In this document: piece after piece, positions 1 through 26,496 of the stretch
Position numbering within the stretch: the stretch's first letter is position 1
Layout of the letters: each line of letters opens with the position of its first letter
Source of the DNA: a virus
Reading direction: 5' to 3' (one strand)
Virus genome (UHGV): UHGV-0367640
DNA length: 26,496 nucleotides
The notes under the pieces: model-generated
Database searches by the model: none
What the model was told of the DNA's origin: nothing
Seen by the model: the letters and a program-made list of their open reading frames with translations, nothing else
Translations under genes and position numbers: made by a program

Positions 1-803
1 CAGCAAACCCTCAGGAGTTTCAAATAGCTGTTCTTTTTACGGAAATACTTATGAACTGGCTGGAATAAAGTGCAAGAAAATGTGACTACCCTCTCATTTT
101 TATCTGACATGATCTGTTGCCACTCGCTGCCAAATTGTGGCGCTAAAGCTGATTAGCACGGTGATATTTGATACTCTGGCAGACAGCAGAAATAACGGAT
201 TTAACCTAATGATGAATGACGGTAAGCAACAATCTACCTTTTTGTTTCACGATTACGCACAACACCCCTGAGAACCGCCATGAACAAGGGTTTCATGATT
301 TGTGATTTTAGTTTGGTACGCAATTTGGTACACAACACAATTTTCACTTCAGCGGGTAGTCATCAAACTCACCATAACGCACTTCGTTGATGATGTACGT
401 GATCACCAAAAATATCGCATCCGGACTAGTTCCATCTTCATGCGCAGGCATATGTTCATGCCTACCTGTCTGCAAACCAGTAATAAGCCATTACAGGGTG
501 ATAGTGATGCATCAACTACGTTAAGCGCAGAGAAATGATGCAGTGGTGGGCGGATTGGCTTGATGAAAAGGTGGCATAGCGCCACCTACATCCCTGGGCA
601 ATCATCAAACTAACCTGCACGCGCATCGTTGATGATGCACCCATCCCATTTTTTTGATAGGATTAACACGAGAACAGAAAGAATTATATCTAATTGTTTT
701 TAAAGCGGAAATTTTCATACCATCTTTTCCATTACCGTTTTTATATAAATGTAATGAAGTATAGCTTTAAATGATTTAACATCAGGATATTATATAATCC
801 CTA

Positions 804-2003
804 ATGGTCGTGAGCGTTTTTATGTTTGACTTGACGTTTATTATCTTTATTTTATCTTCCATCCCTGTATTTTTTGTTTTTTGGATTGCCGGAAGGTTTA
901 AGAATGAATTAGTTGCAGACTCTTCTTTTGGATTGCGAGGTGATGACAATTTATCTTGCCTCAGGGGGTTGGCGGCTGTCATGGTCGCCCTTCACCATTC
1001 AGTATATATGTTCAATTATCTTTATCATGATAAATGGAGTATATTTTTGAATGATGGATTTGCGGCGAAGTCAAGCAACAATAGTTTATTGGCCATTGCA
1101 TATTTTGGCTCCATTCCAGTCATGATATTCTTTATGATTACAGGGTTTCTCTTCTTTAGAAAAATAATAAACAAACCAATAAACAATGCTGCAATATTTT
1201 TGTCGGCGCGAGTTAAGAGACTAATTCCAATGTATGCATTCATGGTGCTTTGCGTTGTTTGTGTTTCTGAATTAATTCGACCCAACGATAGCATTGGGAT
1301 TCACAACATTATTGTTGAAGTTGGCCGATATTTTACGTTTGGTATAATTGACCCTAATGGCCTTACACCTTCTATTCATGGATCTTTAATCGTTGGCGGG
1401 GTTATCTGGACTCTTGCATATGAGTGGGGTTTTTATATAATTTTACCATATATCTCTATGTTCGTAAAATCAATAAGAGATGCATGTTTTTCGGTAATAA
1501 TTATGCTTTTCTCGGTATTAATTGCTTACCGCCAAGAGCTTATCAGTGAAATGTTTGCCACTCTTCTCTTTTGCTTTATTGGTGGCTTTGTTGCAGCGCT
1601 AGCTTCTGGTTACCTAAAGAACAACGCTATCAAACAAGCCAATAGCGTAATGATGACAATTGTGTACCTTTTATCGCTTATTGCTGTCGCATACTGGCAG
1701 GACTTTAACATTTACAATGTTTACATAGTGATTCCGCTATTTTTGTTTTTTTTAAGTGCGTGTACTGGCTCCAAAGCTTTTCAAATTATAAACACCAAGT
1801 TCTTCAAGGTGGCGGGTTCTGTAAGTTACAGCATTTATTTGATGCATGGCTTAAGCATGGTAATGACCTTTAATTTCATTTCAAGCTCATTAAACTATAC
1901 TGAGTTTGCAGCAATATCTTTATCAATTTGTGCAATGATAAGTTGCTTAACTTACTTATACATTGAAAAACCCGCAATGAAAAAACAGTTTAAAAACAAT
2001 TAG
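804..2003 (+). CDS. Integral-membrane acyltransferase, acyltransferase-3 family (O-antigen/LPS O-acetyltransferase-like lysogenic conversion gene)
   Basis: 399-aa very hydrophobic multi-pass ORF with an N-proximal LRG-LAAVMVALHH motif typical of acyltransferase-3 enzymes; AT-rich by eye; convergent with the tail fiber assembly gene. Start uncertain: ATG 804 or ATG 822, no clear SD; a TATAAT at about 793-798 would favour a downstream start. Confidence 0.7.
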   Translation: MVVSVFMFDLTFIIFILSSIPVFFVFWIAGRFKNELVADSSFGLRGDDNLSCLRGLAAVMVALHHSVYMFNYLYHDKWSIFLNDGFAAKSSNNSLLAIAYFGSIPVMIFFMITGFLFFRKIINKPINNAAIFLSARVKRLIPMYAFMVLCVVCVSELIRPNDSIGIHNIIVEVGRYFTFGIIDPNGLTPSIHGSLIVGGVIWTLAYEWGFYIILPYISMFVKSIRDACFSVIIMLFSVLIAYRQELISEMFATLLFCFIGGFVAALASGYLKNNAIKQANSVMMTIVYLLSLIAVAYWQDFNIYNVYIVIPLFLFFLSACTGSKAFQIINTKFFKVAGSVSYSIYLMHGLSMVMTFNFISSSLNYTEFAAISLSICAMISCLTYLYIEKPAMKKQFKNN

Positions 2004-2011
2004 TTAAAATA

Positions 2012-2041
2012 TTGGTCTCTCAGCAAATGCTGAGTGACCAA
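2012..2041. terminator. Hairpin between convergent genes (candidate bidirectional terminator)
   Basis: TTGGTCTCTCAGC-aaat-GCTGAGTGACCAA, about 13-bp stem with one mismatch, between the acyltransferase stop (2003) and the tfa stop (2047); U-tract is weak on both strands. Confidence 0.4.
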
Positions 2042-2046
2042 TGAAG

Positions 2047-2478
2047 TTAAGCTGGCTTAATAGGCCATTCTATGTCGGGAGCCTTGGTAACATTAATAGC
2101 TTCCAATTCATCAAGATAATCCAGCCATGCACCATACTGATATTTTTCATCATTACGGAGCCGACCCATAGCCGCTTTTCCAGGCCATTGCTTGCTGTTC
2201 ATGTTAGAGTTGGCCTGTTCAATAAGAATCTGCCTCTTGCGTTCTGCTGCTGCTACCTGCTCATCATGAGTTAGTGCTGGTAGTTCACCCCATTCCGGAT
2301 AACCATCTTTTCCAGCGATGCGGACCTTCCCAGTTGGCGGTTCCTTTGTATATTCTGTAAATATATCTTCGTCACATTCAACACCATCAGTAGGCCAGCA
2401 ATTTCCAGAAATATAATCTTCTTTCATTGATGTTGGATAGAAAGCGTTATTTATTGCACTGTACACATATTTTTCCAT
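2047..2478 (-). CDS. Tail fiber assembly protein (Tfa/gpG-like chaperone)
   Basis: 143-aa ORF directly downstream of the tail fiber gene (3-nt spacing); size and sequence character typical of Tfa chaperones; ATG at 2478. Confidence 0.65.
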   Translation of the reverse strand: MEKYVYSAINNAFYPTSMKEDYISGNCWPTDGVECDEDIFTEYTKEPPTGKVRIAGKDGYPEWGELPALTHDEQVAAAERKRQILIEQANSNMNSKQWPGKAAMGRLRNDEKYQYGAWLDYLDELEAINVTKAPDIEWPIKPA

Positions 2479-2479
2479 T

Positions 2480-3175
2480 TTATTTACCTATAGCTATCCA
2501 TCGACAATAAGTTGTATTGCTACCTGATGGCTGGGAACCCATTAAGCTAAAACCAAGACCGGTACTAACGGGTGTAGCAGCAAAAGAAGGAATTGAATTT
2601 ACTGCAGATTCCGCATTATCATACGACACAACAATTTGCACGGTTGAGTAGTTGGTAAATGCAATGGGGAAATTTATAAAAGTGGGAGATCCAATCGCTC
2701 CTGCCACTGAAACACCACGTTGAAAGATAGTTCCATCAGGGTAACGACACCAGCCATTTCCACTTGTAAAGCTAGACATGTCAGGAATTTGATTGGTGCC
2801 GGTCCCTACATTTCTTTTAGCCGCTTCTCCCAAACCAAGGTTTTCGAGAGCCGTTGGTACCGTGCCGTCCGATTTGATATCACCAAACGGATTATTGCGG
2901 CTCAGGTATTCAACAGCAAACCCCGATCCCAGCAATTCAACAAAACCGGGCAGATCACCATTATCAAGCACATCCCGTTGCGTTTTATCACTTACAAACT
3001 GGGCCAGAGCTGCAGCAATAAAGCTGGCCTGCCGAATAACCTTATTGACTTGCGCACTGGATGCTTTCCCTGCTGTAAATCCGGATATAAGCGCAGGCAA
3101 CGCTTCCCATTCCTCCTGCGACATAACATTGGCATTTCGATCAGTTGCAAACGCTTTAAAGTCATTTTTCGCCAT
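2480..3175 (-). CDS. Tail fiber protein (short side fiber)
   Basis: ORF after the baseplate genes, N-terminus MAKNDFKAF... typical of enterobacterial phage fibers. Start chosen at ATG 3175 (ATGA overlap with upstream stop, GGGGAG about 10 nt upstream) rather than ATG 3193 of the ORF track. Confidence 0.6.
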
Positions 3176-3855
3176 CAGAGTAATACTCCCCATGCCCCTA
3201 CATCAAAACCACTGATGAATTCGTTATCCATATCAAAACCAAAAAATTTAGAGCCTTCCGATGGAGTTTCCACCGAAGGTGTTTCAATGCCCCCCGCCCA
3301 TACCCCGGCGGCTTTTACTGTTAGATACCCCTGTTTAATTGCCGCAATTAACTCACGCGATACATCTGAAATATCAGTATCAGGAAAGACCCAGACCGAT
3401 ATCGTCATGTCCTGGTTATCGACTATCTGCATTCGCAGCCCGGATCCTGCTGTTGCAGCGTCAAGAATTGCTGGAAGCGAATCATTCCGTCCGTCCCAGT
3501 TATTAATCGCAATCTTCGCTTTAAGGATGACACGATAAGTTTCATCGCTGAGGTACATGTATCCGGAATCAGGATCGTATGGCCCCTGCCATACACCCTG
3601 ATCATATCCAAGCCCGTCGGTATCCCAGCTGAAATAGACACCTGAGATAGGCTGGCTGACAACACGGCTACGTCCGATCCACAATCCCAGAATGTCAAGT
3701 TGCACACCAACCGCAGAGTCAATATCAAATGCAGTAATCAGCCCTCTGGTGGCCGCCGCAACATCAATAAGCGGCCGGGTCATCAGATCAACATGTGCAA
3801 GAAATTTAGGTTTGGTGGCGTGGTAGTTCGTGATTAGTTCGGTATATTTGCTCAT
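3175..3855 (-). CDS. Baseplate/tail protein (Mu gp48-like position)
   Basis: 226-aa ORF between the baseplate J-like gene and the tail fiber gene; ATGA overlap at both ends; product assigned by position and size. Confidence 0.5.
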
Positions 3856-5051
3856 GACTCCACCGTTATAACGATATTTTCCGGTGTACAGGACGCAGAT
3901 TCGTTGTATCTGATATCAATGTTTGATGACGACAAAGCCCCCGGGGATTTCCCAATCGTCAGTTCCTGAATATCGTAATAGCGTGCATTCCCGCCACTCA
4001 CCACGCCAAGATTCGCCGGTGAGTAAATGCGACTTAAAAGGACCGAATCACCAATCATCAGACTATTGATATAGTCGGAAATAGCCTGCTGGATCTGCTG
4101 CCCTATCTGTGAGGTATAACCCGTAAAAACTTTTAATTTAATCCGGGCATAAACAGGCACATCACTAGAGCGCGAGAATTTGATTACATGGGGATTGCCG
4201 TATTTATCCGGAACCGTAACGGATGTTGTACCGTGAGTGGATGTCCCCTGGCCTTTATTCCCTCTGATAGCCTGAGCAATATCCGTCACATCACCGCCAT
4301 CCACAATTACAGCAACAGAGTGTGGCGGTAACCCGTTACCGTCCTCCGAACCAGTATCGTTTTCATAGAGTTTGTGGCGGGTTACACCGGCAACATTAGA
4401 AACAGCACCATCCAGTGCTTCAAATGGGGTTATTGATGGCAACGCAACACTTTGCGACTGACGGATACGTAACTCCGCATCAGTTTCTGCCGGAGTGCCC
4501 ACAGTGGCTGCAGCAGGATTGGTTACCGAAACCCAGCCACGGGTTGGTGTATTAATTTCAGTGATAGTTCCAGCCAGCGCCGCCACTGCACCACTGACGG
4601 AACATATTGCGGTCACCATCACTGTACCATCCACGCCGACCACCACTGAAGCAGGCAAACGCCATATCACATTATTACTGTCTTTCACGCTGCCATTAAT
4701 GATGGTTGTTCCGGCAGTTCCTGTAAGAAGCAAATCAACCGTAGAGTTCGTCGCGCCTTTACGTGAAATACCATTTATTTTCACGTTACTGGTCAGTGCA
4801 ACCCCATAGCCGGTTGCCGGTGAAAAACAGTTGTAGACAGTTATCGCCATATTATTGGCATCATGAATCGCCAGCGCCATCAGAGCCACCATCTGGCCGT
4901 CTTTGCTGTCCGGTTCGAGGTAGGCATCACTGCCATAAATCTGCTGAAAATAGCTAATCAGGGTGCTGAGTATCGTCTGATAATCAGGCGCACCGATCCC
5001 CTCCGCGGTTACCTTTGCAGATAAACCGAGAGAATCAAGGTTCAGAGCCAT
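3852..5051 (-). CDS. Baseplate J-like protein (Mu gp47 / P2 gpJ family)
   Basis: 399-aa ORF, size and position typical of baseplate wedge J-like proteins; translationally coupled to neighbours. Confidence 0.65.
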   Translation of the reverse strand: MALNLDSLGLSAKVTAEGIGAPDYQTILSTLISYFQQIYGSDAYLEPDSKDGQMVALMALAIHDANNMAITVYNCFSPATGYGVALTSNVKINGISRKGATNSTVDLLLTGTAGTTIINGSVKDSNNVIWRLPASVVVGVDGTVMVTAICSVSGAVAALAGTITEINTPTRGWVSVTNPAAATVGTPAETDAELRIRQSQSVALPSITPFEALDGAVSNVAGVTRHKLYENDTGSEDGNGLPPHSVAVIVDGGDVTDIAQAIRGNKGQGTSTHGTTSVTVPDKYGNPHVIKFSRSSDVPVYARIKLKVFTGYTSQIGQQIQQAISDYINSLMIGDSVLLSRIYSPANLGVVSGGNARYYDIQELTIGKSPGALSSSNIDIRYNESASCTPENIVITVES

Positions 5052-5404
5052 TACGCCTCCGATGTAACAGTCGTTATTCCATAGAGAGTGTCGATTTCAG
5101 CGGAAAACATGACACGTCGGGTCGTGGTATCCACCGTCGTATTGAAAGAGAGGATTGATTTAACGCCCCGCGTTTCGAGGATGCGCTTACGGACGGCCAG
5201 GTTGTAGGTTTCCGGCTTCTGCTTACCGAGTACGGACTGGATCCACGGAGTCCCCTCGGTGGTGTCGAGAAACCATTGCCCATACCACAATTCGAATCGC
5301 GTTTTTACCGCCTGTGCCACGGCATCCGGTGAGTTAATCAGCCAGGTGTCATCACCGCTGCCAAAGGTGTAATCGCCATCGGCGTCTTCACGTCTGTATC
5401 GCAT
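5051..5404 (-). CDS. Small baseplate protein (Mu gp46 / gpW-gp25-like)
   Basis: 117-aa ORF between spike-like and J-like genes; ATGA/TAATG coupling. Confidence 0.5.
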   Translation of the reverse strand: MRYRREDADGDYTFGSGDDTWLINSPDAVAQAVKTRFELWYGQWFLDTTEGTPWIQSVLGKQKPETYNLAVRKRILETRGVKSILSFNTTVDTTTRRVMFSAEIDTLYGITTVTSEA

Positions 5405-6156
5405 CAGTTTACCCCGTCGGTACTGCTTCCACCGCGCTGAACACCACCATGAGTGTGCGTATTATCGATTGGCTTGCCGTTAGCCTTCACGCTACCCAAA
5501 AACTCAACAACACCAGTGATTTTTGAAGCCACACCAGAAACAACAGACCCCACCATGCCCCCCATCCAGGTTAACAGGCCATGAATGGTTACTTTCTCAG
5601 AAAAATCAGCCAGAGGGGCAACCACATCAAGACCACCCGGAGCGACAATTTTAATTTTCCTGGTATCAGGATTAAGCTCAAAATAGGTGCTGCCATCGTC
5701 ACTACGCAACTGTGTGGCACTGGTATTAATACCGCTAATCTTCCTCGCCTGCGACTGGGGGCCTACAATACAAAACGCATCCGATAAATCATGCATTCTG
5801 TCATCGACCGGTTCCTGTATTCCGCCGCTCTGCCACCAGAAATCAATACAACGATCGGCAAAAACGACAAGACACTCATCCCCGGCTTTAATCGGAAACG
5901 TTAGCGTACATCCTCCGCCACGTGGGAATACCACTGGAACATCCACCAGCAATGGGTAATTTTTGGTAATGCGGTTGCCGTCATTATCCTTTTCAACCGA
6001 ACGGATAGCAGGCTGCACAACCGCCGTCACCGCATCAGGATCGAATGACTGAATAATGCCAGGCAAGGCGACTCGGATCTGATTCTTTGTTGTTTCCCGT
6101 TCAGATTTGAATGTTTCGGCAAGGTCGCCGCTGCGGGTCTGGTCAGATACTGCCAT
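5404..6156 (-). CDS. Baseplate assembly protein V / spike-like (Mu gp45-like)
   Basis: ORF with Gly-rich C-terminal region; start refined to ATG 6156 (GGAG 8 nt upstream) instead of TTG 6177 of the ORF track. Confidence 0.55.
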   Translation of the reverse strand: MAVSDQTRSGDLAETFKSERETTKNQIRVALPGIIQSFDPDAVTAVVQPAIRSVEKDNDGNRITKNYPLLVDVPVVFPRGGGCTLTFPIKAGDECLVVFADRCIDFWWQSGGIQEPVDDRMHDLSDAFCIVGPQSQARKISGINTSATQLRSDDGSTYFELNPDTRKIKIVAPGGLDVVAPLADFSEKVTIHGLLTWMGGMVGSVVSGVASKITGVVEFLGSVKANGKPIDNTHTHGGVQRGGSSTDGVN

Positions 6157-6174
6157 TTGGTAGGCTCCAGAAAG

Positions 6175-6204
6175 CAAAAAACCCGCCGAATGGCGGGTTT
6201 TGTT
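6175..6204. terminator. Rho-independent terminator (bidirectional)
   Basis: AAAAA-AACCCGCC-GAAT-GGCGGGTT-TTTGTT: perfect 8-bp GC-rich stem, 4-nt loop, A-run and T-run flanks; 17 nt downstream of the stop of the 131-aa gene. Confidence 0.7.
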
Positions 6205-6220
6205 AATTCACTGAATGAGT

Positions 6221-6616
6221 TTAAACAGCTTCATCAGTCTTCATTTTTTCCCACTGAGAAAAAATAGTCTTAACCTCTAAGAGAGATTGCTGTGCCATTG
6301 CTTTATCTATTGCACAGCTAGTGAGGTCATAATCTGCTTCATTTCGAGCCAGTCTCTGTTGCTCAAGTTTGTAAGCCATGGATTTTAGGCTTAATGGATC
6401 ATATGGCTCCAGTTTGTTTTCACTCTTATTTTTAAGATAAGAGATAAGACTGGAATGATGATCCTTCGTATAAGCAGGAAGACTGGTCAGATTCTCTTTT
6501 ATTTCATGGTAAAGCGCATAATATGCCCGCGAAATAGTATTACGATAACCAACTTCAGAATCCTCCGCAAAGCAACGCTCCGCTGAAGATAAAAACTCAG
6601 AGCTAGTTATAGGCAT
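6221..6616 (-). CDS. Small HEPN-like protein (putative toxin/RNase-fold component of an accessory cassette)
   Basis: 131-aa ORF, ATG 6616 with AAAGGGTG RBS about 5 nt upstream; overlaps the upstream gene by 14 nt; N-terminal ...ISRAYYALYHEI... resembles the conserved helix of classical HEPN domains and fits Rx6H; AT-rich by eye. Fold assignment is by motif only. Confidence 0.45.
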   Translation of the reverse strand: MPITSSEFLSSAERCFAEDSEVGYRNTISRAYYALYHEIKENLTSLPAYTKDHHSSLISYLKNKSENKLEPYDPLSLKSMAYKLEQQRLARNEADYDLTSCAIDKAMAQQSLLEVKTIFSQWEKMKTDEAV

Positions 6617-7373
6617 ATTTACACCCTTTCAAGCTATTTCTTTCAACGGAAAAACGTGCAATAAGATTGCAATCATCAAGTAAATCGATTGAACAAATTT
6701 CATCTGCAAGTCGCATATTCATTGCAACCACCTGTTCAGGGGATGCATTAACTACCTCAACCAGATAAGTCCCACCAGATGCACCGTTGATGTCAGCACG
6801 ATATTCAGTTGGAGGGAATTCAGCCATGACTCTATGAACAGCAAGAGCAACTTGCATGTATTGTTCTGAAGAGCATCCTGACTTTTTGTATGCTTCATCC
6901 ATATCGTGAATTACCTCCTGCAAGAAGGCTTCTGCGTCATCCCTATGTTCTTCTTGGGATAACATTTTGCAATGACGTCCAAAATATTCTACGCATTTTG
7001 ATAGTTTCCCTACCAAATACGCAACGCCACCAGCCCTATAAGTAAACCACTTGGTTGGATACTTATCAGCTAAAGAATAGATGTAGTAGTCCGATTTTTC
7101 GAGTAGAGAAAAACGCTCAAGCAGCTTACAAAAAATCCGCGCAAAGTTAACATCAGCATGTGGGAGGATAGCTTCAAGCATTTCAATCCCGACACTCACA
7201 TCACCTTTAGCAATATGAGCCAAAGCTACAAGCGTGTCAGCAGGCGGAGTACGCTTAGAGCCATACTCCGAGACCACCTCTCGAAAGGTCCAAATATCAA
7301 GAGGTTGACCACTATTGATTATCTTAACCAACTGGTCAAAACGCTCTTCCGCTTTCAGTTTTGGTCTTGCCAC
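6603..7373 (-). CDS. Hypothetical protein, first gene of the accessory two-gene operon
   Basis: 256-aa ORF, apparent GTG start at 7373 about 23 nt downstream of a predicted sigma70 promoter; no motif recognised; AT-rich. Confidence 0.55.
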   Translation of the reverse strand: MARPKLKAEERFDQLVKIINSGQPLDIWTFREVVSEYGSKRTPPADTLVALAHIAKGDVSVGIEMLEAILPHADVNFARIFCKLLERFSLLEKSDYYIYSLADKYPTKWFTYRAGGVAYLVGKLSKCVEYFGRHCKMLSQEEHRDDAEAFLQEVIHDMDEAYKKSGCSSEQYMQVALAVHRVMAEFPPTEYRADINGASGGTYLVEVVNASPEQVVAMNMRLADEICSIDLLDDCNLIARFSVERNSLKGCKYAYN

Positions 7374-7402
7374 AGTACGCTCGCTACTTATCTTTTGGTT
7401 GA

Positions 7403-7432
7403 ATTTTATGTTCGCGTATACAGTTTAGTCAA
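7403..7432 (-). promoter_or_regulatory. Sigma70-like promoter for the two-gene cassette
   Basis: On the minus strand TTGACT (7432..7427), 18-bp spacer, TAAAAT (7408..7403), about 30 nt upstream of GTG 7373, in the only sizeable intergenic gap of the tail module. Confidence 0.45.
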
Positions 7433-7464
7433 TCCGAAGCTCGTGCTGTTGAGCCGTTTCGCAC

Positions 7465-7488
7465 AAAATCATCCTTGCAAAAAGGATG
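7465..7488 (-). terminator. Weak hairpin plus T-run after the secreted-protein gene
   Basis: Minus strand CATCCTT-tttgc-AAGGATG followed by ATTTTG, immediately after the stop at 7494. Confidence 0.3.
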
Positions 7489-7493
7489 GGACT

Positions 7494-7835
7494 TCAACCA
7501 TCAACCTTTTTACACGGGAAAGATCCGATGATTTTCGGTGCATCCATGCTGTTCTGCAGAAGCTGGACGTTCAGGAAACGCGTTTCGGTGCCAGGGCGAC
7601 GAATGTATTCAAAGCCATAATTGTTGCCATCTTTAGCAGGCATAAGCCCCATATCAATCTTAATGCCATCAGCACCAAGATTTGTAATTTTCTGCGATGT
7701 GACGCGTTCACCGTTAATCATGTCCATTTCACCCAACCTTGCAGTGATGGTGTAAGGCCCACAATAAGCGGTGTACCCGCTTGCTGATGCCCCAAATGAC
7801 ATAAAGGCAACAATTAAAATGGCTAAGGCTTTCAA
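7494..7835 (-). CDS. Small secreted (signal-peptide) protein of unknown function
   Basis: 113 aa; N-terminus MKALAILIVAFMSFGASA|SGYT is a type-I signal peptide; two Cys in the mature part; TTG start at 7835 with GGGGG about 5 nt upstream, no in-frame ATG before an upstream stop; 2 nt after the hub gene stop. Confidence 0.5.
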   Translation of the reverse strand: MKALAILIVAFMSFGASASGYTAYCGPYTITARLGEMDMINGERVTSQKITNLGADGIKIDMGLMPAKDGNNYGFEYIRRPGTETRFLNVQLLQNSMDAPKIIGSFPCKKVDG

Positions 7836-7837
7836 AT

Positions 7838-8899
7838 TTACCCCCGATTAAGCGAGTCCTGAGTGCGGAGATCCGCCGCGCCACGCGCTTCGCACATCAT
7901 ATCCATGTACCACGCCTGGCCCCTTGTATCGCCAGTGTACATAATCCCGCGCACAATATAAACGCCATCCGTTGCGATGCTGGCAGGTTGTGCTGTGGTG
8001 CCGCTTAGCGTGATATTTCCGTCCGTGTTCTGGTCGGTGATCTGACCACCAGCCATCGCAATATCGTTGTTCGACAACGCGGTACGATAGACGGAAGCCT
8101 GATCCAGCTGAATGAGCCCGTTAACCCGGATGTTCGGATTAATAAGAGCGCGGACGTTTACGCCGTTGCCGATGGTCTGCTGCGGCATGCCGATAAGCCC
8201 GGTGGCGCTGCTGAGCACAATCGCGTCGTGAACATACTCGTTATTCGCCACCATCTGGCGCTGACCGTCCACAAATTGCCATGTTGCGCCACATTGTCCG
8301 GCCACGTTATCCATAAGATGCCGTGTCATGCCGAACAGCACCCGCCCTCGAGGGAATACGGTAGCAGGCATTTCAGGCGTCAGTCCTTCGGTCGCGCCTT
8401 TGGCCTCAAAGTCTTTCATCAGCGCACGGTTCACATCTGCGACCGTGTAACCGGCCGCCAGCGTCTGCGAGGTTATACTGGTGGCAAATGCCAGATCCGT
8501 ATCTGCTGCCTGAATCAGGACATAGGAATCAATAGGGCTGTCTTTTCCTGTGACCGAGTAGCGAATTTCTCCGCTGAAAATCAACCCGTAGTTGCGGCCA
8601 TCACTCTGGCCCACATCTGCCGCGTCGACTTCGCGCACGGTCACGACGTCGCTTGCCGCCACCTCCGGCGCGATACCGTCGTAACCGGCAATCAGCCGCA
8701 CTTTCGAAAACTCCTGCCCGGTAATTCGGTTCACAGTATCTGCCGAGAGGTTATAAATTTTGATAGTTCCTACCCGGGACGCGCTGCTGATGTTGAACCA
8801 GTCGATCGTAAAGGTGACTTTGAAATCACTTAGCTCAATTCCCTGACCGTTCCCGTCCACAAGCTGCAGCTCGAAATGTCTCATCCAGTTCTGTGACAT
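7838..8899 (-). CDS. Baseplate hub / late-control-D-like tail protein (Mu gp44-like position)
   Basis: 353-aa ORF, ATG 8899 with GGAG 5-6 nt upstream; product by position and size. Confidence 0.5.
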   Translation of the reverse strand: MSQNWMRHFELQLVDGNGQGIELSDFKVTFTIDWFNISSASRVGTIKIYNLSADTVNRITGQEFSKVRLIAGYDGIAPEVAASDVVTVREVDAADVGQSDGRNYGLIFSGEIRYSVTGKDSPIDSYVLIQAADTDLAFATSITSQTLAAGYTVADVNRALMKDFEAKGATEGLTPEMPATVFPRGRVLFGMTRHLMDNVAGQCGATWQFVDGQRQMVANNEYVHDAIVLSSATGLIGMPQQTIGNGVNVRALINPNIRVNGLIQLDQASVYRTALSNNDIAMAGGQITDQNTDGNITLSGTTAQPASIATDGVYIVRGIMYTGDTRGQAWYMDMMCEARGAADLRTQDSLNRG

Positions 8900-8901
8900 G
8901 C

Positions 8902-9204
8902 TTACTCCGTTGATACCAGTAAATGACTGCGACCGCCCAGATCAGTTTTCGTGGGATAATCCTGAGTGTTGTCATCGCAGACCACCACCAGCTTAAAACC
9001 AAGCCCCATACAGGCGTACTGCGCCAGCAGATCAGCGCCAGTGACGAGAGGAATACCGGAGATTACCGGCTCTCCTCTGTCGTTCTGCAGGTCCATAATC
9101 CAGTAAGGATCGCGCCATATGATGCTAATCTGCCAAGTGACACCACCCAGGACGATGCTGAACTGCTGGTTGTCCGCTGTCAGCGGAATTTCCTGAATTG
9201 TCAT
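8902..9204 (-). CDS. Small tail/baseplate-associated protein
   Basis: 100-aa ORF, TAATG coupling with the upstream gene. Confidence 0.45.
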   Translation of the reverse strand: MTIQEIPLTADNQQFSIVLGGVTWQISIIWRDPYWIMDLQNDRGEPVISGIPLVTGADLLAQYACMGLGFKLVVVCDDNTQDYPTKTDLGGRSHLLVSTE

Positions 9205-9791
9205 TAGCCGCCTCCCAGTAATGACGCCACGTTACCCGTAATGCTTTTCAGCAGTGAAGTATCTGGAGGCTTTGTGGTTTTGTTGCCGCTGTTCTGTACC
9301 GCCGACGTGCTGGCCCCTTCCTTCATGTTGGTTTTATCCGCGACGGTAATCTGCTGTGTCCGGGAGATAATGACCTCCCTCAGGGTGAGGACGGCGGACA
9401 GGACGTTTTCGGTTGTCTTGTCCGTCGTCACTTCCAGCGCCCGGATCAACATGTTGCTGTACAGCCGTTTACCGGTTACCACATCGAAGGGGATACGGCT
9501 TTCCTGCAGATCCAGTAGCTCCTGATACGTCTGCTGAGGACTCAGGCCGAGCAGGCTGGTAGCCGTCAGATTACTGGCAAAATCCAGCAATGCGCCGCCA
9601 CCGGCGAAACCAACCTCCATCACCACTTCTGACGGTTTTTTATAGGCATGATCAGCGACAGCGGCCCCGACCTCTACCGGATGCTCTGTTATTTCAAGCA
9701 TATCTGTATGCTTCTCTGAAATAACAACACTGGGAACAATCATTCCTATTTTTCTGCTCTGCTGATGAAAAAGTGTAGAGAGAATATCCAC
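9204..9791 (-). CDS. Tail protein downstream of tape measure
   Basis: 195-aa ORF with GTG start overlapping the tape measure TAG stop by 1 nt. Confidence 0.45.
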   Translation of the reverse strand: MDILSTLFHQQSRKIGMIVPSVVISEKHTDMLEITEHPVEVGAAVADHAYKKPSEVVMEVGFAGGGALLDFASNLTATSLLGLSPQQTYQELLDLQESRIPFDVVTGKRLYSNMLIRALEVTTDKTTENVLSAVLTLREVIISRTQQITVADKTNMKEGASTSAVQNSGNKTTKPPDTSLLKSITGNVASLLGGG

Positions 9792-11779
9792 TAACCCACC
9801 CTCACCTGATTACTTCGCATGACCTGAGCATTTGCAGACTGTTGCCGACGTGCAACCTCATTACCGACAGCGTGCGGATCTCCGCCACCGTAAATGTGGT
9901 AAGTATTTTGCTGGTTAACCTCTGTCATTTTGCCACTAATTCCCGCCACGGCAGCCTTATTAATCAGCTCTCGAGAATAGATATTTCTTCCATTTTCATG
10001 CTGGATAATGCTGCTCATCAATGCTGACATGGTTTGCGGATCGCTCATATTCAGGGCAGCCCGGGGATCCACTCCCAGTCGTTGCGATACAGCCCTGATA
10101 TACGCAGTTGTGTTGTTATTATCAGACGCAGGTGCCCAGGTAGAGATAATTTTCTCCACACTGTTTATTCCCCGTCCGGCGTACAGCATTAACTGACGAG
10201 CAAGAGCCCGTAATCCATCAAAAGCAGTTTCAAATCTGGCAAATCGCCCGCCCGGGCGTTCAAGAGAAGCCCCTGCCTGACCAGCAAAATTAAGGTTTCC
10301 CGGATTGTTATTCCGTTCTCCTCGTTTCGTAGCCTGTGCATATTGTTCCTGCTCATCATCACCAAACCAGCCGCGTACCGTCCGGCCCACACTGCGGGGA
10401 TCGAATCCCCAGTGCTCTTTAATCCAGTCGGCAGTACTGTTAGCGCTGTCTGTAACCATCGGCATCGCTGACGGATTTTCGCTGCCCTGATTAAGTATCT
10501 GTTTGCCGATGCTGACGGCATCAGCCCAGCGGCCATCTTTGATAGCGTTGAGCAGGTCGGCGATCATGTTCAGCATTTTGCTGAATTCGCCCATCTGGTC
10601 GATGAAGTTGCTGAAATCCCACTTCAGGGACCATGATTTGGGGTCAATATTGAGCAGTTTCGCCAGCGCTTTCACCAGTTCATTAACAGACCCTTTCAGG
10701 TCACGAACCATCTTCAGCGCGGCATCGACCTCCGGCTTCCACTTGCCCCAGTCAATCAGGCTGTCGCCGCCTTCCTTCCAGGTCTGATAGTCCTCCCACA
10801 GAAGGGCAATCCCCGCCGCCAGCGCGGTAATGAGGCCAATCGGCGACATCCAGAACGTACTGTTCAGAATGCGCAGCGCAATCGTCAGCGCGCCAAACAG
10901 CGAGATGAGCTCCCGCGTTTGCTTATCCAGCGATTGCCACCAGGTGATAAGGCTGGATGTTCCCTCAATTAGCCTGAAGAACAGCCGCCCGATGATGTCT
11001 CCGAGCGCCAGAATGCCTTTTATGGCTTTCGTCAGGGTCTGCTCGATGCGCGGGAAGTTATCGAGGATGTGGCGGCGCAGTGTGTCCAGCGAACCCGCCA
11101 GACCACCAGCAAGATTAGAGCCGATTTTGTCACGGGCCATGCCTGCCATCGCGCCGAACTCGCGCAGGGAGGTCATGAATTTGTTGGAGCTTCTGGCCGC
11201 CTCGTCAGCATTGAAGCCGATAGCTTTCGCCATTGCGCTGTACTGCCCGGAGAAATCACCCACACCCCGGCGCATCGCCATGAGGGTATTTTCGTCAATG
11301 CCCAGCATCTGCGCATACTGGTTAGCCCGGTAATACGGCATGCTGCTGAGCTTCTGTCCGACACCCGTAAAAATAGCGGCCATGTCGCGCATGTTGCCGC
11401 TGGCGTCACGGGTCTGTACGCCCAGGCGATTCAGAAAGCCTTCTGCACCGGGATTGTTACGAATAAACCGGGAGAGGCTTTCCAGAGAAGATCGCGCAGC
11501 GTCCACGCTGCCGCCAACCTGCGAAACCGCATAGCCAATAGACTGAATCCCCTGAACCGTCGCGCCGGTGCGCTGTGACGCCCAGTAGAGATTATCCAGA
11601 CCGGAGGCGATCTTGGCCGTGAAGGCCACCACGGACAGCGCAGCTCCTTCAACAGCCAGCCCCATTTTGATGACATTTGCAGTTGTACCGGCGAGGACAG
11701 AACCGAATTTTTTCGCGCCTGCATCATCCACACTGAAGCCAAGCGAGACAAGGAAATCTTTAATAGTTTCAGCGTTCAT
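9791..11779 (-). CDS. Tail tape measure protein
   Basis: Long Ala/Gly-rich ORF with membrane-like central segment, directly after the tail chaperone; start refined to ATG 11779 (GGAGAGAGG 3 nt upstream) rather than 11800. Confidence 0.8.
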   Translation of the reverse strand: MNAETIKDFLVSLGFSVDDAGAKKFGSVLAGTTANVIKMGLAVEGAALSVVAFTAKIASGLDNLYWASQRTGATVQGIQSIGYAVSQVGGSVDAARSSLESLSRFIRNNPGAEGFLNRLGVQTRDASGNMRDMAAIFTGVGQKLSSMPYYRANQYAQMLGIDENTLMAMRRGVGDFSGQYSAMAKAIGFNADEAARSSNKFMTSLREFGAMAGMARDKIGSNLAGGLAGSLDTLRRHILDNFPRIEQTLTKAIKGILALGDIIGRLFFRLIEGTSSLITWWQSLDKQTRELISLFGALTIALRILNSTFWMSPIGLITALAAGIALLWEDYQTWKEGGDSLIDWGKWKPEVDAALKMVRDLKGSVNELVKALAKLLNIDPKSWSLKWDFSNFIDQMGEFSKMLNMIADLLNAIKDGRWADAVSIGKQILNQGSENPSAMPMVTDSANSTADWIKEHWGFDPRSVGRTVRGWFGDDEQEQYAQATKRGERNNNPGNLNFAGQAGASLERPGGRFARFETAFDGLRALARQLMLYAGRGINSVEKIISTWAPASDNNNTTAYIRAVSQRLGVDPRAALNMSDPQTMSALMSSIIQHENGRNIYSRELINKAAVAGISGKMTEVNQQNTYHIYGGGDPHAVGNEVARRQQSANAQVMRSNQVRVG

Positions 11780-12011
11780 TATCCTCTCTCCATTTCTCAA
11801 TGCGCCGCTGGTTATCCGCTTTTACCGCCAGATGGTCATTCAAGAGAGCAATGTCATACAAATCGACAGAGCCATCTTTAAGTGCTGTATAAGGAATTAA
11901 CCCGGCGTCAACCGGATTGAGAAGGTAGGACAGCCCGTCCGGCAGGCTGTTAAACGTCAGCCCTGTTGCAGGCTCTGCGTCGTGCTGGTAAGGGGTGTAG
12001 GCAAAAAATTT
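11769..12011 (-). other. Programmed -1 frameshift extension of the tail assembly chaperone (G/GT-type)
   Basis: Slippery heptamer A_AAT_TTT in the zero frame at 12011..12005; the -1 frame stays open for about 78 codons and ends at TGA 11771..11769, overlapping the tape measure start. Confidence 0.6.
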
Positions 12012-12409
12012 CCCAGCGAATCGGCGACCACCCGCGCCACCATCTGCAGCATGGTTAGCAGGTCGATATCATCGAACATCAGCTGACCGCTGTTGAATAC
12101 CGGCGTCCATCCGTCCATGTGCTTACGTGACACTACGGCCAGGCAAGGATGAATAATCGCGTTGGTATCTTCTTCAGTCAGGGAAGACAGTTCCTCAGCG
12201 ATACGCGGGAGCATGGCTTCAAACACCGGTTTTAACTGCTCGAATTTCACGGTGTCGATTTTGCCGTCGGCAGGCAAACGGGAGCGAATGCTCCCGAAAT
12301 CTGACATCATTCCTGCCAGCACCGGCAGAAGTTTGCGGGTCACTTTCAGCTGATCAAAAACGCTGAGTTTTGCCGCGCGATATTTCACGCCTTTGATTTC
12401 GAATTCCAT
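11957..12409 (-). CDS. Tail assembly chaperone (zero-frame product)
   Basis: 150-aa ORF between tube and tape measure genes; ATG 12409; contains the slippery site near its 3' end. Confidence 0.7.
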   Translation of the reverse strand: MEFEIKGVKYRAAKLSVFDQLKVTRKLLPVLAGMMSDFGSIRSRLPADGKIDTVKFEQLKPVFEAMLPRIAEELSSLTEEDTNAIIHPCLAVVSRKHMDGWTPVFNSGQLMFDDIDLLTMLQMVARVVADSLGNFLPTPLTSTTQSLQQG

Positions 12410-12412
12410 GTA

Positions 12413-12853
12413 TTAAAACTCCCCGAGAACCTGGTCAATCTTGCCGCAGTCAAACACCCACGGCATCGTATTACCGGCCTTAGCGTTGGCGTTATCCGGC
12501 TGTTTCTGGAACGCCACGCTGCGCGCCGTGATGATGTCTCCGCTCACCTTGTTTCGGATCACAATGACGTTGTTCCCCCAGGTGGCAGAAGACTGGCTCT
12601 GTGCGTTATACGCCAGCGACAATTTTTTATTTGTCGGTGATGTCTTCAGAAGGTTAACGGTAATCGTCCCGCTTTTATCTGCATGGAGACTGTGCATCAC
12701 TTCGCCATCAGCACCGATGGTCATGGTGTTTTTAGGACCGCCCATCGCAACCACAATCCCCTCTTCAGAACTTGCCGAACCGTACCCGAGATCAATCGAA
12801 CCTGTCGGCCCGGTCAGCGTCGCAGTGACATCCATAAAAGAATAGGTAGACAT
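12413..12853 (-). CDS. Tail tube protein
   Basis: 146-aa ORF directly after the sheath gene; ATG 12853 with GGGG about 7 nt upstream. Confidence 0.7.
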   Translation of the reverse strand: MSTYSFMDVTATLTGPTGSIDLGYGSASSEEGIVVAMGGPKNTMTIGADGEVMHSLHADKSGTITVNLLKTSPTNKKLSLAYNAQSQSSATWGNNVIVIRNKVSGDIITARSVAFQKQPDNANAKAGNTMPWVFDCGKIDQVLGEF

Positions 12854-12863
12854 TCACTTCCCC

Positions 12864-14009
12864 TTAGCGAACAACGTTAATCTGTACGTCAGCGTAATGA
12901 ACCGCGCCTGCAAGTTTTATTGCAGCCTGAATCACCGGAGCCTTACGGGCTTCACGTTCTGATTGTGCCTGTTCATCCAGCGGCTGGGCGTATACGTAAT
13001 AACCTTTGGGCAGCGTGTCACCTGATGACAACTGGCCAAGGTCGCCACCGTTCCATACGCCCGGAGCAATCAGTCCATTCTGAACTGCCTGATCCAGTGA
13101 TTTTTCAACATTTGATAACAGTCGGGTAATACCGGCTTCAGTCTGGGGAACCTTCGTGGTGCTGGTATAAAGCAGGTTATAGAGGTTGGTCTGCACATAA
13201 TTCTGTAACCAGTCCAGGCCGTGGCGTTCATCAAAGAAATCGCCGTTAGCCATCACTCCCTGCTGGATGATAGCTGTATCATTCTGGTAGTACACGAACA
13301 CATTGCAGTTTTTTGCATCAAGTGCCGATGCCTGGCTGACTGTCAGTGTTTCATACCCGACACCCGGCTCCTGCTTAAACTTGAGCGTAATCGCGGTATT
13401 ACTGCCATTGAAATTAACCGTGAATGCCCGGCCAAATGCAGATAACGCAGCGTATTTATTACCCGATGAATACTGAATAAAACTGCGTGAATATCCGGCG
13501 GTTTTCAGTTTTGATGCCAAATCATCTCTGGATGCAGTCTGCAGGCATTTCTCATCGCTTGTCGTAATCGCCAGAATACGGCTTACAGAAGAGGATTCGA
13601 TCGCCGCAGCCACTTTCAGCCAGTCTGCATCCGGAATATCTGCATCGTCTGCAATCCCCAGCCCATACCATGAAGTATAATCAAGCATGGCATTCACAGC
13701 CTGCTCCAGCGTCTCAGGCGTGGCCTGTTCGCTGTCTCCATTCGTTTTCACCCAACGACCAACAAAAACCTCCTGAGGTTTCGGTGATTGTGAGAAAAAC
13801 ACCTGCGCAGCTTTATATTCTGGTGATTCCACGCCAAAATCTTTTCCAATATCTTCCGCGGCAGAATAACGACGAATGCGCTCACTTACCGGAATGATTG
13901 TGGACGGGCCGAGAATGAGTAATGCACCAAAATTTCGCCCTGATGCTGCACGCAGCGACATGATCACATCAACATTAACAACGTTTGATACAGGCAAGCC
14001 CTGTGCCAT
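12864..14009 (-). CDS. Contractile tail sheath protein
   Basis: 381-aa ORF preceding the tube gene; ATG 14009 with GGAG 9 nt upstream. Confidence 0.75.
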
Positions 14010-14012
14010 AGC

Positions 14013-14621
14013 TTAATCTCCGAAAAAGATGACTGGTGCTTCCACCAGCGATTTAATACCGTACTCGCGCACAACCTTCCGGCGCAGACGCACCGTCATA
14101 TCGTAGCGGCGGACCCATTGCTGATTAATAAGTTCAGGGAAGGGAGTCAGACCTGTGTAATCGCCAAGAGACAGCCCCAGCGCATTCAGTGCTGCATTGT
14201 TCTGCGGTACAGATATACCGTCACGAAACCGGGACGCATACACCATCCCCGCCGGTCCATAAAACGAAGCCATACACTCAATCATTTCATGCCGCCAGAG
14301 CTGAGAGCCATCATCGGTCTGTCTGGTGAATGCCGGGCTGTCATCACCTGACCATCCGATAACCCCAAACGCACACCAGTTCGTTTCAGCCGGTAGCAGT
14401 GGCGGCTGCTCTTTCTGCCAGCGCGGACGAACCATCCCGGCAGACAGACCGGAAACGTTACGCATCCACTGGCTTAACAGCCTGTCGAGCGCTTCGTCAT
14501 AATCCGGATCGCCACTGGTTGGTATCAGCCATCCGCACTCTGTGCTGGTGTTATTGCTCAACCGGAATTCCCCCATCAAACGGCAGCAACTCACAATGCG
14601 CCTGAACGAATCCGGCACCAT
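14013..14621 (-). CDS. Phage neck / tail completion protein (hypothetical)
   Basis: 202-aa ORF; start uncertain (ATG 14621 or ATG 14576), both overlap the upstream gene. Confidence 0.45.
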   Translation of the reverse strand: MVPDSFRRIVSCCRLMGEFRLSNNTSTECGWLIPTSGDPDYDEALDRLLSQWMRNVSGLSAGMVRPRWQKEQPPLLPAETNWCAFGVIGWSGDDSPAFTRQTDDGSQLWRHEMIECMASFYGPAGMVYASRFRDGISVPQNNAALNALGLSLGDYTGLTPFPELINQQWVRRYDMTVRLRRKVVREYGIKSLVEAPVIFFGD

Positions 14622-14940
14622 AAGCTGTATACGGGTCGACGAAGGTCACACGGTAATCACGGCCCTGATACGTCACGATATCGGCATCACGGCCAGTCTG
14701 GCCCTGCGTCAGTCGCTCAGTCGTCACAATCAGAATTGCACCACTGATTACCTGCCCGGCCTGCATACGACGGTTTTCCAGAGAGCGATCAACAGTAACG
14801 ACTCCGGCAAACTGCTTTTTAACTTCGCTGTCGCTGCCGATCCCGTCCTCATCCACCGTTTGCACACGGCGTGTTACCCACAAATTGAAGTCGCAAAAAT
14901 CGGGGTCAAAAAGCACATCTGTTACATCAAGAGTCGGCAT
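14551..14940 (-). CDS. Phage head-tail joining protein (hypothetical)
   Basis: 129-aa ORF, ATG 14940 with GAGGGA 5 nt upstream. Confidence 0.5.
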   Translation of the reverse strand: MPTLDVTDVLFDPDFCDFNLWVTRRVQTVDEDGIGSDSEVKKQFAGVVTVDRSLENRRMQAGQVISGAILIVTTERLTQGQTGRDADIVTYQGRDYRVTFVDPYTAYGAGFVQAHCELLPFDGGIPVEQ

Positions 14941-15481
14941 CTTTATCCCTCACAACATGGGTAATAGCTCTGCGATATTGCCCGGTATCAATTAATGGTT
15001 TCGCCAGTTCGGTTCCCGGAGATTCGCCAGCAGCACGCCGGGCAAGTTCCAGTGTTGCCCCCTTGCGCCCCCGACGAGCCCTGGCTTCAACAGTACTGTC
15101 AGCAAGCGGCGTAAAGCCGGTAATGGTCATGTAACGCCTGACGCCATTAGCGGCCAGCGTTCCGGCACGGTTGAGTGCGCTTTCTGCTCCCGCAGCATTA
15201 CCATCAAGTGCAGCCTGCGCCGCGACTTTGAGCTGCGGCACCGTCTGCTCTTCTGCCGATTTAACGCCGGGAACCAGGTGAGGTCGTGGCGGGATGTTCT
15301 GCTCTGGTGAGCCGTATTCGTTGAGGTAACCGATGCCCGCATTACCAAACGGAACATCATCCCGCCCGCTGTCTTCCGAAGGGATGCCGACCAGCACATC
15401 TTTTTTGGTTAACGACCTGAGCGCATCCAGAATGGCCTTAGCGTTATCCACCCTCGTTGTTACACCGCTTTTGAAACTCAT
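14927..15481 (-). CDS. Phage head-tail adaptor / head completion protein (hypothetical)
   Basis: 184-aa ORF, ATGA overlap with upstream gene. Confidence 0.5.
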
Positions 15482-15885
15482 AGCTGGCGACCACCTGCAC
15501 CGAACATCGTGATCAACTGATAAAATTCAGCGCCATATCGGGTGTTATTCCAGAAACCTGCATCAGGATTCAGCGTCGCGCTGGTGTCATAACTGACGCT
15601 TACCTTATCCACGGACTTTGAGGACTGAACACCATTGGTTGAACCGCCCGGACCACCAGCCAGCATCGCCCGGCTGTCTGCCGCCCAGAGCGTCATGTAG
15701 TGCGCAACGAACAACCCGGCAAAGTACGGAAACAACTTTTTGCCGGTGACGTTTTCGCTCAGCAGTTCATCGGCCAGATTCAGACGAAACTGGATTTGCG
15801 CTTCGGGATATTTGGCAGGGTCAGCAAACTGCGGGAAGTCGCGGCGAAAATCACTTACCGCTGGCAGACTTTGATTCTTTGGCAT
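15478..15885 (-). CDS. Phage head-tail connector protein (hypothetical)
   Basis: 135-aa ORF, ATG 15885 with GAGGT 5 nt upstream. Confidence 0.5.
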
Positions 15886-16072
15886 TTTTTACCTCGTTAC
15901 GCGCGTCTGTGGCTTTGCCAACGGATACTTCCGCGTGCGCACGAGTGAACCAGTGCGTGGCAACGTCTTCCTCCACAGCATGACGGCCTTTAACAAACTC
16001 GCGCCGAGAACCGTCGGGAAGCGTGAGCACAAACGGGGTATGTGCGTGTATTACTGCATCATTTTTTGCCAT
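15851..16072 (-). CDS. Small phage protein, Lys-rich C-terminus
   Basis: 73-aa ORF, ATG 16072 with AAGGATGA RBS; overlaps the next gene by 35 nt. Confidence 0.45.
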
Positions 16073-16113
16073 CGGGTCATCCTTAATGGCCCCACCAGGG
16101 GGCCATGTGGCTG

Positions 16114-16431
16114 TTAAATGCCATCAACGTACGAAATGGTTTCTTTGTACACTGGCTCGACTGCACCCAGCTTGCCGTAGTAAGTGACGATCTGATACAG
16201 ACCGCGATACTGCACCGGCACGCTCTGAAGCGGAACCAGCGGGTAGCGGACGTATTTTTTATCGTTGGTGTACGCAACCATGCGATCCTTTTTCCCCACA
16301 CCACGGCCTTTCAGCCATTTAACCGCGCGGATATTCAGCGGAACACCGTTCTGGTGATAGCTGATGGTGTTGGTCTGAAGATACGTCAACAGGGACTGGT
16401 TACCCGCAGATGAAACGATGATGCTGGACAA
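16114..16431 (-). CDS. Major capsid protein, C-terminal segment (downstream of an in-frame TAG)
   Basis: Same reading frame as 16441..17055, separated only by TAG 16443..16441 and three codons; no ATG and no SD in front of it. Confidence 0.5.
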   Translation of the reverse strand: MSSIIVSSAGNQSLLTYLQTNTISYHQNGVPLNIRAVKWLKGRGVGKKDRMVAYTNDKKYVRYPLVPLQSVPVQYRGLYQIVTYYGKLGAVEPVYKETISYVDGI

Positions 16432-16440
16432 CAGAGCAAA

Positions 16441-17055
16441 CTACTCAGGCGGGATCAGCAAATCACGCGGAACCACAGAGTAACCGGAAGCGGCCCACGC
16501 ATCAGACAGCGCCTGGTTAATGCTTGCGCGGATTTCGTCCGGTGTTGAGGTTGCCCACGTTTTGGCAGCGTTGTTGACAGGCACGCCGTCCAGGGTAACA
16601 AGGCCTTTCAGGTTTAATGCGGAATCGCCAACATATACCTGTTCATCGTTATCCATCTGCCATTTCAGTTGCATACCGTCATACTTCTGCGTATCAATCG
16701 GGCGGCCGACCTGCTGAGCAGCCTGCAATTCTATGACCGTCCAGCCAAGTTCCATCCCCCACAGGTTCAGCGGGTTACCGGATTTGCCGATATCCACGTT
16801 CACGCCAGCAATAGCGGTTGAGTCTTTGCCTACCCAGTTTTTGCCATTCGGATTTGCACCAGTACCCGCAGCGGCGAAGCTGGTATTCGTCCAGCTGGAA
16901 ATGTCATCTGCGATGGAGACATCTTCACGCAGTTGGATATCGCGGGTCCAGGTGTACCCCACCAGTGGCAGGTTCAGTGTCTGGTCGAGTCGTTCCAGCT
17001 CCCCGATGAGAAAGGCACCAGAGCTGTCAACGGTTGCCTGATCAAAAGTAATCAT
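16441..17055 (-). CDS. Major capsid protein, N-terminal segment (ends at an in-frame TAG)
   Basis: 204-aa ORF at the major capsid position, ATG 17055; too short alone for an HK97-fold capsid protein, and continues in frame into 16114..16431. Confidence 0.55.
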   Translation of the reverse strand: MITFDQATVDSSGAFLIGELERLDQTLNLPLVGYTWTRDIQLREDVSIADDISSWTNTSFAAAGTGANPNGKNWVGKDSTAIAGVNVDIGKSGNPLNLWGMELGWTVIELQAAQQVGRPIDTQKYDGMQLKWQMDNDEQVYVGDSALNLKGLVTLDGVPVNNAAKTWATSTPDEIRASINQALSDAWAASGYSVVPRDLLIPPE

Positions 17056-17066
17056 TCGTCTGTTCC

Positions 17067-17573
17067 TTAAATCTTCCAGGAAATTTCTGCATTGCCGTTA
17101 GCATCACCGGCACCTGTGAATTCAGCGTTGGTCAGCACCACGTTTTTGCCACTGACTGACGTGGCCATGAATCCACCCAGCGGCACTTTGATGGATTCAT
17201 CAGTGGAGACGACAACGTATACCGGGTCGCCTTTTTTGATGGTGCTGGCATCAAAATCAGAACCGAGATTAACGGTCACGTAGCCACGCTTCATGGCGTC
17301 GCCCGGGAAGTTCTTGCCACTCCCCACCTGGCGAACCATGTCCGGCTGCGAAGTGGTCGGATAAGGGCGCACGTAGATCCCCTTCACCTTGTCTGCGGTA
17401 TCACCATCTGCCAGCGGCACGAAAAAACCGTCATCATCGTATTTACCAGCCAGCCCATAGGCAGCGAAGGCGTTATCGGATTTAAGGACCACCGGTTCGA
17501 CGGTTAAGTCCTGCGGGCGAGAGACAGCCCCGGCAATGCCAACAGGCATCCGGTACAGAAATACATTATTCAT
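17067..17573 (-). CDS. Capsid-associated structural protein (decoration-like, hypothetical)
   Basis: 168-aa Gly/Asp-rich ORF between scaffold-like and capsid genes; ATG 17573 with AAAGGGT RBS. Confidence 0.5.
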   Translation of the reverse strand: MNNVFLYRMPVGIAGAVSRPQDLTVEPVVLKSDNAFAAYGLAGKYDDDGFFVPLADGDTADKVKGIYVRPYPTTSQPDMVRQVGSGKNFPGDAMKRGYVTVNLGSDFDASTIKKGDPVYVVVSTDESIKVPLGGFMATSVSGKNVVLTNAEFTGAGDANGNAEISWKI

Positions 17574-17576
17574 TTT

Positions 17577-18797
17577 TTACCCTTTACGGTTTGCCCAGAA
17601 TTCGGCGTTTTGTTTGTTCAGGGAAGCGATACTGGTCATGCCCATGTTTGGGCGCTGTGCATCGCCGGTGGTGGCGCGGGTGTTTCGCCCTTTGGCAATC
17701 TCAGACACGGCATTAAACGCCATGTCGACCGATTGTTTCGGTAATTTGCGGATATCCGCATCGCCGACTATCTGGCGAACCAGCGTTTTGTCAGCAGAAG
17801 CCAGAACCTCGCGTTTGAACGCGGTCGGTTTCATCTTACGGCTCAGATCGATACCCGGAACGATAACTTCGGCACGCCAGGCTGAGTCACCAGTAATCGT
17901 GGTTTCCTCTTCATCGTCCTCGCCGTCACCGGTCGGATTATCGTCAGGCTTATTGTCGTTATCGCCCGTCGCATTTCCTTCCAGCTTAGCCAGCAGGGCT
18001 TTCAGTAATGTTTTGAGGTCATCATCACTGTCGCCGGTTGGACCTCCGCCCATCTCTGGTGCTTTGTCCGGTAGCGGTTGCTGCGGGGACAGGTTGATGT
18101 TGAGATTAACGCCCTGCGGCAAATCCCCCTCATCTCCTGTAACCGATGCGGGAGCCGACTCCACCAGTTCGTTCATGGTGTCAGCGTCACCCGTTTTGAT
18201 GGCCGTGCGCATGCGGGTCCACCAGCTTTTCTTTTGATTTGCCATTGTGTCTCTGTCTCCAATTGCACAACGATTTCCGGCTCTGCCTTTAGGGACAAGA
18301 GCCACATGGTTTCCGGTAATATCGACCTGCTCGGCTTTACCTGGCTCGGTCTGCTCATACTCCGCGTCATAGCCGCACGACACTTCGCGCAGGCCATCTT
18401 CGATAAGCTGAATGGCGCTTTCGTCTTTGACGATAAGGTCAGCCAGCATCAAATCAGACAGCTCACCCGTCCCGCGCCGGACATTCTGGAGGTGCCCGAC
18501 AGCAAGCTCTTTCCAGTTCTCGGGATTTACCAGCCGCACATTCCCGTTTTCATCTTCAGGATGCAGAATCGTGATGCTCATCCCTTCGAATGAGGCAAGC
18601 GTGGCCGGATGGAATACCTGCTCAGGAGAACGCGTGACGACTATTTCACCGAACTTATCGGGTTTCAGTTTTGGCAGGTCATCAGCACCATAGAGCTGCT
18701 TACCTGTTCGTCCTATCGGCACGTCTTTGCACAGCAACGAGCCGTCAGCCAGCTGATAGCGGGTTTCCCCCAGCCGGGTATTGAAAAAATATTTCAT
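17577..18797 (-). CDS. Putative scaffolding protein
   Basis: 406-aa ORF with long acidic low-complexity segment (GDSDDD...DDEEETT), between MuF-like and capsid genes; ATG 18797 with AGGT RBS. Confidence 0.55.
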   Translation of the reverse strand: MKYFFNTRLGETRYQLADGSLLCKDVPIGRTGKQLYGADDLPKLKPDKFGEIVVTRSPEQVFHPATLASFEGMSITILHPEDENGNVRLVNPENWKELAVGHLQNVRRGTGELSDLMLADLIVKDESAIQLIEDGLREVSCGYDAEYEQTEPGKAEQVDITGNHVALVPKGRAGNRCAIGDRDTMANQKKSWWTRMRTAIKTGDADTMNELVESAPASVTGDEGDLPQGVNLNINLSPQQPLPDKAPEMGGGPTGDSDDDLKTLLKALLAKLEGNATGDNDNKPDDNPTGDGEDDEEETTITGDSAWRAEVIVPGIDLSRKMKPTAFKREVLASADKTLVRQIVGDADIRKLPKQSVDMAFNAVSEIAKGRNTRATTGDAQRPNMGMTSIASLNKQNAEFWANRKG

Positions 18798-18811
18798 GTG
18801 TTACCTGCGAT

Positions 18812-19585
18812 TCAGGCGGGATAAGAATGGGAGGTGGGAAAAACGATTTCTTTATAACAGCGACAATTCGGGAGCTCGCCAGCGTGACCGGTCATGCCAT
18901 CAAGCGTTGGAGGTTTGCCCCATTCGACAAATTTACCTTCCATTTCCCGATGAGAATGCCTGACGTCACCATCTTCGGCTGTACGCCAGATATAACCATT
19001 CGAACCAATTGACAGCGCACGCGCCTGATCCAGCGCGCCGGTTGCACGTCCAAGTTCAGTACGGGCAATCAGGTCAACTCTGGACTTTGCTATATCACCC
19101 GATGCGGCTATTTCTTTAGCAAAATGTTCTGCTCTCCCGCCGGTCACAACAGCTTCTGTCGCCCGATTCTGGATGTCGTACACCCTGTCAGCCGCCTCGA
19201 GGGGGAGCGATTTGATGTACTTGACCTGTTCGGCGATGATGGATTGCATCACCTGGCCCACAGGAGCGCTTTCCACAAGATTGCGGAGCTCGCGACTGAT
19301 GTTCTTGCTGTGTTGCCGCCAAACTTTCTCGTTCTGCCGGGTTAGGTCCGCAGTAAAGTTTTCCGCGACCTTTGTCGCCCAGGGGGTGATGATTTTACTG
19401 TAGCGTTCCAGCGCCTCAATAATTTCCGTGATACTGTCATTTGAACCATCGTAGTGACCATTGACGATGTCTCCGACCGCCCGCGCTATCCTGCGTAGGC
19501 TGGTTCGATAGCGGATTTCCGCCTGACGGTTCCTGCGGTTCGTCATCAGGTTCGCCGATGCCGGGCGGCGCTTCATCTTCGGCAT
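18812..19585 (-). CDS. Head morphogenesis protein, MuF / SPP1 gp7-like
   Basis: 257-aa ORF directly after the portal gene; start uncertain because ATG 19585 (or 19549) overlaps the portal 3' end by more than 100 nt. Confidence 0.6.
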   Translation of the reverse strand: MPKMKRRPASANLMTNRRNRQAEIRYRTSLRRIARAVGDIVNGHYDGSNDSITEIIEALERYSKIITPWATKVAENFTADLTRQNEKVWRQHSKNISRELRNLVESAPVGQVMQSIIAEQVKYIKSLPLEAADRVYDIQNRATEAVVTGGRAEHFAKEIAASGDIAKSRVDLIARTELGRATGALDQARALSIGSNGYIWRTAEDGDVRHSHREMEGKFVEWGKPPTLDGMTGHAGELPNCRCYKEIVFPTSHSYPA

Positions 19586-20903
19586 TCTCGATGTCCTCGT
19601 CGGTAATGGATGCCCCGATGCCGGTTACGTCAGAATTTTCGCGCAAATCAGTCATAGCGGCTTTCAGTGTCATCAGACCATCACCCAGCGCCGTACTGAT
19701 TGCGTTGGTGGTGTTTAACGCCACCGTTGAGCGATCGACATCAGACATTTGCCAGAGCGGGTTAAACTCAAACGTGAAATCATCCGGGAGCGGCTTGCCA
19801 AGTTCCGAACGATGCATGATGTCCAGTATCCGACGCACCGGAAGACGTAAACGCCTCTCCTGCAACGAACTGATGCGGTCGTAATAGTTGGCAAGGTCTG
19901 CATCACCGGTAGAAAATCCTTTCGGGGACTGTCCGAACAACCGCACCAGTGGGATACCAACAGCGCCACTAATCTGTTCTGCAAACTGTGATAGGATGTC
20001 ATCCAGACCACTGAAGCTGTACTGATGCGTTTCAAACTTATCCCGCGAGTCCATGAGCGTCATGCCTTCATTGCTCTGGAACTGTCGAATCAGGTCGATA
20101 TTCTTCAGCAACGCTTCATACGCAGGACCACCAAGTGCGATAAGCTCGCGTAGCTTCTCCACGCTGTAGGTACGCAAATGCGCTTTGTAGACCAGCTGCG
20201 CCGCGCCGACAGTAGCGCTGTCGAACGCGGTAAGACGATCCCAGATACGCTCTACAACCGACATTCCCCATTCGTTCTCGGTCATCTTCTGCTGAAATGG
20301 CAGCGTGACGCCATCAAAGCGAATCAGTCGACTGTGATGAATGCGCCAGGCAGGAATTCCCGTTGCTGTGGTCACCACATCGTAAAACTCAGGTTTACCC
20401 AGGTCCGGCCCCATATCTTTAATGCGGCGGGTCAGTACCGGGTCAATCATCCAGCGGTCGAGCGGGAGAATCCCCTTAAACTTGCCCTTACCGATGGTTT
20501 CGGGTCGCAGCGGGGTCATTGGTGCCTGCCCCTCAATCATGATGAAACCCACCGCGCCGCCGTAGAGGCGCGACCATTTCAGCACGTCATTCAGCGCATC
20601 CCAGATTTGCAACTCATCCAGTTGTGATTCGAGAATGCCACGATCTTTTGCATCAATTTCCGAAGTGATGCGAATGCCTTTGCGGGTCATATCATCCGGG
20701 ATAGCATCGACTGCTTCGCCGATGATCCAGGATGAACGATAGGACCATTCCACCAGCATGCGGTTACGACTGGTGAAATTAGCCCGGTAGGTGGATGCTG
20801 AGTGCTGGTTAGGTGTCTGCATCCCTACGCGGGCAATAAAATTCTCATAACCATCAGCTGTGGCCTGCGCAGTTCGCCGCAGGGCTCGTTTGTTTCGTGC
20901 CAT
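19437..20903 (-). CDS. Portal protein
   Basis: 488-aa ORF after the large terminase (ATGA overlap at 20903), acidic C-terminal tail. Confidence 0.75.
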   Translation of the reverse strand: MARNKRALRRTAQATADGYENFIARVGMQTPNQHSASTYRANFTSRNRMLVEWSYRSSWIIGEAVDAIPDDMTRKGIRITSEIDAKDRGILESQLDELQIWDALNDVLKWSRLYGGAVGFIMIEGQAPMTPLRPETIGKGKFKGILPLDRWMIDPVLTRRIKDMGPDLGKPEFYDVVTTATGIPAWRIHHSRLIRFDGVTLPFQQKMTENEWGMSVVERIWDRLTAFDSATVGAAQLVYKAHLRTYSVEKLRELIALGGPAYEALLKNIDLIRQFQSNEGMTLMDSRDKFETHQYSFSGLDDILSQFAEQISGAVGIPLVRLFGQSPKGFSTGDADLANYYDRISSLQERRLRLPVRRILDIMHRSELGKPLPDDFTFEFNPLWQMSDVDRSTVALNTTNAISTALGDGLMTLKAAMTDLRENSDVTGIGASITDEDIENAEDEAPPGIGEPDDEPQEPSGGNPLSNQPTQDSAGGRRHRQWSLRWFK

Positions 20904-22525
20904 CAGGCCTGTCTCCCTAGCAGCTCCCAGATGTTCAGGGCTGAATTCATTGGGGCATAGTTGATCATCACCGAGTCGGCAAGGTTTGGCGACCGGGTTC
21001 CATCAGGCTGTTTATCAATAACGATTTTTCCCACACTATTAATGGAATAGGTCGGCTGCGAAAGCTCGATGATGAGTTTATCTTTGAGTGCCATGCTACT
21101 GCTGATTGAGATGATTTCGTCCGGGTTGTAAGCCATACCTTCAACCACGGCGCGCCAGGTATTCTGAAAAAGTTTACGTAACCGCCACCAGCTCTGGGCT
21201 TTGGCGTTAGCGAAGAAGTCCTTGTTAAGACGTGCGGCTTGCCCGTTGTCCCCGCGAACAGCTTCATCATCCGGATCAAATACCGCGCCACTACCTCGAA
21301 ACGGTGTGGCGAGTATTGACGGTCGGCGCGCAGCGTTACGCAGTTCGTTGATAGCGCGTGCATCGCCGCGAACGCCAGCGCCCAGCCCGTCCTCGTCAAA
21401 GCGAAACTCTTCGAGGTTGTCCTGTTCGCAAAAGCCGAAAACCTTCTCGACGGACTGATAAATGTCGCTGCCCACACCGGACCATTCCCGCACATTCTCC
21501 AGAAGGAAGCCATGACGGGTGGAAAAGGCATTTTTGTCCCTGCCTTCGTCGGCGACATCCATCGCGCCAAGTCGTTTGCCTGTTGGCTGGATCCCCAGTT
21601 TGATATGCGCATCAACGGCAGCCTGTACCCATTCGGATGGAATCAGGACGCCTTCCGCTGATGCGCTGTAGTTCAGATCAAGTTCCTGTGCCACCACCAC
21701 CGGATTATCGATTTTCTCGCATTCCCTGCGATACCACTCTTCATCCTTGCGAGGATCATCCCGCCAGTGGAATGTGAATACCGGTATCTTCCCGCCATGA
21801 CGCTTCTGAGCGAACGGGTTCGCCATGCCATTAACTGAACTCAGGTCAATACGGCAACGCGTCGTTTGTGACAACGCCGCATCAATCAGCAGAGGACGCT
21901 GAAGGAATGCAGCCTCATCAACCAGATAAAGCGTGGTACGGTCACCACGACCAATATTATCGCCAGCCTCGCCTTTGATAACGGCACCAGTTTCAGGAAA
22001 CTCAACACGCATATATGGCGCGTGCTTCTTCTCGCTCCACGAACCGCGAAACTCTACAGGTAGTGTTTCCACGAACTTGCGCGCCTTCCAGAACAATGCT
22101 TTCGGGTCACCGGTGCTGTCGACGTATTCCTCTTTACGGGAGCCGAAACCGATAACCATTTCTTTGTTGAAGAGACAAAGCGAGCAGGCCAGTCCGATCG
22201 CGGTCCAACTGAGCCCCATTTCACGGGATTTTTCGGTAATACCATTCTCCCGATTGCCCCAGCGTTCCATAATCCAGTGGATCCACTCCTCCTGCTTAGG
22301 GAAGAGTAAAAACGGAATGGTCACCGGCAGGCCATAATCAATATTACGCGGGTCCGTTGTCATGCCCCAGTCGATGATGAACTGAGCCGGATTGGTTCGG
22401 TAAAACTGTTTTAGTGCAGGCAATATTTCAGGATTCTGGCGAATGCGCTGTAAGCGTTCCATCCGCCATTCAAAAACCATCTGGTAATCAGGATGTTTAA
22501 AATCGAAGGGGAATGGTAACGGCAT
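20903..22525 (-). CDS. Terminase large subunit
   Basis: 540-aa ORF after the small terminase; deviant Walker A-like [11 protein letters not shown] and Walker B-like [10 protein letters not shown]. Confidence 0.85.
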
Positions 22526-22527
22526 AC

Positions 22528-23079
22528 TTAGCCCATCATTTTTCTATACGCCTCTGCAGCCTGCTCCGGCGTTAAGTTGGTAATTTCTGTTCTGACTGGT
22601 CCTCCATCAGCGCCAGTCACTTCATTTTTGACGTTGTCTTTAAACGCCTGAACAGAAACATGACGCCCAAGCAACTCAAGGTTTTTAACCTTATCAGGCC
22701 ATTTGATTTTCTTCAGAAGTGCGGCGCTATCTGCGGATACCATCTCCACGACATCCATTCCTGATAGCGTTGTGCGCCATACCTTAGGCCAGTCTTTAAT
22801 GGGTTTTAGCTCACCGTTTTGCAGGAGAATGTCGAGCACATCCATCTGGTCGATTTCAAGAAGGCGATTAAGTACGTATTCTGCATTTATTCCAACAGAG
22901 TCATTGCGTTGTGCTTTCAATTCGGAGATTCTGAATTGTATGTCAGGTTTTGACATGTTTTCGGACGCAGTACGGTTGGCTGTCTTTGCGCTGTACCCCG
23001 CCCGAATAGCCGCTTGCGTGGCGTTTAAATCGATGAGGTACTCGCGACAGAACATTTCTTGTTTGTCAGTGAGCGCCAT
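22528..23079 (-). CDS. Terminase small subunit
   Basis: 183-aa ORF, N-terminus [30 protein letters not shown] typical of small terminases; ATG 23079 with AGGGGA 5 nt upstream. Confidence 0.8.
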
Positions 23080-23106
23080 ATTTTCCCCTGCTGATAAGGT
23101 AAATAA

Positions 23107-23631
23107 ATGAATCCTGAAATTTTTGAATCAAAGTTCATAATGAACGAAGCAACTTGGCAACGAATTGAAAGGTTAGTAAATACTGAAGATGATATTGGTT
23201 TGGTTTTAAGAGTACATCTGATTACAGAAGCAATGATTGAGGCATTTTGTTGCGCCGCTGTAGGTAACCAAAATCTATTTGATGGATTTGGTGAAAACTT
23301 AACCATGACCTATGCCGCAAAAATTCAGCTAGCTGCCAACCTCGGCCTAAATGAACACTCCGTCGCAGAACTTAAACGCCTAAATAGAATAAGAAATGTT
23401 CGCTCTCATCAAATAGACAACCCGGAAATAACTGACGCAGAAATTGAATCATTACGAACATTTATTAGCCGAGGTGGTCAGGAAGATCTCATTAACTCAG
23501 CAAGATTCGGCATAAAAGTTGGAGACATTGAGCTGAATCTTAACCGTCCAGATGCCAATAATCGTGAAAAATTCATAGCTATTCTTGGCAGCATCATCCT
23601 AAGGCTCACTAAACAAGTTGCAGGACAATAG
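23107..23631 (+). CDS. Hypothetical accessory protein with HEPN-type Rx4H motif (candidate abortive-infection/defense gene)
   Basis: 174-aa plus-strand ORF, ATG 23107 with AAGG about 9 nt upstream, divergent from the small terminase start 27 nt away; motif LKRLNRIRNVRSHQ contains RNxxxH. Confidence 0.55.
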   Translation: MNPEIFESKFIMNEATWQRIERLVNTEDDIGLVLRVHLITEAMIEAFCCAAVGNQNLFDGFGENLTMTYAAKIQLAANLGLNEHSVAELKRLNRIRNVRSHQIDNPEITDAEIESLRTFISRGGQEDLINSARFGIKVGDIELNLNRPDANNREKFIAILGSIILRLTKQVAGQ

Positions 23632-24212
23632 AGATCATTGACTGAGCTAATTGATTGTTTTAGCGCATAAACCTATACCACAAAATAGCCACTTATCACG
23701 CTTCATCATTCAATTCTGGCGTGAACTGTATGCGCCTCACATTGTCGGGAGAGAAATACAGTCACTCTCCCGTCTCGATCACAAGCGGCACAAAGCCGTT
23801 AACCAACTCATGCTGAAATCGTGACGTCTTGCTCGTAACGGTTTCGCCTGTTTGGGTGGTTAACGTGATTTGGTAGATGTTGGACATTGAGAATCTCTTT
23901 ATCCGCTTGTGGGGATATCAGTTAAGTTATCCCGTGTAGGGTATAAGCCATTGTCGAGACCACTCATTGAATGGACTCTGCAATAACCGATGTCTTTCCA
24001 TCAGTCCGCCACCACAAAGAATCTTTTTTGCCATAAGGCAGGAGGTTCATCTTTCAGTGGCTGCCAGTGTTATTTCCCCACTTACTGGCTTGGGTTGCTT
24101 CGCGGTACTGCCGTAACTGGTTACCCAGAATAAATTCCGGTTTCATTATCAAGCCCACCCGTAAATGGGCTTTGTAATGAAGAGTTGTTATGAAAATTGC
24201 TCTAAACAAGCA

Positions 24213-24701
24213 TTAATAGCCATCAGAAGTAATCGCTACAGATTTCAATCCCTCAATGTCATCCTTGGACAGGGCGAACCATTCACCGTGCTTTCTCTTT
24301 GCGGCAAATTTGCGATGAAGCATGTTTTCAGTTTCTCTTCCACCAGGGATCAGGCACTCAAGCTTCAAGCAGTCTGGTCCAGAGTTGCCAAGCGATTTGA
24401 TGCGTTGTGGAATGTTGGATGAATACCCAATTTTGGTTAGCCCAGTTTTCTTCGATGACAAAACGTATACCTGAGGAGGTTCTTTTCTCTGGTCTTCCAT
24501 TACACGTCTCATTGTTGCCATAAGTCCGCCGTGCATCAGCATTTCAACAAAGAACGCTGACCGAACACCTGACGACTTAAGCATGCCAGAAAATTCACTT
24601 GCCAATTCCATTAACTCTGCGATGTTTTCAGGAACTTTTTGGCAGTTATCTTCCTTGTATAAGGAAATCATTCTTTGAAGCTTTTCTTCTAATTGGTTCA
24701 T
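24213..24701 (-). CDS. T5orf172-domain protein (GIY-YIG-like superfamily)
   Basis: C-terminal half VYVLSSKKTGLTKIGYSSNIPQRIKSL...HGEWFAL matches the T5orf172 signature; start placed at internal ATG 24701 (AAAGG RBS about 10 nt upstream) rather than 24857 of the ORF track. Confidence 0.6.
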   Translation of the reverse strand: MNQLEEKLQRMISLYKEDNCQKVPENIAELMELASEFSGMLKSSGVRSAFFVEMLMHGGLMATMRRVMEDQRKEPPQVYVLSSKKTGLTKIGYSSNIPQRIKSLGNSGPDCLKLECLIPGGRETENMLHRKFAAKRKHGEWFALSKDDIEGLKSVAITSDGY

Positions 24702-25042
24702 AGCGTCTTTACCTTTTAGAAAGTGAGCCTGTCTCACAGAAAAGCCGCCCGAGAGAGGTTGCCACCTATAACGGCATTTCTCAGGCTCACTTACTGAAAG
24801 GCTCTCGTTAATATGCGCGTGAGATGCGCGGTTTACTGCAGATGTAAAAAGCCCCACAAATGCGAGGCTAAATCCTGGTATTTGTAATGACTGGCTCTTA
24901 TCTCAACGCGGCCCCTTACCGCGCGCCAGATGCTCAATCTCAAGCATCAGCAATGAGATGTTTAATCTGGATTCACTCCAGAAGTGATCACCACCCTGTC
25001 TACAGAGCCAGATGTGAAGGATGATGAGTAAAATTATCGCTA

Positions 25043-25510
25043 TCATCGAAGGCATTGCGTCCTGATGTATTCCTGAAGCGTTCTCAGTGCTGTTTGGTCG
25101 CGGATAATTCCGTCCCGGACACCGAGAACGTTTCGTCCAGCAACTGGAGAGAGTTCGACGGTGGCATCATTGCCCATGCCGGAGGCGCTGGAGGCTTCGG
25201 CTGAGGATGGCACAGGGCATTTTCCTTTGACGAACACCCGACCACCATTATCAAGCTTGCGCCGAAGAGCATCATTTTCAGCTTTCGCATCAGCTAACTC
25301 CTTCGTGTATTTAGCATCGAGTGCATCAGCAGAACGCTGGCGCTGCTGCATGTCAGTAATGGTGGCGGTCGCCTGCTTCAGCTCACTGACTTTTTTATCG
25401 CGCTGCTCTTTGTAGGCGATGGCGTTATCACGGTAATGATTAACAGCCCATGACAGGCAGACGATGATGCAGATAACCAGAGCGGAGATAATCGCGGTTA
25501 CTCTGCTCAT
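25043..25510 (-). CDS. Rz: i-spanin Rz
   Basis: 155-aa ORF with N-terminal TM segment, closely resembles lambda Rz; ATGA overlap with R. Confidence 0.85.
25084..25290 (-). CDS. Rz1: o-spanin Rz1 (lipoprotein, embedded in the +1 frame of Rz)
   Basis: 68-aa ORF wholly inside Rz; [19 protein letters not shown] lipobox followed by Pro-rich [11 protein letters not shown], as in lambda Rz1. Confidence 0.8.
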
Positions 25511-25983
25511 GCCTCAATCTCTCTGACCGTTCCGCCTACTTCTTTGAATTTTGCAATCAGGCTGTCAGCCTTATGCTCGAACTGACCATAACCAGCCCCC
25601 GGCAGTGAAGCCCAGATATTGCTGCAACGGTCGATTGCCTGACGGATATCACCGCGATCAATCATCGGTAAAGCGCCACGCTCTTTAATCTGCTGCAGTG
25701 CAACAGCGTCCTGGCTTTTCGGAGAGAAGTCTTTCAGGCCAAGCTGCTTACGATAGGCATCCCACCAACGGGAAAGAAGCTGGTAACGTCCGGCTGCTGT
25801 TGATTTGAGTTTTGGGTTTAGCGTGACAAGTTTGCGAGGGTGATCGGAGTAATCAGTGAATAGCTCTCCGCCAACAATGACGTCATAACCATGATTTCTG
25901 GTTTTCTGCCGTCCGTTATCAGTTCCCTCTGACCACGCCAGCATATCGAGGAACGCCTTACGTTGATTATTGATTTCCACCAT
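25507..25983 (-). CDS. R: Endolysin R (lambda-type lytic transglycosylase)
   Basis: 158-aa protein matching lambda R nearly residue for residue as I recall it ([24 protein letters not shown]...). Confidence 0.9.
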
Positions 25984-26290
25984 CTTCTACTCCGGCTTTT
26001 TTAGCAGCGAAGCGTTTGATAAGCGAACCAATCGTGTCAGTACCGATGTAGCCGATGAACACGCTCGTTATATAAGCGAGATTGCTACTTAGTCCGGCGA
26101 AGTCGAGAAGGTCACGAATGAACCAGGCGATAATGGCGCACATCGTTGCGTCGATTACTGTTTTTGTAAACGCACCGCCATTATATCTGCCGCGAAGGTA
26201 CGCCATTGCAAACGCAAGGATTGCCCCGATGCCTTGTTCCTTTGCCGCGAGAATGGCGGCTAACAGGTCATGTTTTTCTGGCATCTCCAT
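25967..26290 (-). CDS. S: Holin S (lambda class I holin, dual-start)
   Basis: 107-aa protein near-identical to lambda S as recalled; two in-frame ATGs (Met1 at 26290, Met3 at 26284); the upstream leader matches the lambda late leader. Confidence 0.9.
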
Positions 26291-26496
26291 GTCTTACCCC
26301 CAATAAGGGGATTTGCTCTATTTAATTAGGAATAAGGTCGATTACTGATAGAACAAATCCAGGCTACTGTGTTTAGTAATCAGATTTGTTCGTGACCGAT
26401 ATGCACGGGCAAAACGGCAGGAGGTTGTTAGCGCGACCTCTTGCCACCCGCTTTCACGAAGCCAGCCATTGCGCTGGTTTTCTTTTATGCAAAGCA

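Follow-up and report, generated by a model that had tools for sequence, protein, structure and literature searches.

A 26,496-nt stretch of DNA (referred to here as the window) carried an AT-rich gene next to tail fibre genes, and the question raised by this locus was whether the gene product might allow a prophage to alter the surface polysaccharide of its host. The original prediction described an AT-rich plus-strand gene for a membrane protein with an acyltransferase-3 (AT3) motif and proposed that it was a lysogenic-conversion acyltransferase. The ORF listing of the window contained an intact plus-strand ORF of 399 aa at 804..2003. This ORF was part of the most AT-rich stretch of the window; GC content was 0.34-0.35 over positions 1001-2000, compared to 0.48-0.58 across the phage structural genes and about 52% in the phage overall.

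The ORF product matched Pfam PF01757 (Acyl_transf_3) with a score of 80.1 bits, and the gathering threshold for this profile is 31 bits. Residues 49-380 covered positions 3-319 of the 326 profile positions, and AT3 was the only Pfam domain in the 399-aa protein; no fused SGNH domain or other periplasmic domain was found. The lack of an AT3 match had been named as one outcome that would speak against the prediction, and the match was found above the cut-off. The best PHROG was number 3333, which is annotated as "O-acetyltransferase" (E 1.8e-44), and the gene was already labeled "acyltransferase family protein" in RefSeq. Searches of NCBIfam and of PDB sequences with the acyltransferase returned no match and no relative, respectively, and no PADLOC defence-system model matched the gene. 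An Rfam scan of the whole window found no family. Literature searches returned nothing specific on the E. coli acyltransferase gene or on the crossover-site sequence (described below) as text.

Functional AT3 domains are defined by R/K-X10-H in transmembrane helix 1 (TMH1), FFxISG in TMH2, and RXXR (Pearson et al., PMC7448272). All three motifs were located in the product: R54/H65 formed the R-X10-H motif of TMH1, F109-F110-M-I-T-G114 corresponded to the FFxISG-type motif of TMH2, and R136-V-K-R139 supplied the RXXR motif of TMH3 or loop 2-3. When 68 homologues were aligned, the invariant columns were R54, H65, F109, F110, L116, F117, R136, R139, P142, W202, E207, Y211, G338, Y342, S343, Y345, and E388. 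The AlphaFold2 model was confident throughout (pLDDT 91.5) and contained 11 long helices with the transmembrane acyltransferase (TmAT) fold that is found in HGSNAT. A 42-residue loop spanned residues 159-200, and the C-terminus was 11-15 residues past the last helix. Judged by its sequence, the 804..2003 product is an AT3-only, OacB-like integral membrane acyltransferase with predicted activity, which agrees with the membrane-protein part of the original prediction.

The original prediction also regarded the long hydrophobic N-terminal extension as unusual and the start codon as uncertain. The hydrophobic stretch was indeed present as a helix at residues 10-32, followed by R31/K33. It did not prove to be unusual, because 63 of the 68 homologues had an N-terminal hydrophobic helix (a median of 46 residues ahead of the motif arginine) and OacB had one as well. 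Thus, the extra helix is a family feature and not an oddity of this protein. As for the start codon, the uncertainty was confined to two ATG codons six residues apart. ATG 822 yields a 393-aa protein with 47 residues before the motif arginine, and ATG 804 yields a 399-aa protein with 53 residues; public gene callers have used both (393/395-aa and 399/401-aa forms). Because the extra helix is conserved in the homologues and OacB, we placed the start at ATG 822 as the more likely site, with ATG 804 being less likely. A mis-called start near the motif was ruled out, since the helix is conserved and no in-frame ATG was present before the motif, between 822 and M60.

The proposed homology search against the Oac and OafA families identified OacB of Shigella phage Sf101, which was the best match among all phage genomes (25.5% identity over 87% of the query) and is the closest characterised relative. 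The pairwise alignment of the two proteins was collinear from the motif to the C-terminus, with 25% identity and an E value of 2e-23. In the published model of OacB (390 aa), 11 segments cross the membrane, and the N-terminus is periplasmic and the C-terminus cytoplasmic (PMC8952252). Both OacB and the acyltransferase are AT3-only proteins close to 390 aa in length, for which 11 TM helices, one of them an additional helix at the N-terminus, are predicted. Six of seven critical OacB residues (R47, H58, W71, F98, R116, and R119) were kept as R54, H65, W78, F117, R136, and R139, and the critical loop serine S146 of OacB aligned with G165, with S163 nearby. The OacB family has four motifs, namely, DGxRGxLAxxVxxHH, FFxITG(Y/F)LFxxK, WxLxYEWxFY, and YSxYLxHG (PMC4159516). 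Motifs 2 to 4 were matched exactly by FFMITGFLFFRK, WTLAYEWGFY, and YSIYLMHG. Motif 1 was present as SCLRGLAAVMVALHH, in which R, G, A, V, and HH were kept and S51, C52, and A57 replaced D, G, and L; according to the OacB mutant data, the D44A substitution at the equivalent position leaves OacB active.

OacB of Sf101 carries out 3/4-O-acetylation of RhaIII and 6-O-acetylation of GlcNAc in S. flexneri, whereas the host of the acyltransferase is E. coli (O16 in two typed carriers). Since identity to OacB was just 25%, acceptor specificity could not be transferred, and the protein was not filed as an OacB orthologue. Two other characterised systems were compared. Oac (OacA) of phage Sf6 is also an AT3-only O-antigen acetyltransferase, but it is much more distant; it has 333 aa and no extra N-terminal helix, and its similarity to the acyltransferase was weak and local (27% identity over 207 residues, E 6e-5). 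OafA and OafB of Salmonella, the latter being prophage-borne, share the AT3 core (R/K-X10-H, FFxISG, and RXXR) and the transmembrane acetyl-transfer model. However, they carry an SGNH domain that is attached via a C-terminal 11th helix, whereas the acyltransferase has neither and its extra helix is N-terminal. Given that it has no SGNH domain, the acyltransferase is not of the OafA/OafB/OatA type. Overall, it appears to belong to AT3 and to the OacB-like AT3-only subgroup as the orthologue of no characterised enzyme, and it represents a new and as yet uncharacterised addition to a familiar class.

A search of 5.8 billion proteins returned one near-identical cluster, which had 91 members and was restricted to E. 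coli. Identity then dropped to 35% for the next homologues and to 24-34% for a further set of about 130 AT3 proteins, which were 360-410 aa long. The closest matches from outside E. coli, in Franconibacter and a relative (35%), were chromosomal and located between yedK and fliE, and thus the OacB-like subfamily is not restricted to phage conversion. Among the more distant relatives, one (P0010) was found between tfa and the sheath gene of a P2-like prophage, one (P0007) adjoined a tail-spike-like gene in a prophage, and one (P0014) was in a chromosomal island beside Mig-14. Plasmids carried distant AT3 relatives only (25-31%).

The features that flank the acyltransferase gene are listed in Table 1. 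On the left side, the 13-bp core matched CGTAATCGTGAAA, the att core of phages 2851 and Sf101 (PMC4159516), and we interpret it as the prophage/chromosome junction on the dacD side. Positions 228-476 were 87-92% identical to the attP-proximal DNA of mEp234 and Sf101, and positions 228-476 and 469-574 were 87% identical to the Sf101 DNA between int and oacB. The alignment with Sf6 and K-12 was almost perfect as far as the stop codon of the integrase gene, where homology ended; beyond this point, each element had its own cargo. The att core, together with homology to Sf101, mEp234, and intS, shows that positions 258-640 are phage-derived, and we rejected the idea that 1-640 is plain chromosome. 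A 45-nt direct repeat was also noted in this region, with copy 1 at 354-398 in the S24 remnant and copy 2 at 596-640.

Table 1. Features on either side of the acyltransferase gene, with positions in the window
Feature	Position	Strand	Evidence
Chromosomal DNA that follows dacD	1-244	.	Match to E. coli chromosomes
att core CGTAATCGTGAAA of sbcB-integrating lambdoid phages (2851, Sf101)	245..257	-	Exact match, 0.03 expected by chance
Phage S24/UmuD-like (HumD) peptidase gene remnant	344..528	-	RefSeq "S24 family peptidase" pseudogenes at corresponding positions in relatives
IntS-type integrase 3' stub, last 20 codons plus stop	519..579	+	Aligns to intS 3' end of Sf6 and K-12
AT-rich upstream region travelling with the gene	580..821	+	At least 98.9% identity in all three chromosomal contexts
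Hairpin between convergent stop codons, 14-bp stem	2010..2043	.	Fold, dG -23.1 kcal/mol, z -5.7
Tail-fibre assembly protein (tfa)	2047..2478	-	Pfam Caudo_TAP, 101 bits
Tail fibre with gp53-like C-terminal tip	2480..3193	-	Pfam Gp53-like_C, PHROG tail-fibre families
Pin/Gin-type crossover site TTCTCCCAAACCAAGGTTTTCGAGAG at fibre constant/variable junction	2825..2850	+	26-mer identical to K-12 e14

The flank that precedes the acyltransferase gene (att core, S24 remnant, and IntS stub) also precedes oacB in Sf101, a phage that likewise integrates at sbcB and has the same 13-bp core. Therefore, the gene is in the slot that oacB fills in an sbcB-integrating phage. As in the window, oacB is convergent with a receptor-binding gene. 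The receptor-binding gene of Sf101 is a P22-like tailspike, whereas that of the window is a tail fibre plus tfa from a baseplate-bearing (myovirus-type) tail. In Sf6, the slot after an intact intS holds oac, followed by a terminator and then the convergent tailspike gene; oac is directly 3' of an IntS-type integrase that is 99% identical to the integrase located ahead of the acyltransferase gene at argW (see below). In the K-12 prophage CPS-53, the slot between intS and a minus-strand tfa holds gtrA, gtrB, and gtrS (yfdG, yfdH, and yfdI), and the order fadL-yfdF-mlaA-yfdC-(argW)-intS-[cargo]-tfa-fibre is the same as in the argW-site carriers of the acyltransferase. The gtrABS products are three proteins that glucosylate O-antigen, and they are unrelated to the acyltransferase. 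Thus, the statement in the original prediction that temperate phages carry O-antigen modification genes at this position was borne out by oacB, oac, and gtrABS. The acyltransferase gene was in the att/int-proximal slot beside the receptor-binding genes of a temperate phage, and the fact that all characterised slot occupants that we examined were O-antigen modifiers is the strongest indirect argument for the O-antigen interpretation.

On the right side, the gene was convergent with tfa across a long hairpin, as the original prediction had it. The hairpin was within a 43-nt gap, none of 200 shuffles folded as well, and on the minus strand it was followed by AATATTTTAAC. It was kept within the common module described below and is a probable terminator; an annotated terminator is found in the same place in Sf6, between oac and the tailspike gene. 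Past the tail fibre gene were genes for a DUF2612 wedge protein and a baseplate J protein. The crossover site within the fibre gene is also present in K-12 e14, where the same 26-mer and an inverted partner beside pinE flank the invertible P segment. In both cases the site marks the point where the constant part of the fibre meets the variable part. The other half of the e14 (PinE) segment (tfa', fibre' tip, invertase, and partner site) was absent from the window, and the acyltransferase cargo was found there instead, so the fibre of the window is fixed in one orientation. The crossover site at 2825-2850 was the sole copy in the window, which contained no partner crossover (pix) site and no invertase, and the idea that the acyltransferase gene is invertible was rejected on these grounds.

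The exact 393-aa protein was found with an intact ORF in 117 blocks of an assembly collection. Reading 24 contigs revealed three chromosomal contexts: beside dacD, as in the window; beside ybhB-bioA on the lambda att side; and, most commonly, immediately 3' of the gene for an intact integrase (385 aa) at fadL-yfdF-mlaA-yfdC (argW). In one argW-site carrier (L021), this integrase shared 99% identity with both K-12 CPS-53 IntS and Sf6 Int. The DNA common to the contexts extended from 519 to 2839 or 2902 with at least 99.2% identity. In an exact-protein look-up, the coding DNA was identical in 9 of 10 loci over all three sites, and the tenth had one synonymous difference. The protein occurred as two alleles. 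The C-terminal tail varied with an A6/A8 run; with either run length, the protein ended within a few residues of the last helix. Outside the module, the backbones differed, with Mu Gp45-48-type baseplates in some carriers and Wedge1/baseplate J types in others.

The edges of the module coincided with features listed in Table 1. Its left edge in all carriers outside the dacD site was the IntS stub, and its right edge (2839) was in the middle of the crossover site, as homology with other prophages started or stopped at 2824-2839. Judging from homology breakpoints, the variable fibre tip (2480 to about 2824), tfa, and the acyltransferase gene travel together. The last ~112 nt of tfa (2047-2158) were specific to acyltransferase-bearing modules. 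Because relatives lacking the acyltransferase gene matched tfa only from 2159 or 2162 onward, the module junction was placed inside these 112 nt. Five other complete genomes carried the same fibre tip and tfa without the acyltransferase gene, and there the pair belonged to an invertible segment, of which it made up one half; this Pin-type segment also contained a recombinase plus another tfa and tip and was seen in both orientations. In addition, a dacD-site relative had pinE where the window has the acyltransferase gene. We interpret the acyltransferase-bearing module as a composite in which one half of a Pin-invertible fibre segment has been joined to the cargo slot next to IntS. A 22-nt inverted repeat that flanks the gene (683-704 and 1989-2010, 20 of 22 positions complementary) was considered as a cassette boundary and rejected; an equally good repeat was found in about 6% of shuffles, the real module edges were elsewhere (519 and 2839), and the repeat is probably due to chance.

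The low GC content, opposite orientation, and terminator hairpin fit a moron. The orientation, the flanking hairpin, and a conserved upstream region of 224-242 nt suggest that the gene may be expressed autonomously in the lysogen. A promoter scan and direct reading yielded no convincing sigma-70 promoter or Shine-Dalgarno sequence upstream of the gene; the hexamers that were found (TTTAAA at 766-771 with TATTAT at 788-793 and, lacking a -35 element, a perfect TATAAT at 793-798) were weak. GATC sites were present at 401 and 1381 only, with none between 402 and 1380, and a Dam/OxyR phase-variation switch of the gtr or oafB type was rejected because the gene lacks an upstream GATC.

The family tests and the positional evidence (att core, IntS stub, and slot occupants) supported the lysogenic-conversion reading, and we consider it probable, by analogy with characterised systems, that the gene encodes a prophage-carried enzyme that acetylates the host O-antigen. 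A possible mechanism can be drawn from work on OafA/OafB, Oac, and OacB (PMC7448272, PMC9833829, PMC8952252). The gene would ride as autonomous cargo at the end closest to att in a lambdoid prophage that integrates at sbcB. In the lysogen, its own upstream region would most likely drive transcription, which would run against the direction of the late operon and be shielded from it by the hairpin. The gene product would be an inner-membrane protein with one extra N-terminal helix and a 10-helix AT3 core. Acetyl-CoA would enter the pore from the cytoplasm and be held by R54 and R136-x-x-R139, and the acetyl group would move on via H65 and, without an SGNH partner, reach a hydroxyl on a sugar of the O-antigen repeat on the periplasmic side. 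Loop 159-200 is a likely acceptor-binding region that would probably assist the transfer. We infer that the O-antigen epitope of the lysogen would thereby be changed and that phages that bind the unmodified polymer, and possibly antibodies against it, would probably be hindered.

An active AT3 acyltransferase could instead modify another envelope glycan (ECA, as does WecH, a group 1-4 capsule or colanic acid, the LPS core, or periplasmic glucans), perhaps with a group other than acetyl. AT3 acceptors are very diverse and include ECA, OPGs, and capsules (PMC9558356), identity to any characterised enzyme was 25% or less, the nearest homologues outside E. coli were chromosomal and near flagellar loci with no O-antigen link, and P0014 was located beside Mig-14 in its chromosomal island. 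However, in every characterised case that we examined, the slot behind IntS or its stub holds oac, oacB, or gtrABS, both the best characterised match and the best PHROG are O-antigen acetyltransferases, and the tight linkage to the fibre tip suggests a target that is related to the phage receptor. With these points taken together, we regard a different glycan as a rather unlikely acceptor and O-antigen as the preferred one.

It is also conceivable that the acyltransferase is a silent or non-functional hitch-hiker of the fibre-tip/tfa module, either because its AT-rich DNA is silenced by H-NS or because changes in the first motif have disabled the enzyme. The GC content of 34-35%, the lack of a clear promoter or Shine-Dalgarno sequence, the departure of S51, C52, and A57 from the near-invariant DGxRGxLA, the variable C-terminal tail with its A6/A8 run, and the occurrence of the gene in just 2 of 5,426 complete genomes all favor this idea. 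Yet the ORF was full length with all catalytic residues kept in the 117 collection blocks and in two alleles, either A-run length ends the protein a few residues past the last helix, the AlphaFold2 model had no region of low confidence, and the equivalent change in OacB (D44A) retains activity. Silent cargo thus seemed improbable to us, and clearly more so than an alternative glycan.

An acyltransferase gene that moves together with a fibre tip raises a further possibility, namely, that the unit at about 519-2838 (fibre tip, tfa, and acyltransferase) is a portable "bind-and-mask" module and not a free-standing moron. Such a module would have been made by fusing the IntS slot to half of a Pin segment; it would travel as a unit to three or more integration sites and between tail backbones that are unrelated, with pix as one recombination edge, and the enzyme would modify the very receptor that the fibre tip recognises. 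We put this forward tentatively and consider it somewhat doubtful, but if it were true, host range and self-exclusion would be inherited together.

The most interesting aspect of this work is that the acyltransferase cargo has become tied to one specific fibre tip and tfa and that the resulting module has spread among prophage types. The locus also illustrates how conversion genes spread, with the slot behind IntS being reused for oac, oacB, gtrABS, and the acyltransferase gene. Conceptually nothing here is new, as the picture known from Shigella and Salmonella is extended to E. coli prophages. If the enzyme is active, it would add an undescribed O-acetyl (or other acyl) modification to an E. 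coli surface polysaccharide, and serotyping, glycoconjugate-vaccine epitopes, and sensitivity to therapeutic phages could be altered.

The acyltransferase gene was rare in complete E. coli genomes, and both of the carriers were O16 human isolates. In EH01-18-04-A, a complete genome with the gene at the same locus as in the window, the prophage extended about 42 kb from the gene to an integrase beside sbcB; it had lambdoid early genes and a baseplate-bearing tail and looked complete. The serotype information covers just these two complete carrier genomes, which probably represent one lineage because both had an O16-type rfb cluster (rmlBDAC, glf, and wbbI-L) and their neighbouring proteins were identical. 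The O16 carriers are compatible with a rhamnose/GlcNAc-containing acceptor.

The tail fiber of the window was once invertible and is now fixed, because the crossover site that lies within the tail fiber gene had no partner site in the window, and an invertase gene was also absent from it. Homology with other prophages broke at window positions 2824 to 2839. The window's fiber tip and tfa were also found inside a Pin-type invertible segment in two genomes that lacked the acyltransferase gene, L033 (NZ_CP063369.1) and L034 (NZ_OY754353.1). The segment was in opposite orientations in these two genomes, and its recombinase gene was annotated as frameshifted in both.

Coordinates of the att core, integrase stub, repeats, crossover site, and low-GC stretches of the window
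Feature	Position	Strand	Remarks
13-bp att core	245-257		Core of sbcB-integrating phages (2851, Sf101)
Direct repeat, 45 nt	354-398 and 596-640		Copies 80% identical; S24/UmuD-like remnant DNA
IntS-type integrase gene, stranded 3' stub, 60 nt	519-579		Upstream of acyltransferase gene
Inverted repeat, 22 nt	683-704 and 1989-2010		20/22 matched; arms bracket acyltransferase gene
e14 P-segment (PinE) crossover site	2825-2850		Exact copy; constant/variable junction of tail fiber gene
Lower-GC island	6221-7373	-	GC 0.41-0.43; tail module
174-aa ORF	23107-23631	+	Unknown function; PHROG 5483
214-aa protein	24213-24857	-	T5orf172/MUG113 (GIY-YIG-like) domain

Two sets of repeats were located near the acyltransferase gene. 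The 242 nt that separated the copies of the direct repeat were missing from four acyltransferase carriers (H1, H2, L003, and L023), as if they had been deleted via recombination between the copies. The right arm of the inverted repeat overlapped the acyltransferase stop codon. This inverted repeat was probably a product of chance, since an equally good match was obtained in about 6% of shuffles and the actual edges of the module were located elsewhere. The prophage's own integrase gene was found at the opposite end from the IntS-type stub, where it adjoined sbcB.

A second allele of the acyltransferase gene was present in the carrier loci H1, H2, L003, and L004. In this allele, the A6 run at window positions 1980 to 1985 was replaced by A8, so that the C-terminal residues were KKNSLKTIS instead of KKQFKNN, and there were four additional synonymous and three to four additional nonsynonymous substitutions. 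The T8 run within the gene (window positions 1746 to 1753) showed no variation among the loci examined.

The lower-GC island in the tail module, which was flanked by the spike gene and baseplate genes, contained two ORFs (131 and 256 aa) whose only matches were to PHROGs 5176 and 17809, both functionally uncharacterized; neither ORF had a match in Pfam or PADLOC. In the otherwise near-identical H1 prophage, this site was occupied by other small genes (a DUF4282 gene and a hypothetical gene), and the island thus appears to be a second site for variable cargo. Another low-GC stretch, located between the lysis genes and the small terminase gene, contained the 174-aa ORF and the gene for the 214-aa protein. 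The latter protein showed a weak match to the candidate defense model PDC-S57 (E value of 1.2e-5).

Both complete genomes that carried the acyltransferase gene, L015 (NZ_CP063515.1) and L019 (NZ_CP131685.1), were from human isolates; one had been collected in Laos (rectal swab), and the other had been collected in Taiwan (urine). An O16-type O-antigen cluster was present in each genome, only about 17 kb past the sbcB end of the prophage.

Follow-up and report, generated by a model that had tools for sequence, protein, structure and literature searches.

The Salmonella phage SEN34 has been published as a lambda-like phage with myovirus morphology, and a long contractile tail was seen by electron microscopy (PMC5261728). 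Prophages that combine lambda-like control and lysis genes with a SEN34-type head and contractile tail are an already known type, the architecture of SEN34 having been published in 2017. Morons and immunity genes have a recognised site upstream of the packaging module (PMC11364771), and HepS is an experimentally characterised abortive-infection tRNA nuclease encoded by a prophage (PMC13043305).

The window, that is, the whole stretch of 26,496 nucleotides analysed here, is read as the late arm of an E. coli prophage integrated at sbcB, a lambdoid myovirus of the SEN34-like (Brunovirus) type, with a probability of roughly 0.8 for the whole explanation, including the accessory loci and their proposed working. 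It is built from two blocks, a lambda-type lysis cassette and a single packaging, head and contractile-tail module whose Pfam families are of the E217, Pam3, XM1 and KPP10 type (Table 1). Three AT-rich accessory loci in this backbone behave as replaceable cassettes (morons) with rare, swappable cargo, which includes two candidate HEPN-nuclease anti-phage genes. A preliminary description had joined a lambda lysis cassette to a non-lambda head and a Mu-like contractile tail, with cargo gathering at the junctions. Its outline was confirmed and its details corrected; of its interpretation, cargo variability held, but the Mu label, the three lineages and the junction hotspots did not.

Table 1. Features of the window (positions in nucleotides; accessory loci A, B and C lie between Rz and terS, between hub and spike, and between the fibre genes and the attachment site)
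Feature	Position	Strand	Basis or remark
Host flank, dacD-sbcB side	1..257	.	attachment site (prophage end) at about 257
humD remnant (umuD-like, S24 peptidase)	258..640	-	one genome matches 1-640 under 'HumD family translesion DNA polymerase'
Cargo C, acyltransferase_3, O-antigen-type acetyltransferase, 399 aa	804..2003	+	PF01757 E 2e-22; phrog_3333 'O-acetyltransferase' E 1.8e-44
Tail fibre assembly protein	2047-2478	-	Caudo_TAP
gp53-like tail fibre	2480-3193	-	Gp53-like_C
Wedge1/DUF2612	3175-3855	-	Phage_Wedge1 recorded on orthologues
Baseplate J	3852-5051	-	
gp25-like sheath initiator	5051-5404	-	PF10934 Sheath_initiator recorded on orthologues
Central spike with Apex motif	5404-6156	-	start from relatives' gene length
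Terminator-like hairpin closing locus B	6178..6201	-	10-bp stem, 6 GC pairs, then T-run; just upstream of spike ribosome-binding site
Cargo B2, small HEPN-domain protein, 131 aa, UPF0332-like	6221..6616	-	invariant R91-N92-x3-Y96
Cargo B1, 256 aa, TPR-like helical array and small C-terminal alpha/beta domain	6603..7373	-	overlaps B2 by 14 nt
Candidate sigma-70-like promoter	7403..7432	-	TTGACT, 18 nt, TAAAAT; upstream of B1/B2 pair
Small protein, 113 aa, N-terminal hydrophobic signal-peptide-like segment (by eye)	7494..7835	-	phrog_3443 E 2.5e-46
Hub	7838-8899	-	
Pam3-gp18 plug	8902-9204	-	
Dit-like protein	9204-9791	-	
Tape measure	9791-11779	-	
Tail assembly chaperone with -1 frameshift extension	11769-12409	-	slippery site and open frame
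Tube	12413-12853	-	family matches
Sheath, DUF3383	12864-14009	-	phrog_205 'tail sheath'
Neck terminator	14013-14561	-	family matches
Neck/head-completion genes	up to 16072	-	family matches
Major capsid gene (DUF2184), amber-interrupted	16114..17055	-	stop at codon 205 in translation
Cement protein, DUF2213 protease/scaffold, MuF-domain protein, portal, TerL, TerS	17067..23079	-	family matches
TerL	20903-22525	-	phrog_2
TerS	22528-23079	-	Terminase_2
Cargo A1, solo HEPN protein, 174 aa, HepS-like	23107..23631	+	alignment, profile, predicted structure
Cargo A2 region	23762..24701	-	
41-aa ORF	23762-23887	-	
Segment widespread among lambdoid prophages	about 23883-24180	-	also in HK106 and other phages
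T5orf172/GIY-YIG-like protein, 162 aa	24213-24701	-	
Lysis cassette (Rz, Rz1, R, S, upstream leader)	25043..26496	-	lambda-type down to about 25263
Rz	25043-25510	-	62% identity to lambda
Rz1	25084-25290	-	embedded in Rz; 47% identity to lambda
R	25507-25983	-	97.5% aa identity to lambda
S	25967-26290	-	97.2% aa identity to lambda

Integration site and integrity of the window

Prophage-free K-12 and Nissle match positions 1–257 exactly, the match stopping inside sbcB, and dacD abuts position 1 in relatives. The adjoining humD remnant contains a 45-nt direct repeat (354–398 and 596–640), and relatives have HumD or an S24 pseudogene at this position. Every joint in the window coincides with a position where other complete genomes switch sequence, which makes it highly improbable that the window is a chimeric contig of different prophages from one genome. 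An E. coli genome does carry several lambdoid prophages that have repeats in common (the median number of matching places per genome is 2), and the window is covered to at most 86% by any complete RefSeq genome. However, a chromosome-level 4.94-Mb assembly, probably not independent, contains the 9390 bp from the cement protein to S, both cargo A genes included, at 100% identity, and positions 2834–23079 and 596–5460 are collinear in E2348/69 and strain EH01-18-04-A, respectively.

Lysis, packaging and head genes

The lysis genes and their leader had been described as lambda-like. This holds for the leader, S, R and the 5' part of Rz, where 25263–26461 is 95.7% identical at the nucleotide level to lambda 45015–46213, but not for Rz and Rz1 as wholes, a breakpoint lying within Rz at about 25263. 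Downstream of the cassette, nothing is similar to lambda bor, cos or Nu1. The cassette is 96–98% identical in P22-like podophages and lambdoid siphophages, and the lambda type circulates among all lambdoid phages.

As previously proposed, the packaging and head genes are of a non-lambda lineage, with none of TerS, TerL, portal (Phage_portal_3), the MuF-domain protein, the DUF2213 protein, the cement protein and the DUF2184 major capsid protein being lambda-like. The DUF2213 protein has a pI of 4.85 and belongs to a PHROG family named 'head maturation protease'. The 5' two-thirds of terS (22634–23079) is 98.3% identical to terS of P22-like prophages. TerL had been credited with Walker motifs; a canonical Walker A was absent by simple motif search, whereas a Walker B-like LYLVDE can be seen by eye. 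KSREMGLS, also seen by eye, may be akin to the deviant P-loop of lambda gpA. The major capsid gene contains an in-frame amber codon (16441–16443) that had gone unmentioned, where all nine relatives have a Gln codon (CAG in 8, CAA in 1). Because of this codon, the prophage is probably defective and no longer able to make capsids.

A contractile tail without detectable similarity to Mu

The gene set from sheath through fibre assembly was found, which confirms the contractile tail described earlier; SEN34, the phage with the long contractile tail by microscopy, shares 64–96% amino acid identity. The start of the spike was set at 6156 because spike genes of relatives are 753 nt long. The proposed frameshifted chaperone is plausible, with a slippery T TTT TTG at about 12001–12007 and a -1 frame open to 11769 (the DUF6889 part).

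The tail order (sheath, tube, chaperone, tape measure, hub, spike, gp25-like, J) parallels Mu, and a MuF domain is present among the head genes. Together with lambda-type lysis genes beside virion genes that are not, and cargo that varies at all three sites, this could suggest that three lineages were joined and that cargo gathers at the joints as recombination hotspots. This is an unlikely account of the window. By tblastn, 23 of the 24 structural proteins are without detectable similarity to Mu, TerL being the sole and weak match (29% over 220 aa, E 8e-4); no structural protein matched a tail Pfam family named after Mu, the one family of that name to match being the generic Phage_Mu_F head domain. 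Head and tail genes, identically ordered, accompany each other in every relative read, namely four complete phages (SEN34, vB_EcoM-611R5, Hafnia yong1 and Yersinia YP3) and seven E. coli prophages followed through the entire module. Both hub and spike lie within one module. This account is largely refuted as to Mu and to three lineages, and head and tail are one co-inherited SEN34/Brunovirus-type module.

The hotspot part fares little better, with exchange being pervasive within the module. Identity to relatives swings from 77% to 100% within structural genes, breakpoints lie inside the portal/MuF, sheath/tube, tape-measure and spike genes, and the lysis/packaging joints themselves fall within terS (22634–22716) and Rz.

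Cargo of the three accessory loci

Accessory genes are present at all three places named earlier (lysis–terminase, hub–spike and fibre–att), and all are AT-rich, with GC contents of 0.37, 0.41 and 0.43 against 0.53 for the structural module. The places had been called module junctions, but the hub–spike site lies inside a single baseplate operon. Gene content differs among close relatives at each of the three sites, none of which has the same genes throughout. Cargo counts were taken among 5426 complete E. coli genomes.

At locus A, cargo A1 is divergent from terS, with start codons 27 nt apart, and its family alignment has an invariant R96-x4-H101. Its profile matches PDB HepS (9oij) at E 2e-4, in an alignment that pairs the Rx4H motif with H105 of HepS, and the four best Foldseek matches to its AlphaFold2 model (pLDDT 89.9) are HepS, at TM 0.54–0.57. 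An identical protein is found at the same position beside terS of P22-like prophages, and distant family members can be seen at the lysis–packaging junction of Enterobacter, Pantoea and Citrobacter prophages with three different terminase types. The A1 gene occurs in 2 of the complete genomes, and none covers 80% of the lysis–terS site. Relatives contain Rha, KilA-N, GIY-YIG, IS3 or assorted small plus-strand genes, with Rha or KilA-N in place of A2. PADLOC detected no known defence system, only a weak PDC-S57 match for the T5orf172 protein and marginal HEPN_IX matches (E about 0.009).

Locus B is a moron slot within the baseplate operon, and a conserved terminator hairpin closes it. This hairpin was found in 17 of 18 aligned relatives, including one with an empty slot; its stem is essentially conserved, with a compensatory change in Hafnia, its loops vary, and hairpins are present at the equivalent position in Yersinia and Rosenbergiella. 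The flanking hub and spike were found in 351 of the complete genomes, but the window's cargo in only 10. Other genomes contain DUF4282, a YafO toxin and partner, DUF2335, a solo HEPN, other small genes, two other alleles of the TPR+HEPN pair, or nothing. The 113-aa protein is a near-constant, fast-evolving resident, kept even where the slot is otherwise empty, and has 31–32% amino acid identity in Yersinia and Rosenbergiella compared with 45–61% for the hub. The promoter candidate has 10 of 12 consensus matches, the best of the region by consensus match alone; a similar site is present in Rosenbergiella, and none was found in the Yersinia copy. In the B2 family, PF05168 (HEPN) matched 5 of 10 members (best E 2e-6), the profile matches PDB 2hsb (UPF0332) and 9xbd (HEPN) with the motif aligned, and 791 small relatives were found at E<=1e-3. 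Nuclease activity of B2 is uncertain because it has Tyr (RNEADY) where canonical HEPN RNases have His.

Locus C holds the acyltransferase gene and the humD remnant. The acyltransferase DNA is about 35% GC, and this region is common to only 2 of the 5426 genomes. In relatives, gtr-type glucosylation genes, other acyltransferases, HumD, or an invertase with alternative fibre segments take its place. The C-terminal part of the fibre is itself swapped among relatives, with homology beginning inside the gene at 2824–2834 or 2942.

Origin and proposed exchange of the cargo

In Yersinia and Rosenbergiella prophages, this slot likewise holds the TPR+HEPN pair. Because its divergence across genera equals that of the flanking hub and spike, the pair is read as a long-standing resident allele, which fits this divergence better than freshly acquired cargo does. 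Accumulation of cargo at junctions was thus upheld as variability, but not as simple accumulation at the hub–spike site.

The same divergence could also be explained by differential loss, in which an ancestral phage had the accessory genes and relatives lost or degraded them, the sites being points of decay and not of exchange; the humD remnant and the amber capsid codon do indicate ongoing decay. This explanation is improbable for the loci as a whole, with slots of relatives holding unrelated genes of similar size instead of remnants, and cargo regions being AT-rich relative to the module. Transfer of the 174-aa A1 gene is moreover required because an identical copy adjoins terS of unrelated P22-like modules.

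Replaceable cassettes are therefore preferred. Homology to relatives ends at 6199–6201 (exactly at the locus B hairpin), 7492–7504 or 7866–7869, 23079–23085, 22710–22716 and 2824–2942. Such ends, whose positions vary by only a few bases across all relatives, would result from cassette exchange by homologous recombination in conserved flanks, which may be hub and spike for locus B and the terS 5' domain and shared sequence downstream of Rz for locus A. In the lysogen, cargo would be transcribed from its own promoters, and the hairpin would stop these transcripts before the baseplate genes; in the lytic cycle it would be read through by Q-antiterminated late transcription. The HEPN proteins may be RNases of the abortive-infection or toxin type directed against other phages, and modification of O-antigen (lysogenic conversion) may be the role of the acyltransferase.

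Comparison with known systems

The closest phages are SEN34 (Brunovirus SEN34) and the induced E. coli prophages vB_EcoM-611R5, -606R2 and -683R1, which have the window's packaging, head and contractile-tail genes in unchanged order; vB_EcoM-611R5 has 97% nucleotide identity. The lambdoid Q, lysis and nin context is shared as well. In SEN34, 22 of the 24 structural proteins match at the identities given above; of the other two, the fibre matches over its N-terminal 96 aa only (68%) and TerS has essentially no match. An O-acetyltransferase likewise lies between fibre genes and att in SEN34, where small genes also separate hub from spike; no description of this hub–spike slot in SEN34-like phages was found in the literature searched. 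SEN34 differs in the cargo of loci A and B, in the broken capsid gene of the window and in its lysis cassette, which is without similarity to the window's S and R and has only about 72% nucleotide identity over Rz. Compared with lambda, the window shares the leader, S, R, the 5' part of Rz and the nesting of Rz1 inside Rz, but the 3' part of Rz and the whole of Rz1 come from another allele, and S has K2E at the dual start.

The B1/B2 pair resembles type II/type VII toxin–antitoxin-style HEPN and YafO modules in its two overlapping genes with a small RNase-fold protein second, and other genomes have a YafO-toxin cassette in this slot. The usual HEPN antitoxin is a minimal nucleotidyltransferase (MNT). 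The partner of B2 is instead a 256-aa TPR-like protein, neither an MNT nor a small antitoxin, and the B2 motif ends in Tyr, not His.

Cargo A1 resembles HepS of the Salmonella prophage Gifsy-1 (PMC13043305; PDB 9oij), both being standalone HEPN proteins of about 175–210 aa, prophage-encoded at an accessory locus with no obvious adjoining partner gene. Its Rx4H aligns with HepS R100-H105 and HepS is its best PDB structural match, although a remote one (20–21% identity, TM 0.54–0.57).

As in described morons and immunity hotspots (HK97/HK022 morons, P2/P4 hotspots and Tai genes; PMC11364771, PMC3594210), AT-rich, variable genes lie between conserved late genes and, as judged from sequence for the window, would be independently transcribed. 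Locus A is at the position upstream of the packaging module described for Tai genes of lambdoid phages (PMC11364771). Unlike in those systems, the terminator hairpin of locus B belongs to the conserved backbone and not to the cargo.

Setting of the prophage and its virion module

Nearly all phage genes in the window lie on the minus strand, and their order is given in the table, together with the coordinates of individual features. Cargo is found in three intervals, termed here slot A (Rz–terS), slot B (hub–spike) and slot C (fibre–att), and the GC content of these regions is 0.37, 0.41 and 0.43 versus 0.53 for the structural module. In prophage-free genomes the match to the window covers positions 1–257 and stops inside sbcB, so the prophage end was placed at ~257. 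A 4.94-Mb E. coli assembly (GCA_964042585.1) matches positions 17107–26496 with 100% identity and has a Q-type antiterminator, NinH, RusA and YbcO upstream, the lambdoid regulatory context of the SEN34-like group. No RNA family was found in an Rfam scan of the window, no tRNA genes were found in it, and NCBIfam gave no name for any cargo gene.

Features of the window in the order of late transcription
Feature	Position	Strand	Content
First block	26496–25043	−	Leader, S, R, Rz/Rz1
Holin gene S	25967–26290		Codon 2 at 26285–26287
Next block (slot A)			AT-rich gap, 2 kb; T5orf172/GIY-YIG-like gene, 41-aa ORF, 174-aa gene on +
Slot A segment	23883–24180		~300 bp, downstream of T5orf172 gene
174-aa gene	23107–23631	+	HepS-like solo HEPN gene
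Packaging/head block			terS, terL, portal, MuF-domain protein, DUF2213 protease/scaffold, cement protein, major capsid protein
Major capsid gene	16114–17055	−	Amber TAG, codon 205, at 16441–16443
Neck/tail block			Neck proteins, sheath, tube, tail assembly chaperone, tape measure, Dit-like protein, plug, hub
Hub–spike gap (slot B)			AT-rich, 1.7 kb, three genes
113-aa gene	7494–7835		Adjoins hub, downstream
TPR-like/HEPN pair	6221–7373		256-aa and 131-aa genes, overlapping by 14 nt
Hairpin	6201–6178		Then T-run; 22 nt ahead of spike start codon
Distal tail block			Spike, gp25-like protein, baseplate J, wedge1, fibre, fibre-assembly protein
Spike gene segment	5460–5692		~230 bp
Last block (slot C)			Plus-strand acyltransferase, humD remnant, host DNA
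Inverted repeat	683–704/1989–2010		22 nt, 20/22 complementary
Direct repeat	354–398/596–640		45 nt, 80% identical
humD remnant	258–640		umuD-like, S24 peptidase; directly inside prophage end

The preliminary description had proposed a lambda lysis cassette joined to a non-lambda head and a Mu-like contractile tail, with cargo at the module junctions. The virion genes proved non-lambda and the tail contractile in type: the sheath is a DUF3383 protein (phrog_205, "tail sheath"), and tube, tape measure and a complete simple baseplate are all encoded. The frameshifted chaperone is also plausible, with a slippery T TTT TTG and a −1 frame that stays open for ~78 codons into a DUF6889 segment, which is annotated separately in relatives. 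The likeness to Mu did not hold. When 24 structural proteins of the window were compared with Mu 9000–36717 by tblastn, only TerL was matched (29% identity, E 8e-4); the Mu tail Pfam families were without match, and no Mu-named tail family was found for the sheath, tube, spike, gp25-like protein or wedge1 even at E ≤ 1. A MuF-domain head morphogenesis protein is present (PF04233, E 4.6e-17), which is not diagnostic because the domain is widespread outside Mu-like phages. Membership of the Mu group was rejected since direct tblastn and relaxed-threshold Pfam scans yielded this generic head domain and the weak TerL match, and the likeness of the window to Mu is restricted to gene order.

Pfam families matched in the virion module were DUF3383, KPP10_Orf10, Phage_TAC_15, Dit_like, Pam3_gp18, E217_GP41, DUF2612, Phage_portal_3, DUF2213, XM1_gp53/Phage_cement and DUF2184. 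The spike matched PF18352, the N-terminal domain of phage central spike protein, an assignment based on the accession and its description text. Twenty-two of the 24 structural proteins are collinear with those of Salmonella phage SEN34 and 64–96% identical to them in amino acid sequence; the fibre matches over no more than the first 96 aa at its N terminus, and for TerS there is essentially no match. SEN34 is genetically lambda-like and has a long contractile tail by electron microscopy (PMC5261728). The architecture is that of SEN34 and its relatives, already published as lambda-like with myovirus morphology (PMC5261728); the particles imaged are those of SEN34, and the contractile tail of the window is predicted from its genes.

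Head and tail had been taken for separate lineages, and at the nucleotide level the window does match Hafnia phage yong1 in the head alone and Yersinia phage YP3 in the tail alone. The whole set was found in the same order in seven E. coli prophages read across the module and in four complete phages (SEN34, vB_EcoM-611R5, yong1 and YP3). Separate exchange of head and tail was rejected because yong1 and YP3 each hold the whole collinear set, and their partial matches reflect uneven divergence, not module swapping.

The major capsid gene is the sole structural gene that differs in length from those of relatives. Its amber codon corresponds to Gln in 9/9 relatives (CAG in eight, CAA in one). The prophage therefore probably cannot assemble capsids, barring suppression of the codon or an error in the sequence.

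Homology boundaries

Breakpoints were read from BLAST of the window against nine relatives, and homology ended repeatedly at 2824–2834/2942, 6199–6201, 7492–7504/7866–7869, 22710–22716 and 23079–23085. The first of these lies inside the fibre gene, between a conserved N-terminal and a swapped C-terminal part; 23079–23085 is the start of terS, and 22710–22716 lies within it. At positions 22634–23952, identity to P22-like prophages is 98.3%; the stretch takes in the 5' two-thirds of terS together with the 174-aa gene and the 41-aa ORF. Because these prophages share that part of terS, the packaging-side joint was placed inside the gene. SEN34-like relatives are 93–97% identical over terS, that is, less close than the P22-like prophages, and a recent crossover within terS therefore probably brought in the HepS-like gene and the 41-aa ORF. 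Given the usual layout of small terminases, such a crossover would divide the DNA-recognition part at the N terminus from the part at the C terminus that binds TerL.

Recombination was not confined to the junctions, and the identity profile in 500-bp steps shows exchange within the structural module as well. Strain E2348/69 is 100% identical at 5501–7500 and 10501–12500, 83–90% at 12501–13500 and 77–87% at 19001–20000; strain 09A19CPO009 is 99–100% identical at 17001–22000 and 78% at 7501–8000. Judged by this profile, the prophage is pieced together from segments of a pool of closely related phages.

Lysis cassette

The class I holin S and the transglycosylase R are 97.2 and 97.5% identical to the lambda proteins, and positions 25263–26461 are 95.7% identical to lambda at the nucleotide level, including 171 nt upstream of S. 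Rz1 is embedded in Rz as in lambda, yet identity to the lambda counterpart drops to 62% for Rz and 47% for Rz1, and the lambda-identical tract breaks off inside Rz, with a breakpoint at ~25263. Lambda-like, the term used in the preliminary description, is a fair label for the leader, S and R but not for the 3' part of Rz or Rz1. The same cassette is 96–98% identical in the P22-like podoviruses HK620, Sf101, CUS-3 and Kapi1, and equally so in lambdoid siphoviruses such as mEp213. On these matches, the cassette circulates widely among lambdoid phages.

The holin S of the window starts Met-Glu-Met, as against Met-Lys-Met in lambda and five relatives, and so lacks the dual-start motif Met1-Lys2-Met3 (antiholin S107/holin S105). 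Lambda S107, the longer product, owes its antiholin function to Lys2. The Lys2-to-Glu change may alter lysis timing.

Slot A: a HepS-like family at the lysis–packaging junction

Among complete E. coli genomes, slot A was covered to at least 80% in none and the 174-aa gene was found in two. Other contents of this slot in relatives include Rha, KilA-N, GIY-YIG, IS3 and assorted small plus-strand genes beside terS. The 174-aa family has an invariant RNxRSH (Rx4H), with R96 and H101 present in 14/14 sequences. Its profile matched HepS with E 2e-4 over just 56 residues around the motif, which falls on the catalytic H105. The structural model (pLDDT 89.9) has HepS as its top four PDB matches (TM 0.54–0.57, 169–181 aligned columns, 20–21% identity), followed by other helical-bundle proteins. 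By alignment and model, the 174-aa protein has a conserved Rx4–6H motif in a predicted four-helix HEPN fold. HepS is the solo HEPN abortive-infection tRNA nuclease of Gifsy-1; it is activated by a siphovirus tail-tip protein and cleaves tRNA anticodon loops (PMC13043305).

In all nine prophage contexts read, the 174-aa family occupies the lysis–packaging junction and is encoded in the opposite orientation to the late genes. It lies within ~60 bp of the terS start in eight of these, and two small genes intervene in the ninth, a Citrobacter prophage. Five types of packaging gene adjoin it: P22-type Terminase_3, the TerL of the window, Terminase_6C, a Pantoea 543-aa TerL and a Citrobacter lambda GpA. 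An exact match to the 174-aa protein occurs in 1200 indexed blocks of the assembly collection. Of the four contexts listed for it, three are P22-like prophages, to which most of the collapsed duplicates also belong. The region upstream of the packaging module has already been described as a preferred moron/immunity site (PMC11364771).

A backbone promoter in the 5' end of terS that would drive slot A was considered and dropped, no consensus site being found upstream of 23107. The ~300-bp segment that follows the T5orf172 gene downstream is part of a junction region with matches in >4,000 E. coli genomes. In the records read, the segment adjoins Rha, KilA-N, GIY-YIG or Gp49-family genes, and it may provide a second arm of homology through which slot A cargo is exchanged. 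No usable assignment to a known defence system came from PADLOC, either for the cargo proteins or for ten alternative slot proteins, the matches to HEPN_IX, PDC-S57 and PycTM being marginal.

Slot B: contents and anatomy

The hub–spike site, which had been called a module junction, lies inside the baseplate operon. A query spanning its flanks matched 351 of 5426 complete E. coli genomes, with the cargo covered in 10. The diversity of contents among these 351 was estimated from 40 records, sampled so as to be spread over the set, together with 14 loci retrieved in full. Strain DX6 holds nothing beyond a small signal-peptide-like protein, and the 256+131-aa pair of the window is found in E2348/69 and 2018-10-2CC. 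Further contents are a 243+142-aa allele of the pair, a 258+123-aa allele that carries a HEPN annotation, a 170-aa protein bearing the motif RNNLFH, a 190-aa protein with a YafO toxin, DUF2335, DUF4282, a 184+56-aa pair, a 241-aa protein, and other genes in SEN34, yong1 and YP3.

The 113-aa gene is followed by a terminator-like hairpin and by a promoter-like TTGACT-18-TAAAAT (10/12 consensus matches), which lies upstream of the pair. Ahead of the spike, a strong hairpin is kept in 17/18 relatives whatever the cargo; its stem is essentially conserved, its loops vary, and Hafnia shows one compensatory change in the stem. The sequence upstream of it is unrelated among cargo types, and Yersinia and Rosenbergiella prophages also have a hairpin at this place. 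The hairpin ahead of the spike is part of the backbone, not of the cargo. With a promoter-like site, a hairpin terminator, a GC content of 0.41 versus 0.53 and an empty counterpart in DX6, slot B has the predicted features of a moron locus.

The 113-aa protein, whose N terminus reads by eye as signal-peptide-like, is present even in otherwise empty slots. Its Yersinia and Rosenbergiella counterparts are 31–32% identical, as against 45–61% for neighbouring proteins, which denotes much faster evolution, and one E. coli relative has an unrelated 154-aa protein in its place, likewise signal-peptide-like at the start. The spike gene segment listed in the table has no nucleotide match in SEN34 or in relatives with DUF4282 cargo and is 100% identical in relatives with the cargo of the window; by this comparison, spike allele and slot B cargo appear linked. 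The 170-aa protein (vB_EcoM-611R5 32662–33174; positions 618–1130 of the locus from a second relative, L021) has the Rx4H motif IRNNLFHG and no match in Pfam or PADLOC; from its motif, it is probably a third, unrelated HEPN-type occupant.

The TPR-like/HEPN pair

PF05168 (HEPN) was matched by 5/10 members of the 131-aa family (best E 2e-6); the copy in the window falls below threshold, though it is 71–89% identical to the matching members. The family profile aligns with the PDB entries 2hsb (UPF0332) and 9xbd (a HEPN protein), and a full-library profile search gave 791 small relatives. In its invariant motif R91-N92-E-A-D-Y96, Tyr takes the place of the catalytic His of Rx4–6H, and 9xbd carries a similar R-N-x-S-D-Y form. 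By its Pfam and profile matches, the 131-aa protein is a small HEPN-domain protein. For its 256-aa partner, no sequence-level relative was found in the PDB, and a fold search gave generic TPR arrays and nothing specific to the C-terminal domain.

The pair occupies the same slot in a Yersinia enterocolitica prophage (57 and 75% amino acid identity; hub 61%, spike 62%) and in a Rosenbergiella nectarea prophage (43 and 50%; hub 45%, spike 41%). It has diverged alongside the tail genes and is thus an old resident rather than a recent arrival. HepS is triggered by foreign tail-tip proteins, and the variant of Gifsy-1 itself evades it (PMC13043305). By analogy, the pair would be a sensor and effector that recognise baseplate/tail proteins of competing phages, and the tightly linked hub/spike alleles would be self-tolerant versions, such that recombination could not part weapon from immunity. 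Co-divergence of the pair with hub and spike across three genera, its three deep alleles within E. coli, and the 5' half of the adjoining spike gene (100% identity in same-cargo relatives versus 83–95% with other cargo) are consistent with this, and simple linkage also accounts for all three. That the slot is an old dedicated locus whose sensor–effector pair is genetically locked to its own baseplate alleles is considered improbable.

Slot C

The acyltransferase region is common to two complete E. coli genomes. Other contents are a gtr-type three-gene glucosylation cluster, different acyltransferases, HumD, and an invertase with alternative fibre segments. Variability of cargo, which the preliminary description proposed to check, was therefore seen at slots A, B and C, none having the same content in all relatives. 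The direct repeat at the humD remnant flanks 242 bp that are missing from strain EH01-18-04-A. The inverted repeat flanks the acyltransferase gene, its right arm overlapping the stop codon; the chance expectation of such a pair is roughly 0.02 in 3.3 kb, and the repeat could be a footprint of the gene's movement.

Discussion

The homology boundaries coincide, the flanks are conserved, and the cassettes between them are unrelated and AT-rich. Promoter-like and terminator-like signals are present, and one gene has passed in identical form between virion modules that are themselves unrelated. The cassettes would move by homologous recombination between their shared flanks. They would be transcribed in the lysogen, with the hairpin shielding the baseplate genes and Q-modified late transcription passing through it. 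The HEPN genes would act as abortive-infection or toxin RNases, and the acyltransferase would acetylate O-antigen. Overall, what the preliminary description observed was confirmed in part, and its interpretation is partly supported.

The results locate precisely three exchangeable slots in a group of prophages present in ~6% of complete E. coli genomes. They include a hub–spike slot with at least 10 different contents, closed by a backbone-encoded terminator and rich in RNase-toxin-type genes (three TPR+HEPN alleles, a solo HEPN protein and a YafO pair), and a HepS-like solo HEPN family faithful to the lysis–packaging junction in the nine contexts read, across five terminase types. The HEPN and toxin-type slot genes are concrete candidates for anti-phage defence screens, and the slots are a clean natural system for studying cassette swapping by flanking homology.

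No description of a hub–spike slot with a backbone terminator or of a junction-faithful HepS-like family was found in the literature searched. The main claim adds a new example, not a new idea, the architecture having been published with SEN34 and morons at late-gene junctions being textbook knowledge. Morons, conversion genes beside att and immunity genes upstream of packaging are established (PMC3594210, PMC11364771), and the hub–spike slot and the HepS-like family are new instances of these known kinds.

Follow-up and report, generated by a model that had tools for sequence, protein, structure and literature searches.

A prophage-borne gene pair encoding a predicted HEPN protein and a repeat-protein partner, carried in a cargo hotspot of a baseplate operon

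Why should two small, AT-rich genes separate the hub gene from the spike gene in the baseplate operon of an E. coli prophage, and what might their products do? We addressed this question in the virus genome UHGV-0367640, a single stretch of 26,496 nucleotides that we refer to as the window. The initial annotation of the locus proposed a self-contained accessory insert, and this view is well supported: the two genes, which we call A and B, are accompanied by a promoter-like site and a terminator, and the same site holds different cargo in close relatives. The features on which our argument draws are as follows.

5404..6156, minus strand: baseplate spike gene, the downstream flank (PF18352 N-terminal spike domain, 1.4e-44, plus Apex motif)
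6172..6201, minus strand: intrinsic terminator, AAAACCCGCC-ATTC-GGCGGGTTTT and a T-run, directly 5' of the spike RBS and ATG (6156)
6190..7850: exchangeable cargo in the hub-spike hotspot, comprising the 113-aa ORF and the A/B cassette, as seen from the profile of identity to Salmonella prophage L006 and from alternative cargo in relatives
6221..6616, minus strand: gene B, 131 aa, ATG start, HEPN fold (PF05168 / UPF0332 / 'HEPN-T', AF0298-like), proposed RNase effector
6603..6616, minus strand: the 14 nt shared by the end of A and the start of B, ATGCCTATAACTAG
6603..7373, minus strand: gene A, 256 aa, GTG start, acidic (pI 5.5), proposed regulator, sensor or antitoxin
7432..7427 (TTGACT), 18 nt, 7408..7403 (TAAAAT), minus strand: sigma70-like promoter, ~30 nt 5' of the GTG of A
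7470..7488, minus strand: weak terminator-like hairpin (7-bp stem, 3 GC pairs), 3' of the 113-aa ORF and 5' of the promoter
7494..7835: 113-aa signal-peptide ORF, between hub and spike
7838..8899, minus strand: baseplate hub gene, the upstream flank outside the cassette (phrog_196 baseplate hub, E 2e-88)

Organization and boundaries of the cassette

The coordinates first given for two minus-strand genes overlapping by 14 nt (6603..7373 and 6221..6616) were confirmed, and A and B do lie between hub and spike; they are not alone there, however, as the 113-aa ORF shares the interval. A Shine-Dalgarno-like AAGGGTG precedes the start of B at the overlap, and this arrangement, read from the sequence, suggests that A and B are translationally coupled. 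An overlap of 11 to 20 nt is retained in 13 of 14 diverged loci. The pair is also more AT-rich than its surroundings, as had been noticed: the GC content of the cassette is 0.411 versus 0.506 in the 3-kb flanks, or ~10 GC points poorer, and runs at 0.38 to 0.41 over A/B versus 0.48 to 0.55 in the flanking tail genes. The cassette is AT-rich in every locus, and a terminator-like hairpin follows B in 9 of the 10 loci inspected.

The putative promoter that had been noted in the long gap upstream of A (120 nt, 7374..7493) is present in the sequence: TTGACT-18-TAAAAT scores 10/12, the best of six promoter-like sites in 5000..9500. Such sites are not enriched over shuffles in that interval (6 versus 5.6), so the weight of this one comes from its position and conservation rather than from statistics: the Salmonella allele L006 matches the window without a single difference over 33 nt that cover both hexamers, even though dS in the coding sequence of the cassette is ~0.8 to 1.0. 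The spacer also contains a LexA-box-like CTGT-N8-ACAT, in which the critical CAG is mismatched and which is not conserved in other loci. The weak hairpin 5' of the promoter may shield the cassette from transcription that arrives from upstream.

At the downstream edge, the terminator of the initial annotation is indeed a strong hairpin (stem 6201..6178 plus T-run; -20.8 kcal/mol, z = -4.2), and 0 of 200 shuffles were equally stable. It does not belong to the cassette specifically. The same stem, T-run, and spike RBS are found 5' of the spike gene, with varying loops, in 6 of 7 relatives with other cargo (L001, L002, and L023 to L026); the stem is missing in Yersinia phage YP3 (L003). Because relatives with other cargo have this stem in common, the terminator at 6172..6201 is the conserved downstream boundary of the hub-spike hotspot. 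A scan of 5900..8000 against Rfam gave only weak, terminator-driven matches and a repeat search gave none, and thus we see no sign of a type I or type III RNA antitoxin.

The tail module around the cassette had been called Mu-like, a label that our searches do not support: it matches SEN34, a Salmonella phage, and vB_EcoM prophage-type phages of E. coli, and the match of the hub to PF22759 E217_GP41 (E 7.8e-5, 22.5 bits) falls under the 27-bit cut-off of that model. The spike gene is annotated in RefSeq as encoding a 250-aa membrane-puncturing spike protein, and its start is likely ATG 6156 rather than TTG 6177.

Distribution and evolution of the pair

Comparison with the Salmonella prophage L006 delimits the exchangeable segment. 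Identity is 0.92 to 1.0 in the flanks, 7850..7490 is unrelated, 7440..6190 stands at ~0.84, and near 6190 identity rises from ~0.8 to 0.98 to 1.0. The hub-spike locus occurs in ~353 of 5426 complete E. coli genomes (~6%), with EPEC E2348/69 among the carriers, as well as in prophages of Salmonella, Citrobacter, Yersinia, and Rosenbergiella; only 10 of the E. coli loci carry A/B. Other cargo at the E. coli loci includes a YafO toxin pair, DUF2335, and DUF4282, and a 170-aa ORF and an HMG-box protein are further cargo of the interval. A 266-aa, weakly TPR-like protein at the hub-spike site of Yersinia phage YP3 has no detectable relationship to A. In the literature that we searched, we did not find this cargo site described.

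A and B are both present in 15 of 15 loci examined. Six types of accessory position in prophages, together with a single position in a chromosome, are represented: the hub-spike site, the region 5' of the tape-measure gene, the lysis-terminase gap of lambdoid prophages, positions beside the integrases of lambdoid and of P2/186-like prophages, the interval between Q and holin, and a chromosomal islet. A search for related loci with closer alignment returned one species-representative genome only. When relatives were compared for adjacency of hub and spike without the insert, the two genes proved to be adjacent in Yersinia pekkanenii, where the pair is sited elsewhere in the prophage. The identities of A and B co-vary across loci (r 0.88, Mantel p ~2e-4), and the conservation of A is below that of B in 99% of comparisons. 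Both genes have low dN/dS values (0.08 for A and 0.06 for B), and dS reaches 0.8 to 1.0 in the cassette versus 0.04 in the flanks (~20x). The pair is under purifying selection, obligately paired, and mobile.

These data bear directly on whether A and B could be conserved parts of the baseplate or tail-assembly machinery of this phage lineage, as structural proteins or chaperones. Relatives whose hub and spike are only 41 to 62% identical to those of the window do carry the pair at the hub-spike site, and in those distant comparisons the divergence of the cassette roughly follows that of the backbone. Phages with 95 to 99% identical hub and spike nevertheless go without the pair and have unrelated genes in its place, only 10 of the 353 E. 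coli loci contain it, and the same pair is found beside integrases, between Q and holin, in the lysis-terminase gap, and at a chromosomal site outside any prophage. The HEPN and TPR folds described below and the ~20-fold excess of cassette dS over the flank point the same way, and neither protein resembles a structural protein. Given the patchy presence of the pair and its occurrence at several unrelated sites, we reject a structural or assembly role as exceedingly improbable. The traits of a moron in a cargo hotspot, on the other hand, are all present (promoter-like site, terminator, deviant composition, patchy presence, and variable cargo); A and B together make up an accessory module that is mobile and borne by temperate phages, and in the window it occupies a hub-spike cargo hotspot.

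Predicted folds and conserved residues

The initial annotation saw HEPN-like character in B, and the predicted model, which is only moderately confident (pLDDT 75), has the four-helix up-down HEPN fold. A Foldseek search with this model gave no significant match; the closest structural match of B is AF0298/2hsb, which the B-family profile matches at E 0.022. The B of the window itself has no PF05168 match at E<=1 and reaches no Pfam threshold, but 5 of 11 close relatives match PF05168 (best E 2e-6), and for several relatives an assignment to PF05168 had been precomputed or the given name is 'UPF0332 family.' The only match of B in PADLOC-DB v2.0.0 is HEPN_IX (E 1.7e-4 to 9e-3), at superfamily level, and no one defense system in that database is matched by both proteins.

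Two segments of B had been singled out as reminiscent of HEPN proteins. ISRAYYALYH is present and its R30 and H37 are invariant, but this Rx6H match (R30-x6-H37) falls within helix 2, away from where the canonical HEPN motif sits. LARNEADY, by contrast, is the true equivalent of the canonical motif position. [quoted passage not shown] Across 14 loci diverged to ~30% identity, 12 residues besides the start Met are invariant (9 charged or His, 3 Tyr); these include R91-x3-D95-Y96, at the position of Rx4-6H, while H37 and H54 are invariant and H53 is usually present. R91, D95, and Y96 align to the R, D, and Y of AF0298, and H53 to its connector His, with a one-residue ambiguity in that the alternative His aligns to H53 whereas the invariant His is H54. 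B shows the HEPN-T trait, namely, a retained R, D for H, and a conserved His N-terminal to these in the helix 2-3 connector (PMC3710099), and the RX4HXY motif of class I HepT/MntA (DUF86) is missing from B and all of its relatives. An alternative, His-based active site has been predicted for the AF0298/AbiV-like group (Anantharaman 2013, PMC3710099), and AbiV is described in a 2026 review as an RNase toxin degrading rRNA (PMC13064643). By analogy, we regard B as a putative RNase effector. To our knowledge, RNase activity has been demonstrated for none of the AF0298-like HEPN-T proteins themselves.

One could alternatively imagine a nontoxic pair in which a catalytically inactive HEPN protein is a nucleotide- or RNA-binding adaptor that, with A, serves the phage itself, for example in counter-defense, in the regulation of lysogeny or induction, or in modulation of the host. 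We consider this quite unlikely: that 12 polar or aromatic residues, R91, D95, Y96, H37, and H54 among them, stay invariant down to ~30% identity is what one would sooner expect of an active site, RNase activity has been reported for the related AbiV group, and the promoter-like site, terminator, and AT-richness of the cassette match those of morons expressed from the lysogen.

The 256-aa partner, A, had been noted to contain no recognized motif, and it remains without a Pfam, NCBIfam, PADLOC, or PDB match. Searches of Pfam, NCBIfam, and PADLOC gave nothing significant (PADLOC had no meaningful match in 26 family members), a PDB sequence search found no match, and a profile of the C-terminal domain had 0 PDB matches at E<=10. 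The model of A is confident and consists of a TPR-like helical array (~4-185), whose paired antiparallel helices superpose on TPR arrays, followed by a small C-terminal beta-beta-alpha-beta domain (~191-243). The A of the window has no Pfam TPR match above threshold, and just 2 to 3 of the 26 A-family members match TPR_1, TPR_2, or TPR_14 (E 1e-3 to 3e-3). To judge from these searches, the A family is undescribed to date.

No polar residue of A is invariant among the 14 loci. The protein is acidic in 14/14 (median pI 5.0, versus 7.3 for B) and begins with GTG or TTG in 7/14, an unexpected start for an antitoxin that should be made in excess. Searches of A turned up no HTH, RHH, or AbrB domain, and the lack of a DNA-binding domain of the kind typical of type II antitoxins is a point against the proposed role. 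A nucleotidyltransferase (MNT) identity was considered and rejected, as A has no PF01909 match and combines a helical repeat with beta-beta-alpha-beta rather than the nucleotidyltransferase fold; the MNT motif GSX10DXD is missing in 13 of 14 A proteins, the single match being due to chance. Since A lacks both the motif and the fold, neutralization by AMPylation is not expected, though the motif-adjacent Tyr (Y96) of B is invariant.

Proposed function and relation to known systems

From the gene structure, folds, and conserved residues set out above, we infer a mechanism in which B would cleave RNA and be toxic, A would bind B and sense a trigger, and the pair would be expressed in the lysogen and serve in defense. 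We lean, at somewhat better than even chances, toward a HEPN effector with a sensor or antitoxin partner, the effector being an RNase that aborts infection by a superinfecting phage. The lysogen would transcribe A and B from the cassette promoter, with coupled translation. B would act as an RNase through a noncanonical AF0298/AbiV-like site comprising R91 of R-N-x-x-D-Y and the connector His (H53/H54). The acidic, nonenzymatic A would take the place of the MNT antitoxin of classical PF05168 HEPN/MNT modules, bind and restrain B, and sense a phage-derived trigger with its faster-evolving repeat surface; B, once released or activated, would bring translation to a stop, and the infection by the superinfecting phage would be aborted. 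More tentatively, and with rather more doubt than expectation, we propose that the pair represents a new family of anti-phage immunity, in which a TPR-like protein replaces the nucleotidyltransferase antitoxin of a class II HEPN RNase as both restrainer and phage-protein receptor, and that the hub-spike interval is an undescribed defense hotspot.

A plain toxin-antitoxin addiction module, in which A neutralizes a HEPN toxin and post-segregational killing maintains the prophage or cargo site with no role in defense, would share much of this evidence. An overlapping pair with an acidic presumed antitoxin upstream is a trait of type II toxin-antitoxin systems that A/B possess, and the coupling, the larger acidic partner upstream, and the HEPN gene downstream are as expected under the defense reading. 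In addition, a YafO-family toxin pair occupies the same hotspot in other E. coli, and PF05168 HEPN proteins supply the toxin in 'Class II HEPN/MNT' modules (PMC7641770). We nonetheless judge simple addiction to be unlikely. In the nonplasmid collections searched, nearly every copy of the pair occupies a classical prophage accessory site, with none seen on a plasmid, instead of being dispersed over chromosomes and plasmids; the faster evolution of A relative to the effector and the exchange of cassette alleles at the hotspot both fit conflict-driven turnover better; and, as a simple neutralizer, a repeat protein of 256 aa would be large. Addiction and defense are not mutually exclusive roles, and the cassette is most likely a predicted toxin-antitoxin or anti-phage module in a cargo hotspot.

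Taken alone, A/B is a typical uncharacterized prophage accessory module and overturns no expectations. If the proposed mechanism is true, however, the pair would offer a first functional handle on the bacterial AF0298-like HEPN branch, the noncanonical active site of that branch would be a working nuclease beyond AbiV, and the exchange of MNT for a repeat-protein sensor would be a further case of an immune effector swapping its regulator. Whatever the function, a cargo hotspot with a conserved terminator at its edge is now defined in the baseplate operon, and hotspots of this kind are productive for mining defense and lysogenic-conversion genes. If the interval is a defense hotspot, the other hub-spike cargo (the 170-aa ORF, DUF2335, DUF4282, HMG-box protein, and YafO pair) would be worth screening.

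The closest known counterparts are the Class II HEPN/MNT modules, which pair a PF05168 HEPN protein with a PF01909 minimal nucleotidyltransferase (Yao et al. 2020, PMC7641770). They resemble B in HEPN subtype (PMC7641770; 'HEPN-T' in PMC3710099), with R-x3-D-Y bearing D for the canonical H and a connector His, and they resemble A/B in having two genes with the partner upstream and overlapping. Their partner is an MNT (GSX10DXD), whereas ours is a 256-aa protein with a TPR-like array and a small alpha/beta domain, and they are mostly archaeal or chromosomal, whereas A/B is prophage cargo in Enterobacterales. AbiV, an abortive-infection HEPN RNase of Lactococcus (type III toxin-antitoxin, PDB 9bj5), is ~200 aa, and its control lies with an antitoxin RNA and with SaV, a phage protein; the partner in A/B is a protein, searches of the cassette turned up neither repeats nor an RNA family, and AbiV and B have no detectable sequence-family membership in common.

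Two abortive-infection systems, HepS from the Gifsy-1 prophage of Salmonella (PMC13043305) and Tha from S. aureus prophages (PMC11087260), are, like the proposed B, prophage-borne HEPN nucleases expressed from the lysogen as accessory cargo, but in each of them one protein does both the sensing and the cleaving, whereas we would assign sensing to A. The theme of a HEPN protein beside a repeat partner recurs in AbiU2 with its Sel1-repeat neighbor and in LA2681 with TPR, fused or neighboring (PMC3710099, Table 1). DS-28 (DefensePredictor, PMC13092281), listed in the supplementary tables of that work as a replicated defense system, similarly joins a 163-aa HEPN protein to a 252-aa protein of unknown function, much as B accompanies a partner of ~250 aa. 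All three belong to other HEPN families with the canonical Rx4-6H, unlike B. Identity with DS-28 is rejected on the opposite gene order, a BLASTP E of 0.9 between the partners, and an hhalign probability of 0.1% between the HEPN proteins; the RefSeq accessions of the E2348/69 A/B proteins were not found in the literature searched, including the DefensePredictor supplement.

The site itself is best compared with the P2/P4 hotspots (PMC9122126, PMC13586616) and lambdoid morons, which, like the hub-spike interval, are fixed sites with conserved core genes around rapidly swapped, AT-rich, self-contained cargo that differs even where the backbones are nearly identical; the A/B pair is also found beside the integrase of a P2/186-like prophage. 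Unlike the P2/P4 hotspots, the hub-spike site lies inside the baseplate operon of SEN34-like myovirus prophages, with a conserved terminator directly 5' of the spike gene.

Layout and expression signals of the cassette

The cassette comprises two overlapping minus-strand genes, which encode A (256 aa, a TPR-like model plus a C-terminal alpha/beta domain) and B (131 aa, HEPN fold), and the coordinates, sizes and 14-nt overlap of the initial annotation all agree with ours.

Features from the baseplate hub gene to the spike gene
7838..8899, minus: baseplate hub gene, phrog_196
7494..7835, minus: 113-aa ORF with signal peptide, directly after the hub and before the cassette; phrog_3443, function unknown
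7432..7403, minus: sigma70-like promoter, TTGACT-18-TAAAAT, in the 120-nt gap upstream of the pair
6603..7373, minus: gene A, GTG start
6221..6616, minus: gene B, ATG start
6172..6201 (stem 6201..6178), minus: hairpin plus T-run, −20.8 kcal/mol, z = −4.2
Start likely ATG at 6156, minus: baseplate spike gene, PF18352 plus Apex motif

The AT-richness first remarked upon by eye is real: GC is 0.38 to 0.41 in the pair against 0.48 to 0.55 in neighboring tail genes, and 0.411 across the cassette versus 0.506 in the 3-kb flanks. A Shine-Dalgarno-like AAGGGTG precedes the B start, and the gene overlap suggests that A and B are translationally coupled. The promoter ranks first of six promoter-like sites in 5000..9500, a count that equals the shuffle expectation, and the case for it therefore rests on position and conservation, not on statistics. 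Its spacer (7409..7426) reads CTGT-N8-ACAT, similar to a LexA box (CTGT-N8-ACAG) but with the critical G mismatched; the Salmonella allele has the identical motif, which did not turn up ahead of the pair in other contexts. The start codon of gene A is GTG or TTG at 7 of 14 loci, covering all hub-spike-site loci but Citrobacter (window codon 7371..7373), and that of gene B is ATG at 13 of 14. One would not expect a presumed antitoxin or regulator to have a weak start codon.

A cargo hotspot between hub and spike

The interval between hub and spike serves as a cargo hotspot. We matched the hub/spike region in 353 of 5,426 complete E. coli genomes and the cassette in only 10, among them EPEC E2348/69, where the prophage adjoins tRNA-Arg and intS. 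The pair had initially been read as an insert, and related phages and prophages bear this out, since backbones with 95 to 99% identical hub and spike genes carry other genes in its place.

Alternative cargo
170-aa ORF: vB_EcoM-689R2
138-aa ORF: SEN34
266-aa ORF with weak TPR matches: Yersinia phage YP3, 2380..3180, a single gene with no HEPN gene alongside
YafO-family toxin plus a 190-aa upstream gene
DUF2335
DUF4282
HMG-box protein

The YP3 protein was rejected as a relative of A (BLASTP E 6). Against the Salmonella allele, dS is ~0.04 in flanking genes, 0.80 in A and 1.01 in B, dN/dS is 0.079 (A) and 0.055 (B), and the identity profile breaks at ~7850 and ~6190; these measures place the cassette under strong purifying selection, with a history distinct from that of the backbone.

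The hairpin reported after the pair is present and strong, but it is not the cassette's own. Six of 7 other-cargo loci (L001, L002, L023-L026) keep the spike-upstream stem (ACCCGCC/GGCGGG), the T-run and the spike RBS, with only the 4-nt loop varying (ATTC, ACCC, TTCG-like or GGAT), so the hairpin belongs to the hotspot boundary; YP3 (L003), the seventh, lacks it. A terminator-like hairpin follows the pair in 9 of 10 loci inspected and differs from the window's in other contexts. The spike-upstream terminator may mark a recombination boundary; given its strength and its place inside the baseplate operon, late transcription must be able to pass it.

The 113-aa ORF is part of the variable segment. 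It shows 35 to 97% identity in relatives, but Salmonella prophages have an unrelated 153-aa ORF in its stead and one E. coli has an HMG-box protein there. Its SEN34 counterpart is seemingly annotated too short (77 aa versus a 111-aa match).

Elsewhere in the window, a very AT-rich stretch (GC 0.34 to 0.38) just past the tail-fibre assembly gene, on the opposite strand, encodes a 399-aa Acyl_transf_3 protein (804..2003, plus; E 2e-22) that resembles a lysogenic-conversion moron of the O-antigen acyltransferase type; metagenomic locus L013 has a similar gene at the equivalent place. AT-rich 23107..24857, with the small terminase subunit (22528..23079) on one side and the lysis genes (Rz, 25043..25510; holin, 25967..26290) on the other, may be a further accessory region, and holds a 174-aa ORF (plus, no Pfam match) and a 214-aa T5orf172/MUG113-domain protein.

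Pairing and mobility

The A/B pair is an obligate, mobile unit. Both genes occur in the same order at every locus examined, whether reached through A or B homologues, with near-constant lengths (A, 256 to 271 aa; B, 123 to 133 aa) and an overlap of 11 to 20 nt in 13 of 14 loci measured. Their pairwise identities co-vary (r = 0.88, Mantel p ~2e-4), A being less conserved than B in 99% of comparisons.

Sites occupied by the pair
Hub-spike site: E. coli, Salmonella, Rosenbergiella, Y. enterocolitica, Citrobacter, a metagenome
Upstream of the tape-measure gene: Y. pekkanenii (between that gene and the tail chaperone; hub adjoins spike there), a Klebsiella phage
Between lysis genes and terminase: lambdoid prophages
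Next to integrase: lambdoid and P2/186-like prophages
Between Q and holin: Serratia
Between frr and an MFS transporter gene: Gilliamella, no phage genes in view

These are classical accessory positions of temperate phages, and a structural role for the pair is thereby effectively excluded.

Of 50,697 phage genomes, that of Klebsiella phage ST405-OXA48phi1.3 (MK416008.1) alone encodes an A homologue (30% identity); its HEPN gene (4252..4647) is intact, with 131 aa, all key residues and a 17-nt overlap with A, and GenBank splits it into two small hypothetical ORFs. In Salmonella GCA_026711365.1, a Dit-plug-hub-153-aa-A-B segment has a copy of a 234-aa IS transposase (rve/DDE_Tnp_IS240) on each side and adjoins a Tn3-family transposase, with the remaining tail module inverted: an IS-mediated rearrangement isolating the cassette and part of the baseplate genes.

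Protein families, candidate mechanism and known systems

B adopts a HEPN fold. The protein from the window reaches no Pfam threshold, but 5 of 11 close relatives match PF05168 (best E 2e-6), and the family profile retrieves AF0298/2hsb (E 0.022) from PDB together with two entries named 'HEPN domain-containing protein'; fold and motif pattern support PF05168/HEPN-T as the closest family. Invariant across 14 loci, down to ~30% identity, are E21, R25, R30, Y32, Y33, H37, H54, Y60, E70, R91, D95 and Y96. The Rx6H proposed initially (R30...H37) is real and invariant, but lies on helix 2 as the family signature sRAYYAxxH and is not the canonical motif. B has no canonical Rx4-6H; the equivalent position reads R88-LA-R91-NEA-D95-Y96, which from R91 aligns to R-EES-D-Y of AF0298 and R-NRS-D-Y of 9xbd. 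D likewise replaces H in PF05168 'HEPN-T' (type AF0298) and AbiV, for which an alternative site using a further conserved His in the helix 2-3 connector has been proposed (Anantharaman et al., PMC3710099). That connector in B is D52-H53-H54; the His of relatives aligns with H53, yet the invariant residue is H54, a one-residue ambiguity. A non-catalytic accessory or counter-defence pair is a rival reading, while AbiV is an rRNA-degrading RNase toxin according to a 2026 review (PMC13064643), and thus a non-canonical site can be active in at least one related group.

A matched nothing in Pfam, NCBIfam, PADLOC or PDB sequences, in keeping with the early impression of a possibly novel protein, and its sole PHROGs assignment is phrog_17809 (function unknown). 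Searched exhaustively by HMM, 1.84 billion representatives gave just 62 proteins at E<=1e-3, mostly of 250 to 270 aa with about a dozen of 71 to 147 aa. L85 and G122 are the only invariant residues besides the start Met; we found no conserved polar residue and no GSX10DXD motif. A is acidic in all loci (median pI 5.0, versus 7.3 for B), and we take it to be a binding protein rather than an enzyme.

We infer that B is a putative RNase effector with R91 plus H53/H54 as its site, and that A would bind and restrain it, in the place held by the MNT antitoxin in Class II HEPN/MNT modules (PMC7641770). The faster-evolving repeat surface of A might sense a phage product, whereupon activated B would arrest translation and abort the infection. 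A pure addiction module is the other rival; for the abortive reading, the prophage HEPN systems HepS (PMC13043305) and Tha (PMC11087260) show that such logic exists.

The pair is not itself a HEPN/MNT system, as the MNT test failed, and DS-28, a validated system of a HEPN and a 252-aa protein, is unrelated. HEPN proteins with TPR or Sel1 partners have been noted in silico in other HEPN families (PMC3710099). We found no published account of the pair or the hub-spike hotspot in open-access text, and regard the pair as a solid, testable candidate that would not surprise phage-defence specialists.

Follow-up and report, generated by a model that had tools for sequence, protein, structure and literature searches.

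T4 Spackle (Sp), HK97 gp15 and the Cor and Llp proteins protect against phage entry by differing means, and Spackle is a periplasmic inhibitor of the gp5 tail lysozyme. HK97 gp15 is a superinfection exclusion protein encoded by a moron (Cumby et al. 2012, reviewed in PMC3594210), and Cor (phages phi80, N15 and T1) and Llp (phage T5) are outer-membrane lipoproteins that block FhuA (in part after PMC3594210).

Here we describe a gene, referred to as X, in a window of 26,496 nucleotides (the whole stretch of viral DNA that was analysed). The window belongs to a lambdoid myovirus prophage of the SEN34-like (Brunovirus-type) kind, of which it forms the late region, and its closest relative in complete Escherichia coli genomes is the argW/intS prophage of the enteropathogenic strain E2348/69 (97.6% over 4.3 kb). 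Its genes follow one another in the order tape measure, Dit-like protein, plug, hub, X, cassette, spike, sheath initiator, baseplate J, wedge and fibre. X belongs with the exported accessory proteins found within the tail gene blocks of temperate phages. What is less ordinary is how the locus is organized, with a slot for exported proteins lying beside a promoter-bearing slot whose contents swap independently. Narrow literature searches found no description of a hub-adjacent slot for exported proteins accompanied by a second swapping slot.

HK97 gp15 resembles X in being a small, envelope-targeted protein that is encoded by extra DNA in a tail operon (PMC3594210), and both have chromosomal homologues outside prophages (YebO for gp15 and a Mixta gene for X). 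However, gp15 is an inner-membrane protein that has its own promoter and is expressed from the prophage, whereas X is predicted to be a soluble periplasmic barrel, and the two share no sequence similarity. Like X as predicted here, Spackle is a small, Sec-exported periplasmic protein made during infection, and by analogy it may serve as a model for the mechanism that we favour below, although it is a helical protein without homology to X, and its gene is an early one of a lytic phage. Cor and Llp share with the proteins of the slot that they are exported and encoded beside tail genes, and two proteins described below, a 241-aa slot occupant and a fusion protein carrying the X domain in Serratia, are likewise lipoproteins. 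X itself differs from Cor and Llp in having a predicted type I signal peptide without a lipobox, and is not homologous to them.

A gene directly downstream of the baseplate hub

The coding sequence of X lies on the minus strand at 7494..7835 (113 aa), with a TTG start codon at 7833..7835 and a stop codon at 7494-7496. This assignment is based on a full-length match to phrog_3443, on purifying selection and on the E. coli E2348/69 genome, in which the NCBI pipeline annotates the full 342-nt coding sequence. The baseplate hub gene (7838..8899, minus strand; phrog_196, E = 2.3e-88, with a weak Pfam match to E217_GP41) is tightly adjacent. Read along the minus strand, the hub stop codon TAA (7838-7840) is followed by AT (7836-7837) and then by the TTG of X. 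The 3' end of the hub gene contains a GGGGG Shine-Dalgarno sequence (7841..7845, minus strand), which precedes the TTG by 5 nt, and the hub TAA falls between the two. The TTG is the first possible start past an in-frame TAA at 7848-7850, as the four codons from that TAA to the TTG (TCG GGG GTA AAT) include no start. The next in-frame ATG is codon 12, which is located within the hydrophobic core of the leader, and a start at that position would remove the core. An earlier note on this DNA had described a 113-aa open reading frame beginning with TTG 2 nt past the hub stop, with no in-frame ATG before an upstream stop and with a GGGGG Shine-Dalgarno sequence about 5 nt upstream, all of which agrees with the coordinates given here. 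The translation of 113 aa reads (M)KALAILIVAFMSFGASA up to the predicted cleavage point, and continues with SGYTAYCGPY... beyond it.

The aligned start position is the same across X homologues, and the codon at this position varies between TTG (the window, SEN34 and loci L007 and L014), GTG (E2348/69, L006 and Mulock) and ATG (the remaining X alleles). Even the window-type allele varies in this respect, beginning with TTG in 6/14 viral contigs and with GTG in 8/14. The arrangement of a Shine-Dalgarno sequence inside the hub gene ahead of the start of X is common to SEN34, E2348/69, L006, L007 and L014. TTG and GTG starts are sometimes missed by annotation pipelines, which leads to truncated versions of X; an example is the SEN34 record, which begins X (SEN34_20) at Met37 and loses the signal peptide.

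The position of the Shine-Dalgarno sequence inside the hub gene suggests that translation of X may be coupled to that of the hub, and X is probably expressed with the late genes through this coupling. On the minus strand between 7836 and 9000, a consensus scan, which could miss weak promoters, returned no sigma-70-like site. The prophage of E2348/69, which is the closest complete relative, has a Q antiterminator with the late genes all on one strand downstream.

Residues 2-112 of X align to positions 2-114 of the 115 positions in the phrog_3443 profile (E = 2.5e-46), a family that carries no assigned function in PHROG. It includes proteins that are named 'STY1065/STY2022 family phage-derived protein' by NCBI; E. 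coli TUM1880 encodes one of these, with 71% identity to X and the same location after the hub. NCBIfam release 20 gave no match even for the STY1065/STY2022-named protein, so the name does not derive from an HMM in that release. In a large protein collection, 393 protein clusters matched X at E ≤ 1e-3; nearly all of these are 106-115 aa in length and, where names are given, they are called 'hypothetical', 'putative exported' or 'secreted'. A profile search of 1.84 billion cluster representatives returned only 39 at E ≤ 0.001, and the X family is therefore narrow and enterobacterial. Four giant repeat proteins that matched the X profile via many short stretches were rejected as compositional artefacts.

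Within these limits X is widespread, occurring in prophages of Klebsiella, Salmonella, Citrobacter, Enterobacter, Serratia and Pantoea. X-like DNA was found in 290/5426 complete E. coli genomes (~5%) and was always chromosomal. The full-length window-type allele was present in just 14 of those genomes, and the first ~117 nt of X were unaligned in most X-bearing complete E. coli genomes. Members of the family are located directly downstream of a baseplate hub, the exceptions being a prophage remnant (L023) and the Mixta chromosomal copies. Two distant members (24-27% identity), one from Mixta calida records and the other from metagenome assemblies, are ordinary chromosomal genes between yciY and yciI/tonB.

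Scans of X against Pfam, NCBIfam and PADLOC assigned it to no family, a Pfam scan of 30 X members gave nothing at E ≤ 1 except scattered chance matches, and narrow literature searches on STY1065, STY2022, SEN34 and exported tail-operon morons yielded no functional data for the family. The earlier note had read X as a periplasmic accessory product and had named homology to a conserved baseplate or tail-assembly protein as the result that would speak against this; the homology searches placed X in phrog_3443 and matched it to no such protein. Because of the phrog_3443 match, the 393 clusters, the aligned starts, the signal architecture retained across the family and a pN far below pS (both described below), X is evidently a genuine gene, far beyond a chance open reading frame.

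Export signal, predicted fold and allele history

The signal peptide of X (MKALAILIVAFMSFGASA; codons 1-18, 7782..7835, minus strand) was judged from sequence rules and family conservation, with cleavage predicted between ASA and SG. The leader contains Lys2, a 10-residue core with a mean Kyte-Doolittle hydropathy of 3.09 and A-S-A at positions 16-18. The same architecture was observed in 25/25 diverse X members, all of which have Lys or Arg among the first six residues, a 10-residue core whose Kyte-Doolittle hydropathy averages 2.2-3.1, a small-x-small site near positions 16-25, and a first conserved cysteine 2-9 residues beyond this cleavage-type site. The leader sequences of these 25 members are nearly unrelated to one another. 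Cleaved signal peptides typically diverge in sequence while their architecture persists. X appears to carry a classical Sec signal peptide, and its product would be periplasmic; the leader thus agrees with the earlier note, which had proposed a classical signal peptide cleaved between ASA and SG.

In alignments of 29-30 diverse members, with identities as low as 24%, no column is invariant except those of Cys25 (codon at 7761..7763, minus strand), Leu88 and Cys108 (codon at 7512..7514, minus strand). A periplasmic disulfide between Cys25 and Cys108 is the natural reading of the invariant pair and is presumed here. Sequence inspection found no lipobox ahead of Cys25 in X. One Serratia lineage encodes, directly after the hub, a 292-aa protein that has a lipobox (LSGC) and carries the X domain at its C-terminal end.

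The mature domain (residues 19-113; 7497..7781, minus strand) is predicted to form an eight-stranded up-and-down beta-barrel. A first AlphaFold2 model, built from 19 close sequences, had a pLDDT of 70, and the addition of distant members, for a total of 30 X sequences, raised this to 86 (pLDDT 86.4, pTM 0.72), with the mature protein mostly above 90. The modelled chain begins with a leader helix, and seven long strands and one short, split strand then make up the barrel. Foldseek searches against the PDB (using the earlier pLDDT-70 model) and against viral models returned nothing significant, and a profile search of PDB sequences found no relative of X. Periplasmic inhibitors of lysozymes or other peptidoglycan hydrolases (PliC, MliC and PhiA) are among the systems to which X was compared, and X is not a sequence member of the MliC/PliC lysozyme inhibitors, for which Pfam searches (30 members) and PDB-sequence searches were negative. 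Avidin/streptavidin-like barrels have 7-9% identity to X, with no Pfam avidin match, and any likeness to the modelled barrel would be at the level of the fold only.

The loops of the barrel differ in conservation, with low column entropy in loops 1, 3, 5 and 7 (0.65-1.45 bits) and higher entropy in the variable loops 2, 4 and 6 (1.95-2.52 bits). Because odd and even loops alternate between the two ends of an up-and-down barrel, the conserved loops would lie together at one end, and this placement, derived from strand order, suggests a candidate binding face.

X is under strong purifying selection: within X allele classes dN/dS was about 0.04-0.1, pN was much below pS in every pairwise comparison, and pairwise codon comparisons gave no sign of diversifying selection on X. 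Evolution is fastest in the signal region and slowest in residues 62-113. Many genomes have a hub 91-96% identical to that of the window together with an X of only 50-69% identity. Compared with SEN34, codons 1-61 of X are identical in DNA and codons 62-113 have a pS of 0.43, while comparison with TUM1880 gave the reverse pattern, with the divergence in the half spanning codons 1-61. The divergence of X evidently is that of old allelic lineages that have been shuffled by recombination, with breakpoints inside the gene.

The hub-spike slot and the adjoining cassette

We sampled the position after the hub in 80 IMG/VR viral contigs with a hub ≥96% identical to the window hub. A protein with a predicted export signal directly follows the hub in all of them (80/80). 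The occupant is X in 69/80 loci (six leader and N-terminal types, with one copy frameshifted), a ~155-aa signal-peptide protein in 6/80 and a 241-aa lipoprotein in 5/80. Neither alternative protein was significantly similar to X in profile comparison, and neither matched Pfam, NCBIfam or a PHROG family of known function; the 241-aa lipoprotein gave a weak match to phrog_3727, itself a family without known function, and the ~155-aa protein gave none. The gap to the hub stop ranges from -4 to +3 nt for X alleles and from -10 to +2 nt for the alternatives. A dedicated slot between the hub and the spike of SEN34-like enterobacterial prophages holds an exported protein.

X alleles are shuffled relative to tape-measure C-termini, hubs and spikes that are themselves nearly identical, and classes of tape-measure C-terminus and spike that are ≥95% identical to those of the window occur with nearly every type of slot occupant. 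A matched phage partner was considered and rejected, as neither the tape-measure C-terminus nor the spike varies in step with the X alleles.

We compared this organization to that of six distant relatives that share the order of the baseplate genes. In five of the six, namely Bordetella IFTN9, Acinetobacter AbTJ, Ralstonia PY059YO380, the lytic Salmonella phage yarpen and Pam3, the spike gene comes immediately after the hub gene, while the sixth, Burkholderia vB_E192a, has one gene on the opposite strand between hub and spike. The Pam3 record names each baseplate protein and has no gene between these two. Among baseplate and tail proteins of the Pam3/E217 type, no counterpart of X is present in Pam3, yarpen, IFTN9, AbTJ or PY059YO380. 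Because five of the six distant relatives lack a gene between hub and spike, X is evidently an add-on, a non-structural accessory gene added to the baseplate block and not a part of the machine.

The contrary reading, in which X is a virion, baseplate or tail-assembly component and its hydrophobic N-terminus is not a signal peptide, can draw on the location of X inside the baseplate block, on its probable co-translation with the hub and on a position that is conserved in enterobacterial relatives. It would have to accommodate a component that is missing from five of six distant relatives, including Pam3, and that is replaced, at a hub identity of ≥96%, by proteins without detectable similarity. 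It would also leave a classical cleavage site and an invariant cysteine pair to be accounted for, in a protein whose alleles vary independently of hub, spike and tape measure, and we find it scarcely credible. An exported, non-virion product, as the earlier note had put it, is consistent with the absence of X from most distant relatives, with its replaceability beside a near-identical hub and with a GC content below that of the tail genes.

GC content is 45.6% in X, 52-55.5% in the tail genes (hub, 55.5%) and 38.6-42.3% in the cassette that follows X; the corresponding GC3 values are 46.5%, 59-64% (hub, 64.1%) and 32-35%. This second-tier cargo lies outside X and spans 6178..7493 on the minus strand, as delimited by blastn boundaries and scans. 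Along that strand it consists of a weak hairpin with a T-run (7488..7470; 7 pairs, 3 of them G-C), a promoter-like TTGACT-18-TAAAAT (7432..7403), cargo open reading frames of 256 aa (6603-7373) and 131 aa (6221-6616), and a strong terminator (6201..6178). The hairpin with its T-run and the cassette promoter after X, both reported in the earlier note, were returned by the consensus scan.

The same note had assigned X to the same insertion as this cassette, and on this point our comparisons lead to a different conclusion. Homology with six related prophages and phages ends at ~6200 and resumes at 7496-7513, at most ~17 nt from the X stop, which places a mosaic breakpoint at the 3' end of X (7496..7513; blastn boundaries at 7496, 7498, 7503, 7504 and 7513 in six loci). 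Some phages carry X without any cargo, with 40-44 nt to the spike. Downstream of the slot in the 80 loci are at least 19 different cargo clusters, or none; annotated examples include a YafO toxin pair, DUF2335 and DUF4282. A single X allele is found with up to nine cargo clusters, and a single cargo with up to five X alleles. Because homology breaks at the X stop and because alleles and cargo reassort, the cassette is a module separate from X, and the hairpin, the promoter and the two open reading frames evidently form one exchangeable unit with X outside it. The intermediate GC content of X also fits a history separate from that of the cassette. That X and the promoter-bearing cassette (6221-7373) entered as one horizontally acquired insertion is suggested by their adjacency and by a GC content below that of the tail genes in both; with the breakpoint located at the X stop codon, X loci free of cargo, at least 19 cargo clusters, one cargo shared by up to five alleles and a GC3 of 46.5% against 32-35%, we regard a common insertion as very unlikely.

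We further evaluated X as a moron in the Juhala/Hendrix sense, as summarized in PMC3594210. X is extra DNA, given the direct hub-spike junction in five of six distant relatives, and it differs from the hub in base composition (GC and GC3). The consensus scan detected no promoter dedicated to X. As a candidate terminator, the weak hairpin downstream of X (7488..7470) is situated beyond the homology breakpoint, with the cargo. The term moron, used in the earlier note, suits X as regards extra DNA and composition and does not suit it as regards an own promoter or its tight placement against the hub; X is not a textbook moron.

Proposed function and alternatives

The overall explanation that we consider best, and think somewhat probable, is that X is a late-coupled, exported periplasmic barrel that occupies the hub-spike slot and acts in the cell envelope. 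Within a Q-dependent late operon, ribosomes completing the hub gene would go on to translate X from its TTG. Its Sec signal peptide would then be cleaved, releasing into the periplasm a mature, eight-stranded barrel of ~95 residues that is probably stapled by the Cys25-Cys108 disulfide. This barrel would act in the envelope via its conserved end, and its target would likewise be conserved, among either hosts or phages.

As to what X does there, the earlier note had raised superinfection exclusion or a surface-modifying or virulence factor as possibilities. We tentatively favour, with well under even confidence and by analogy to described factors, that it blocks a periplasmic step of phage entry or neutralizes a tail-borne cell-wall lysin. 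Such a block would protect the infected cell, or the lysogen given leaky expression. It is favoured because of the lysin annotations of tape measures, the barrel scaffold, the interchangeable slot and the precedent of HK97 gp15. Tape measures near-identical to that of the window are annotated as lytic transglycosylases, and a Pfam SLT domain was found in the Serratia relative. Inhibitor and immunity proteins are commonly built on small periplasmic barrels. Several observations count against an entry block. X has no promoter of its own, unlike the adjacent cassette, and a promoter would be expected if it acted in lysogens. In addition, X does not co-vary with any tail protein, and its fold is generic.

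Two alternatives retain the exported barrel and differ in what it does. X could be a host-directed conversion factor, that is, a periplasmic binding, envelope-fitness or virulence factor such as a small-ligand-binding barrel, that benefits the lysogen and is unconnected with phage entry. Such a role sits poorly with the lack of a promoter in the consensus scan and with the tight placement of X against a late structural gene. No Pfam avidin or lipocalin match was obtained for any of the 30 members, and the sharing of the slot with unrelated-looking exported proteins points instead to a role in the phage life cycle, so we hold a host-directed function to be unlikely. Alternatively, X could be a periplasmic helper of the late lytic cycle, tuning lysis and wall breakdown or preventing the waste of progeny on debris. 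Its apparently late-only expression and its predicted export would suit this, as would the holin, GH24-type endolysin and Rz spanin genes that share the late operon with it. The lysis cassette is, however, far off (25043-26290), most of the sampled distant relatives, including the lytic yarpen, do without X, and profile scans showed X to be unlike known antiholins, spanins and lysis regulators; a lytic helper is, in our estimate, improbable.

Returning to the favoured block of entry or of a tail lysin, it can be joined with the organization of the locus into a broader reading, which we offer as a speculative one with a low likelihood of being correct in full, namely that SEN34-like prophages have, at the hub-spike junction, an arms-race locus of two tiers. 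The first tier would be the late-coupled slot, filled by at least three mutually dissimilar exported families of which X is the main one, and X would represent a new class of periplasmic beta-barrel factors directed against entry or lysins, by analogy with T4 Spackle. The second tier would be a promoter-bearing hotspot for toxin-antitoxin and defence-type cargo, with cargo swapping through homology arms provided by the conserved 3' half of X and by the terminator that the loci share.

The hub-spike locus is a well-defined place in which to seek new prophage accessory and defence genes. If X does block entry, the few exclusion factors that operate at the level of the periplasm would be joined by one with a new fold and a new genomic location, namely the slot for exported proteins beside the hub gene, and its effect on phage susceptibility could be broad, therapeutic phages included.

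Homologues and start sites of the signal-peptide ORF

The 113-aa, TTG-initiated ORF with a signal peptide that directly follows the baseplate hub gene (window 7494..7835, minus strand; a phrog_3443 member) has distant homologues, at 24–27% identity, among chromosomal, non-prophage genes (L008 6001-6357 and L031 5001-5327), which keep both the signal peptide and the two cysteines. These chromosomal genes are flanked by cls/yciY and yciI/tonB; one cluster of them is named in Mixta calida records and was found on 166 contigs, and the source of a second is metagenome assemblies. A partial copy lies in a prophage remnant of Pantoea stewartii (L023, NZ_CP046558.1), in which an unrelated N-terminus (MSQSFIRLSEVQRRTGYSKATL...) is joined to the 3' two-thirds of the gene, with a spike-like gene just downstream and the hub absent upstream. 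The profile of the ORF was also matched by giant Thr/Ser/Gly-rich repeat proteins (P0125, P0133, P0144 and P0153; 1205–5298 aa), which were rejected as homologues since their 4–19 short matching stretches each were judged to be a compositional artefact.

Database annotation truncates some phage homologues. For that of Salmonella phage SEN34 (L001, NC_028699.1, locus 5001-5342), the deposited CDS, SEN34_20, is 234 nt long and begins at Met37, leaving out the TTG start and the entire signal peptide; Klebsiella phage ST340-VIM1phi10.1 carries a comparably short call of 234 nt, named 'putative exported protein'.

Other exported proteins after the hub

Among 80 IMG/VR viral contigs with hubs at least 96% identical to that of the window (L039-L118), the ORF directly after the hub was replaced by one of two other exported proteins in 11 loci. 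One is a 241-aa lipoprotein (MSRLAITTIVFSLFLTSC...), with the spike gene at most 44 nt beyond, and the second, of ~155 aa, carries a signal peptide (MGIRLNKKAIFIAISLLVPMSGLA|AP...). Neither had a match in Pfam or NCBIfam, or to a PHROG family with an assigned function. The lipoprotein contains a short motif, LNLQLVNTS..DCKRI, similar to LNVQLLQNS..PCKKV of the 113-aa protein; despite this likeness, hhalign gave a probability below 1% for the pair.

Other genes of the window

Just past the tail fibre assembly gene, a gene on the opposite, plus strand (804-2003) specifies a 399-aa Acyl_transf_3 membrane protein and looks like a conversion gene of the O-antigen acetylase type; a Kosakonia relative (L009) has an acyltransferase-SGNH gene at the matching position. 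The tape measure protein (9791-11800, minus strand; C-terminal ~130 residues ERNNNPGNLNF...) gave only a weak PhageMin_Tail match and no SLT match in Pfam. Near-identical tape measures in E. coli genomes are annotated 'lytic transglycosylase', and the one of a Serratia relative contains an SLT domain by Pfam. Between the lysis and terminase genes lies a 214-aa ORF (24213-24857, minus strand) with T5orf172 and MUG113 (GIY-YIG-like) domains.

Recombination and the adjoining cassette

Comparison with SEN34 and E. coli TUM1880 (L005) placed recombination breakpoints inside the 113-aa ORF (7497-7835). Codons 1–61 are identical in DNA to those of SEN34, with synonymous differences (pS) of 0.43 over codons 62–113, while the comparison with TUM1880 shows near identity of the protein over the 3' half (pN, nonsynonymous, 0.008; pS 0.38) and saturation over the 5' half. 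The adjoining cassette (6178-7493, minus strand) comprises, besides a promoter-like site (7432..7403) and a strong terminator (6201..6178), two ORFs of 256 aa (phrog_17809) and 131 aa (phrog_5176; weak HEPN_IX match, E 0.009). Across the 80 contigs with near-identical hubs, this position is either empty or occupied by cargo from at least 19 different clusters, annotated examples being a YafO toxin pair, DUF2335 and DUF4282. The site looks like a hotspot for defence or toxin-antitoxin genes, and the conserved 3' half of the 113-aa ORF, together with the shared terminator (6178-6201), could serve as homology arms for cargo swapping.

Follow-up and report, generated by a model that had tools for sequence, protein, structure and literature searches.

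The question raised by this locus is whether a prophage's gene for the tail assembly chaperone encodes one protein or two. [quoted passage not shown] The tail is of the contractile type since a sheath gene is present (12864..14009, minus strand; Pfam DUF3383, E = 4.5e-100; phrog_205 'tail sheath', E = 8.7e-134). The tail tube gene (12413..12853, minus strand), which matches PF11681 (KPP10_Orf10, alias Phage_Tube_PhiTE; E = 4e-61), is located directly upstream of the chaperone ORF (11957..12409, minus strand). The latter encodes 150 amino acids (16.7 kDa), ends at TGA 11959..11957 and was identified by its matches to PF21822 (Phage_TAC_15; E = 3.1e-31, 109 bits over residues 6-138, with a curated gathering threshold of 22 bits) and to phrog_1688 'tail assembly chaperone' (E = 4.9e-65). 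The tape measure gene (9791..11779, minus strand) encodes 662 amino acids from ATG 11779 (phrog_2276 'tail length tape measure protein', E = 1.7e-282), and the equivalent ATG is annotated in the SEN34, YP3 and E. coli records. As in the G/GT arrangement, the tube (12853..12413), chaperone (12409..11957) and tape measure (11779..9791) genes are all on the same strand, with the chaperone gene placed between the other two. This arrangement is ordinary for tailed phages, and the public records of this phage group carry no frameshift annotation; in the records of SEN34-like phages the region is left unannotated as a gap of 177 nt.

[quoted passage not shown] The extended zero-frame reading is CTG GGA AAT TTT TTG CCT, in which AAT occupies positions 12010-12008, TTT positions 12007-12005 and TTG positions 12004-12002. 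Where a single heptamer had been given, the tract G_GGA_AAT_TTT_TTG (12002..12014, minus strand) holds three overlapping, in-register heptamers of the form X_XXY_YYZ, namely G_GGA_AAT (12014..12008), A_AAT_TTT and T_TTT_TTG (12008..12002). A survey of the 32 putative genes in the window identified 25 in-frame heptamers of this form, and the -1 ORF extended past the stop of the gene for these three only, by 188 nt; the next-longest -1 ORF downstream of a heptamer was 39 codons. The slip site is well beyond what is expected by chance.

In the -1 frame, no stop interrupts the stretch between a point 20 codons upstream of the slip and position 11769. The extension of the chaperone in this frame, a 'T-like' domain (11769..12002, minus strand), starts with GCC (12002..12000) as the first codon after the slip and consists of 77 codons followed by TGA 11771..11769, so that the open frame of about 78 codons overlapping the tape measure ATG, as described in the initial annotation, could be read directly from the sequence, as could the short product of 150 amino acids. 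Residues 1-136 of the chaperone joined to the extension give a long form of 213 amino acids (23.9 kDa), one residue shorter than the fusion of about 214 amino acids that had been anticipated. The tape measure ATG (11779..11777) sits within the final codons of the extension (AATGAACGCTGA), and the Shine-Dalgarno sequence of the tape measure gene, GGAGAGAGGA (11791..11782), is located within its coding sequence. Residues 39-77 of the -1 translation match PF21829 (DUF6889) with an E-value of 1.2e-20 and a score of 73.4 bits, as compared with a curated gathering threshold of 23.9 bits, and the extension also matches phrog_4364 (E = 1.9e-23). A profile search of the PDB sequences gave no match at E <= 1. 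Likewise, a search of the literature yielded no paper mentioning DUF6889 and none on the two chaperone products in this lineage, and the description of SEN34 makes no mention of a frameshift.

To quantify the conservation of these features, we used a comparison set of 75 loci from different enterobacterial species, in which the identity to the chaperone was about 48-90%. An extension of 78-84 codons in the -1 frame was kept in 72 of the 75 loci and a T TTT TTN run was present at the same codon in 74 of them, although these loci are kin and the counts do not represent independent events. Codon usage at the slip was nearly invariant, with AAT for Asn in 68/68, TTT for Phe in 71/71 and TTG for Leu in 65/66 cases, corresponding to synonymous codon diversities of 0.00, 0.00 and 0.03, respectively, as compared to 0.2-0.6 for the codons upstream. 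In one relative, L022, the T run is broken (AAT ATT TTG) and the extension is still intact. A pattern search alone recovered GGAAATTTTTTG in 70 of 80 IMG/VR loci, while the other 10 had no match to the loose search pattern.

The substitution pattern in the extension was also informative about the frame in use. In the segment located 3' of the zero-frame stop, the nucleotide diversities at the first, second and third codon positions of the -1 frame were 0.30, 0.26 and 0.58, i.e. the variation at third positions was about twice that at positions 1 and 2, which indicates coding selection on the -1 frame. For the first 10 codons past the slip, the amino acid identity was 0.59 in the -1 frame versus 0.34 in the zero frame, and the -1 translation of these codons includes an R that is 99% conserved and a P that is 97% conserved. 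Judging from these alignments, the codon directly past the T run, inside the chaperone ORF, is where protein-level conservation of the -1 frame sets in.

Sequences in which the two domains are joined without recoding were also identified. Seven distant proteins of 191-210 amino acids from high-GC bacteria (P0159, P0169, P0175, P0184, P0185, P0212 and P0245) contain a TAC_15-like N-terminal region and DUF6889 in a single ORF, and five of the seven passed the curated Pfam cut-off for Phage_TAC_15. They are collinear with the predicted 213-aa product, gapless at the junction and 28-35% identical to it over the full length. These proteins share the two-domain architecture and the junction DSLxxFLAY with the predicted product, but, unlike in the window, their coding sequence occupies one frame and contains no slippery run, and the order of the neighbouring genes is also different. 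At L167, for example, the junction reads GAC AGC CTC GCC CGC TTC CTG GCC TAC (DSLARFLAY), without a T run.

Taken on the sequence evidence, i.e. the DUF6889 domain, the lack of a start of its own, the conservation and the uninterrupted homologues, the frameshift of the G/GT type that was initially proposed upstream of the tape measure gene is well supported, and the chaperone gene would almost certainly yield a second, longer protein. We consider it probable that the slip occurs at U_UUU_UUG (12008..12002) and produces the 213-aa chaperone. According to this model, most ribosomes would synthesize the 150-aa chaperone and halt at TGA 11959..11957, and a minority would move one base back on the U6 run. 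The tRNA-Phe in the P site (UUU) and the tRNA-Leu in the A site (UUG) would then re-pair with UUU UUU, after which a further 77 codons would be read in the -1 frame, with GCC as the first, to give a protein of 213 amino acids (...DSLGNFL-AYTPYQ...) whose stop, TGA 11771..11769, is located just within the tape measure gene. The junction peptide expected from such a slip is ...VVADSLGNFLAYTPYQHDAEPATGLTFN.... A point against U_UUU_UUG is that a wobble mismatch is needed for the tRNA-Leu.

A real frameshift with its main slip at one of the upstream heptamers, A_AAT_TTT or G_GGA_AAT, seems rather unlikely to us, even though both are formally valid and in register. Such a slip would give the junction ...GNFFAYTP... 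and not ...GNFLAYTP..., and both versions have counterparts among the uninterrupted homologues: FF is found at the junction in some of these, such as P0159 (RFFTY), whereas the junction of P0169 is FLAY. Among 72 distinct sequences, 67 have GGA as the Gly codon of the tract (synonymous diversity 0.13), and for this reason the two upstream heptamers may also contribute to the shift. Against a main role for them, five relatives have GGC GGT, GGC AGT, GGT GAT or GGT AAT in front of TTT TTG or TTT TTT, and hence contain neither A_AAT_TTT nor G_GGA_AAT, but retain the T run and the full extension. Since the T run and the extension are kept in relatives that lack AAA, A_AAT_TTT is not the conserved element; the heptamer highlighted in the initial annotation is thus present and in register, but the conserved core of the slip tract, as far as can be judged from the alignments, is T_TTT_TTG. 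Furthermore, in E. coli, AAU shifts poorly in either the A or the P site as compared with AAG, which also counts against a slip at the upstream heptamers.

We also searched for elements that could stimulate a slip. A stable and conserved stem-loop or pseudoknot located 5-9 nt 3' of the heptamer was not observed: no stimulatory structure was obtained downstream by single-sequence folding of the window (z = -0.07 relative to shuffled sequences), and RNAalifold applied to 18 diverged relatives yielded only 2 invariant pairs and no covariation. The sole candidate for a Shine-Dalgarno-like stimulator upstream is GGGA, located 3 nt 5' of the T run. Judging by dnaX and RF2, this spacing is unsuited to the stimulation of -1 shifts.

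The missing RNA structure is only a weak objection to the frameshift, because phage P2 also lacks one. The gene for E/E+E' of P2 frameshifts at TTTTTTG without a downstream structure, as stated in a passage of PMC3091744 that cites Christie et al. 2002 and Xu et al. 2004. Like the prophage in the window, P2 is a contractile-tailed, temperate phage of enterobacteria in which the chaperone gene is located directly upstream of the tape measure gene and has TTTTTTG near its 3' end. The GenBank record of P2 reads GGT TTT TTG, which is the variant seen in some relatives of the window locus; this experimentally studied site is another argument against the upstream heptamers as the main slip site. In both cases the extension is about 55-77 amino acids long, ends in a conserved C-terminal domain of about 40 residues and has its stop within the start of the tape measure gene, with E' ending inside the tape measure ATG (AATGAGTAA) in a manner similar to the window. 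The two systems differ in that the short form of P2 is 91 amino acids (150 in the window), in that the stop follows the slip after 6 zero-frame codons (14 in the window), and in that the window has two extra in-register heptamers upstream. They also belong to different protein families: E+E' of P2 matches PF10109 and PF06528 (Phage_TAC_7 and Phage_P2_GpE), whereas the window proteins match PF21822 and PF21829 only (Phage_TAC_15 and DUF6889). Sequence homology to E/E+E' of P2 was rejected (hhalign probability 0.4%, E = 0.13).

The gpG/gpGT pair of lambda resembles the window in gene order, in a -1 shift, proposed for the window, towards the chaperone gene's end and in two products with a common N-terminus, but lambda is a siphovirus, the protein families are different and the slip occurs at G_GGA_AAG. 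The G_GGA_AAT heptamer of the window differs from the lambda site in its last base. The ratio of 30:1 is the value for lambda, not for the window. In lambda, the N domain has the tape measure protein as its partner, and the C domain the tube protein (passage of PMC5009743 summarising Levin et al. 1993 and Xu et al. 2004, 2013, 2014). By analogy with gpG/gpGT of lambda and gpE/gpE+E' of P2, the N-terminal domain shared by the two forms may form a coat around the tape measure protein. The C-terminal DUF6889 domain, the rarer of the two, may recruit the tube protein, such that assembly of the tail tube would be driven by keeping the long form at a constant, low proportion relative to the short one. 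The long form's C-terminal domain presumably binds the product of the tube gene at 12413..12853.

A third comparison is provided by the chaperone genes of Pakpunavirus/Vandenendeviridae and Andersonviridae, for which a -1 frameshift at GTTTTT has been proposed in the phage Adele paper (PMC12846349). These phages are also myoviruses with a tube protein in PF11681 (KPP10_Orf10) and a short chaperone gene whose 3' end carries a poly-T slip motif, annotations regularly present the ORF downstream wrongly, either as a hypothetical protein or as intergenic, and the frameshift was argued from an uninterrupted -1 frame across diverged genomes, much as here. They differ from the window in that they are lytic phages of Pseudomonas and Enterobacteria from other families with GTTTTT instead of T6G.

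The same 213-aa protein could in principle be produced if the RNA polymerase were to add an extra U on the T6 run and thereby generate an edited mRNA, but we regard transcriptional slippage as improbable at this site. The run is homopolymeric, with 6 T in the window and 7 T in five relatives, and in one public assembly with T7 there is a contiguous ORF of 213 amino acids (P0001), from which it follows that the addition of one T gives the fusion. However, according to Atkins et al. 2016 (PMC5009743), the bacterial RNA polymerase slips efficiently on runs of 9 A or T, and a tract below this length depends on a special hairpin in the nascent RNA. The structure needed in the nascent RNA was not seen in the folds of the window or of the 18 relatives, and the identical site in P2 is ascribed to translational frameshifting. 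A structure prediction for P0001, using an alignment of 50 rows, gave a mean pLDDT of 39 and a pTM of 0.25, and the model was unusable.

It is highly improbable that the extension is a separate small gene with a non-canonical start of its own, as implied by RefSeq, where a 54-aa protein that starts with CTG is annotated as "DUF6889 family protein" (formerly "NTP pyrophosphohydrolase"). Such a gene was called by PGAP at L004 (2468..2632, with the CTG start), and many stand-alone DUF6889 proteins are found among the database entries, but the lengths of these gene calls are scattered between 43 and 78 amino acids. No conserved ATG, GTG or TTG start was found in the -1 frame among 73 relatives, and the first candidate start in the window is a TTG at codon 49 of the extension, within the domain. 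Moreover, the conservation of the -1 protein starts at the slip, upstream of any candidate start, and DUF6889 is fused to the chaperone in the distant homologues. Based on the absence of a conserved start, the scattered lengths and the conservation from the slip onward, an independent start of DUF6889 was rejected and the 54-aa protein call in RefSeq is spurious. The idea that a chance open frame happens to lie beside a chance heptamer, with a long product that has no function, is effectively refuted by the match of the extension to a Pfam domain, by the conservation of frame, length and slip tract in about 72 of the 75 relatives, by the codon-position signature of selection and by the uniqueness of this site among the window's 25 in-frame heptamers.

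With translational frameshifting at the T run as the preferred reading, the main value of the result is in annotation. The frameshift assigns DUF6889 a likely role, that of C-terminal domain in the long form of the chaperone, and supplies the correct protein for proteomics and tail engineering, while the general understanding of phage tail assembly is unchanged.

The short and long forms may not be produced by recoding in all members of the family. At L167 and L168, a separate TAC_15 gene of 167 amino acids is located just upstream of the two-domain gene, suggesting that short and long forms are here made from two genes. A tentative and doubtful extension of this observation is that evolution has switched between a -1 frameshift (enterobacteria), two separate genes that are paralogues (L167, L168) and one fused gene (L169) in the Phage_TAC_15/DUF6889 family, and that the 13-nt G_GGA_AAT_TTT_TTG, as present in 67 of the 72 distinct relatives, acts as three tandem in-register slip sites that set the ratio of long to short forms without an RNA structure. 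If so, DUF6889 would gain a function as the 'T' domain of the chaperone, and these three genetic solutions would allow the stoichiometry requirement of tail chaperones to be tested. Relatives with a single ORF or with two genes provide a natural comparison for how the ratio of long to short chaperone is set. The SEN34-like (Brunovirus) prophages are common, with matches to the region in 316 of 5,426 complete E. coli genomes.

The chaperone gene lies on the minus strand, where an ORF at 12409..11957 encodes the short form of 150 aa (16.7 kDa), the size proposed in the initial annotation. Near the 3' end of this ORF the zero-frame codons read CTG GGA AAT TTT TTG CCT (AAT, 12010-12008; TTT, 12007-12005; TTG, 12004-12002), and the tract G GGA AAT TTT TTG contains three overlapping in-register X_XXY_YYZ heptamers: G_GGA_AAT, A_AAT_TTT (12011..12005) and T_TTT_TTG (12008..12002). 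The initial annotation had not described this overlap and had placed the slip at A_AAT_TTT, for which both position and register were borne out by the sequence, as was an open -1 frame from there to a TGA stop at 11771..11769 that overlaps the tape measure ATG (11779..11777). The long form was computed to be 213 aa (23.9 kDa) and not about 214 aa as had been suggested. As a control for chance, the 32 putative genes of the window were scanned for in-frame X_XXY_YYZ heptamers. The -1 ORF passes the gene's own stop for only three of the 25 heptamers found, all at the chaperone site and by 188 nt, and the second-longest -1 ORF following a heptamer has 39 codons.

Translated, the -1 frame gives hits to Pfam DUF6889 (E = 1.2e-20) and phrog_4364 (E = 1.9e-23) and thus encodes a recognised conserved peptide. 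To follow it across relatives, we gathered 80 loci representing different bacterial species, with chaperones about 48-90% identical to that of the window; 75 were usable, and L013 and L082 were among those left out because the chaperone ORF itself was broken or too distant. The -1 frame was open for 78-84 codons past the slip site in 72 of the 75 loci and usually terminated within the start of the next gene. Exceptions were an extension shortened to 39 codons (L042) and one running on for 258 codons (L068), both of which look like decaying prophages. In an alignment of 72 distinct extensions, the nucleotide diversity downstream of the zero-frame stop was 0.30, 0.26 and 0.58 for the three -1-frame codon positions, the pattern left by purifying selection on the -1 frame. 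The protein conservation begins at the first codon past the T run, still within the chaperone ORF, with the consensus ARTPRQRD just after the slip (R 99% and P 97% conserved), and over the first 10 post-slip codons the mean pairwise identity was 0.59 in the -1 frame versus 0.34 in the zero frame.

To examine which heptamer is used, we counted slip codons over 72 distinct sequences. Asn was encoded by AAT in 68 of 68 cases and Phe by TTT in 71 of 71 (synonymous diversity 0.00 for both), while Leu was encoded by TTG in 65 of 66 cases and once by TTA (0.03), with Phe replacing Leu in 6 sequences (TTT or TTC). The 12 codons preceding Gly are free to vary, with synonymous diversities of 0.2-0.6. 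The near-zero diversity at the slip codons indicates that T TTT TTN is constrained beyond the amino-acid need. GGA encodes this Gly in 67 of the 72 sequences, as might be expected if the ribosomes shifted chiefly on one of the two heptamers further upstream, the leading alternative as to the exact site. That placement is unlikely, however, since five relatives with GGC GGT TTT TTG, GGC AGT TTT TTG, GGT GAT TTT TTG or GGT AAT TTT TTT lack both A_AAT_TTT and G_GGA_AAT and yet retain the T run along with an extension of full length. Together with the codon constraint, this identifies T_TTT_TTG as the conserved element, so that the site originally named is present in the window but is not the part that is kept; given the retention of GGA, the two upstream heptamers may nevertheless add to the shift. 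The only relative with a broken T run yet a full-length extension is L022 (Salmonella enterica strain s1, CP191473.1), with GGA AAT ATT TTG and 79 intact codons; the break may be a recent prophage mutation, or shifting may persist on the remaining U UUG.

From these comparisons, a -1 ribosomal frameshift very probably takes place at the slip tract, whichever heptamer is used, and it is likely that the 213-aa protein arises principally by a shift at U_UUU_UUG. At this site, tRNA-Phe on UUU in the P site and tRNA-Leu on UUG in the A site would re-pair with UUU UUU, with GCC as the next codon, giving the junction ...GNFL-AYTP..., which fits the FLAY at the junction of P0169, an uninterrupted homologue. 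The same protein could be produced by transcriptional slippage on the T6 run, but this is very improbable, since the runs on which bacterial RNA polymerase is described as slipping efficiently are about 9 long, a nascent hairpin being required on shorter tracts (PMC5009743).

RefSeq instead treats the 3' part of the -1 extension as an independent small gene, and PGAP calls a 54-aa "DUF6889 family protein" from a CTG (2468..2632 in the relative L004, corresponding to 11933..11769, minus strand, in the window). However, no conserved ATG, GTG or TTG was found in the -1 frame of the aligned relatives, the stand-alone calls scatter in length from 43 to 78 aa, and the protein conservation starts upstream of every candidate start; the window has its first such codon, a TTG, at codon 49 of the extension, within the DUF6889 domain. 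A chance ORF is excluded by the DUF6889 match, the conservation across loci, the codon-position diversity and the heptamer scan. The frameshift is annotated in none of the related phage records, and the literature searched contained no mention of DUF6889 or of a frameshift in SEN34. The stand-alone entries, including those under the older name "NTP pyrophosphohydrolase", look like artefacts of an unrecognised frameshift. The frameshift reading of the initial annotation is thus well supported by the domain match, the conservation and the selection on the -1 frame; the phenomenon itself is very well known, and the value of the finding lies in annotation, its biological interest being modest.

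We also scanned the DUF6889 piece against 1.84 billion representative proteins. About 90% of the 111 matches were orphan calls of 40-90 aa, while 7 were proteins of 191-210 aa with a TAC_15-like N-terminal region and DUF6889 in a single ORF, 5 of which passed the curated Pfam cut-off for Phage_TAC_15. The predicted window product (...DSLGNFL AYTP...) aligned over its full length with all 7 at 28-35% identity and with no gap at the junction, and the two-domain protein therefore exists elsewhere as a normal gene product. Such loci occur in distant high-GC relatives (L167, 1989..3130; L168, 577..1718; L169, 1038..1664). In L167 (GC 0.67) the junction reads GAC AGC CTC GCC CGC TTC CTG GCC TAC (DSLARFLAY), without a slippery run. 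A separate 167-aa Phage_TAC_15 gene is located directly upstream of the long gene in L167 and L168, where a pair of genes, and not recoding, accounts for the two forms of the protein. The order of the neighbouring genes (Pam3_gp18, Dit_like, PF18352, E217_GP41, sheath initiator) differs from that in the window, nor was any tape measure gene called beside the long ORF in L167, L168 or L169. In the close relative L005 (1899..1912; Logan assembly SRR23924998), T7 replaces T6 (GGA AAT TTT TTT GCC), so that one uninterrupted 213-aa ORF (P0001) spans both Pfam domains. The extra T probably reflects a homopolymer error or a mutation, possibly one fixing the long form, and demonstrates only that the two frames join as expected. 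Another protein, P0149 (201 aa), in which NAD_binding_7 (residues 6-112) is joined to a DUF6889 segment sharing 98% identity with the extension in the window, probably represents a chimera created at a prophage boundary by gene calling or assembly. A PDB sequence search gave no match, and an AlphaFold2 model (pLDDT 39) was too poor for use.

In mechanism and layout, the locus is closest to P2 E/E+E'. With reference to Christie et al. 2002 and Xu et al. 2004, PMC3091744 places production of gpE+E' at TTTTTTG, the heptamer shared with this locus; the slip codons in the P2 GenBank record are GGT TTT TTG. No significant RNA structure was found downstream of the slip site in the window (z = -0.07), no conserved one among 18 diverged relatives, and no suitably spaced Shine-Dalgarno-like sequence was seen upstream; P2 is likewise without downstream structure (PMC3091744). 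In both phages the extension ends within the tape measure start (AATGAGTAA in P2, AATGAACGCTGA in the window). The domains differ, however, being Phage_TAC_7 and Phage_P2_GpE in P2 but Phage_TAC_15 and DUF6889 here, and with a profile comparison probability of 0.4% membership of the P2 family by sequence is ruled out. For lambda gpG/gpGT, tape measure binding has been assigned to the N domain and recruitment of the tube protein to the C domain (PMC5009743); by analogy, we infer that a similar division of labour may apply to this locus. A frameshift has been argued likewise for a GTTTTT site in the chaperone genes of Pakpunavirus and Andersonviridae, whose tube proteins belong to the same Pfam family as that of the window (PMC12846349).

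The tape measure Shine-Dalgarno sequence GGAGAGAGGA (11782..11791, minus strand) and ATG (within 11769..11779) sit in the last codons of the -1 extension, which encode E-K-W-R-E-D-N-E-R. This stretch is thus under two constraints, and it is nearly invariant among four aligned phages; the overlap could couple translation of the tape measure to translation upstream. Residues ~441-649 of the tape measure protein (9791..11779, minus strand), its C-terminal third, match PHROGs annotated as endolysin or tail injection transglycosylase, and RefSeq names a homologue "lytic transglycosylase"; the protein probably carries a cell-wall-degrading domain, to judge from these matches.

The window covers the late (morphogenesis) region of a contractile-tailed temperate phage. 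The minus-strand genes run from the large terminase, portal, head protease and neck proteins through the tail sheath (DUF3383), tail tube (PF11681), chaperone (PF21822 Phage_TAC_15, E = 3e-31; phrog_1688, E = 5e-65) and tape measure (phrog_2276, E = 2e-282) to the baseplate, tail fibre and fibre assembly protein. Identity over the region is 95% with Escherichia phages vB_EcoM-606R2 and relatives, 85% with Yersinia phage YP3 and 76% with Salmonella phage SEN34 (genus Brunovirus); among 5,426 complete E. coli genomes, 316 carry prophages that match it. The sole clear plus-strand gene (804..2003) follows the late genes, adjoining the tail fibre assembly gene, and encodes a 399-aa protein of O-acetyltransferase or O-antigen acetylase-like type (phrog_3333, E = 2e-44), likely a serotype-converting moron of the prophage. 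About 70 nt are shared by two minus-strand ORFs, 14013..14621 and 14551..14940; since the 202-aa ORF of this pair matches its PHROG from residue 23 onwards, its translation probably begins downstream of the first ATG.

What the first reader, a model, noticed from the sequence alone, without database searches (positions are those of the whole stretch)
16114..17055. Major capsid gene interrupted by a single in-frame amber codon
Seen in sequence: ORFs 16441..17055 and 16114..16431 are in the same frame, separated only by TAG (16443..16441) plus three sense codons (...LIPPE * FAL LSSIIV...). The downstream part has no ATG and no Shine-Dalgarno, and together they give about 313 codons, a normal size for an HK97-fold capsid protein, whereas 204 aa alone is too short. 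Inference: a recent nonsense mutation making the prophage capsid-defective, or a sequencing error, or dependence on amber suppression/readthrough. Neighbouring head and tail genes look intact, so the lesion would be recent.
Basis: partly seen in the sequence, partly recalled or inferred. Interest (0 to 1): 0.6.

Follow-up and report, generated by a model that had tools for sequence, protein, structure and literature searches.

The report
Amber-broken capsid gene in E. coli prophage
The major capsid gene of an otherwise intact-looking E. coli prophage carries one real C-to-T change that turns glutamine codon 205 into a stop, an ordinary first step of prophage decay rather than a new kind of biology.

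Summary
On the minus strand, 16114..17055 is one 313-codon major capsid gene (Pfam PF09950/DUF2184, HK97 fold) interrupted by a single TAG at 16443..16441. The two pieces match adjoining halves of the Pfam profile. Intact homologues have CAG (Gln205) there. The window differs from the nearest intact E. coli allele by exactly this one base in 942 nt. None of 306 complete E. coli genomes carrying this stretch has the same 101-mer. Across 29 species-level homologues, 28 have one continuous ORF and none has a stop here. It is not a one-off sequencing error: the same 204-aa product and TAG occur on 17 public contigs from at least four or five sequencing runs, one on a slightly different haplotype. 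All other late genes compared, small terminase through the conserved baseplate genes, are full length. TAG ends three other genes, the window has no tRNA, and the surrounding RNA shows no unusual structure, so recoding or programmed readthrough is unsupported. Most likely this is a recent nonsense mutation that leaves a SEN34-like lambdoid myovirus prophage, integrated beside dacD, unable to build heads. It would need an amber suppressor host to do so. Low interest.

The parts
16114..17055 (-). Major capsid protein gene (PF09950/DUF2184 family, HK97 fold), 313 codons plus TAA, disrupted at codon 205. It is a pseudogene by nonsense mutation.
   Evidence: It is 312/312 sense codons identical to WP_000627479.1. 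It aligns to Pam3 gp7 capsid 8HDT_A across the stop, residues 72-312, E=3.6e-19.
16441..16443 (-). In-frame amber codon TAG (Gln205 to stop). This is a C-to-T transition on the coding strand, which is G-to-A at + strand position 16443.
   Evidence: One search shows CAG in E. coli QML220601, E. coli RM8082 and phage vB_EcoM-606R2. One search shows it is the only difference from QML220601 in 942 nt. One search shows the same TAG in loci L004-L008.
16441..17055 (-). Expected translation product: a 204-aa N-terminal capsid fragment that lacks the C-terminal third of the fold.
   Evidence: Pfam profile positions 4-141 of 251. This exact product occurs on 17 public contigs.
16114..16440 (-). Untranslated remainder of the capsid gene (codons 206-313 plus TAA). 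There is no ATG and no convincing ribosome-binding site.
   Evidence: Pfam profile positions 147-251. The only candidate start is a TTG 9 nt after the stop, with just a GAG 12 nt upstream (read).
17067..17573 (-). Intact capsid cement/decoration protein gene immediately upstream.
   Evidence: PF23982 and PF22758. Full-length match at 99.4% with no stop.
17577..18797 (-). Intact DUF2213 (PF09979) head-module gene.
   Evidence: 100% identical to WP_000873165.1.
15851..16072 (-). Intact STY1053-family small gene immediately downstream.

Best explanation
The feature is a genuine, evolutionarily recent nonsense mutation, CAG to TAG at Gln205, in the single major capsid gene of a SEN34-like lambdoid myovirus prophage integrated next to dacD in an Escherichia coli chromosome. 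In an ordinary non-suppressing host, late transcription would yield a 204-aa N-terminal fragment lacking the C-terminal third of the HK97-fold protein. No shell can then be assembled. The lysogen can probably still express lysis, terminase, portal and tail genes but cannot make infectious particles. The allele is carried clonally by a gut E. coli lineage seen in several sequencing runs. Shown here: the base change, its uniqueness among homologues, its reality across assemblies, and the intactness of the neighbouring genes. Inferred: loss of capsid function and of virion production.
For: The TAG sits in frame between two halves of one Pfam domain. Intact 313-aa orthologues carry CAG at the site, including four deposited E. 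coli phage genomes named vB_EcoM. The window differs from the QML220601 gene by this single nucleotide in 942 nt, and the protein is otherwise 312/312 identical. None of 306 complete E. coli genomes with this stretch has the same 101-mer. Among 29 homologous loci from other species, 28 have one continuous ORF of 302-319 aa, with Gln at the position in 24 of 28 and no stop there. The exact 204-aa product and the TAG occur on 17 contigs. These come from an ENA metagenome scaffold that is 100% identical to the window over 19.9 kb, and from Logan runs SRR4408037, ERR2909981, SRR30949679 and SRR35966472. The protein aligns across the stop to the solved HK97-fold capsid protein Pam3 gp7 (8HDT; PMC9942802). 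All other late genes compared from TerS to the DUF2612 baseplate gene are full length. Relatives form real myovirus particles (SEN34, PMC5261728).
Against: No read-level data, host genome or experiment is available. The allele occurs on two slightly different flanking haplotypes: ERR2909981 has 6 SNPs within 4.2 kb. It has therefore persisted or moved by recombination for some time, which leaves room for tolerance or suppression. Natural amber-suppressor coliforms have been reported (my recollection of Marshall & Levy, Nature 1980, not checked here). Loss of function is inferred from the fold and from conservation, not measured.
Confidence: 0.85

Rival explanations
1. Sequencing or assembly error: the true base is C (CAG) and the gene is intact.
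For: It is a single-base difference from the common allele. The allele is absent from 306 complete E. coli genomes and from three collection scans.
Against: The same TAG is present in five shown loci from at least four unrelated run accessions, and on 17 contigs overall. One of these has a different flanking haplotype, and one carries only long-read-type single-base deletions. An identical random error in independent data sets is implausible.
Confidence: 0.02
2. Suppression-dependent or leaky gene: the full-length capsid protein is still made. This could be by a host or prophage amber suppressor tRNA. It could also be by near-cognate tRNA-Gln readthrough, which would restore the wild-type Gln.
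For: The lost codon is Gln, so supE-type suppression or near-cognate readthrough would regenerate the wild-type protein exactly (established knowledge of amber suppression). The allele persists across samples and on two haplotypes. The rest of the late region shows no decay.
Against: There is no tRNA gene in the window. A close relative's prophage tRNAs are Asn and Thr, not suppressors. TAG is the normal terminator of three other genes in the window, including the tape-measure gene with the same following T. The following base is T, which as far as I recall favours termination in E. coli. Local RNA structure is not unusual, z=+0.53. A capsid needs hundreds of copies: T=7 for Pam3 and 535 copies for E217. 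Basal readthrough of well below a few percent (general knowledge) would not suffice.
Confidence: 0.08
3. Natural two-gene arrangement: the capsid protein is made as two separate polypeptides that assemble.
For: Gene callers report two adjacent ORFs, both with PF09950 hits.
Against: The downstream piece has no ATG and no credible ribosome-binding site. No homologue in E. coli or 28 other taxa is split at this point. The arrangement differs from the intact gene by one base.
Confidence: 0.01
4. Selected inactivation (domestication): loss of the capsid is advantageous. For example, induction would release headless contractile tails with bacteriocin-like activity. Alternatively the truncated fragment could interfere with related superinfecting phages.
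For: Tail, baseplate and lysis genes are all intact while the only lesion is in the capsid gene. The allele recurs in several samples.
Against: All other head, portal and terminase genes are still intact, unlike established tailocin loci. A single lesion one base away from the wild type is what neutral decay also predicts. Recurrence can be plain clonal descent. No functional data exist.
Confidence: 0.04

Closest known systems
Major capsid protein family PF09950 (DUF2184). Solved example: cyanophage Pam3 gp7 (PDB 8HDT). Nearest intact orthologue: E. coli WP_000627479.1.
   Same: Both halves score far above the Pfam threshold and cover profile positions 4-251. The sequence aligns to Pam3 gp7 residues 67-309. 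It has the same gene neighbourhood as relatives: DUF2213, cement protein, capsid, STY1053, DUF4054. It is identical to WP_000627479.1 at all 312 sense codons.
   Different: It carries a stop at codon 205, so the expected product is a 204-aa fragment.
SEN34-like lambdoid myovirus prophages (Salmonella phage SEN34; Escherichia phages vB_EcoM-606R2, -689R2, -611R5, -683R1; a prophage of E. coli E2348/69).
   Same: The capsid region is 98.3% nt identical to the E. coli phages and 79% to SEN34. The late-gene order matches, and close relatives have a lambda-type early region. SEN34 has lambda-like genetics with myovirus morphology (PMC5261728).
   Different: Those relatives have an intact capsid gene. 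This copy also has its own mosaic patches, at 6221..7835 and in the tail-fibre end, and an acyltransferase moron.
Classical amber (conditional-lethal) capsid mutants of laboratory phages, such as T4 gene 23 and lambda E amber mutants.
   Same: The molecular lesion is the same: a sense codon changed to UAG in the major head gene. It is expected to give tails without heads in a non-suppressing host and rescue in a supE-type host (established phage genetics).
   Different: This allele arose naturally in a prophage of gut E. coli. It was not selected in a suppressor strain. No phenotype has been measured.
TAG-to-Gln stop-codon recoding in some gut phages (crAss-like and Lak phages; from my own knowledge, not checked here).
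   Same: An in-frame TAG stands where Gln is expected in a late structural gene.
   Different: There is only one such TAG in 26.5 kb. TAG terminates three other genes. No suppressor tRNA is in the window. It is not a member of this class.

Membership tests
PF09950/DUF2184 HK97-fold major capsid protein | Sequence matches the family profile above the curated threshold | tested here: met
   152.9 and 119.7 bits against a cut-off of 26.8. The two pieces cover profile positions 4-141 and 147-251.
PF09950/DUF2184 HK97-fold major capsid protein | One continuous ORF of about 300-320 codons encodes the whole domain | tested here: not met
   The window has TAG at codon 205. Of 29 homologous loci, 28 are continuous, as are the annotated E. 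coli and phage copies. The sequence belongs to the family, but as a disrupted copy.
PF09950/DUF2184 HK97-fold major capsid protein | Homology to an experimentally solved HK97-fold capsid protein | tested here: met
   8HDT_A, E=3.6e-19, residues 72-312. (PMC9942802): gp7 is a canonical HK97-fold capsid protein.
Pseudogene by nonsense mutation | In-frame stop at a position that is a sense codon in intact orthologues, with homology continuing after it | tested here: met
Pseudogene by nonsense mutation | The base call is real and not an artefact | tested here: met
   Independent assemblies carry the TAG. Read-level support was not testable.
Pseudogene by nonsense mutation | No mechanism restores translation (suppressor tRNA, recoding signal) | tested here: inconclusive
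   None was found in the window. The host genome and the prophage early region are not available.
Stop-codon (TAG) reassignment in phages | Many in-frame TAGs across late genes and avoidance of TAG as a terminator | tested here: not met
   There is one in-frame TAG only. Three genes end in TAG.
Stop-codon (TAG) reassignment in phages | Phage-encoded suppressor tRNA | tested here: not met
   No tRNA in the window. A close relative carries tRNA-Asn and tRNA-Thr only. The early region of this prophage was not seen.
Programmed translational readthrough | The stop codon is conserved among homologues | tested here: not met
   no homologue has a stop at this position.
Programmed translational readthrough | A stimulatory RNA structure or context downstream of the stop | tested here: not met
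   minimum free energy -25.4 kcal/mol against a shuffle mean of -27.2, z=+0.53.
Phage-tail-like bacteriocin (tailocin) locus | Tail and lysis genes are retained while head, portal and terminase genes are absent | tested here: not met
   TerS, TerL, portal, MuF-like, DUF2213 and cement genes are all present and intact.

The most novel reading that the evidence does not exclude
The amber allele is not mere decay but is maintained in a circulating gut E. coli lineage. One route is conditional expression: the lineage or prophage carries an amber suppressor, or Gln-inserting readthrough gives a low-burst, leaky phage. The other is a benefit of head-less induction, with tailocin-like contractile tails plus lysis. 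That would make it a snapshot of the very first step of prophage-to-tailocin domestication.
Probability: 0.05. Interest if true: 0.5.

Novelty: already known. Interest (0 to 1): 0.12.

Why it matters
The main value is for annotation. The two adjacent 'DUF2184' ORFs that gene callers report on these contigs should be merged and flagged as one pseudogene, and the prophage should be scored as probably non-inducible to infectious particles. It is also a clean natural example of a prophage caught one base away from intactness, present in several human-associated or other samples. It could serve as a lineage marker or as a simple test case: revert TAG to CAG, or plate on supE hosts. It does not open a new question.

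Tried and rejected
(1) I looked for the TAG allele elsewhere with an exact 45-nt pattern in genome contigs, viral contigs and JGI metagenome contigs. All three gave 0 hits. Complete E. coli genomes gave 0 of 306. Only the exact-protein look-up found it.

(2) I tried to recover the source contig and host flank through neighbouring proteins. The baseplate wedge protein is far too common. The acyltransferase look-up did not return the 33-kb scaffold. The host junction was instead identified by BLAST of window 1-520, which lies downstream of dacD.

(3) A suppressor tRNA search of the window found none.

(4) An RNA fold around the stop, as a readthrough signal, was not different from shuffles.

(5) A literature search for the run and sample accessions returned nothing. 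A search for the vB_EcoM phage names found no paper.

(7) I considered stop-codon recoding, a split two-gene capsid and a tailocin reading. I rejected or down-weighted each for the reasons given in the membership tests.

Full report
OBSERVATION. Reading the minus strand gives ...GAT TTG CTG ATC CCG CCT GAG TAG TTT GCT CTG TTG TCC AGC.... The TAG occupies window 16443..16441. The mechanical ORF list has a 204-codon ORF with an ATG start at 16441..17055. It also has, in the same frame, a 105-codon ORF at 16114..16431 whose 'start' is only the first TTG after the stop. Together with the stop and three sense codons, these span 942 nt, or 313 codons plus TAA. Pfam PF09950 (Major_capside, formerly DUF2184) matches the upstream piece at profile positions 4-141 and the downstream piece at positions 147-251 of 251. 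Both matches are far above threshold.

WHAT THE INTACT GENE LOOKS LIKE. The 1.2-kb region matches 339 complete E. coli genomes and four deposited Escherichia phage genomes (vB_EcoM-606R2, -689R2, -611R5, -683R1, all 98.3%). It also matches Salmonella phage SEN34 at 79%. In E. coli QML220601, E. coli RM8082 and phage 606R2, the corresponding annotation is one 942-nt CDS of 313 aa, WP_000627479.1, 'DUF2184 domain-containing protein'. It is flanked by DUF2213 and a 'structural cement protein Gp24' upstream, and by an STY1053-family gene and DUF4054 downstream.

A DNA alignment shows CAG (Gln) in all three records where the window has TAG. Across the whole 942-nt gene, the window differs from QML220601 at that single base and nowhere else. 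The translated window is identical to WP_000627479.1 at all 312 sense codons. That intact protein sequence is on record from 272 contigs.

IS THE STOP SHARED BY HOMOLOGUES? The 101-nt segment centred on the TAG matches 306 complete E. coli genomes. The best matches are 99.0%, which is one mismatch, so none has the window's sequence.

A scan of one genome per species found 29 homologous loci at 53-98% aa identity. They come from Shigella, Shimwellia, Rahnella, Pantoea, Erwinia, Xenorhabdus, Morganella, Hafnia and even a Beijerinckia and a Nitrospiraceae MAG. In 28 of them the gene is one continuous ORF of 302-319 codons. The aligned residue is Gln in 24 of 28, Ala in 3 and Leu in 1. None has a stop there. 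The only broken copy, in an Arsenophonus insect endosymbiont, is broken elsewhere. It is not fulfilled.

IS IT A SEQUENCING ERROR? Exact-pattern scans of the species genome set, IMG/VR and the JGI metagenomes found no second copy of the TAG allele. An exact-protein look-up, however, found the 204-aa product on 17 contigs:
- A 33.5-kb ENA metagenome scaffold (ERZ28648668, VATT16-1_SAMN05827115). It is 100% identical to the window over 19,920 bases. Twelve further near-identical places were not shown.
- Logan assemblies of SRR4408037 and SRR35966472, both 100% identical.
- SRR30949679, which differs only by single-base deletions, as expected of long-read error.
- ERR2909981, which has 6 substitutions in 4.2 kb.

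All of these carry ...GAG TAG TTT.... In ERR2909981 the substitutions fall in two clusters, at 17970-18075 and 15150-15179. Three of them equal the allele found in phage 606R2. The amber allele therefore sits on at least two slightly different flanking haplotypes. It is a real allele circulating in nature and not a one-off artefact. The database lists the 204-aa sequence only from Logan and ENA and under no NCBI protein accession. Judging by its name, the ENA sample appears to come from an infant-gut metagenome study, but I could not verify this (one search found no paper).

CONTEXT. Window 1..~520 is E. coli core chromosome immediately downstream of dacD. It is followed by:
- an 18-codon remnant of an integrase gene (523..576);
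- an intact Acyl_transf_3 gene (804..2003);
- on the minus strand, a complete late operon: tail-fibre and assembly genes, baseplate, tape measure, chaperone, tube, sheath, neck, the capsid gene, cement protein, DUF2213, MuF-like protein, portal, TerL and TerS;
- a T5orf172-domain gene;
- a lysis cassette with a lambda-family holin.

Every annotated protein of the QML220601 prophage from TerS down to the DUF2612 baseplate protein aligns over its length, or all but three residues, with no stop. Only the capsid protein shows one. Two hypothetical proteins in the variable patch 6221..7835 are only 30-54% identical. The tail-fibre proteins are divergent and align only in part.

The family is the SEN34-type 'lambdoid myovirus' group. 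QML220601 has lambda-like N, cI/cro-region, O/P, nin and Q genes upstream of the same late genes. SEN34 was isolated as contractile-tailed particles (PMC5261728). The structural proteins belong to the E217/Pam3/XM1 set of Pfam families.

The capsid protein aligns over residues 72-312, straight across the stop, to the solved capsid protein gp7 of cyanophage Pam3 (8HDT_A, E=3.6e-19). That protein is a canonical HK97 fold in a T=7 shell (PMC9942802). In the more distant E217, the shell uses 535 copies (PMC10329688).

MECHANISM. The coding-strand change C to T converts Gln205 to amber. In a host without a suppressor, the ribosome terminates after residue 204. The downstream 108 codons have no ATG. 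Their only candidate start is a TTG 9 nt after the stop, with nothing better than a GAG 12 nt upstream, so reinitiation is unlikely.

The missing third corresponds to Pfam profile positions 147-251 and to Pam3 gp7 residues ~201-309. It is conserved throughout the family. By general knowledge of the HK97 fold, this part contributes strands of both the P and A domains. I therefore infer a non-assembling fragment and a head-defective prophage. This step is inference and was not measured.

ALTERNATIVES TESTED. Genome-wide TAG reassignment is excluded. There is exactly one in-frame TAG among the late genes. TAG is also the terminator of three other genes, at 804..2003, 6603..7373 and the tape-measure gene 9791..11779. 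The last has the same following T.

Programmed readthrough is unsupported. The stop is not conserved, and the surrounding 121 nt fold no better than shuffled sequence (z=+0.53).

A suppressor tRNA is not encoded in the window. A close relative carries only tRNA-Asn and tRNA-Thr between Q and holin. The corresponding part of this prophage and the host genome are outside the window, so host suppression cannot be ruled out. If it occurred with a supE-type tRNA, it would restore the wild-type Gln. Basal near-cognate readthrough would also give the wild-type protein, but at levels far too low for a protein needed in hundreds of copies per particle (general knowledge).

A 'domestication' reading has nothing against it in the sequence. 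Tails and lysis are retained, the head is lost, and a tailocin-like particle would result. It also has nothing specifically for it, because all other head and packaging genes are still intact and a single neutral hit explains the data.

COMPARISON AND NOVELTY. The gene is a disrupted member of the PF09950 capsid family. The element is a member of the SEN34-like lambdoid myovirus prophages. The lesion is of the same kind as classical amber head mutants, but it arose naturally. Point-mutation decay of prophages is textbook. This specific allele does not appear in NCBI protein records, but that does not make it a new kind of thing.

VERDICT. Sequencing error is essentially excluded. Suppression or readthrough is unsupported but not excludable. 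Interest is low (0.12). The practical value is correct pseudogene annotation and a tidy natural test case.

Noticed in passing
window 1..520: This stretch is E. coli core chromosome, the intergenic DNA immediately downstream of dacD. The window therefore contains the prophage/host junction. 5416 of 5426 complete genomes match part of it.
   Followed up: partly
window 523..576 (+): Only the last 18 codons (KRREMMQWWADWLDEKVA) of a 385-aa tyrosine integrase (Phage_integrase family) are present. The full integrase gene sits at this spot in other loci (L046-L048). It is an integrase remnant next to the tail-fibre end.
   Followed up: partly
window 804..2003 (+): An intact 399-aa Acyl_transf_3 (PF01757) gene on the opposite strand, between the junction and the tail-fibre assembly gene. 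It is possibly a surface-polysaccharide-modifying lysogenic-conversion gene. An acyltransferase-family gene at the corresponding spot in strain Res13-Lact-PEB17-18 is annotated as a pseudogene with an internal stop.
   Followed up: partly
window 24213..24857 (-): A T5orf172/MUG113-domain gene sits between the lysis cassette and the small terminase gene. Next to it, on the + strand, is an unannotated 174-aa ORF (23107..23631). Neither is found in the QML220601 relative.
   Followed up: no
window 6221..7835 (-): A mosaic patch. The ORFs here are only 30-54% aa identical to those of the QML220601 prophage, while flanking baseplate genes are 96-99% identical. They have no Pfam hits.
   Followed up: no
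window 2047..3193 (-): The tail-fibre end has one gp53-like fibre gene plus one assembly gene. It lacks the pinE invertase and the second, inverted fibre set present in QML220601.
   Followed up: no
L006 (Logan ERR2909981), equivalent to window 17970..18075 and 15150..15179: The same amber allele lies on a slightly different haplotype, with six substitutions in two clusters. Three of the four upstream ones equal the allele of phage vB_EcoM-606R2. This suggests recombination after the mutation arose, or a chimeric assembly of two related prophages.
   Followed up: partly
L036 (Arsenophonus endosymbiont of Aleurodicus floccissimus) 1001..1940: This homologous capsid gene is interrupted at about codon 143. 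It is an independent pseudogene in an endosymbiont genome.
   Followed up: no
window 18812..19585 and 19437..20903 (-): The longest ORF for the MuF-like head morphogenesis protein overlaps the 3' end of the portal gene by about 150 nt. RefSeq annotates a 244-aa version that overlaps by about 110 nt, and a metagenome gene caller chose a 149-aa version.
   Followed up: no

What the first reader, a model, noticed from the sequence alone, without database searches (positions are those of the whole stretch)
23080..23631. Plus-strand accessory gene with HEPN-type RNxxxH motif, divergent from the small terminase
Seen in sequence: the only plus-strand gene inside the late region besides the acyltransferase; its ATG (23107) lies 27 nt from the terS ATG (23079) on the opposite strand, so its promoter must sit inside terS and late transcription runs antisense through it. 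This mirrors the position of opposite-strand morons such as lambda bor. The protein contains LKRLNRIRNVRSHQ, which matches the HEPN Rx4H pattern. Inference: a lysogen-expressed single-gene abortive-infection or defense candidate.
Basis: partly seen in the sequence, partly recalled or inferred. Interest (0 to 1): 0.7.

Follow-up and report, generated by a model that had tools for sequence, protein, structure and literature searches.

The report
HepS-like solo HEPN prophage defence candidate
A small gene inserted backwards between a prophage's lysis and DNA-packaging genes encodes a distant relative of HepS, a recently described single-protein RNA-cutting "suicide" defence, so it is probably another prophage-carried anti-phage nuclease rather than a new kind of system.

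Summary
There is a 174-aa ORF at 23107-23631 (+), 27 nt from the divergent terS start, and it carries RNVRSH. An Rx4H motif alone means little: 21% of shuffles of this protein contain one. The family context makes it meaningful. R96, N97 and H101 are 99% conserved and E41 is 100% conserved across 153 relatives.

The gene is AT-rich cargo in a ~2-kb island that is missing from a 97%-identical myovirus. In 40+ phage loci it always lies between the lysis and packaging genes, antisense to the late operon, with no conserved partner.

The catalytic core of HepS is conserved here. The HepS trigger-binding tails and one modelled tRNA-contact residue are not, so the trigger and target are unknown.

Expression in the lysogen, the promoter, RNase activity and defence are all untested.

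Verdict: a new, divergent, unannotated member of a known kind. Interest is moderate.

The parts
23107..23631 (+). CDS of the 174-aa solo HEPN protein (identical to E. coli WP_001067622.1, 'hypothetical protein'); member of phrog_5483
   Evidence: ORF. phrog_5483 E 1.7e-50. 100% aa identity to the EC931 gene. Named 'hypothetical protein' in every source. HEPN fold.
23392..23409 (+). Codons for R96-N97-V-R-S-H101, the HEPN Rx4H catalytic motif with the typical polar Asn after Arg
   Evidence: Sequence. R/N/H are 99% conserved in 153 relatives. They align to the HepS catalytic residues R100/N101/H105.
23188..23229 (+). Codons for the helix-1 motif D28-D-I-G-x-V-L-R35-x-H37-L-x-x-E41; E41 is the second conserved acidic residue typical of HEPN domains
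   Evidence: E41 100%, H37 95%, D28 90% conserved. The second conserved acidic residue of HEPN domains is described in PMC3710099.
23096..23099 (+). Shine-Dalgarno-like AAGG, 7 nt upstream of the ATG
   Evidence: Read. Diverged homologues have AAGGAG or GGAGG at the same distance.
23080..23106 (.). 27-nt divergent spacer between the terS ATG and the HEPN ATG; too short to hold a full promoter
   Evidence: No sigma-70 consensus site upstream of the ATG.
22528..23079 (-). Small terminase subunit (terS), first gene of the packaging module, divergent from the HEPN gene; any HEPN promoter must lie inside its 5' end
   Evidence: Pfam Terminase_2 E 9.9e-40.
23080..25042 (.). Accessory island of about 1.96 kb between Rz and terS, absent from the closest sequenced phage. 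It holds the HEPN gene (+), orf41 (-), a conserved unannotated stretch, the T5orf172 gene (-) and a 50-aa phrog_11822 ORF (-)
   Evidence: vB_EcoM-611R5 is 97% identical over 2824-22710. In it Rz and terS are 62 nt apart. Lower GC.
22637..23952 (.). Mosaic block (5' two-thirds of terS + HEPN gene + orf41) shared at 98.3% identity with P22-like prophages that have an unrelated large terminase
   Evidence: blastn against L003 (E. coli EC931) and L015. Annotation of EC931.
23762..23887 (-). 41-aa ORF of unknown function (phrog_6581), late-operon orientation, convergent with the HEPN gene; co-occurs in only part of the homologous loci
   Evidence: phrog_6581 E 3e-13. Present in L003, L014-L018, L022, L049 and L051 only.
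24213..24857 (-). T5orf172/MUG113 (GIY-YIG-like) protein, a second cargo gene of the island; not linked to the HEPN gene in other loci
   Evidence: Pfam MUG113 1.4e-14 and T5orf172 4.9e-10. phrog_4284. PADLOC PDC-S57 1.2e-5. No hit covering more than half of it in the other loci.
25043..25510 (-). Rz-type spanin, last gene of the lysis cassette; far boundary of the island
   Evidence: ORF. Rz homologues lie on the opposite strand 3' of the HEPN gene in about 25 loci. Endolysin phrog_90 lies next to it.

Best explanation
The gene encodes a stand-alone HEPN ribonuclease of the HepS superfamily. It is carried as dispensable cargo (a moron) by temperate phages, in the slot between the lysis cassette and the packaging genes.

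**Proposed mechanism, by homology with HepS. Each step is inferred, not shown.**
- The protein is made in the lysogen from its own promoter. It rests as an inactive homo-oligomer in which the Rx4H dyads of two protomers are not aligned.
- A protein made by a superinfecting phage binds it and opens the composite active site.
- R96, N97 and H101 then cleave RNA, most likely tRNA anticodon loops. Translation stops and the infection aborts before progeny are released.

**Where it probably differs from HepS**
- It lacks the N- and C-terminal tails that HepS uses to clamp the siphovirus J tail-tip peptide.
- It lacks one HepS residue modelled to contact tRNA.
- Its trigger, and perhaps its RNA target, are therefore probably different.

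**Orientation**
- The gene is always antisense to the late operon. That would let late transcription dampen its expression during the carrier prophage's own lytic growth. This is inference.
For: **Shown here**
- It is a real gene under constraint.
- Homology to HepS:
  - The family profile hits HepS in PDB sequences at E 2e-4, aligned across K72...LGL...N-IRN-xx-H-I...ITD.
  - HepS hits intermediate family members at up to 50 bits.
  - hhalign of the family against a HepS-containing group gives 99.7%, E 1.9e-26, 149 columns.
- HepS catalytic and switch residues are conserved: R100/N101/H105/I107 correspond to R96/N97/H101/I103.
- Cargo status: AT-rich, absent from the 97%-identical phage, and present in only 2 of 5426 complete E. 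coli genomes.
- It is carried by a myovirus (this window), a P22-like prophage and the phages phi80 and FSL SP-016. The morphotype labels for those last three rest on my own knowledge.
- Conserved slot, opposite strand, and no conserved same-strand neighbour or overlapping antisense ORF.
- One natural allele (L017) has R96->stop and H101->Tyr, as expected if the active site can be costly.

**From the literature**
- HepS is a partner-less abortive-infection anticodon nuclease that needs R100 and H105 and is activated by a phage structural protein (PMC13043305).
Against: - No experiment or transcript data show that the gene is expressed in lysogens. No consensus promoter was found.
- Identity to HepS is only 18-22%. 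At whole-library scale the direct profile hit on HepS is not significant (E 2.1), so the link rests on intermediates, profile-profile comparison and structure. Most members of the HepS-side group were themselves retrieved by this family's profile.
- HepS trigger-contact residues (S13, D15, S202, T203), Y20 and the tRNA-contact K71 have no conserved counterpart. Interface residue K78 corresponds to Q74. Oligomeric state, trigger and substrate cannot be carried over.
- PADLOC (2023) has no model for it.
- HEPN proteins also act in TA systems, RNA processing and non-catalytic regulation.
Confidence: 0.6

Rival explanations
1. It is a HEPN RNase toxin that serves the prophage or host in another way. 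Examples are an addiction or stabilisation toxin whose antidote is elsewhere (protein or RNA), or a stress-activated growth regulator. It would not be a phage-sensing defence.
For: - The L017 allele, hit at both catalytic residues, shows the activity can be selected against.
- Gifsy-1 is reported to carry other anticodon nucleases activated by stress.
Against: - There is no adjacent MNT or other conserved neighbour on either strand across 40+ loci.
- There is no conserved overlapping antisense ORF.
- Rfam finds no RNA antitoxin-like element.
- The closest characterised relative is non-toxic alone and is triggered by a phage protein.
Confidence: 0.13
2. It works for the phage during lytic growth, for example by host RNA shut-off, processing of late transcripts, or degradation of a host immune signal (anti-defence). 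It would not work for the lysogen.
For: - It lies within the late region next to terS.
- Some HEPN domains process RNAs or degrade cyclic oligoadenylates, as stated in the DARNA preprint.
Against: - It is always on the strand opposite the late operon.
- It is dispensable: a 97%-identical phage lacks it.
- It is rare and patchy and AT-rich.
- These are hallmarks of lysogen-expressed cargo such as lambda bor (the bor comparison rests on my own knowledge).
Confidence: 0.08
3. It is a non-catalytic HEPN-fold regulator like MtlR/YggD, acting by binding a protein or RNA partner rather than by cleavage.
Against: - Part of the MtlR family has lost the Rx4-6H motif, and MtlR sits in mannitol operons (PMC3710099).
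- Here R, N and H are 99% conserved, and the context is phage cargo.
- No Pfam MtlR hit at E<=1.
Confidence: 0.05
4. It is an inert remnant: an ORF kept by hitch-hiking with terS, without function.
For: - It lies in a mosaic block with the 5' part of terS.
- No promoter was found.
- One pseudogenised copy exists.
Against: - Homologues from 38% to 100% identity keep length, fold-defining residues and strong ribosome-binding sites next to unrelated upstream genes.
- dN is far below dS.
- 366 relatives at E<1e-3 share the same motif constellation.
Confidence: 0.03

Closest known systems
HepS (STM14_3211, 'HEPN Solo'), Gifsy-1 prophage of Salmonella Typhimurium; PDB 9oij/9oik; Nature 2026, PMC13043305
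   Same: - A stand-alone HEPN protein of about 170-210 aa, encoded on a temperate phage with no partner gene.
- Profile-level homology.
- Catalytic R/N/H, the switch residue Ile after His, K76/K72, L83/L79 and G84/G80 are conserved.
   Different: - Only 18-22% identity, outside the 35-50% HepS clade described in the paper.
- 36 aa shorter. It lacks the C-terminal tail and the N-terminal residues that build the trigger-binding beta-sheet (S13, D15, S202, T203). Y20, K71 and K78 are not conserved.
[quoted passage not shown] This family lies between Rz and terS/cos and is always antisense to the late operon.
- Carriers include a myovirus and a P22-like prophage, which on my own knowledge have no lambda-type J tail tip.
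Tha/Ith (tail-activated HEPN system) of Staphylococcus aureus prophages, PMC11087260
   Same: - A prophage-encoded HEPN RNase defence triggered by a structural protein of the incoming phage.
- Antisense transcription is part of how autoimmunity is avoided on induction.
   Different: - Described as an entirely different system from HepS.
[quoted passage not shown] No conserved overlapping antisense ORF exists here.
Lambda bor and other opposite-strand morons downstream of Rz (own knowledge)
   Same: Same slot (after the lysis cassette, before cos or the terminase genes) and same orientation against the late operon. AT-rich, dispensable cargo.
   Different: Bor is an outer-membrane lipoprotein for serum resistance. 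There is no sequence or fold relation; the analogy is positional only.
MtlR/YggD HEPN-fold regulators (PDB 3c8g, 3brj, 6kcr)
   Same: Second-best structural neighbours, of similar size.
   Different: MtlR genes sit in chromosomal mannitol operons and part of the family has lost Rx4-6H. Here the motif is invariant and the gene is phage cargo.
HEPN-MNT (HepT/MntA) toxin-antitoxin pairs and Abi HEPN proteins (AbiD/F Abi_2, AbiA C-terminal HEPN)
   Same: HEPN fold and Rx4-6H RNase motif. Relatives give sub-threshold Pfam hits to DUF4145, HEPN_RiboL-PSP, Abi_2, HEPN_Swt1 and HEPN_Cthe2314.

Membership tests
HEPN superfamily | All-alpha four-helix up-down HEPN fold | tested here: met
HEPN superfamily | Rx4-6H motif with a polar residue (N/D/H) right after Arg | tested here: met
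   R96-N97-x3-H101. R, N and H are each 99% conserved in 153 relatives. Feature definition from PMC3710099.
HEPN superfamily | Second conserved acidic residue in the first core helix | tested here: met
   E41 is 100% conserved. It is not in the classic Ex3[KR] form; here it is E41x3E45.
HEPN superfamily | Metal-independent endoribonuclease activity | not testable with these tools
   Needs purified protein and an RNA cleavage assay.
HepS family (solo HEPN abortive-infection nuclease) | Stand-alone protein under 250 aa without extra domains | tested here: met
   174 aa, a single domain in the model, no other Pfam domain.
HepS family (solo HEPN abortive-infection nuclease) | Sequence homology to HepS detectable by iterative or profile search | tested here: met
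   hhalign 99.7%, E 1.9e-26. Profile against PDB sequences, E 2e-4. HepS against intermediates, up to 50 bits. Caveat: the direct profile hit is E 2.1 at whole-library scale.
HepS family (solo HEPN abortive-infection nuclease) | Membership of the HepS clade proper (35-50% identity to HepS, as drawn in the paper) | tested here: not met
   18-22% identity. Clade definition. Whether the protein is among the paper's 393 wider homologues could not be checked, because the supplements are not held.
HepS family (solo HEPN abortive-infection nuclease) | Catalytic R100/N101/H105 and switch residue I107 | tested here: met
   They align to R96/N97/H101/I103.
HepS family (solo HEPN abortive-infection nuclease) | Tetramer, with interface residues F66, K78 and L83 | tested here: inconclusive
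   Counterparts are L57, Q74 and L79: one identical, one conservative, one changed. No multimer prediction was possible with these tools.
HepS family (solo HEPN abortive-infection nuclease) | N- and C-terminal tails that form a composite beta-sheet with the J trigger peptide (S13, D15, S202, T203) | tested here: not met
   The protein ends 1-2 residues after the last helix. S13, S202 and T203 have no counterpart and D15 aligns to S8.
HepS family (solo HEPN abortive-infection nuclease) | No conserved partner gene; prophage-encoded | tested here: met
   41 viral loci plus phi80, FSL SP-016 and EC931. Neighbours vary and only the slot is conserved.
HepS family (solo HEPN abortive-infection nuclease) | Activation by the siphovirus J tail tip; cleavage of tRNA-Thr/Ile/Ser anticodon loops; abortive-infection phenotype | not testable with these tools
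   Experimental. The modelled tRNA-contact residue K71 is M67 here.
HEPN-MNT toxin-antitoxin | Adjacent co-transcribed MNT nucleotidyltransferase antitoxin | tested here: not met
   Upstream is the divergent terS. Downstream there is only a 57-aa plus-strand ORF with no PHROG hit, then minus-strand ORFs. No conserved neighbour across loci.
Tha/Ith | Small inhibitor gene overlapping the nuclease gene in antisense | tested here: not met
   Antisense open stretches are not conserved among homologous loci.
MtlR/YggD | Located in a mannitol utilisation operon | tested here: not met
   Phage late-region context. Catalytic motif invariant. Family description.
Abi_2 (AbiD/AbiF) and other Pfam HEPN families | Score above the Pfam gathering cut-off | tested here: not met
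   For the window protein the only Pfam hit is DUF6548, at 14.7 bits against a cut-off of 27.3. Relatives give only sub-threshold HEPN-family hits.

The most novel reading that the evidence does not exclude
This subfamily (phrog_5483) would be a functionally distinct branch of solo HEPN defences, in two respects.
- It would sense a trigger other than the lambda-type J tail tip. It lacks the HepS trigger-binding tails, and its carriers include a myovirus and a P22-like prophage as well as phi80.
- Its invariant placement head-on against the late operon, at the lysis/packaging junction, would itself be the self-immunity device. Q-dependent late transcription would silence the nuclease gene by transcriptional interference or antisense RNA when the carrier prophage is induced, with no inhibitor protein (unlike Tha/Ith) and no trigger escape (unlike Gifsy-1).
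Probability: 0.22. Interest if true: 0.65.

Novelty: new member of a known kind. Interest (0 to 1): 0.45.

Why it matters
**Annotation.** It would put a function on a protein that every database calls "hypothetical". That covers WP_001067622.1, phi80 gp63 and phrog_5483, seen on more than 500 contigs of E. coli, E. albertii and Klebsiella aerogenes.

**Reach of the HepS paradigm.** HepS was characterised in one Salmonella siphovirus prophage. This would extend it to a second, widespread branch whose carriers include a myovirus and a P22-like prophage.

**New recognition rules.** The catalytic core is conserved but the sensor parts are not. The branch is therefore a ready-made comparison for how solo HEPN nucleases recognise phages and choose tRNAs.

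**Self-immunity.** The conserved antisense placement offers a simple, testable model for how a prophage avoids being killed by its own abortive-infection gene.

**Prophage annotation.** It marks the Rz-terS junction of lambdoid-type late regions as a defence-cargo slot worth scanning.

Tried and rejected
**Database searches that gave nothing useful**
- Pfam, NCBIfam and PADLOC on the protein: no usable hit. The only Pfam hit was DUF6548 at 14.7 bits, below cut-off.
- phmmer of the single sequence against PDB sequences: nothing significant. The family profile was needed.
- BFVD viral structure library: no match. AFDB50 was not available.
- Rfam, at gathering and at E<=1, on the locus: nothing, so no known RNA antitoxin or riboswitch.
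- tRNA scan of the window: none, so the phage carries no decoy or replacement tRNAs here.

**Getting the HepS sequence**
- tblastn of a 55-aa fragment against INPHARED found nothing.
- The word-indexed protein search with that fragment found nothing and cost one of three searches.
- It was recovered from IMG/VR loci instead.

**Other dead ends**
- HepS paper supplements, which list the 393 homologues, are not held. I could not check whether this protein is already listed.
- Promoter search by the tool's consensus scan and my own 8/12 scan on 11 diverged loci found no shared sigma-70 site. My own reading of the sequence found only a weak candidate inside terS (TTGACA at 22950-22955, 15-nt spacer, TACGGT). 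I do not rely on it.

**Hypotheses considered and dropped**
- An ith-like inhibitor overlapping in antisense: open antisense stretches are not conserved.
- orf41 or the T5orf172 gene as a partner: orf41 accompanies the gene in only some loci, and no hit covering more than half of T5orf172 was found in any other locus.
- Functional coupling with a particular terS allele: terS similarity does not track HEPN similarity. For example, in L049 and L051 terS is 71-73% identical but the HEPN protein only 39-42%.

Full report
**1. The observation**

The window holds an ATG-initiated ORF at 23107-23631 on the plus strand, 174 aa long. Immediately to its left, on the minus strand, lies a 183-aa ORF at 23079-22528 that is a small terminase subunit (Pfam Terminase_2, E 1e-39). 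The two start codons are separated by 27 nt, at 23080-23106.

An AAGG lies 7 nt before the plus-strand ATG. The protein contains LKRLNRIRNVRSHQ, that is R96-N97-V-R-S-H101, encoded at 23392-23409.

PHROG assignments show the rest of the window is the late region of a temperate myovirus, all on the minus strand. In order it runs:
- holin, endolysin and Rz;
- terS, terL, portal, and an ORF with head-maturation-protease matches;
- sheath, tape measure, baseplate and tail fibre.

An O-acetyltransferase on the plus strand sits at the far end. Other plus-strand ORFs are shadows of longer minus-strand genes.

**2. Is it more than chance?**

The motif by itself is not. Among shuffles of this protein, 21% contain Rx4H and 49% contain Rx4-6H. 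The evidence comes from the family.

| Search | Result |
|---|---|
| Word-indexed search | 16 clusters |
| Exhaustive profile search | 366 proteins at E<1e-3, 75 at E<1e-10, almost all 160-210 aa |
| Retrieved proteins with Rx4H | 159 of 166 |

In an alignment of 153 proteins of 140-260 aa, conservation of the window's residues is as follows:

| Residue | Conservation |
|---|---|
| E41 | 100% |
| R96, N97, H101 | 99% each |
| H37 | 95% |
| D28 | 90% |
| K72 | 88% |

Against a 76%-identical copy, dN is 0.17 while dS is saturated. Diverged copies keep strong ribosome-binding sites next to unrelated upstream genes. This is a real, constrained gene.

**3. What it is**

Curated libraries are silent. 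There is no Pfam, NCBIfam or PADLOC hit. The only family match is phrog_5483, of unknown function. Every public source calls the exact protein "hypothetical protein" (E. coli, E. albertii, K. aerogenes; 548 contigs).

An AlphaFold2 model built on 15 homologues is confident (pLDDT 88.3, pTM 0.85).
- Foldseek against the PDB puts four chains of HepS (9oij, 9oik) on top, with probability 1.0.
- A run of accepted HEPN domains follows: sacsin, AF0298, HEPN-MNT toxins, AbiA, Csm6 and LsoA.

The features listed for HEPN domains in the Anantharaman et al. survey are all present: Rx4-6H, a polar residue after Arg, and a second conserved acidic residue.

**4. Relation to HepS**

HepS (STM14_3211, 210 aa) is the "HEPN Solo" abortive-infection protein of the Gifsy-1 prophage. 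The paper (PMC13043305) reports the following:
- It is a resting tetramer.
- It is opened by direct binding of the siphovirus J tail-tip peptide.
- It then cleaves tRNA-Thr, Ile and Ser anticodon loops.
- R100 and H105 are essential.

I recovered the HepS sequence from IMG/VR prophage loci. The evidence for homology is:
- The family profile finds HepS among PDB sequences at E 2e-4, with a convincing alignment across the core (K..A..LGL....N.IRN..H.I..ITD).
- HepS in turn hits many of the proteins retrieved by my profile, at up to 50 bits.
- Profile-profile comparison of the window's family with a group made of HepS and those intermediates gives 99.7% probability, E 1.9e-26, over 149 columns.

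Two caveats apply. The direct profile hit would be E 2.1 at whole-library scale. Pairwise identity is only 18-22%, outside the 35-50% clade the authors call close homologues. So the protein belongs to the same superfamily of small solo HEPN proteins, but to a different branch.

Residue mapping from HepS to the window protein:

| HepS residue | Role in HepS | Window protein |
|---|---|---|
| R100, N101, H105 | catalytic | R96, N97, H101 (conserved) |
| I107 | switch | I103 (conserved) |
| K76, L83, G84 | core | K72, L79, G80 (conserved) |
| F66 | tetramer interface | L57 (conservative change) |
| K78 | tetramer interface | Q74 (changed) |
| K71 | modelled tRNA contact | M67 (changed) |
| Y20 | switch partner of I107 | N13 (changed) |
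| S13, D15, S202, T203 | trigger contacts | absent; the protein ends right after its last helix |

The catalytic engine is conserved. The sensor, and perhaps the substrate-selecting parts, are not.

**5. Genomic anatomy**

The gene is cargo.
- GC falls to 39-41% over it, against about 52% in the structural genes.
- The closest sequenced phage, E. coli myovirus vB_EcoM-611R5, is 97% identical over 2824-22710. In it Rz is followed by terS after 62 nt.
- The window therefore carries an island of about 1.96 kb (23080-25042). It holds a T5orf172/GIY-YIG-like gene, small ORFs, a 41-aa ORF (phrog_6581) and the HEPN gene.
- A block at 22637-23952 is 98.3% identical to P22-like prophages of E. coli EC931 and others that have an unrelated large terminase. 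The block comprises the 5' two-thirds of terS, the HEPN gene and orf41, so the gene moves by recombination within terS.
- Only 2 of 5426 complete E. coli genomes have it.

Across 41 IMG/VR loci plus phi80 (gp63, 30% identity) and Salmonella phage FSL SP-016 (59%), the gene always lies just after the lysis cassette and before terS or the cos-proximal genes. It is always on the opposite strand. Neighbours vary. No same-strand partner and no overlapping antisense ORF is conserved. Rfam finds nothing.

[quoted passage not shown] It is on the same strand as its upstream ORF and as the only detectable Rz homologues in the HepS loci.

**6. Mechanism proposed**

Shown: the fold, family membership, the conserved catalytic constellation, cargo status, and the conserved slot and orientation.

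Inferred from HepS:
- expression in the lysogen;
- an inactive oligomer;
- activation by a phage protein;
- RNA (probably tRNA) cleavage;
- abortive infection.

Inferred from the anatomy:
- The trigger probably differs from J. The tails that bind it are missing, and the window's carrier is a myovirus while the EC931 carrier is P22-like. On my own knowledge, such phages have no lambda-type tail tip.
- Head-on late transcription could silence the gene during the carrier's own lytic cycle. Antisense architecture is already known to matter for a different prophage HEPN system, Tha/Ith.

One natural allele (L017, 89% identical) has R96->stop and H101->Tyr. Both changes fall on the catalytic dyad, while 40 of 41 loci are intact. 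This fits an activity that can be costly, but it is a single case.

**7. Rivals**

- A TA-like or stress toxin. There is no partner, and the closest relative is harmless alone.
- A lytic-cycle function. The orientation is wrong, and the gene is dispensable and patchy.
- A non-catalytic MtlR-like regulator. The motif is invariant and the context is wrong.
- An inert remnant. The gene is strongly constrained.

I put the HepS-like defence reading at about 0.6. The narrower claim, "HEPN fold, HepS superfamily", I put at about 0.9.

**8. Gaps**

- No promoter was found, so expression in lysogens is unproven.
- No multimer model could be made.
- The HepS paper's list of 393 homologues is not available to me. 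The protein may already be catalogued there.

**9. Verdict**

The kind is now known, since HepS was published in January 2026.

This is a new, divergent and so far unannotated member, not a new category. Interest is moderate. The testable points of interest are its unknown trigger and the invariant antisense placement.

Noticed in passing
window 23912-24180: A stretch of about 270 nt with no convincing ORF and no significant PHROG hit. It is 94-98% identical to unannotated DNA in many lambdoid and P22-like phages (HK022 39681-39949, HK140, mEp234/235, N7, Kapi1, SEN22 and others). In HK022 it lies about 0.8 kb from the right end of the genome. It may be a conserved non-coding element of the lysis-to-packaging junction. 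Rfam finds nothing.
   Followed up: partly
L017 8001-8522 (IMGVR_UViG_2648501357_000002); also P0012: An 89%-identical copy of the HEPN gene has the catalytic Arg codon changed to a stop (R96*) and the catalytic His changed to Tyr (H101Y). A 95-aa protein annotated in 'Enterobacteriaceae bacterium ATCC 29904' looks like the same truncated allele. It may be natural inactivation of a costly nuclease.
   Followed up: partly
window 24213-24857 (-): A T5orf172/MUG113 (GIY-YIG-like) protein lies in the same accessory island (phrog_4284). It has a weak PADLOC hit to candidate system PDC-S57 (E 1.2e-5). The PHROG profile aligns only from residue 41, so the real start is probably downstream of the listed GTG. 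It may be a second defence or homing-type cargo gene.
   Followed up: partly
window 22637-23952 vs L003/L015: There is a recombination joint inside terS. The 5' two-thirds of terS, the HEPN gene and orf41 are 98.3% identical to P22-like prophages. The 3' third of terS and terL are not, which fits exchange at the boundary between the DNA-binding and TerL-binding parts of terS.
   Followed up: yes
window 24903-25055 (-): A 50-aa hydrophobic ORF matches phrog_11822 over its full length (E 4.8e-37). It starts just inside the end of Rz. Function unknown.
   Followed up: no
window 24142-24181: A 16-nt inverted repeat (88% complementary, 8-nt loop) lies just downstream of the T5orf172 gene. It could be a terminator-like hairpin between the convergent T5orf172 and HEPN transcription units, but it has no clear T-tract.
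   Followed up: no
window 804-2003 (+): An O-antigen or O-acetyltransferase gene (phrog_3333, E 1.8e-44) lies on the plus strand after the tail-fibre assembly gene. It is a second lysogenic-conversion-type cargo gene at the other end of the late region.
   Followed up: no
L001 1172-1786 (phage phi80, PHI80_63): The well-studied phage phi80 carries a 30%-identical member of this family (204 aa, RNDLAH motif, longer C-terminal tail). It lies between rha and the cos-proximal genes and is annotated only as a hypothetical protein. It is a convenient model for testing the family.
   Followed up: partly

Follow-up and report, generated by a model that had tools for sequence, protein, structure and literature searches.

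Phages are known to bury the ribosome-binding sites of late or toxic genes in RNA stems, as in the com-mom operon of phage Mu and in the N leader and cIII RNase III sites of lambda, and it takes a protein (Com) or processing by RNase III to open such stems. These are single, gene-specific stem-loops, whereas the element described here contains two pseudoknots and precedes many unrelated genes. At the level of protein architecture, Iyer, Koonin and Aravind reportedly delineated in 2002 a domain-shuffling set of DNA-virus regulators that comprises KilA-N, Bro-N, Rha, ANT, P22_AR_N and T5orf172; the genes found behind the element belong to exactly that set, plus HNH_3. The last-named domain of the 2002 set belongs to the T5orf172/MUG113 GIY-YIG-like nucleases, which include ICP1 Odn and PLE NixI. 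Our literature searches recovered no description of an RNA leader for rha or kilA genes, nor of one shared by the KilA-N/Bro-N/Rha/ANT/P22_AR_N/T5orf172 gene set.

Two described RNAs resemble the leader in genomic position. In the Salmonella Gifsy-1 prophage, IsrK is an RNA located directly upstream of an ORF/antirepressor (anrP) operon, where the read-through mRNA is translationally inactive owing to its structure and the production of a toxic protein is tuned (PMC4825925). IsrK is, like our leader, a prophage RNA directly upstream of an antirepressor-type operon, but it differs in having its own promoter and terminator and in acting in trans on the long isoform, and Rfam scans, without an isrK match, revealed no sequence or structure homology between the two. 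The other RNA is P22F, an 89-nt read cluster reported in 2026 in phage P22 as 'partially overlapping ORF201', with its function unexplained; it was detected in infected cells alone, with a check by RT-PCR, and no structure, family or tie to other cargos was described (PMC13397905). P22F coincides with the P22 copy of our element; its locus lies directly upstream of rha, after the lysis genes, and has the P0, PK1 and PK2 helices defined below; it differs in that the reported RNA is without P0 and without the 5' strands of PK2 and P1, and in that the P22 version is divergent, albeit matched by both of our covariance models (60 and 72 bits). In IHF-deficient hosts, the rha genes of phi80 and P22 prevent phage growth, an instance of toxic cargo, and they are described as IHF-regulated (PMC4936722).

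The gene and its place in the late operon

The window, that is, the whole stretch of viral DNA that was analysed (UHGV-0367640, 26,496 nt), carries on its minus strand, in the order of transcription, the following features.

24903..25055, minus strand: conserved, annotated 50-aa ORF that overlaps the end of Rz (PHROG 11822, E = 4.8e-37)
24850..24869, minus strand: intrinsic-terminator-like hairpin, AGCCTCGC-ATTT-GTGGGGCT then TTTTT, preceding the RNA element
24706..24835, minus strand: full extent of the RNA element in the covariance-model matches, about 130 nt, with two pseudoknots
24815..24829, minus strand: small hairpin P0, GCGC-AUCUCAC-GCGC, loop 24825-24819, from the predicted fold and covariation
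24819..24824, minus strand: 5' strand of PK1, P0 loop UCUCAC, predicted to pair with GUGAGA at 24737-24732
24802..24807, minus strand: 5' strand of PK2, CGAGAG, in the P0-P1 linker, predicted to pair with CUCUCG at 24755-24750
24711..24802, minus strand: long hairpin P1-P6, 92 nt, with the 9-bp repeat as helix P3 inside
24750..24755, minus strand: 3' strand of PK2, CUCUCG, internal loop between P6 and P5
24732..24737, minus strand: 3' strand of PK1, GUGAGA, unpaired 3'-side internal loop between P4 and P3
24712..24716, minus strand: Shine-Dalgarno sequence AAAGG, in the 3' arm of P1, the basal helix
24213..24701, minus strand: T5orf172/GIY-YIG-like gene, 162 aa plus stop, with the start taken as ATG 24701
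23912..24212, minus strand: conserved block 3' of the gene, which includes a hairpin (24173-24151)

The gene is ordinary, already annotated and routine; the leader is the finding. The minus-strand ORF 24213-24857 is present, and its translation contains the VYVL, KIGYS and GEWF motifs from which the initial annotation had called a T5orf172 protein. Profile searches uphold this call: the C-terminal half of the protein matches MUG113 (PF13455) with 54.8-56 bits against a Pfam cut-off of 22.3 and T5orf172 (PF10544) with 40.3-41 bits against 20. The canonical GIY-YIG profile (PF01541) falls below its cut-off (12.5 bits vs 22.6, E = 0.19), and a profile search of PDB sequences returned T4 EndoII alone, at E = 0.81. 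The protein consists of a three-helix domain (residues 1-71) and a nuclease-like domain (residues ~75-157), for which structure prediction yields the GIY-YIG alpha/beta fold. Across 63 relatives, Y79, K90, G92, R100, E125, W141 and F142 do not vary at all and H129, R136 and E140 hardly vary, and the conserved Tyr of GIY, Arg and Glu probably have catalytic roles. In its Pfam matches, predicted fold and invariant Tyr, Lys, Arg and Glu, the protein agrees with the T5orf172/MUG113 nucleases; it differs from them in the N-terminal domain, which is common to a handful of relatives, compared with more than 11,000 relatives of the C-terminal domain in an exhaustive protein search (a word-index search gave few). 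A search for structural neighbours of this 70-aa domain returned none that was informative. The PHROG family of the protein (4284) is labelled 'unknown function', and PADLOC, as a test for defence systems, gave a single weak match, PDC-S57 (E = 7e-06), to the nuclease domain alone. This small predicted nuclease, with the three-helix domain joined to a T5orf172 domain of GIY-YIG fold that retains the family's invariant residues, would be a site-specific DNA nuclease produced late in infection.

The true start of the gene is ATG 24701, as the initial annotation had proposed in place of the ORF start at 24857. RefSeq/PGAP agrees: in phage HK106 and three E. coli genomes, it gives the same gene 162 aa, which corresponds to a start at ATG 24701, and homology between loci with different downstream genes ends exactly at that ATG. 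The GTG at 24857 sits within the T-run of the terminator-like hairpin.

The element is positioned after S/R/Rz in every annotated locus examined. What had been termed a 340-nt leader between Rz and the start codon does include a structured leader but also holds the 50-aa ORF and the terminator-like hairpin (24869-24850). A rho-independent terminator is annotated at the equivalent place in phi80, epsilon34 and HK106, and of 92 distinct contexts upstream of the element, 71 contain a terminator-like hairpin with a T-run, the median distance to the element being 23 nt. On the other side of the gene, the block 23912..24212 is co-conserved with it in E. coli genomes (query positions 232-1189/1210), and is homologous to the P22 'P22G' RNA. 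In 20 of 102 copies, that of P22 among them, it follows a Rha, KilA-N or T5orf172 cargo; it is the 3' flank of an exchangeable cargo slot in some phages. At one locus (L066) that has lost its cargo by deletion, the leader is joined directly to the 3' block. A scan of the minus strand between 23500 and 25300 detected no sigma-70-like promoter site, and no integrase or recombinase accompanies the slot in the annotated loci examined. The IHF consensus WATCAANNNNTTR has 24 matches in the window vs 26 expected, and the sole match near the leader overlaps cargo-specific sequence.

The leader RNA and its predicted fold

The 9-bp inverted repeat GTGAGCCTG / CAGGCTCAC (24790-24782 and 24731-24723) on which the initial annotation centred is real but was under-described. 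Its arms extend to 20 nt with 90% complementarity (24712-24731 / 24782-24801), and it is the core of a 92-nt hairpin with a minimum free energy of -42.8 kcal/mol (z = -4.07; none of 200 shuffles equally stable). Nor does the structure stop 20 nt short of the start codon, as had been stated: in its extended form, the hairpin reaches to 9 nt from the ATG and has the ribosome-binding site in its 3' arm. The same P1-P6 fold is obtained independently for about 45 of 48 sequence variants. The element scores 143.5 bits with covariance model R2 (E = 3.6e-33) and, with model R1, 115.7 bits in the sense orientation vs 27.7 in the reverse; since the folding energies of the two strands are equal (sense -46.3, antisense -46.6 kcal/mol) and do not discriminate between them, the strand was assigned from context, namely, the Shine-Dalgarno sequence, the ATG, the operon direction and the strand of P22F. 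At the gathering score, the whole window is without a match in Rfam 15, which includes isrK, C4, pistol and twister, and at E <= 10 only two spurious hits appear, mir-627 (24 bits vs 86) and Proteo-phage-1 (16.8 vs 42). The element is absent from Rfam; it is present in some of the best-studied phages, P22, phi80, HK620, epsilon34 and the Stx-converting phages.

Covariation supports the fold. Compensatory changes occur in 29 of the 34 pairs of the nested helices P1-P6, for which alignments fitted to the model structure were used, and in 39 of 45 pairs when P0 and PK1 are added; P1 pairs, for instance, change from CCUUU/AAAGG to CCUA/UAGG, and all four stem pairs of P0 covary (GCGC/GCGC to GUGC/GCAC, among others), with 99.7% of the P0 cells paired. 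For P1-P6, 92.1% of the cells are paired, against 37-50% when the strands are slid, and the observed values were reached by none of 500 shuffles in a control that, like all the shuffle and permutation controls here, disregards relatedness between sequences. The sequences were gathered by a conserved 15-mer, so that the apparent conservation of the P5/P4 3' strand is inflated. RNAalifold applied to a plain MAFFT alignment missed the basal helices on account of 1-nt indels, and realignment to the covariance models recovered them.

Both pseudoknots behave in the same manner. At least five contiguous complementary bases form PK1 in 29 of 31 haplotypes, in roughly a dozen sequence versions; in an alignment not fitted to PK1, its central pair is GC in 45 cases, UA in 32 and AU in 9, and its covariation score, 0.236, compares with at most 0.046 for slid strands (0/500 shuffles as high). 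The register of PK2 moves by one column between leader subtypes, and an alignment-free test was therefore used, which found at least five contiguous pairs in 55 of 59 haplotypes and 22 versions of the helix, including CGAGA/UCUCG, CCCGA/UCGGG, CCAAGA/UCUUGG, CGCAGA/UCUGCG, CACAGA/UCUGUG and CUCAGA/UCUGAG. In P22, the corresponding helices are CCGCA/UGCGG (PK1) and CCACCGA/UCGGUGG (PK2). The duplex energies of PK1 and PK2 were each reached by none of 10,000 permutations. With pairing rather than sequence conserved, and two long-range helices covarying with the hairpin, the operator that the initial annotation offered as one reading of the repeat is left unsupported.

The late operon is under antitermination control, and the P5/P6 sub-hairpin is followed by UUUUCU, both of which would suit a role of the hairpin in terminating or attenuating transcription, with less read-through into the cargo as a result. 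Even so, this is the least probable of the readings considered here: the long hairpin precedes UAAAGACGCU and no U-run, contrary to what defines an intrinsic terminator, a canonical terminator already lies 15-25 nt upstream, and the scan flags only that separate hairpin (24869-24850). P5/P6 with UUUUCU was also tried as an internal terminator in its own right and rejected; the U-run is the 3' strand of P4 and covaries to the G-C-rich GGGG/CCC in divergent copies.

Cargo genes behind the leader

Of 5,426 complete E. coli genomes, about 1,000, or roughly one in five, carry the element, and it spans some 45 Enterobacterales species; apart from the phages named above, its carriers include many lambda- and P22-like prophages. 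Among 103 copies, KilA-N cargos number 40, Rha 37, T5orf172 9 and HNH 7, and at least six unrelated families (KilA-N, Rha, T5orf172, HNH_3, Bro-N and P22_AR_N) are represented, with ORF11CD3, P63C and ANT as accessory modules. Leader subtypes assort independently of the cargo families, leader-cargo units are sometimes in tandem, and the 3' junctions of the cargo are variable. The start codon lies 1-6 nt past the end of the model in 97 of 101 copies. As this leader stands before at least six unrelated families, it carries no specific information on T5orf172 regulation or on DNA damage. Of the regulated, nuclease-like accessory gene in the initial annotation, the nuclease-like part stands; the leader is not gene-specific, and that the gene is regulated is something we infer.

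Such an accessory slot between essential modules, with cargo swapped among otherwise unrelated phages and occasional tandem units, recalls phage morons and integron cassettes. However, a moron has its own promoter and a downstream terminator, whereas here the terminator is upstream and no promoter was found, and integron cassettes require an integrase and attC sites, whereas this slot is without a recombinase. The exchange of cargo nevertheless bears on whether the inverted repeat could act as DNA, either as an operator for a dimeric protein or as an attC-like hairpin or cruciform site at which cassettes recombine. Complementary changes are identical on DNA and RNA, both strands fold equally, and the precise cargo-exchange junction, the tandem units and the single deleted-cargo locus would all be compatible with such a site. 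We consider it very improbable nonetheless: the arms are 50 nt apart, as opposed to the conserved, close half-sites of an operator, and it is their pairing that is conserved; loop-to-internal-loop contacts such as PK1 and PK2 have no rationale for a DNA-binding protein; the slot lacks an integrase; and the variable 3' junctions fit ordinary homologous or illegitimate recombination between conserved flanks.

Another possibility is that the element mainly encodes a trans-acting small RNA, akin to P22F, and that its location upstream of cargo is secondary. The P22 region does give a discrete 89-nt RNA, with hundreds to thousands of reads and enrichment in vesicles (PMC13397905), and the predicted fold is very stable. 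Yet in about 100 copies, with at least six cargo families, the ribosome-binding site and the start codon keep a fixed position only a few nucleotides from the element, no promoter was detected, and nearly the whole RNA is internally paired, leaving little seed sequence; P22F could equally well be what remains, in stable form, when a structured leader is processed or decays. A trans-acting role as the primary function appears improbable. We favour, with a probability of roughly 70% that covers the mechanism outlined below as well, a cis-acting, highly structured 5'-UTR RNA for which the T5orf172 gene is one of many interchangeable cargos.

A predicted translational lock

The Shine-Dalgarno sequence lies within P1 in all folded variants, that is, in a conserved, covarying helix that keeps a short and constant distance to the start codon, as in leaders that sequester this signal. 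This lends support to the other suggestion of the initial annotation, that the repeat may be an RNA structure controlling translation. In the minimum free energy fold of the P22 version, the functional Shine-Dalgarno sequence (GAAGG) is outside the hairpin, so that occlusion is not universal in the wider family.

Most likely, the leader is a default-off translational lock, here predicted, on toxic late accessory genes. In the Q-dependent late transcript, the leader RNA would fold into a compact, closed structure of two stacks, P1-P3 with ~19 layers and P4-P5-PK2 with ~18, with PK1 connecting them at one end and the covalent PK2-P1 link at the other. This fold would lock the ribosome-binding site, and translation of the cargo would, for that reason, be off or very low by default. 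Release would occur only via opening or cutting of the 5' arm, possibly by an endonuclease (RNase III or RNase E) or by a host factor or one shared by all these phages; in P22, the discrete and stable 89-nt RNA has its 5' end within the 5' arm of P2, which would be consistent with such a cut.

The two pseudoknots also invite a different reading, namely a switch that senses a ligand or a factor, after the manner of a riboswitch or of Com/mom, in which PK2 and the P4-P6/PK1 core would make up the sensor and PK2 would compete with P1/P2, so that binding of the signal frees the Shine-Dalgarno sequence. A complex conserved fold with tertiary contacts is a hallmark of riboswitches, and two covarying pseudoknots together with conserved internal-loop nucleotides are typical of sensor RNAs. 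The 5' strand of PK2 directly adjoins P1, the G at the junction being common to both, and the classical H-type geometry would exclude both helices together; moreover, since a single leader serves unrelated cargos, any regulator must be a general one, of the host or of the phage backbone. However, the stack lengths match (~19 vs 18 layers in the type of the window, 18 vs 18 in the P22 type), such that all helices can coexist in the closed fold, and there is no association with ligand-related genes, no alternative anti-sequestering helix and no match to an Rfam riboswitch. The cargos, moreover, are not genes of one pathway, as expected for a riboswitch, but DNA-binding proteins and nucleases of at least six families with no metabolic theme. 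We regard a switch of this kind as unlikely, and the translational lock remains the preferred reading.

In a broader and tentative formulation, the element might stand for a novel, double-pseudoknotted class of regulatory RNA, either a sensor, a switch or, possibly, an RNA that processes itself, which couples the translation of the whole class of Rha, KilA-N, Bro, Ant, T5orf172 and HNH genes in temperate phages of Enterobacterales to one common signal. Candidates for this signal would be a factor of the host (IHF or RNase III, for example), a phage late protein and a small molecule. If this reading is right, the old finding that rha is harmful only in IHF-deficient hosts would be explained.

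With respect to annotation, the element corrects start codons: both the upstream part of the long ORF in the window and the GTG start of P22 rha/orf201 lie inside the RNA. The leader would also provide a compact natural translation cassette that is predicted to be 'off by default', which could be of practical use. Above all, it appears to offer a common post-transcriptional handle on a class of poorly understood and often toxic genes, namely those for Rha, KilA-N, Bro and Ant, all antirepressor-like, and for free-standing HNH and GIY-YIG nucleases. The identity of P22F, the reason why cargo is exchanged exactly at the start codon and the question of how rha and its relatives stay harmless, which has a bearing on the decades-old IHF-dependent phenotype of Rha, have all become directly testable.

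Boundaries of the T5orf172 gene and its leader

At its right end, the window carries a lambdoid late region, encoded on the minus strand, as judged from its open reading frames (ORFs) and from comparison with a related annotated prophage. The gene under study lies with its leader between Rz and the small terminase gene:

25967-26290 (-), holin
25507-25983 (-), lysozyme
25043-25510 (-), Rz with embedded Rz1
24903-25055 (-), conserved 50-aa ORF
24869-24850 (-), terminator-like hairpin
24835-24706 (-), leader RNA element
24701-24213 (-), T5orf172 gene
22528-23079 (-), small terminase, beyond the leader/T5orf172 locus
20903-22525 (-), large terminase, likewise beyond it

The initial annotation was correct in describing a T5orf172 gene whose leader contains a hairpin. 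The ORF at 24213-24857 (-) is present, and the C-terminal half of its product exceeds the curated cut-offs of both Pfam MUG113 and T5orf172 in a profile search. The re-assignment of the start to the ATG at 24701 is right, because RefSeq begins the same gene, a 162-aa 'GIY-YIG nuclease family protein', at the equivalent ATG and because the homology between loci with different downstream genes ends exactly at this codon. The supposed 340-nt leader does lie between Rz and this ATG, but it also holds the conserved 50-aa ORF and the terminator-like hairpin. Between the slot of the exchangeable gene and the small terminase, the opposite strand carries a 174-aa gene (23107-23631, +) that resembles an independent insertion of the moron type. 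Its product falls in PHROG 5483 (E = 1.7e-50; unknown function), with no more than a faint match to DUF6548, and its place is taken in the related E. coli A15 prophage by genes for YodC and DUF6953.

The AlphaFold2 model of the T5orf172 protein (pLDDT 88.5) shows three helices in an N-terminal domain (residues 1-71), followed by a C-domain of the alpha/beta type. Across 63 relatives, Y79, K90, G92, R100, E125, W141 and F142 are invariant, and at the cluster level, the C-domain has more than 11,000 relatives and the N-domain only a handful. The protein falls in PHROG 4284, 'unknown function', PADLOC yields a weak, domain-level match only, and no tie to defence or DNA damage was found in PHROG, PADLOC, the structure or the relatives; a small site-specific nuclease is a plausible prediction. 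There is nothing unusual about the gene, which had been annotated before; the hairpin is the visible part of a widespread and apparently undescribed RNA family.

A long hairpin with two pseudoknots

The 9-bp inverted repeat noticed initially is real but was under-described, its arms comprising 20 nt at 90% complementarity, and RNA folding of the region bears out a structured leader, with a 92-nt hairpin (-42.8 kcal/mol, z = -4.07). Folded singly, about 45 of 48 distinct variants adopt the same long hairpin (helices P1-P6), in which the 3' arm of the basal helix contains the Shine-Dalgarno sequence (SD; AAGG or UAGG); in the window type, the SD is within P1. The sense and antisense strands of the leader are equally stable when folded, so that folding energy does not discriminate between them. 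We realigned 103 leader copies with a covariance model built here, R1; in this alignment, which is fitted to the model and consists of sequences related to one another, 92.1% of cells are paired, compared with 37-50% for partners shifted by 1-3 columns, both sides change in 29 of the 34 pairs of nested helices, and none of 500 shuffles equals the observed pairing values.

The upstream flanks contain a small conserved hairpin, P0 (GCGC-AUCUCAC-GCGC), the stem of which covaries (GUGC/GCAC in the Providencia type). The loop of this hairpin can pair with the 3'-side internal loop left unpaired between P4 and P3, and the resulting long-range helix is PK1: UCUCAC with GUGAGA in the window, CCGCA/UGCGG in P22, and, among other versions, UCGCA/UGCGA, CUCGCA/UGCGAG, UAGCAC/GUGCUA, UUCACAC/GUGUGAA, UUCUCC/GGAGAA or UUCGC/GCGAA elsewhere, with at least five contiguous pairs in 29 of 31 haplotypes. 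A second model, R2, includes P0; in the alignment to it, an alignment that no pseudoknot can have shaped, GC is the central PK1 pair in 45 cases, UA in 32 and AU in 9, and the covariation score is 0.236 versus at most 0.046 for slid partners. The second such helix, PK2, joins the linker adjoining P1 (CGAGAG in the window) to the internal loop between P6 and P5 (CUCUCG); its many versions include CCACCGA/UCGGUGG in P22 and CCCGA/UCGGG, CCAAGA/UCUUGG, CGCAGA/UCUGCG, CACAGA/UCUGUG or CUCAGA/UCUGAG elsewhere, and at least five pairs form in 55 of 59 haplotypes. For each helix, the duplex energies of the matched partners are better than those of all 10,000 permutations. The lengths of the stacks, about 19 layers for P1-P3 and about 18 for P4+P5+PK2 (18 and 18 in P22), would be compatible, as we infer, with a closed fold that has the stacks side by side and all helices present at once.

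The long hairpin is kept in copies from Arsenophonus nasoniae (locus L143, 3627-3761), Brenneria (L171, 2277-2401) and locus L164 (4506-4636), in which neither a P0 hairpin nor a PK1 partner is recognisable; these may be degenerate or differently built members.

Exchangeable cargo genes and distribution

The leader structure is conserved, covarying and pseudoknotted, and its junction to the start codon is fixed, this codon lying 1-6 nt past the 3' end of the model in 97 of 101 copies. The exchangeable genes behind it (hereafter, cargo) encode KilA-N (with or without P63C or ORF11CD3), Phage_pRha (with or without ORF11CD3 or ANT), T5orf172/MUG113, HNH_3, Bro-N and P22_AR_N proteins, plus a few unknowns; among 103 copies, KilA-N accounts for 40, Rha for 37, T5orf172 for 9 and HNH_3 for 7. 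Five or six cargo families occur behind one and the same leader subtype, and two subtypes precede the same T5orf172 gene. The leader is common to many genes and not private to the T5orf172 gene.

Leader-cargo units also occur in tandem in several loci. A Stx-type phage has one unit (Ant) between R and Rz and a second one (Rha) after Rz, a Yersinia prophage has two leader copies, with HNH and then KilA-N cargo, and two copies per locus, each with a cargo gene of its own, are present also in L010, L083, L132, L150, L160 and L164.

Loci in which each of two leader copies is followed by its own cargo gene (locus coordinates)
L008: 154-287 and 1520-1654
L036: 9723-9856 and 10617-10745
L147: 4864-4992 and 5732-5865

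In one viral contig (L066, about 3802-3930), the cargo ORF is deleted, and the leader breaks off within the P4/P3 internal loop, joined straight to the downstream block (ACCGGAATTTATTCT...). About one copy in five has the 3' flank of the cargo in common, and the junctions of this flank vary, which fits ordinary recombination between conserved flanks. In the window, the non-coding block 3' of the T5orf172 gene (23912-24212, -), especially 24110-23965, is clearly homologous to P22G, a newly reported 204-nt small RNA of P22 downstream of rha. Loci with differing cargos have this block in common, and the sole Rfam match in it is a sub-threshold one to Proteo-phage-1 (24059-24094, 16.8 bits vs a cut-off of 42).

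By BLAST, the leader is found in 1,014 of 5,426 complete E. coli genomes, where most matches span only the non-coding part and the gene annotated below encodes a Rha-family regulator, KilA-N protein or GIY-YIG nuclease. The 183 records with the leader in a phage collection include HK620 (before hkbK), phi80 (before rha), Sf101, CUS-3, epsilon34, HK106, many Stx-converting phages and phages of Salmonella, Klebsiella, Enterobacter, Hafnia and Providencia. When one genome per species was scanned for the leader pattern, 45 stretches across Enterobacterales were identified, in genera such as Xenorhabdus, Providencia, Proteus, Morganella, Arsenophonus, Pantoea, Yersinia, Rahnella and Brenneria. In all annotated loci inspected, the leader directly follows the lysis genes; Rfam 15 has no family for it. 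HK022 (AF069308 38517-38608), mEp234, mEpX1 and mEp237 (matches H140 and H162-H165) show partial matches (query positions 12-102) that take in only the terminator, P0 and the beginning of the hairpin, with no annotated gene, and may be remnants of the element.

P22F and the predicted mode of action

Ten small RNAs of P22 were reported in 2026, among them P22F, an 89-nt RNA 'of no known function', confirmed by RT-PCR, with its 3' limit 6 nt before the rha start (PMC13397905). Both models match the P22F region (60 bits for R1, 72 bits for R2), and the P22 copy has P0, PK1 and PK2, which makes P22F a divergent member of the leader family, one that infected cells contain as a stable RNA. The 5' end of P22F is within the 5' arm of P2, and the P22-type version occurs in 78 phage records. 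The MFE fold of the P22 copy leaves the functional SD just outside the hairpin, so that a purely SD-occlusion model is weaker for this subtype. The GTG annotated as the start of P22 rha (orf201; NC_002371 39575, position 1276 of our locus L176) falls within the RNA element, in the region of P6, and is, judging from sequence comparison, probably wrong; an ATG at NC_002371 39644 (L176 1345), 6 nt past the element, agrees with the family pattern and with the N-termini of other Rha cargos.

The leader occupies a late-operon position, with an intrinsic terminator upstream in 71 of 92 contexts; a promoter scan revealed no sigma-70-like promoter on the strand of the gene, and a consensus scan, no IHF site above chance. 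The cargo would be reached by Q-modified polymerase only, and the folded leader would hold cargo translation off until something opens or cleaves its 5' arm. Among the closest functional precedents are Mu com/mom and the RNase III sites of lambda leaders. Another is the Gifsy-1 IsrK leader, the read-through mRNA of which is reported to be translationally inactive (PMC4825925). The cargo class is known to be harmful: rha of phi80 and P22 is reported to stop growth in IHF-deficient hosts (PMC4936722).

Only the P22 copy of this RNA family had been noticed before, as an unexplained small RNA. We rate the leader as a predicted SD-sequestering phage leader with a complex double-pseudoknot fold that is common to several gene families.
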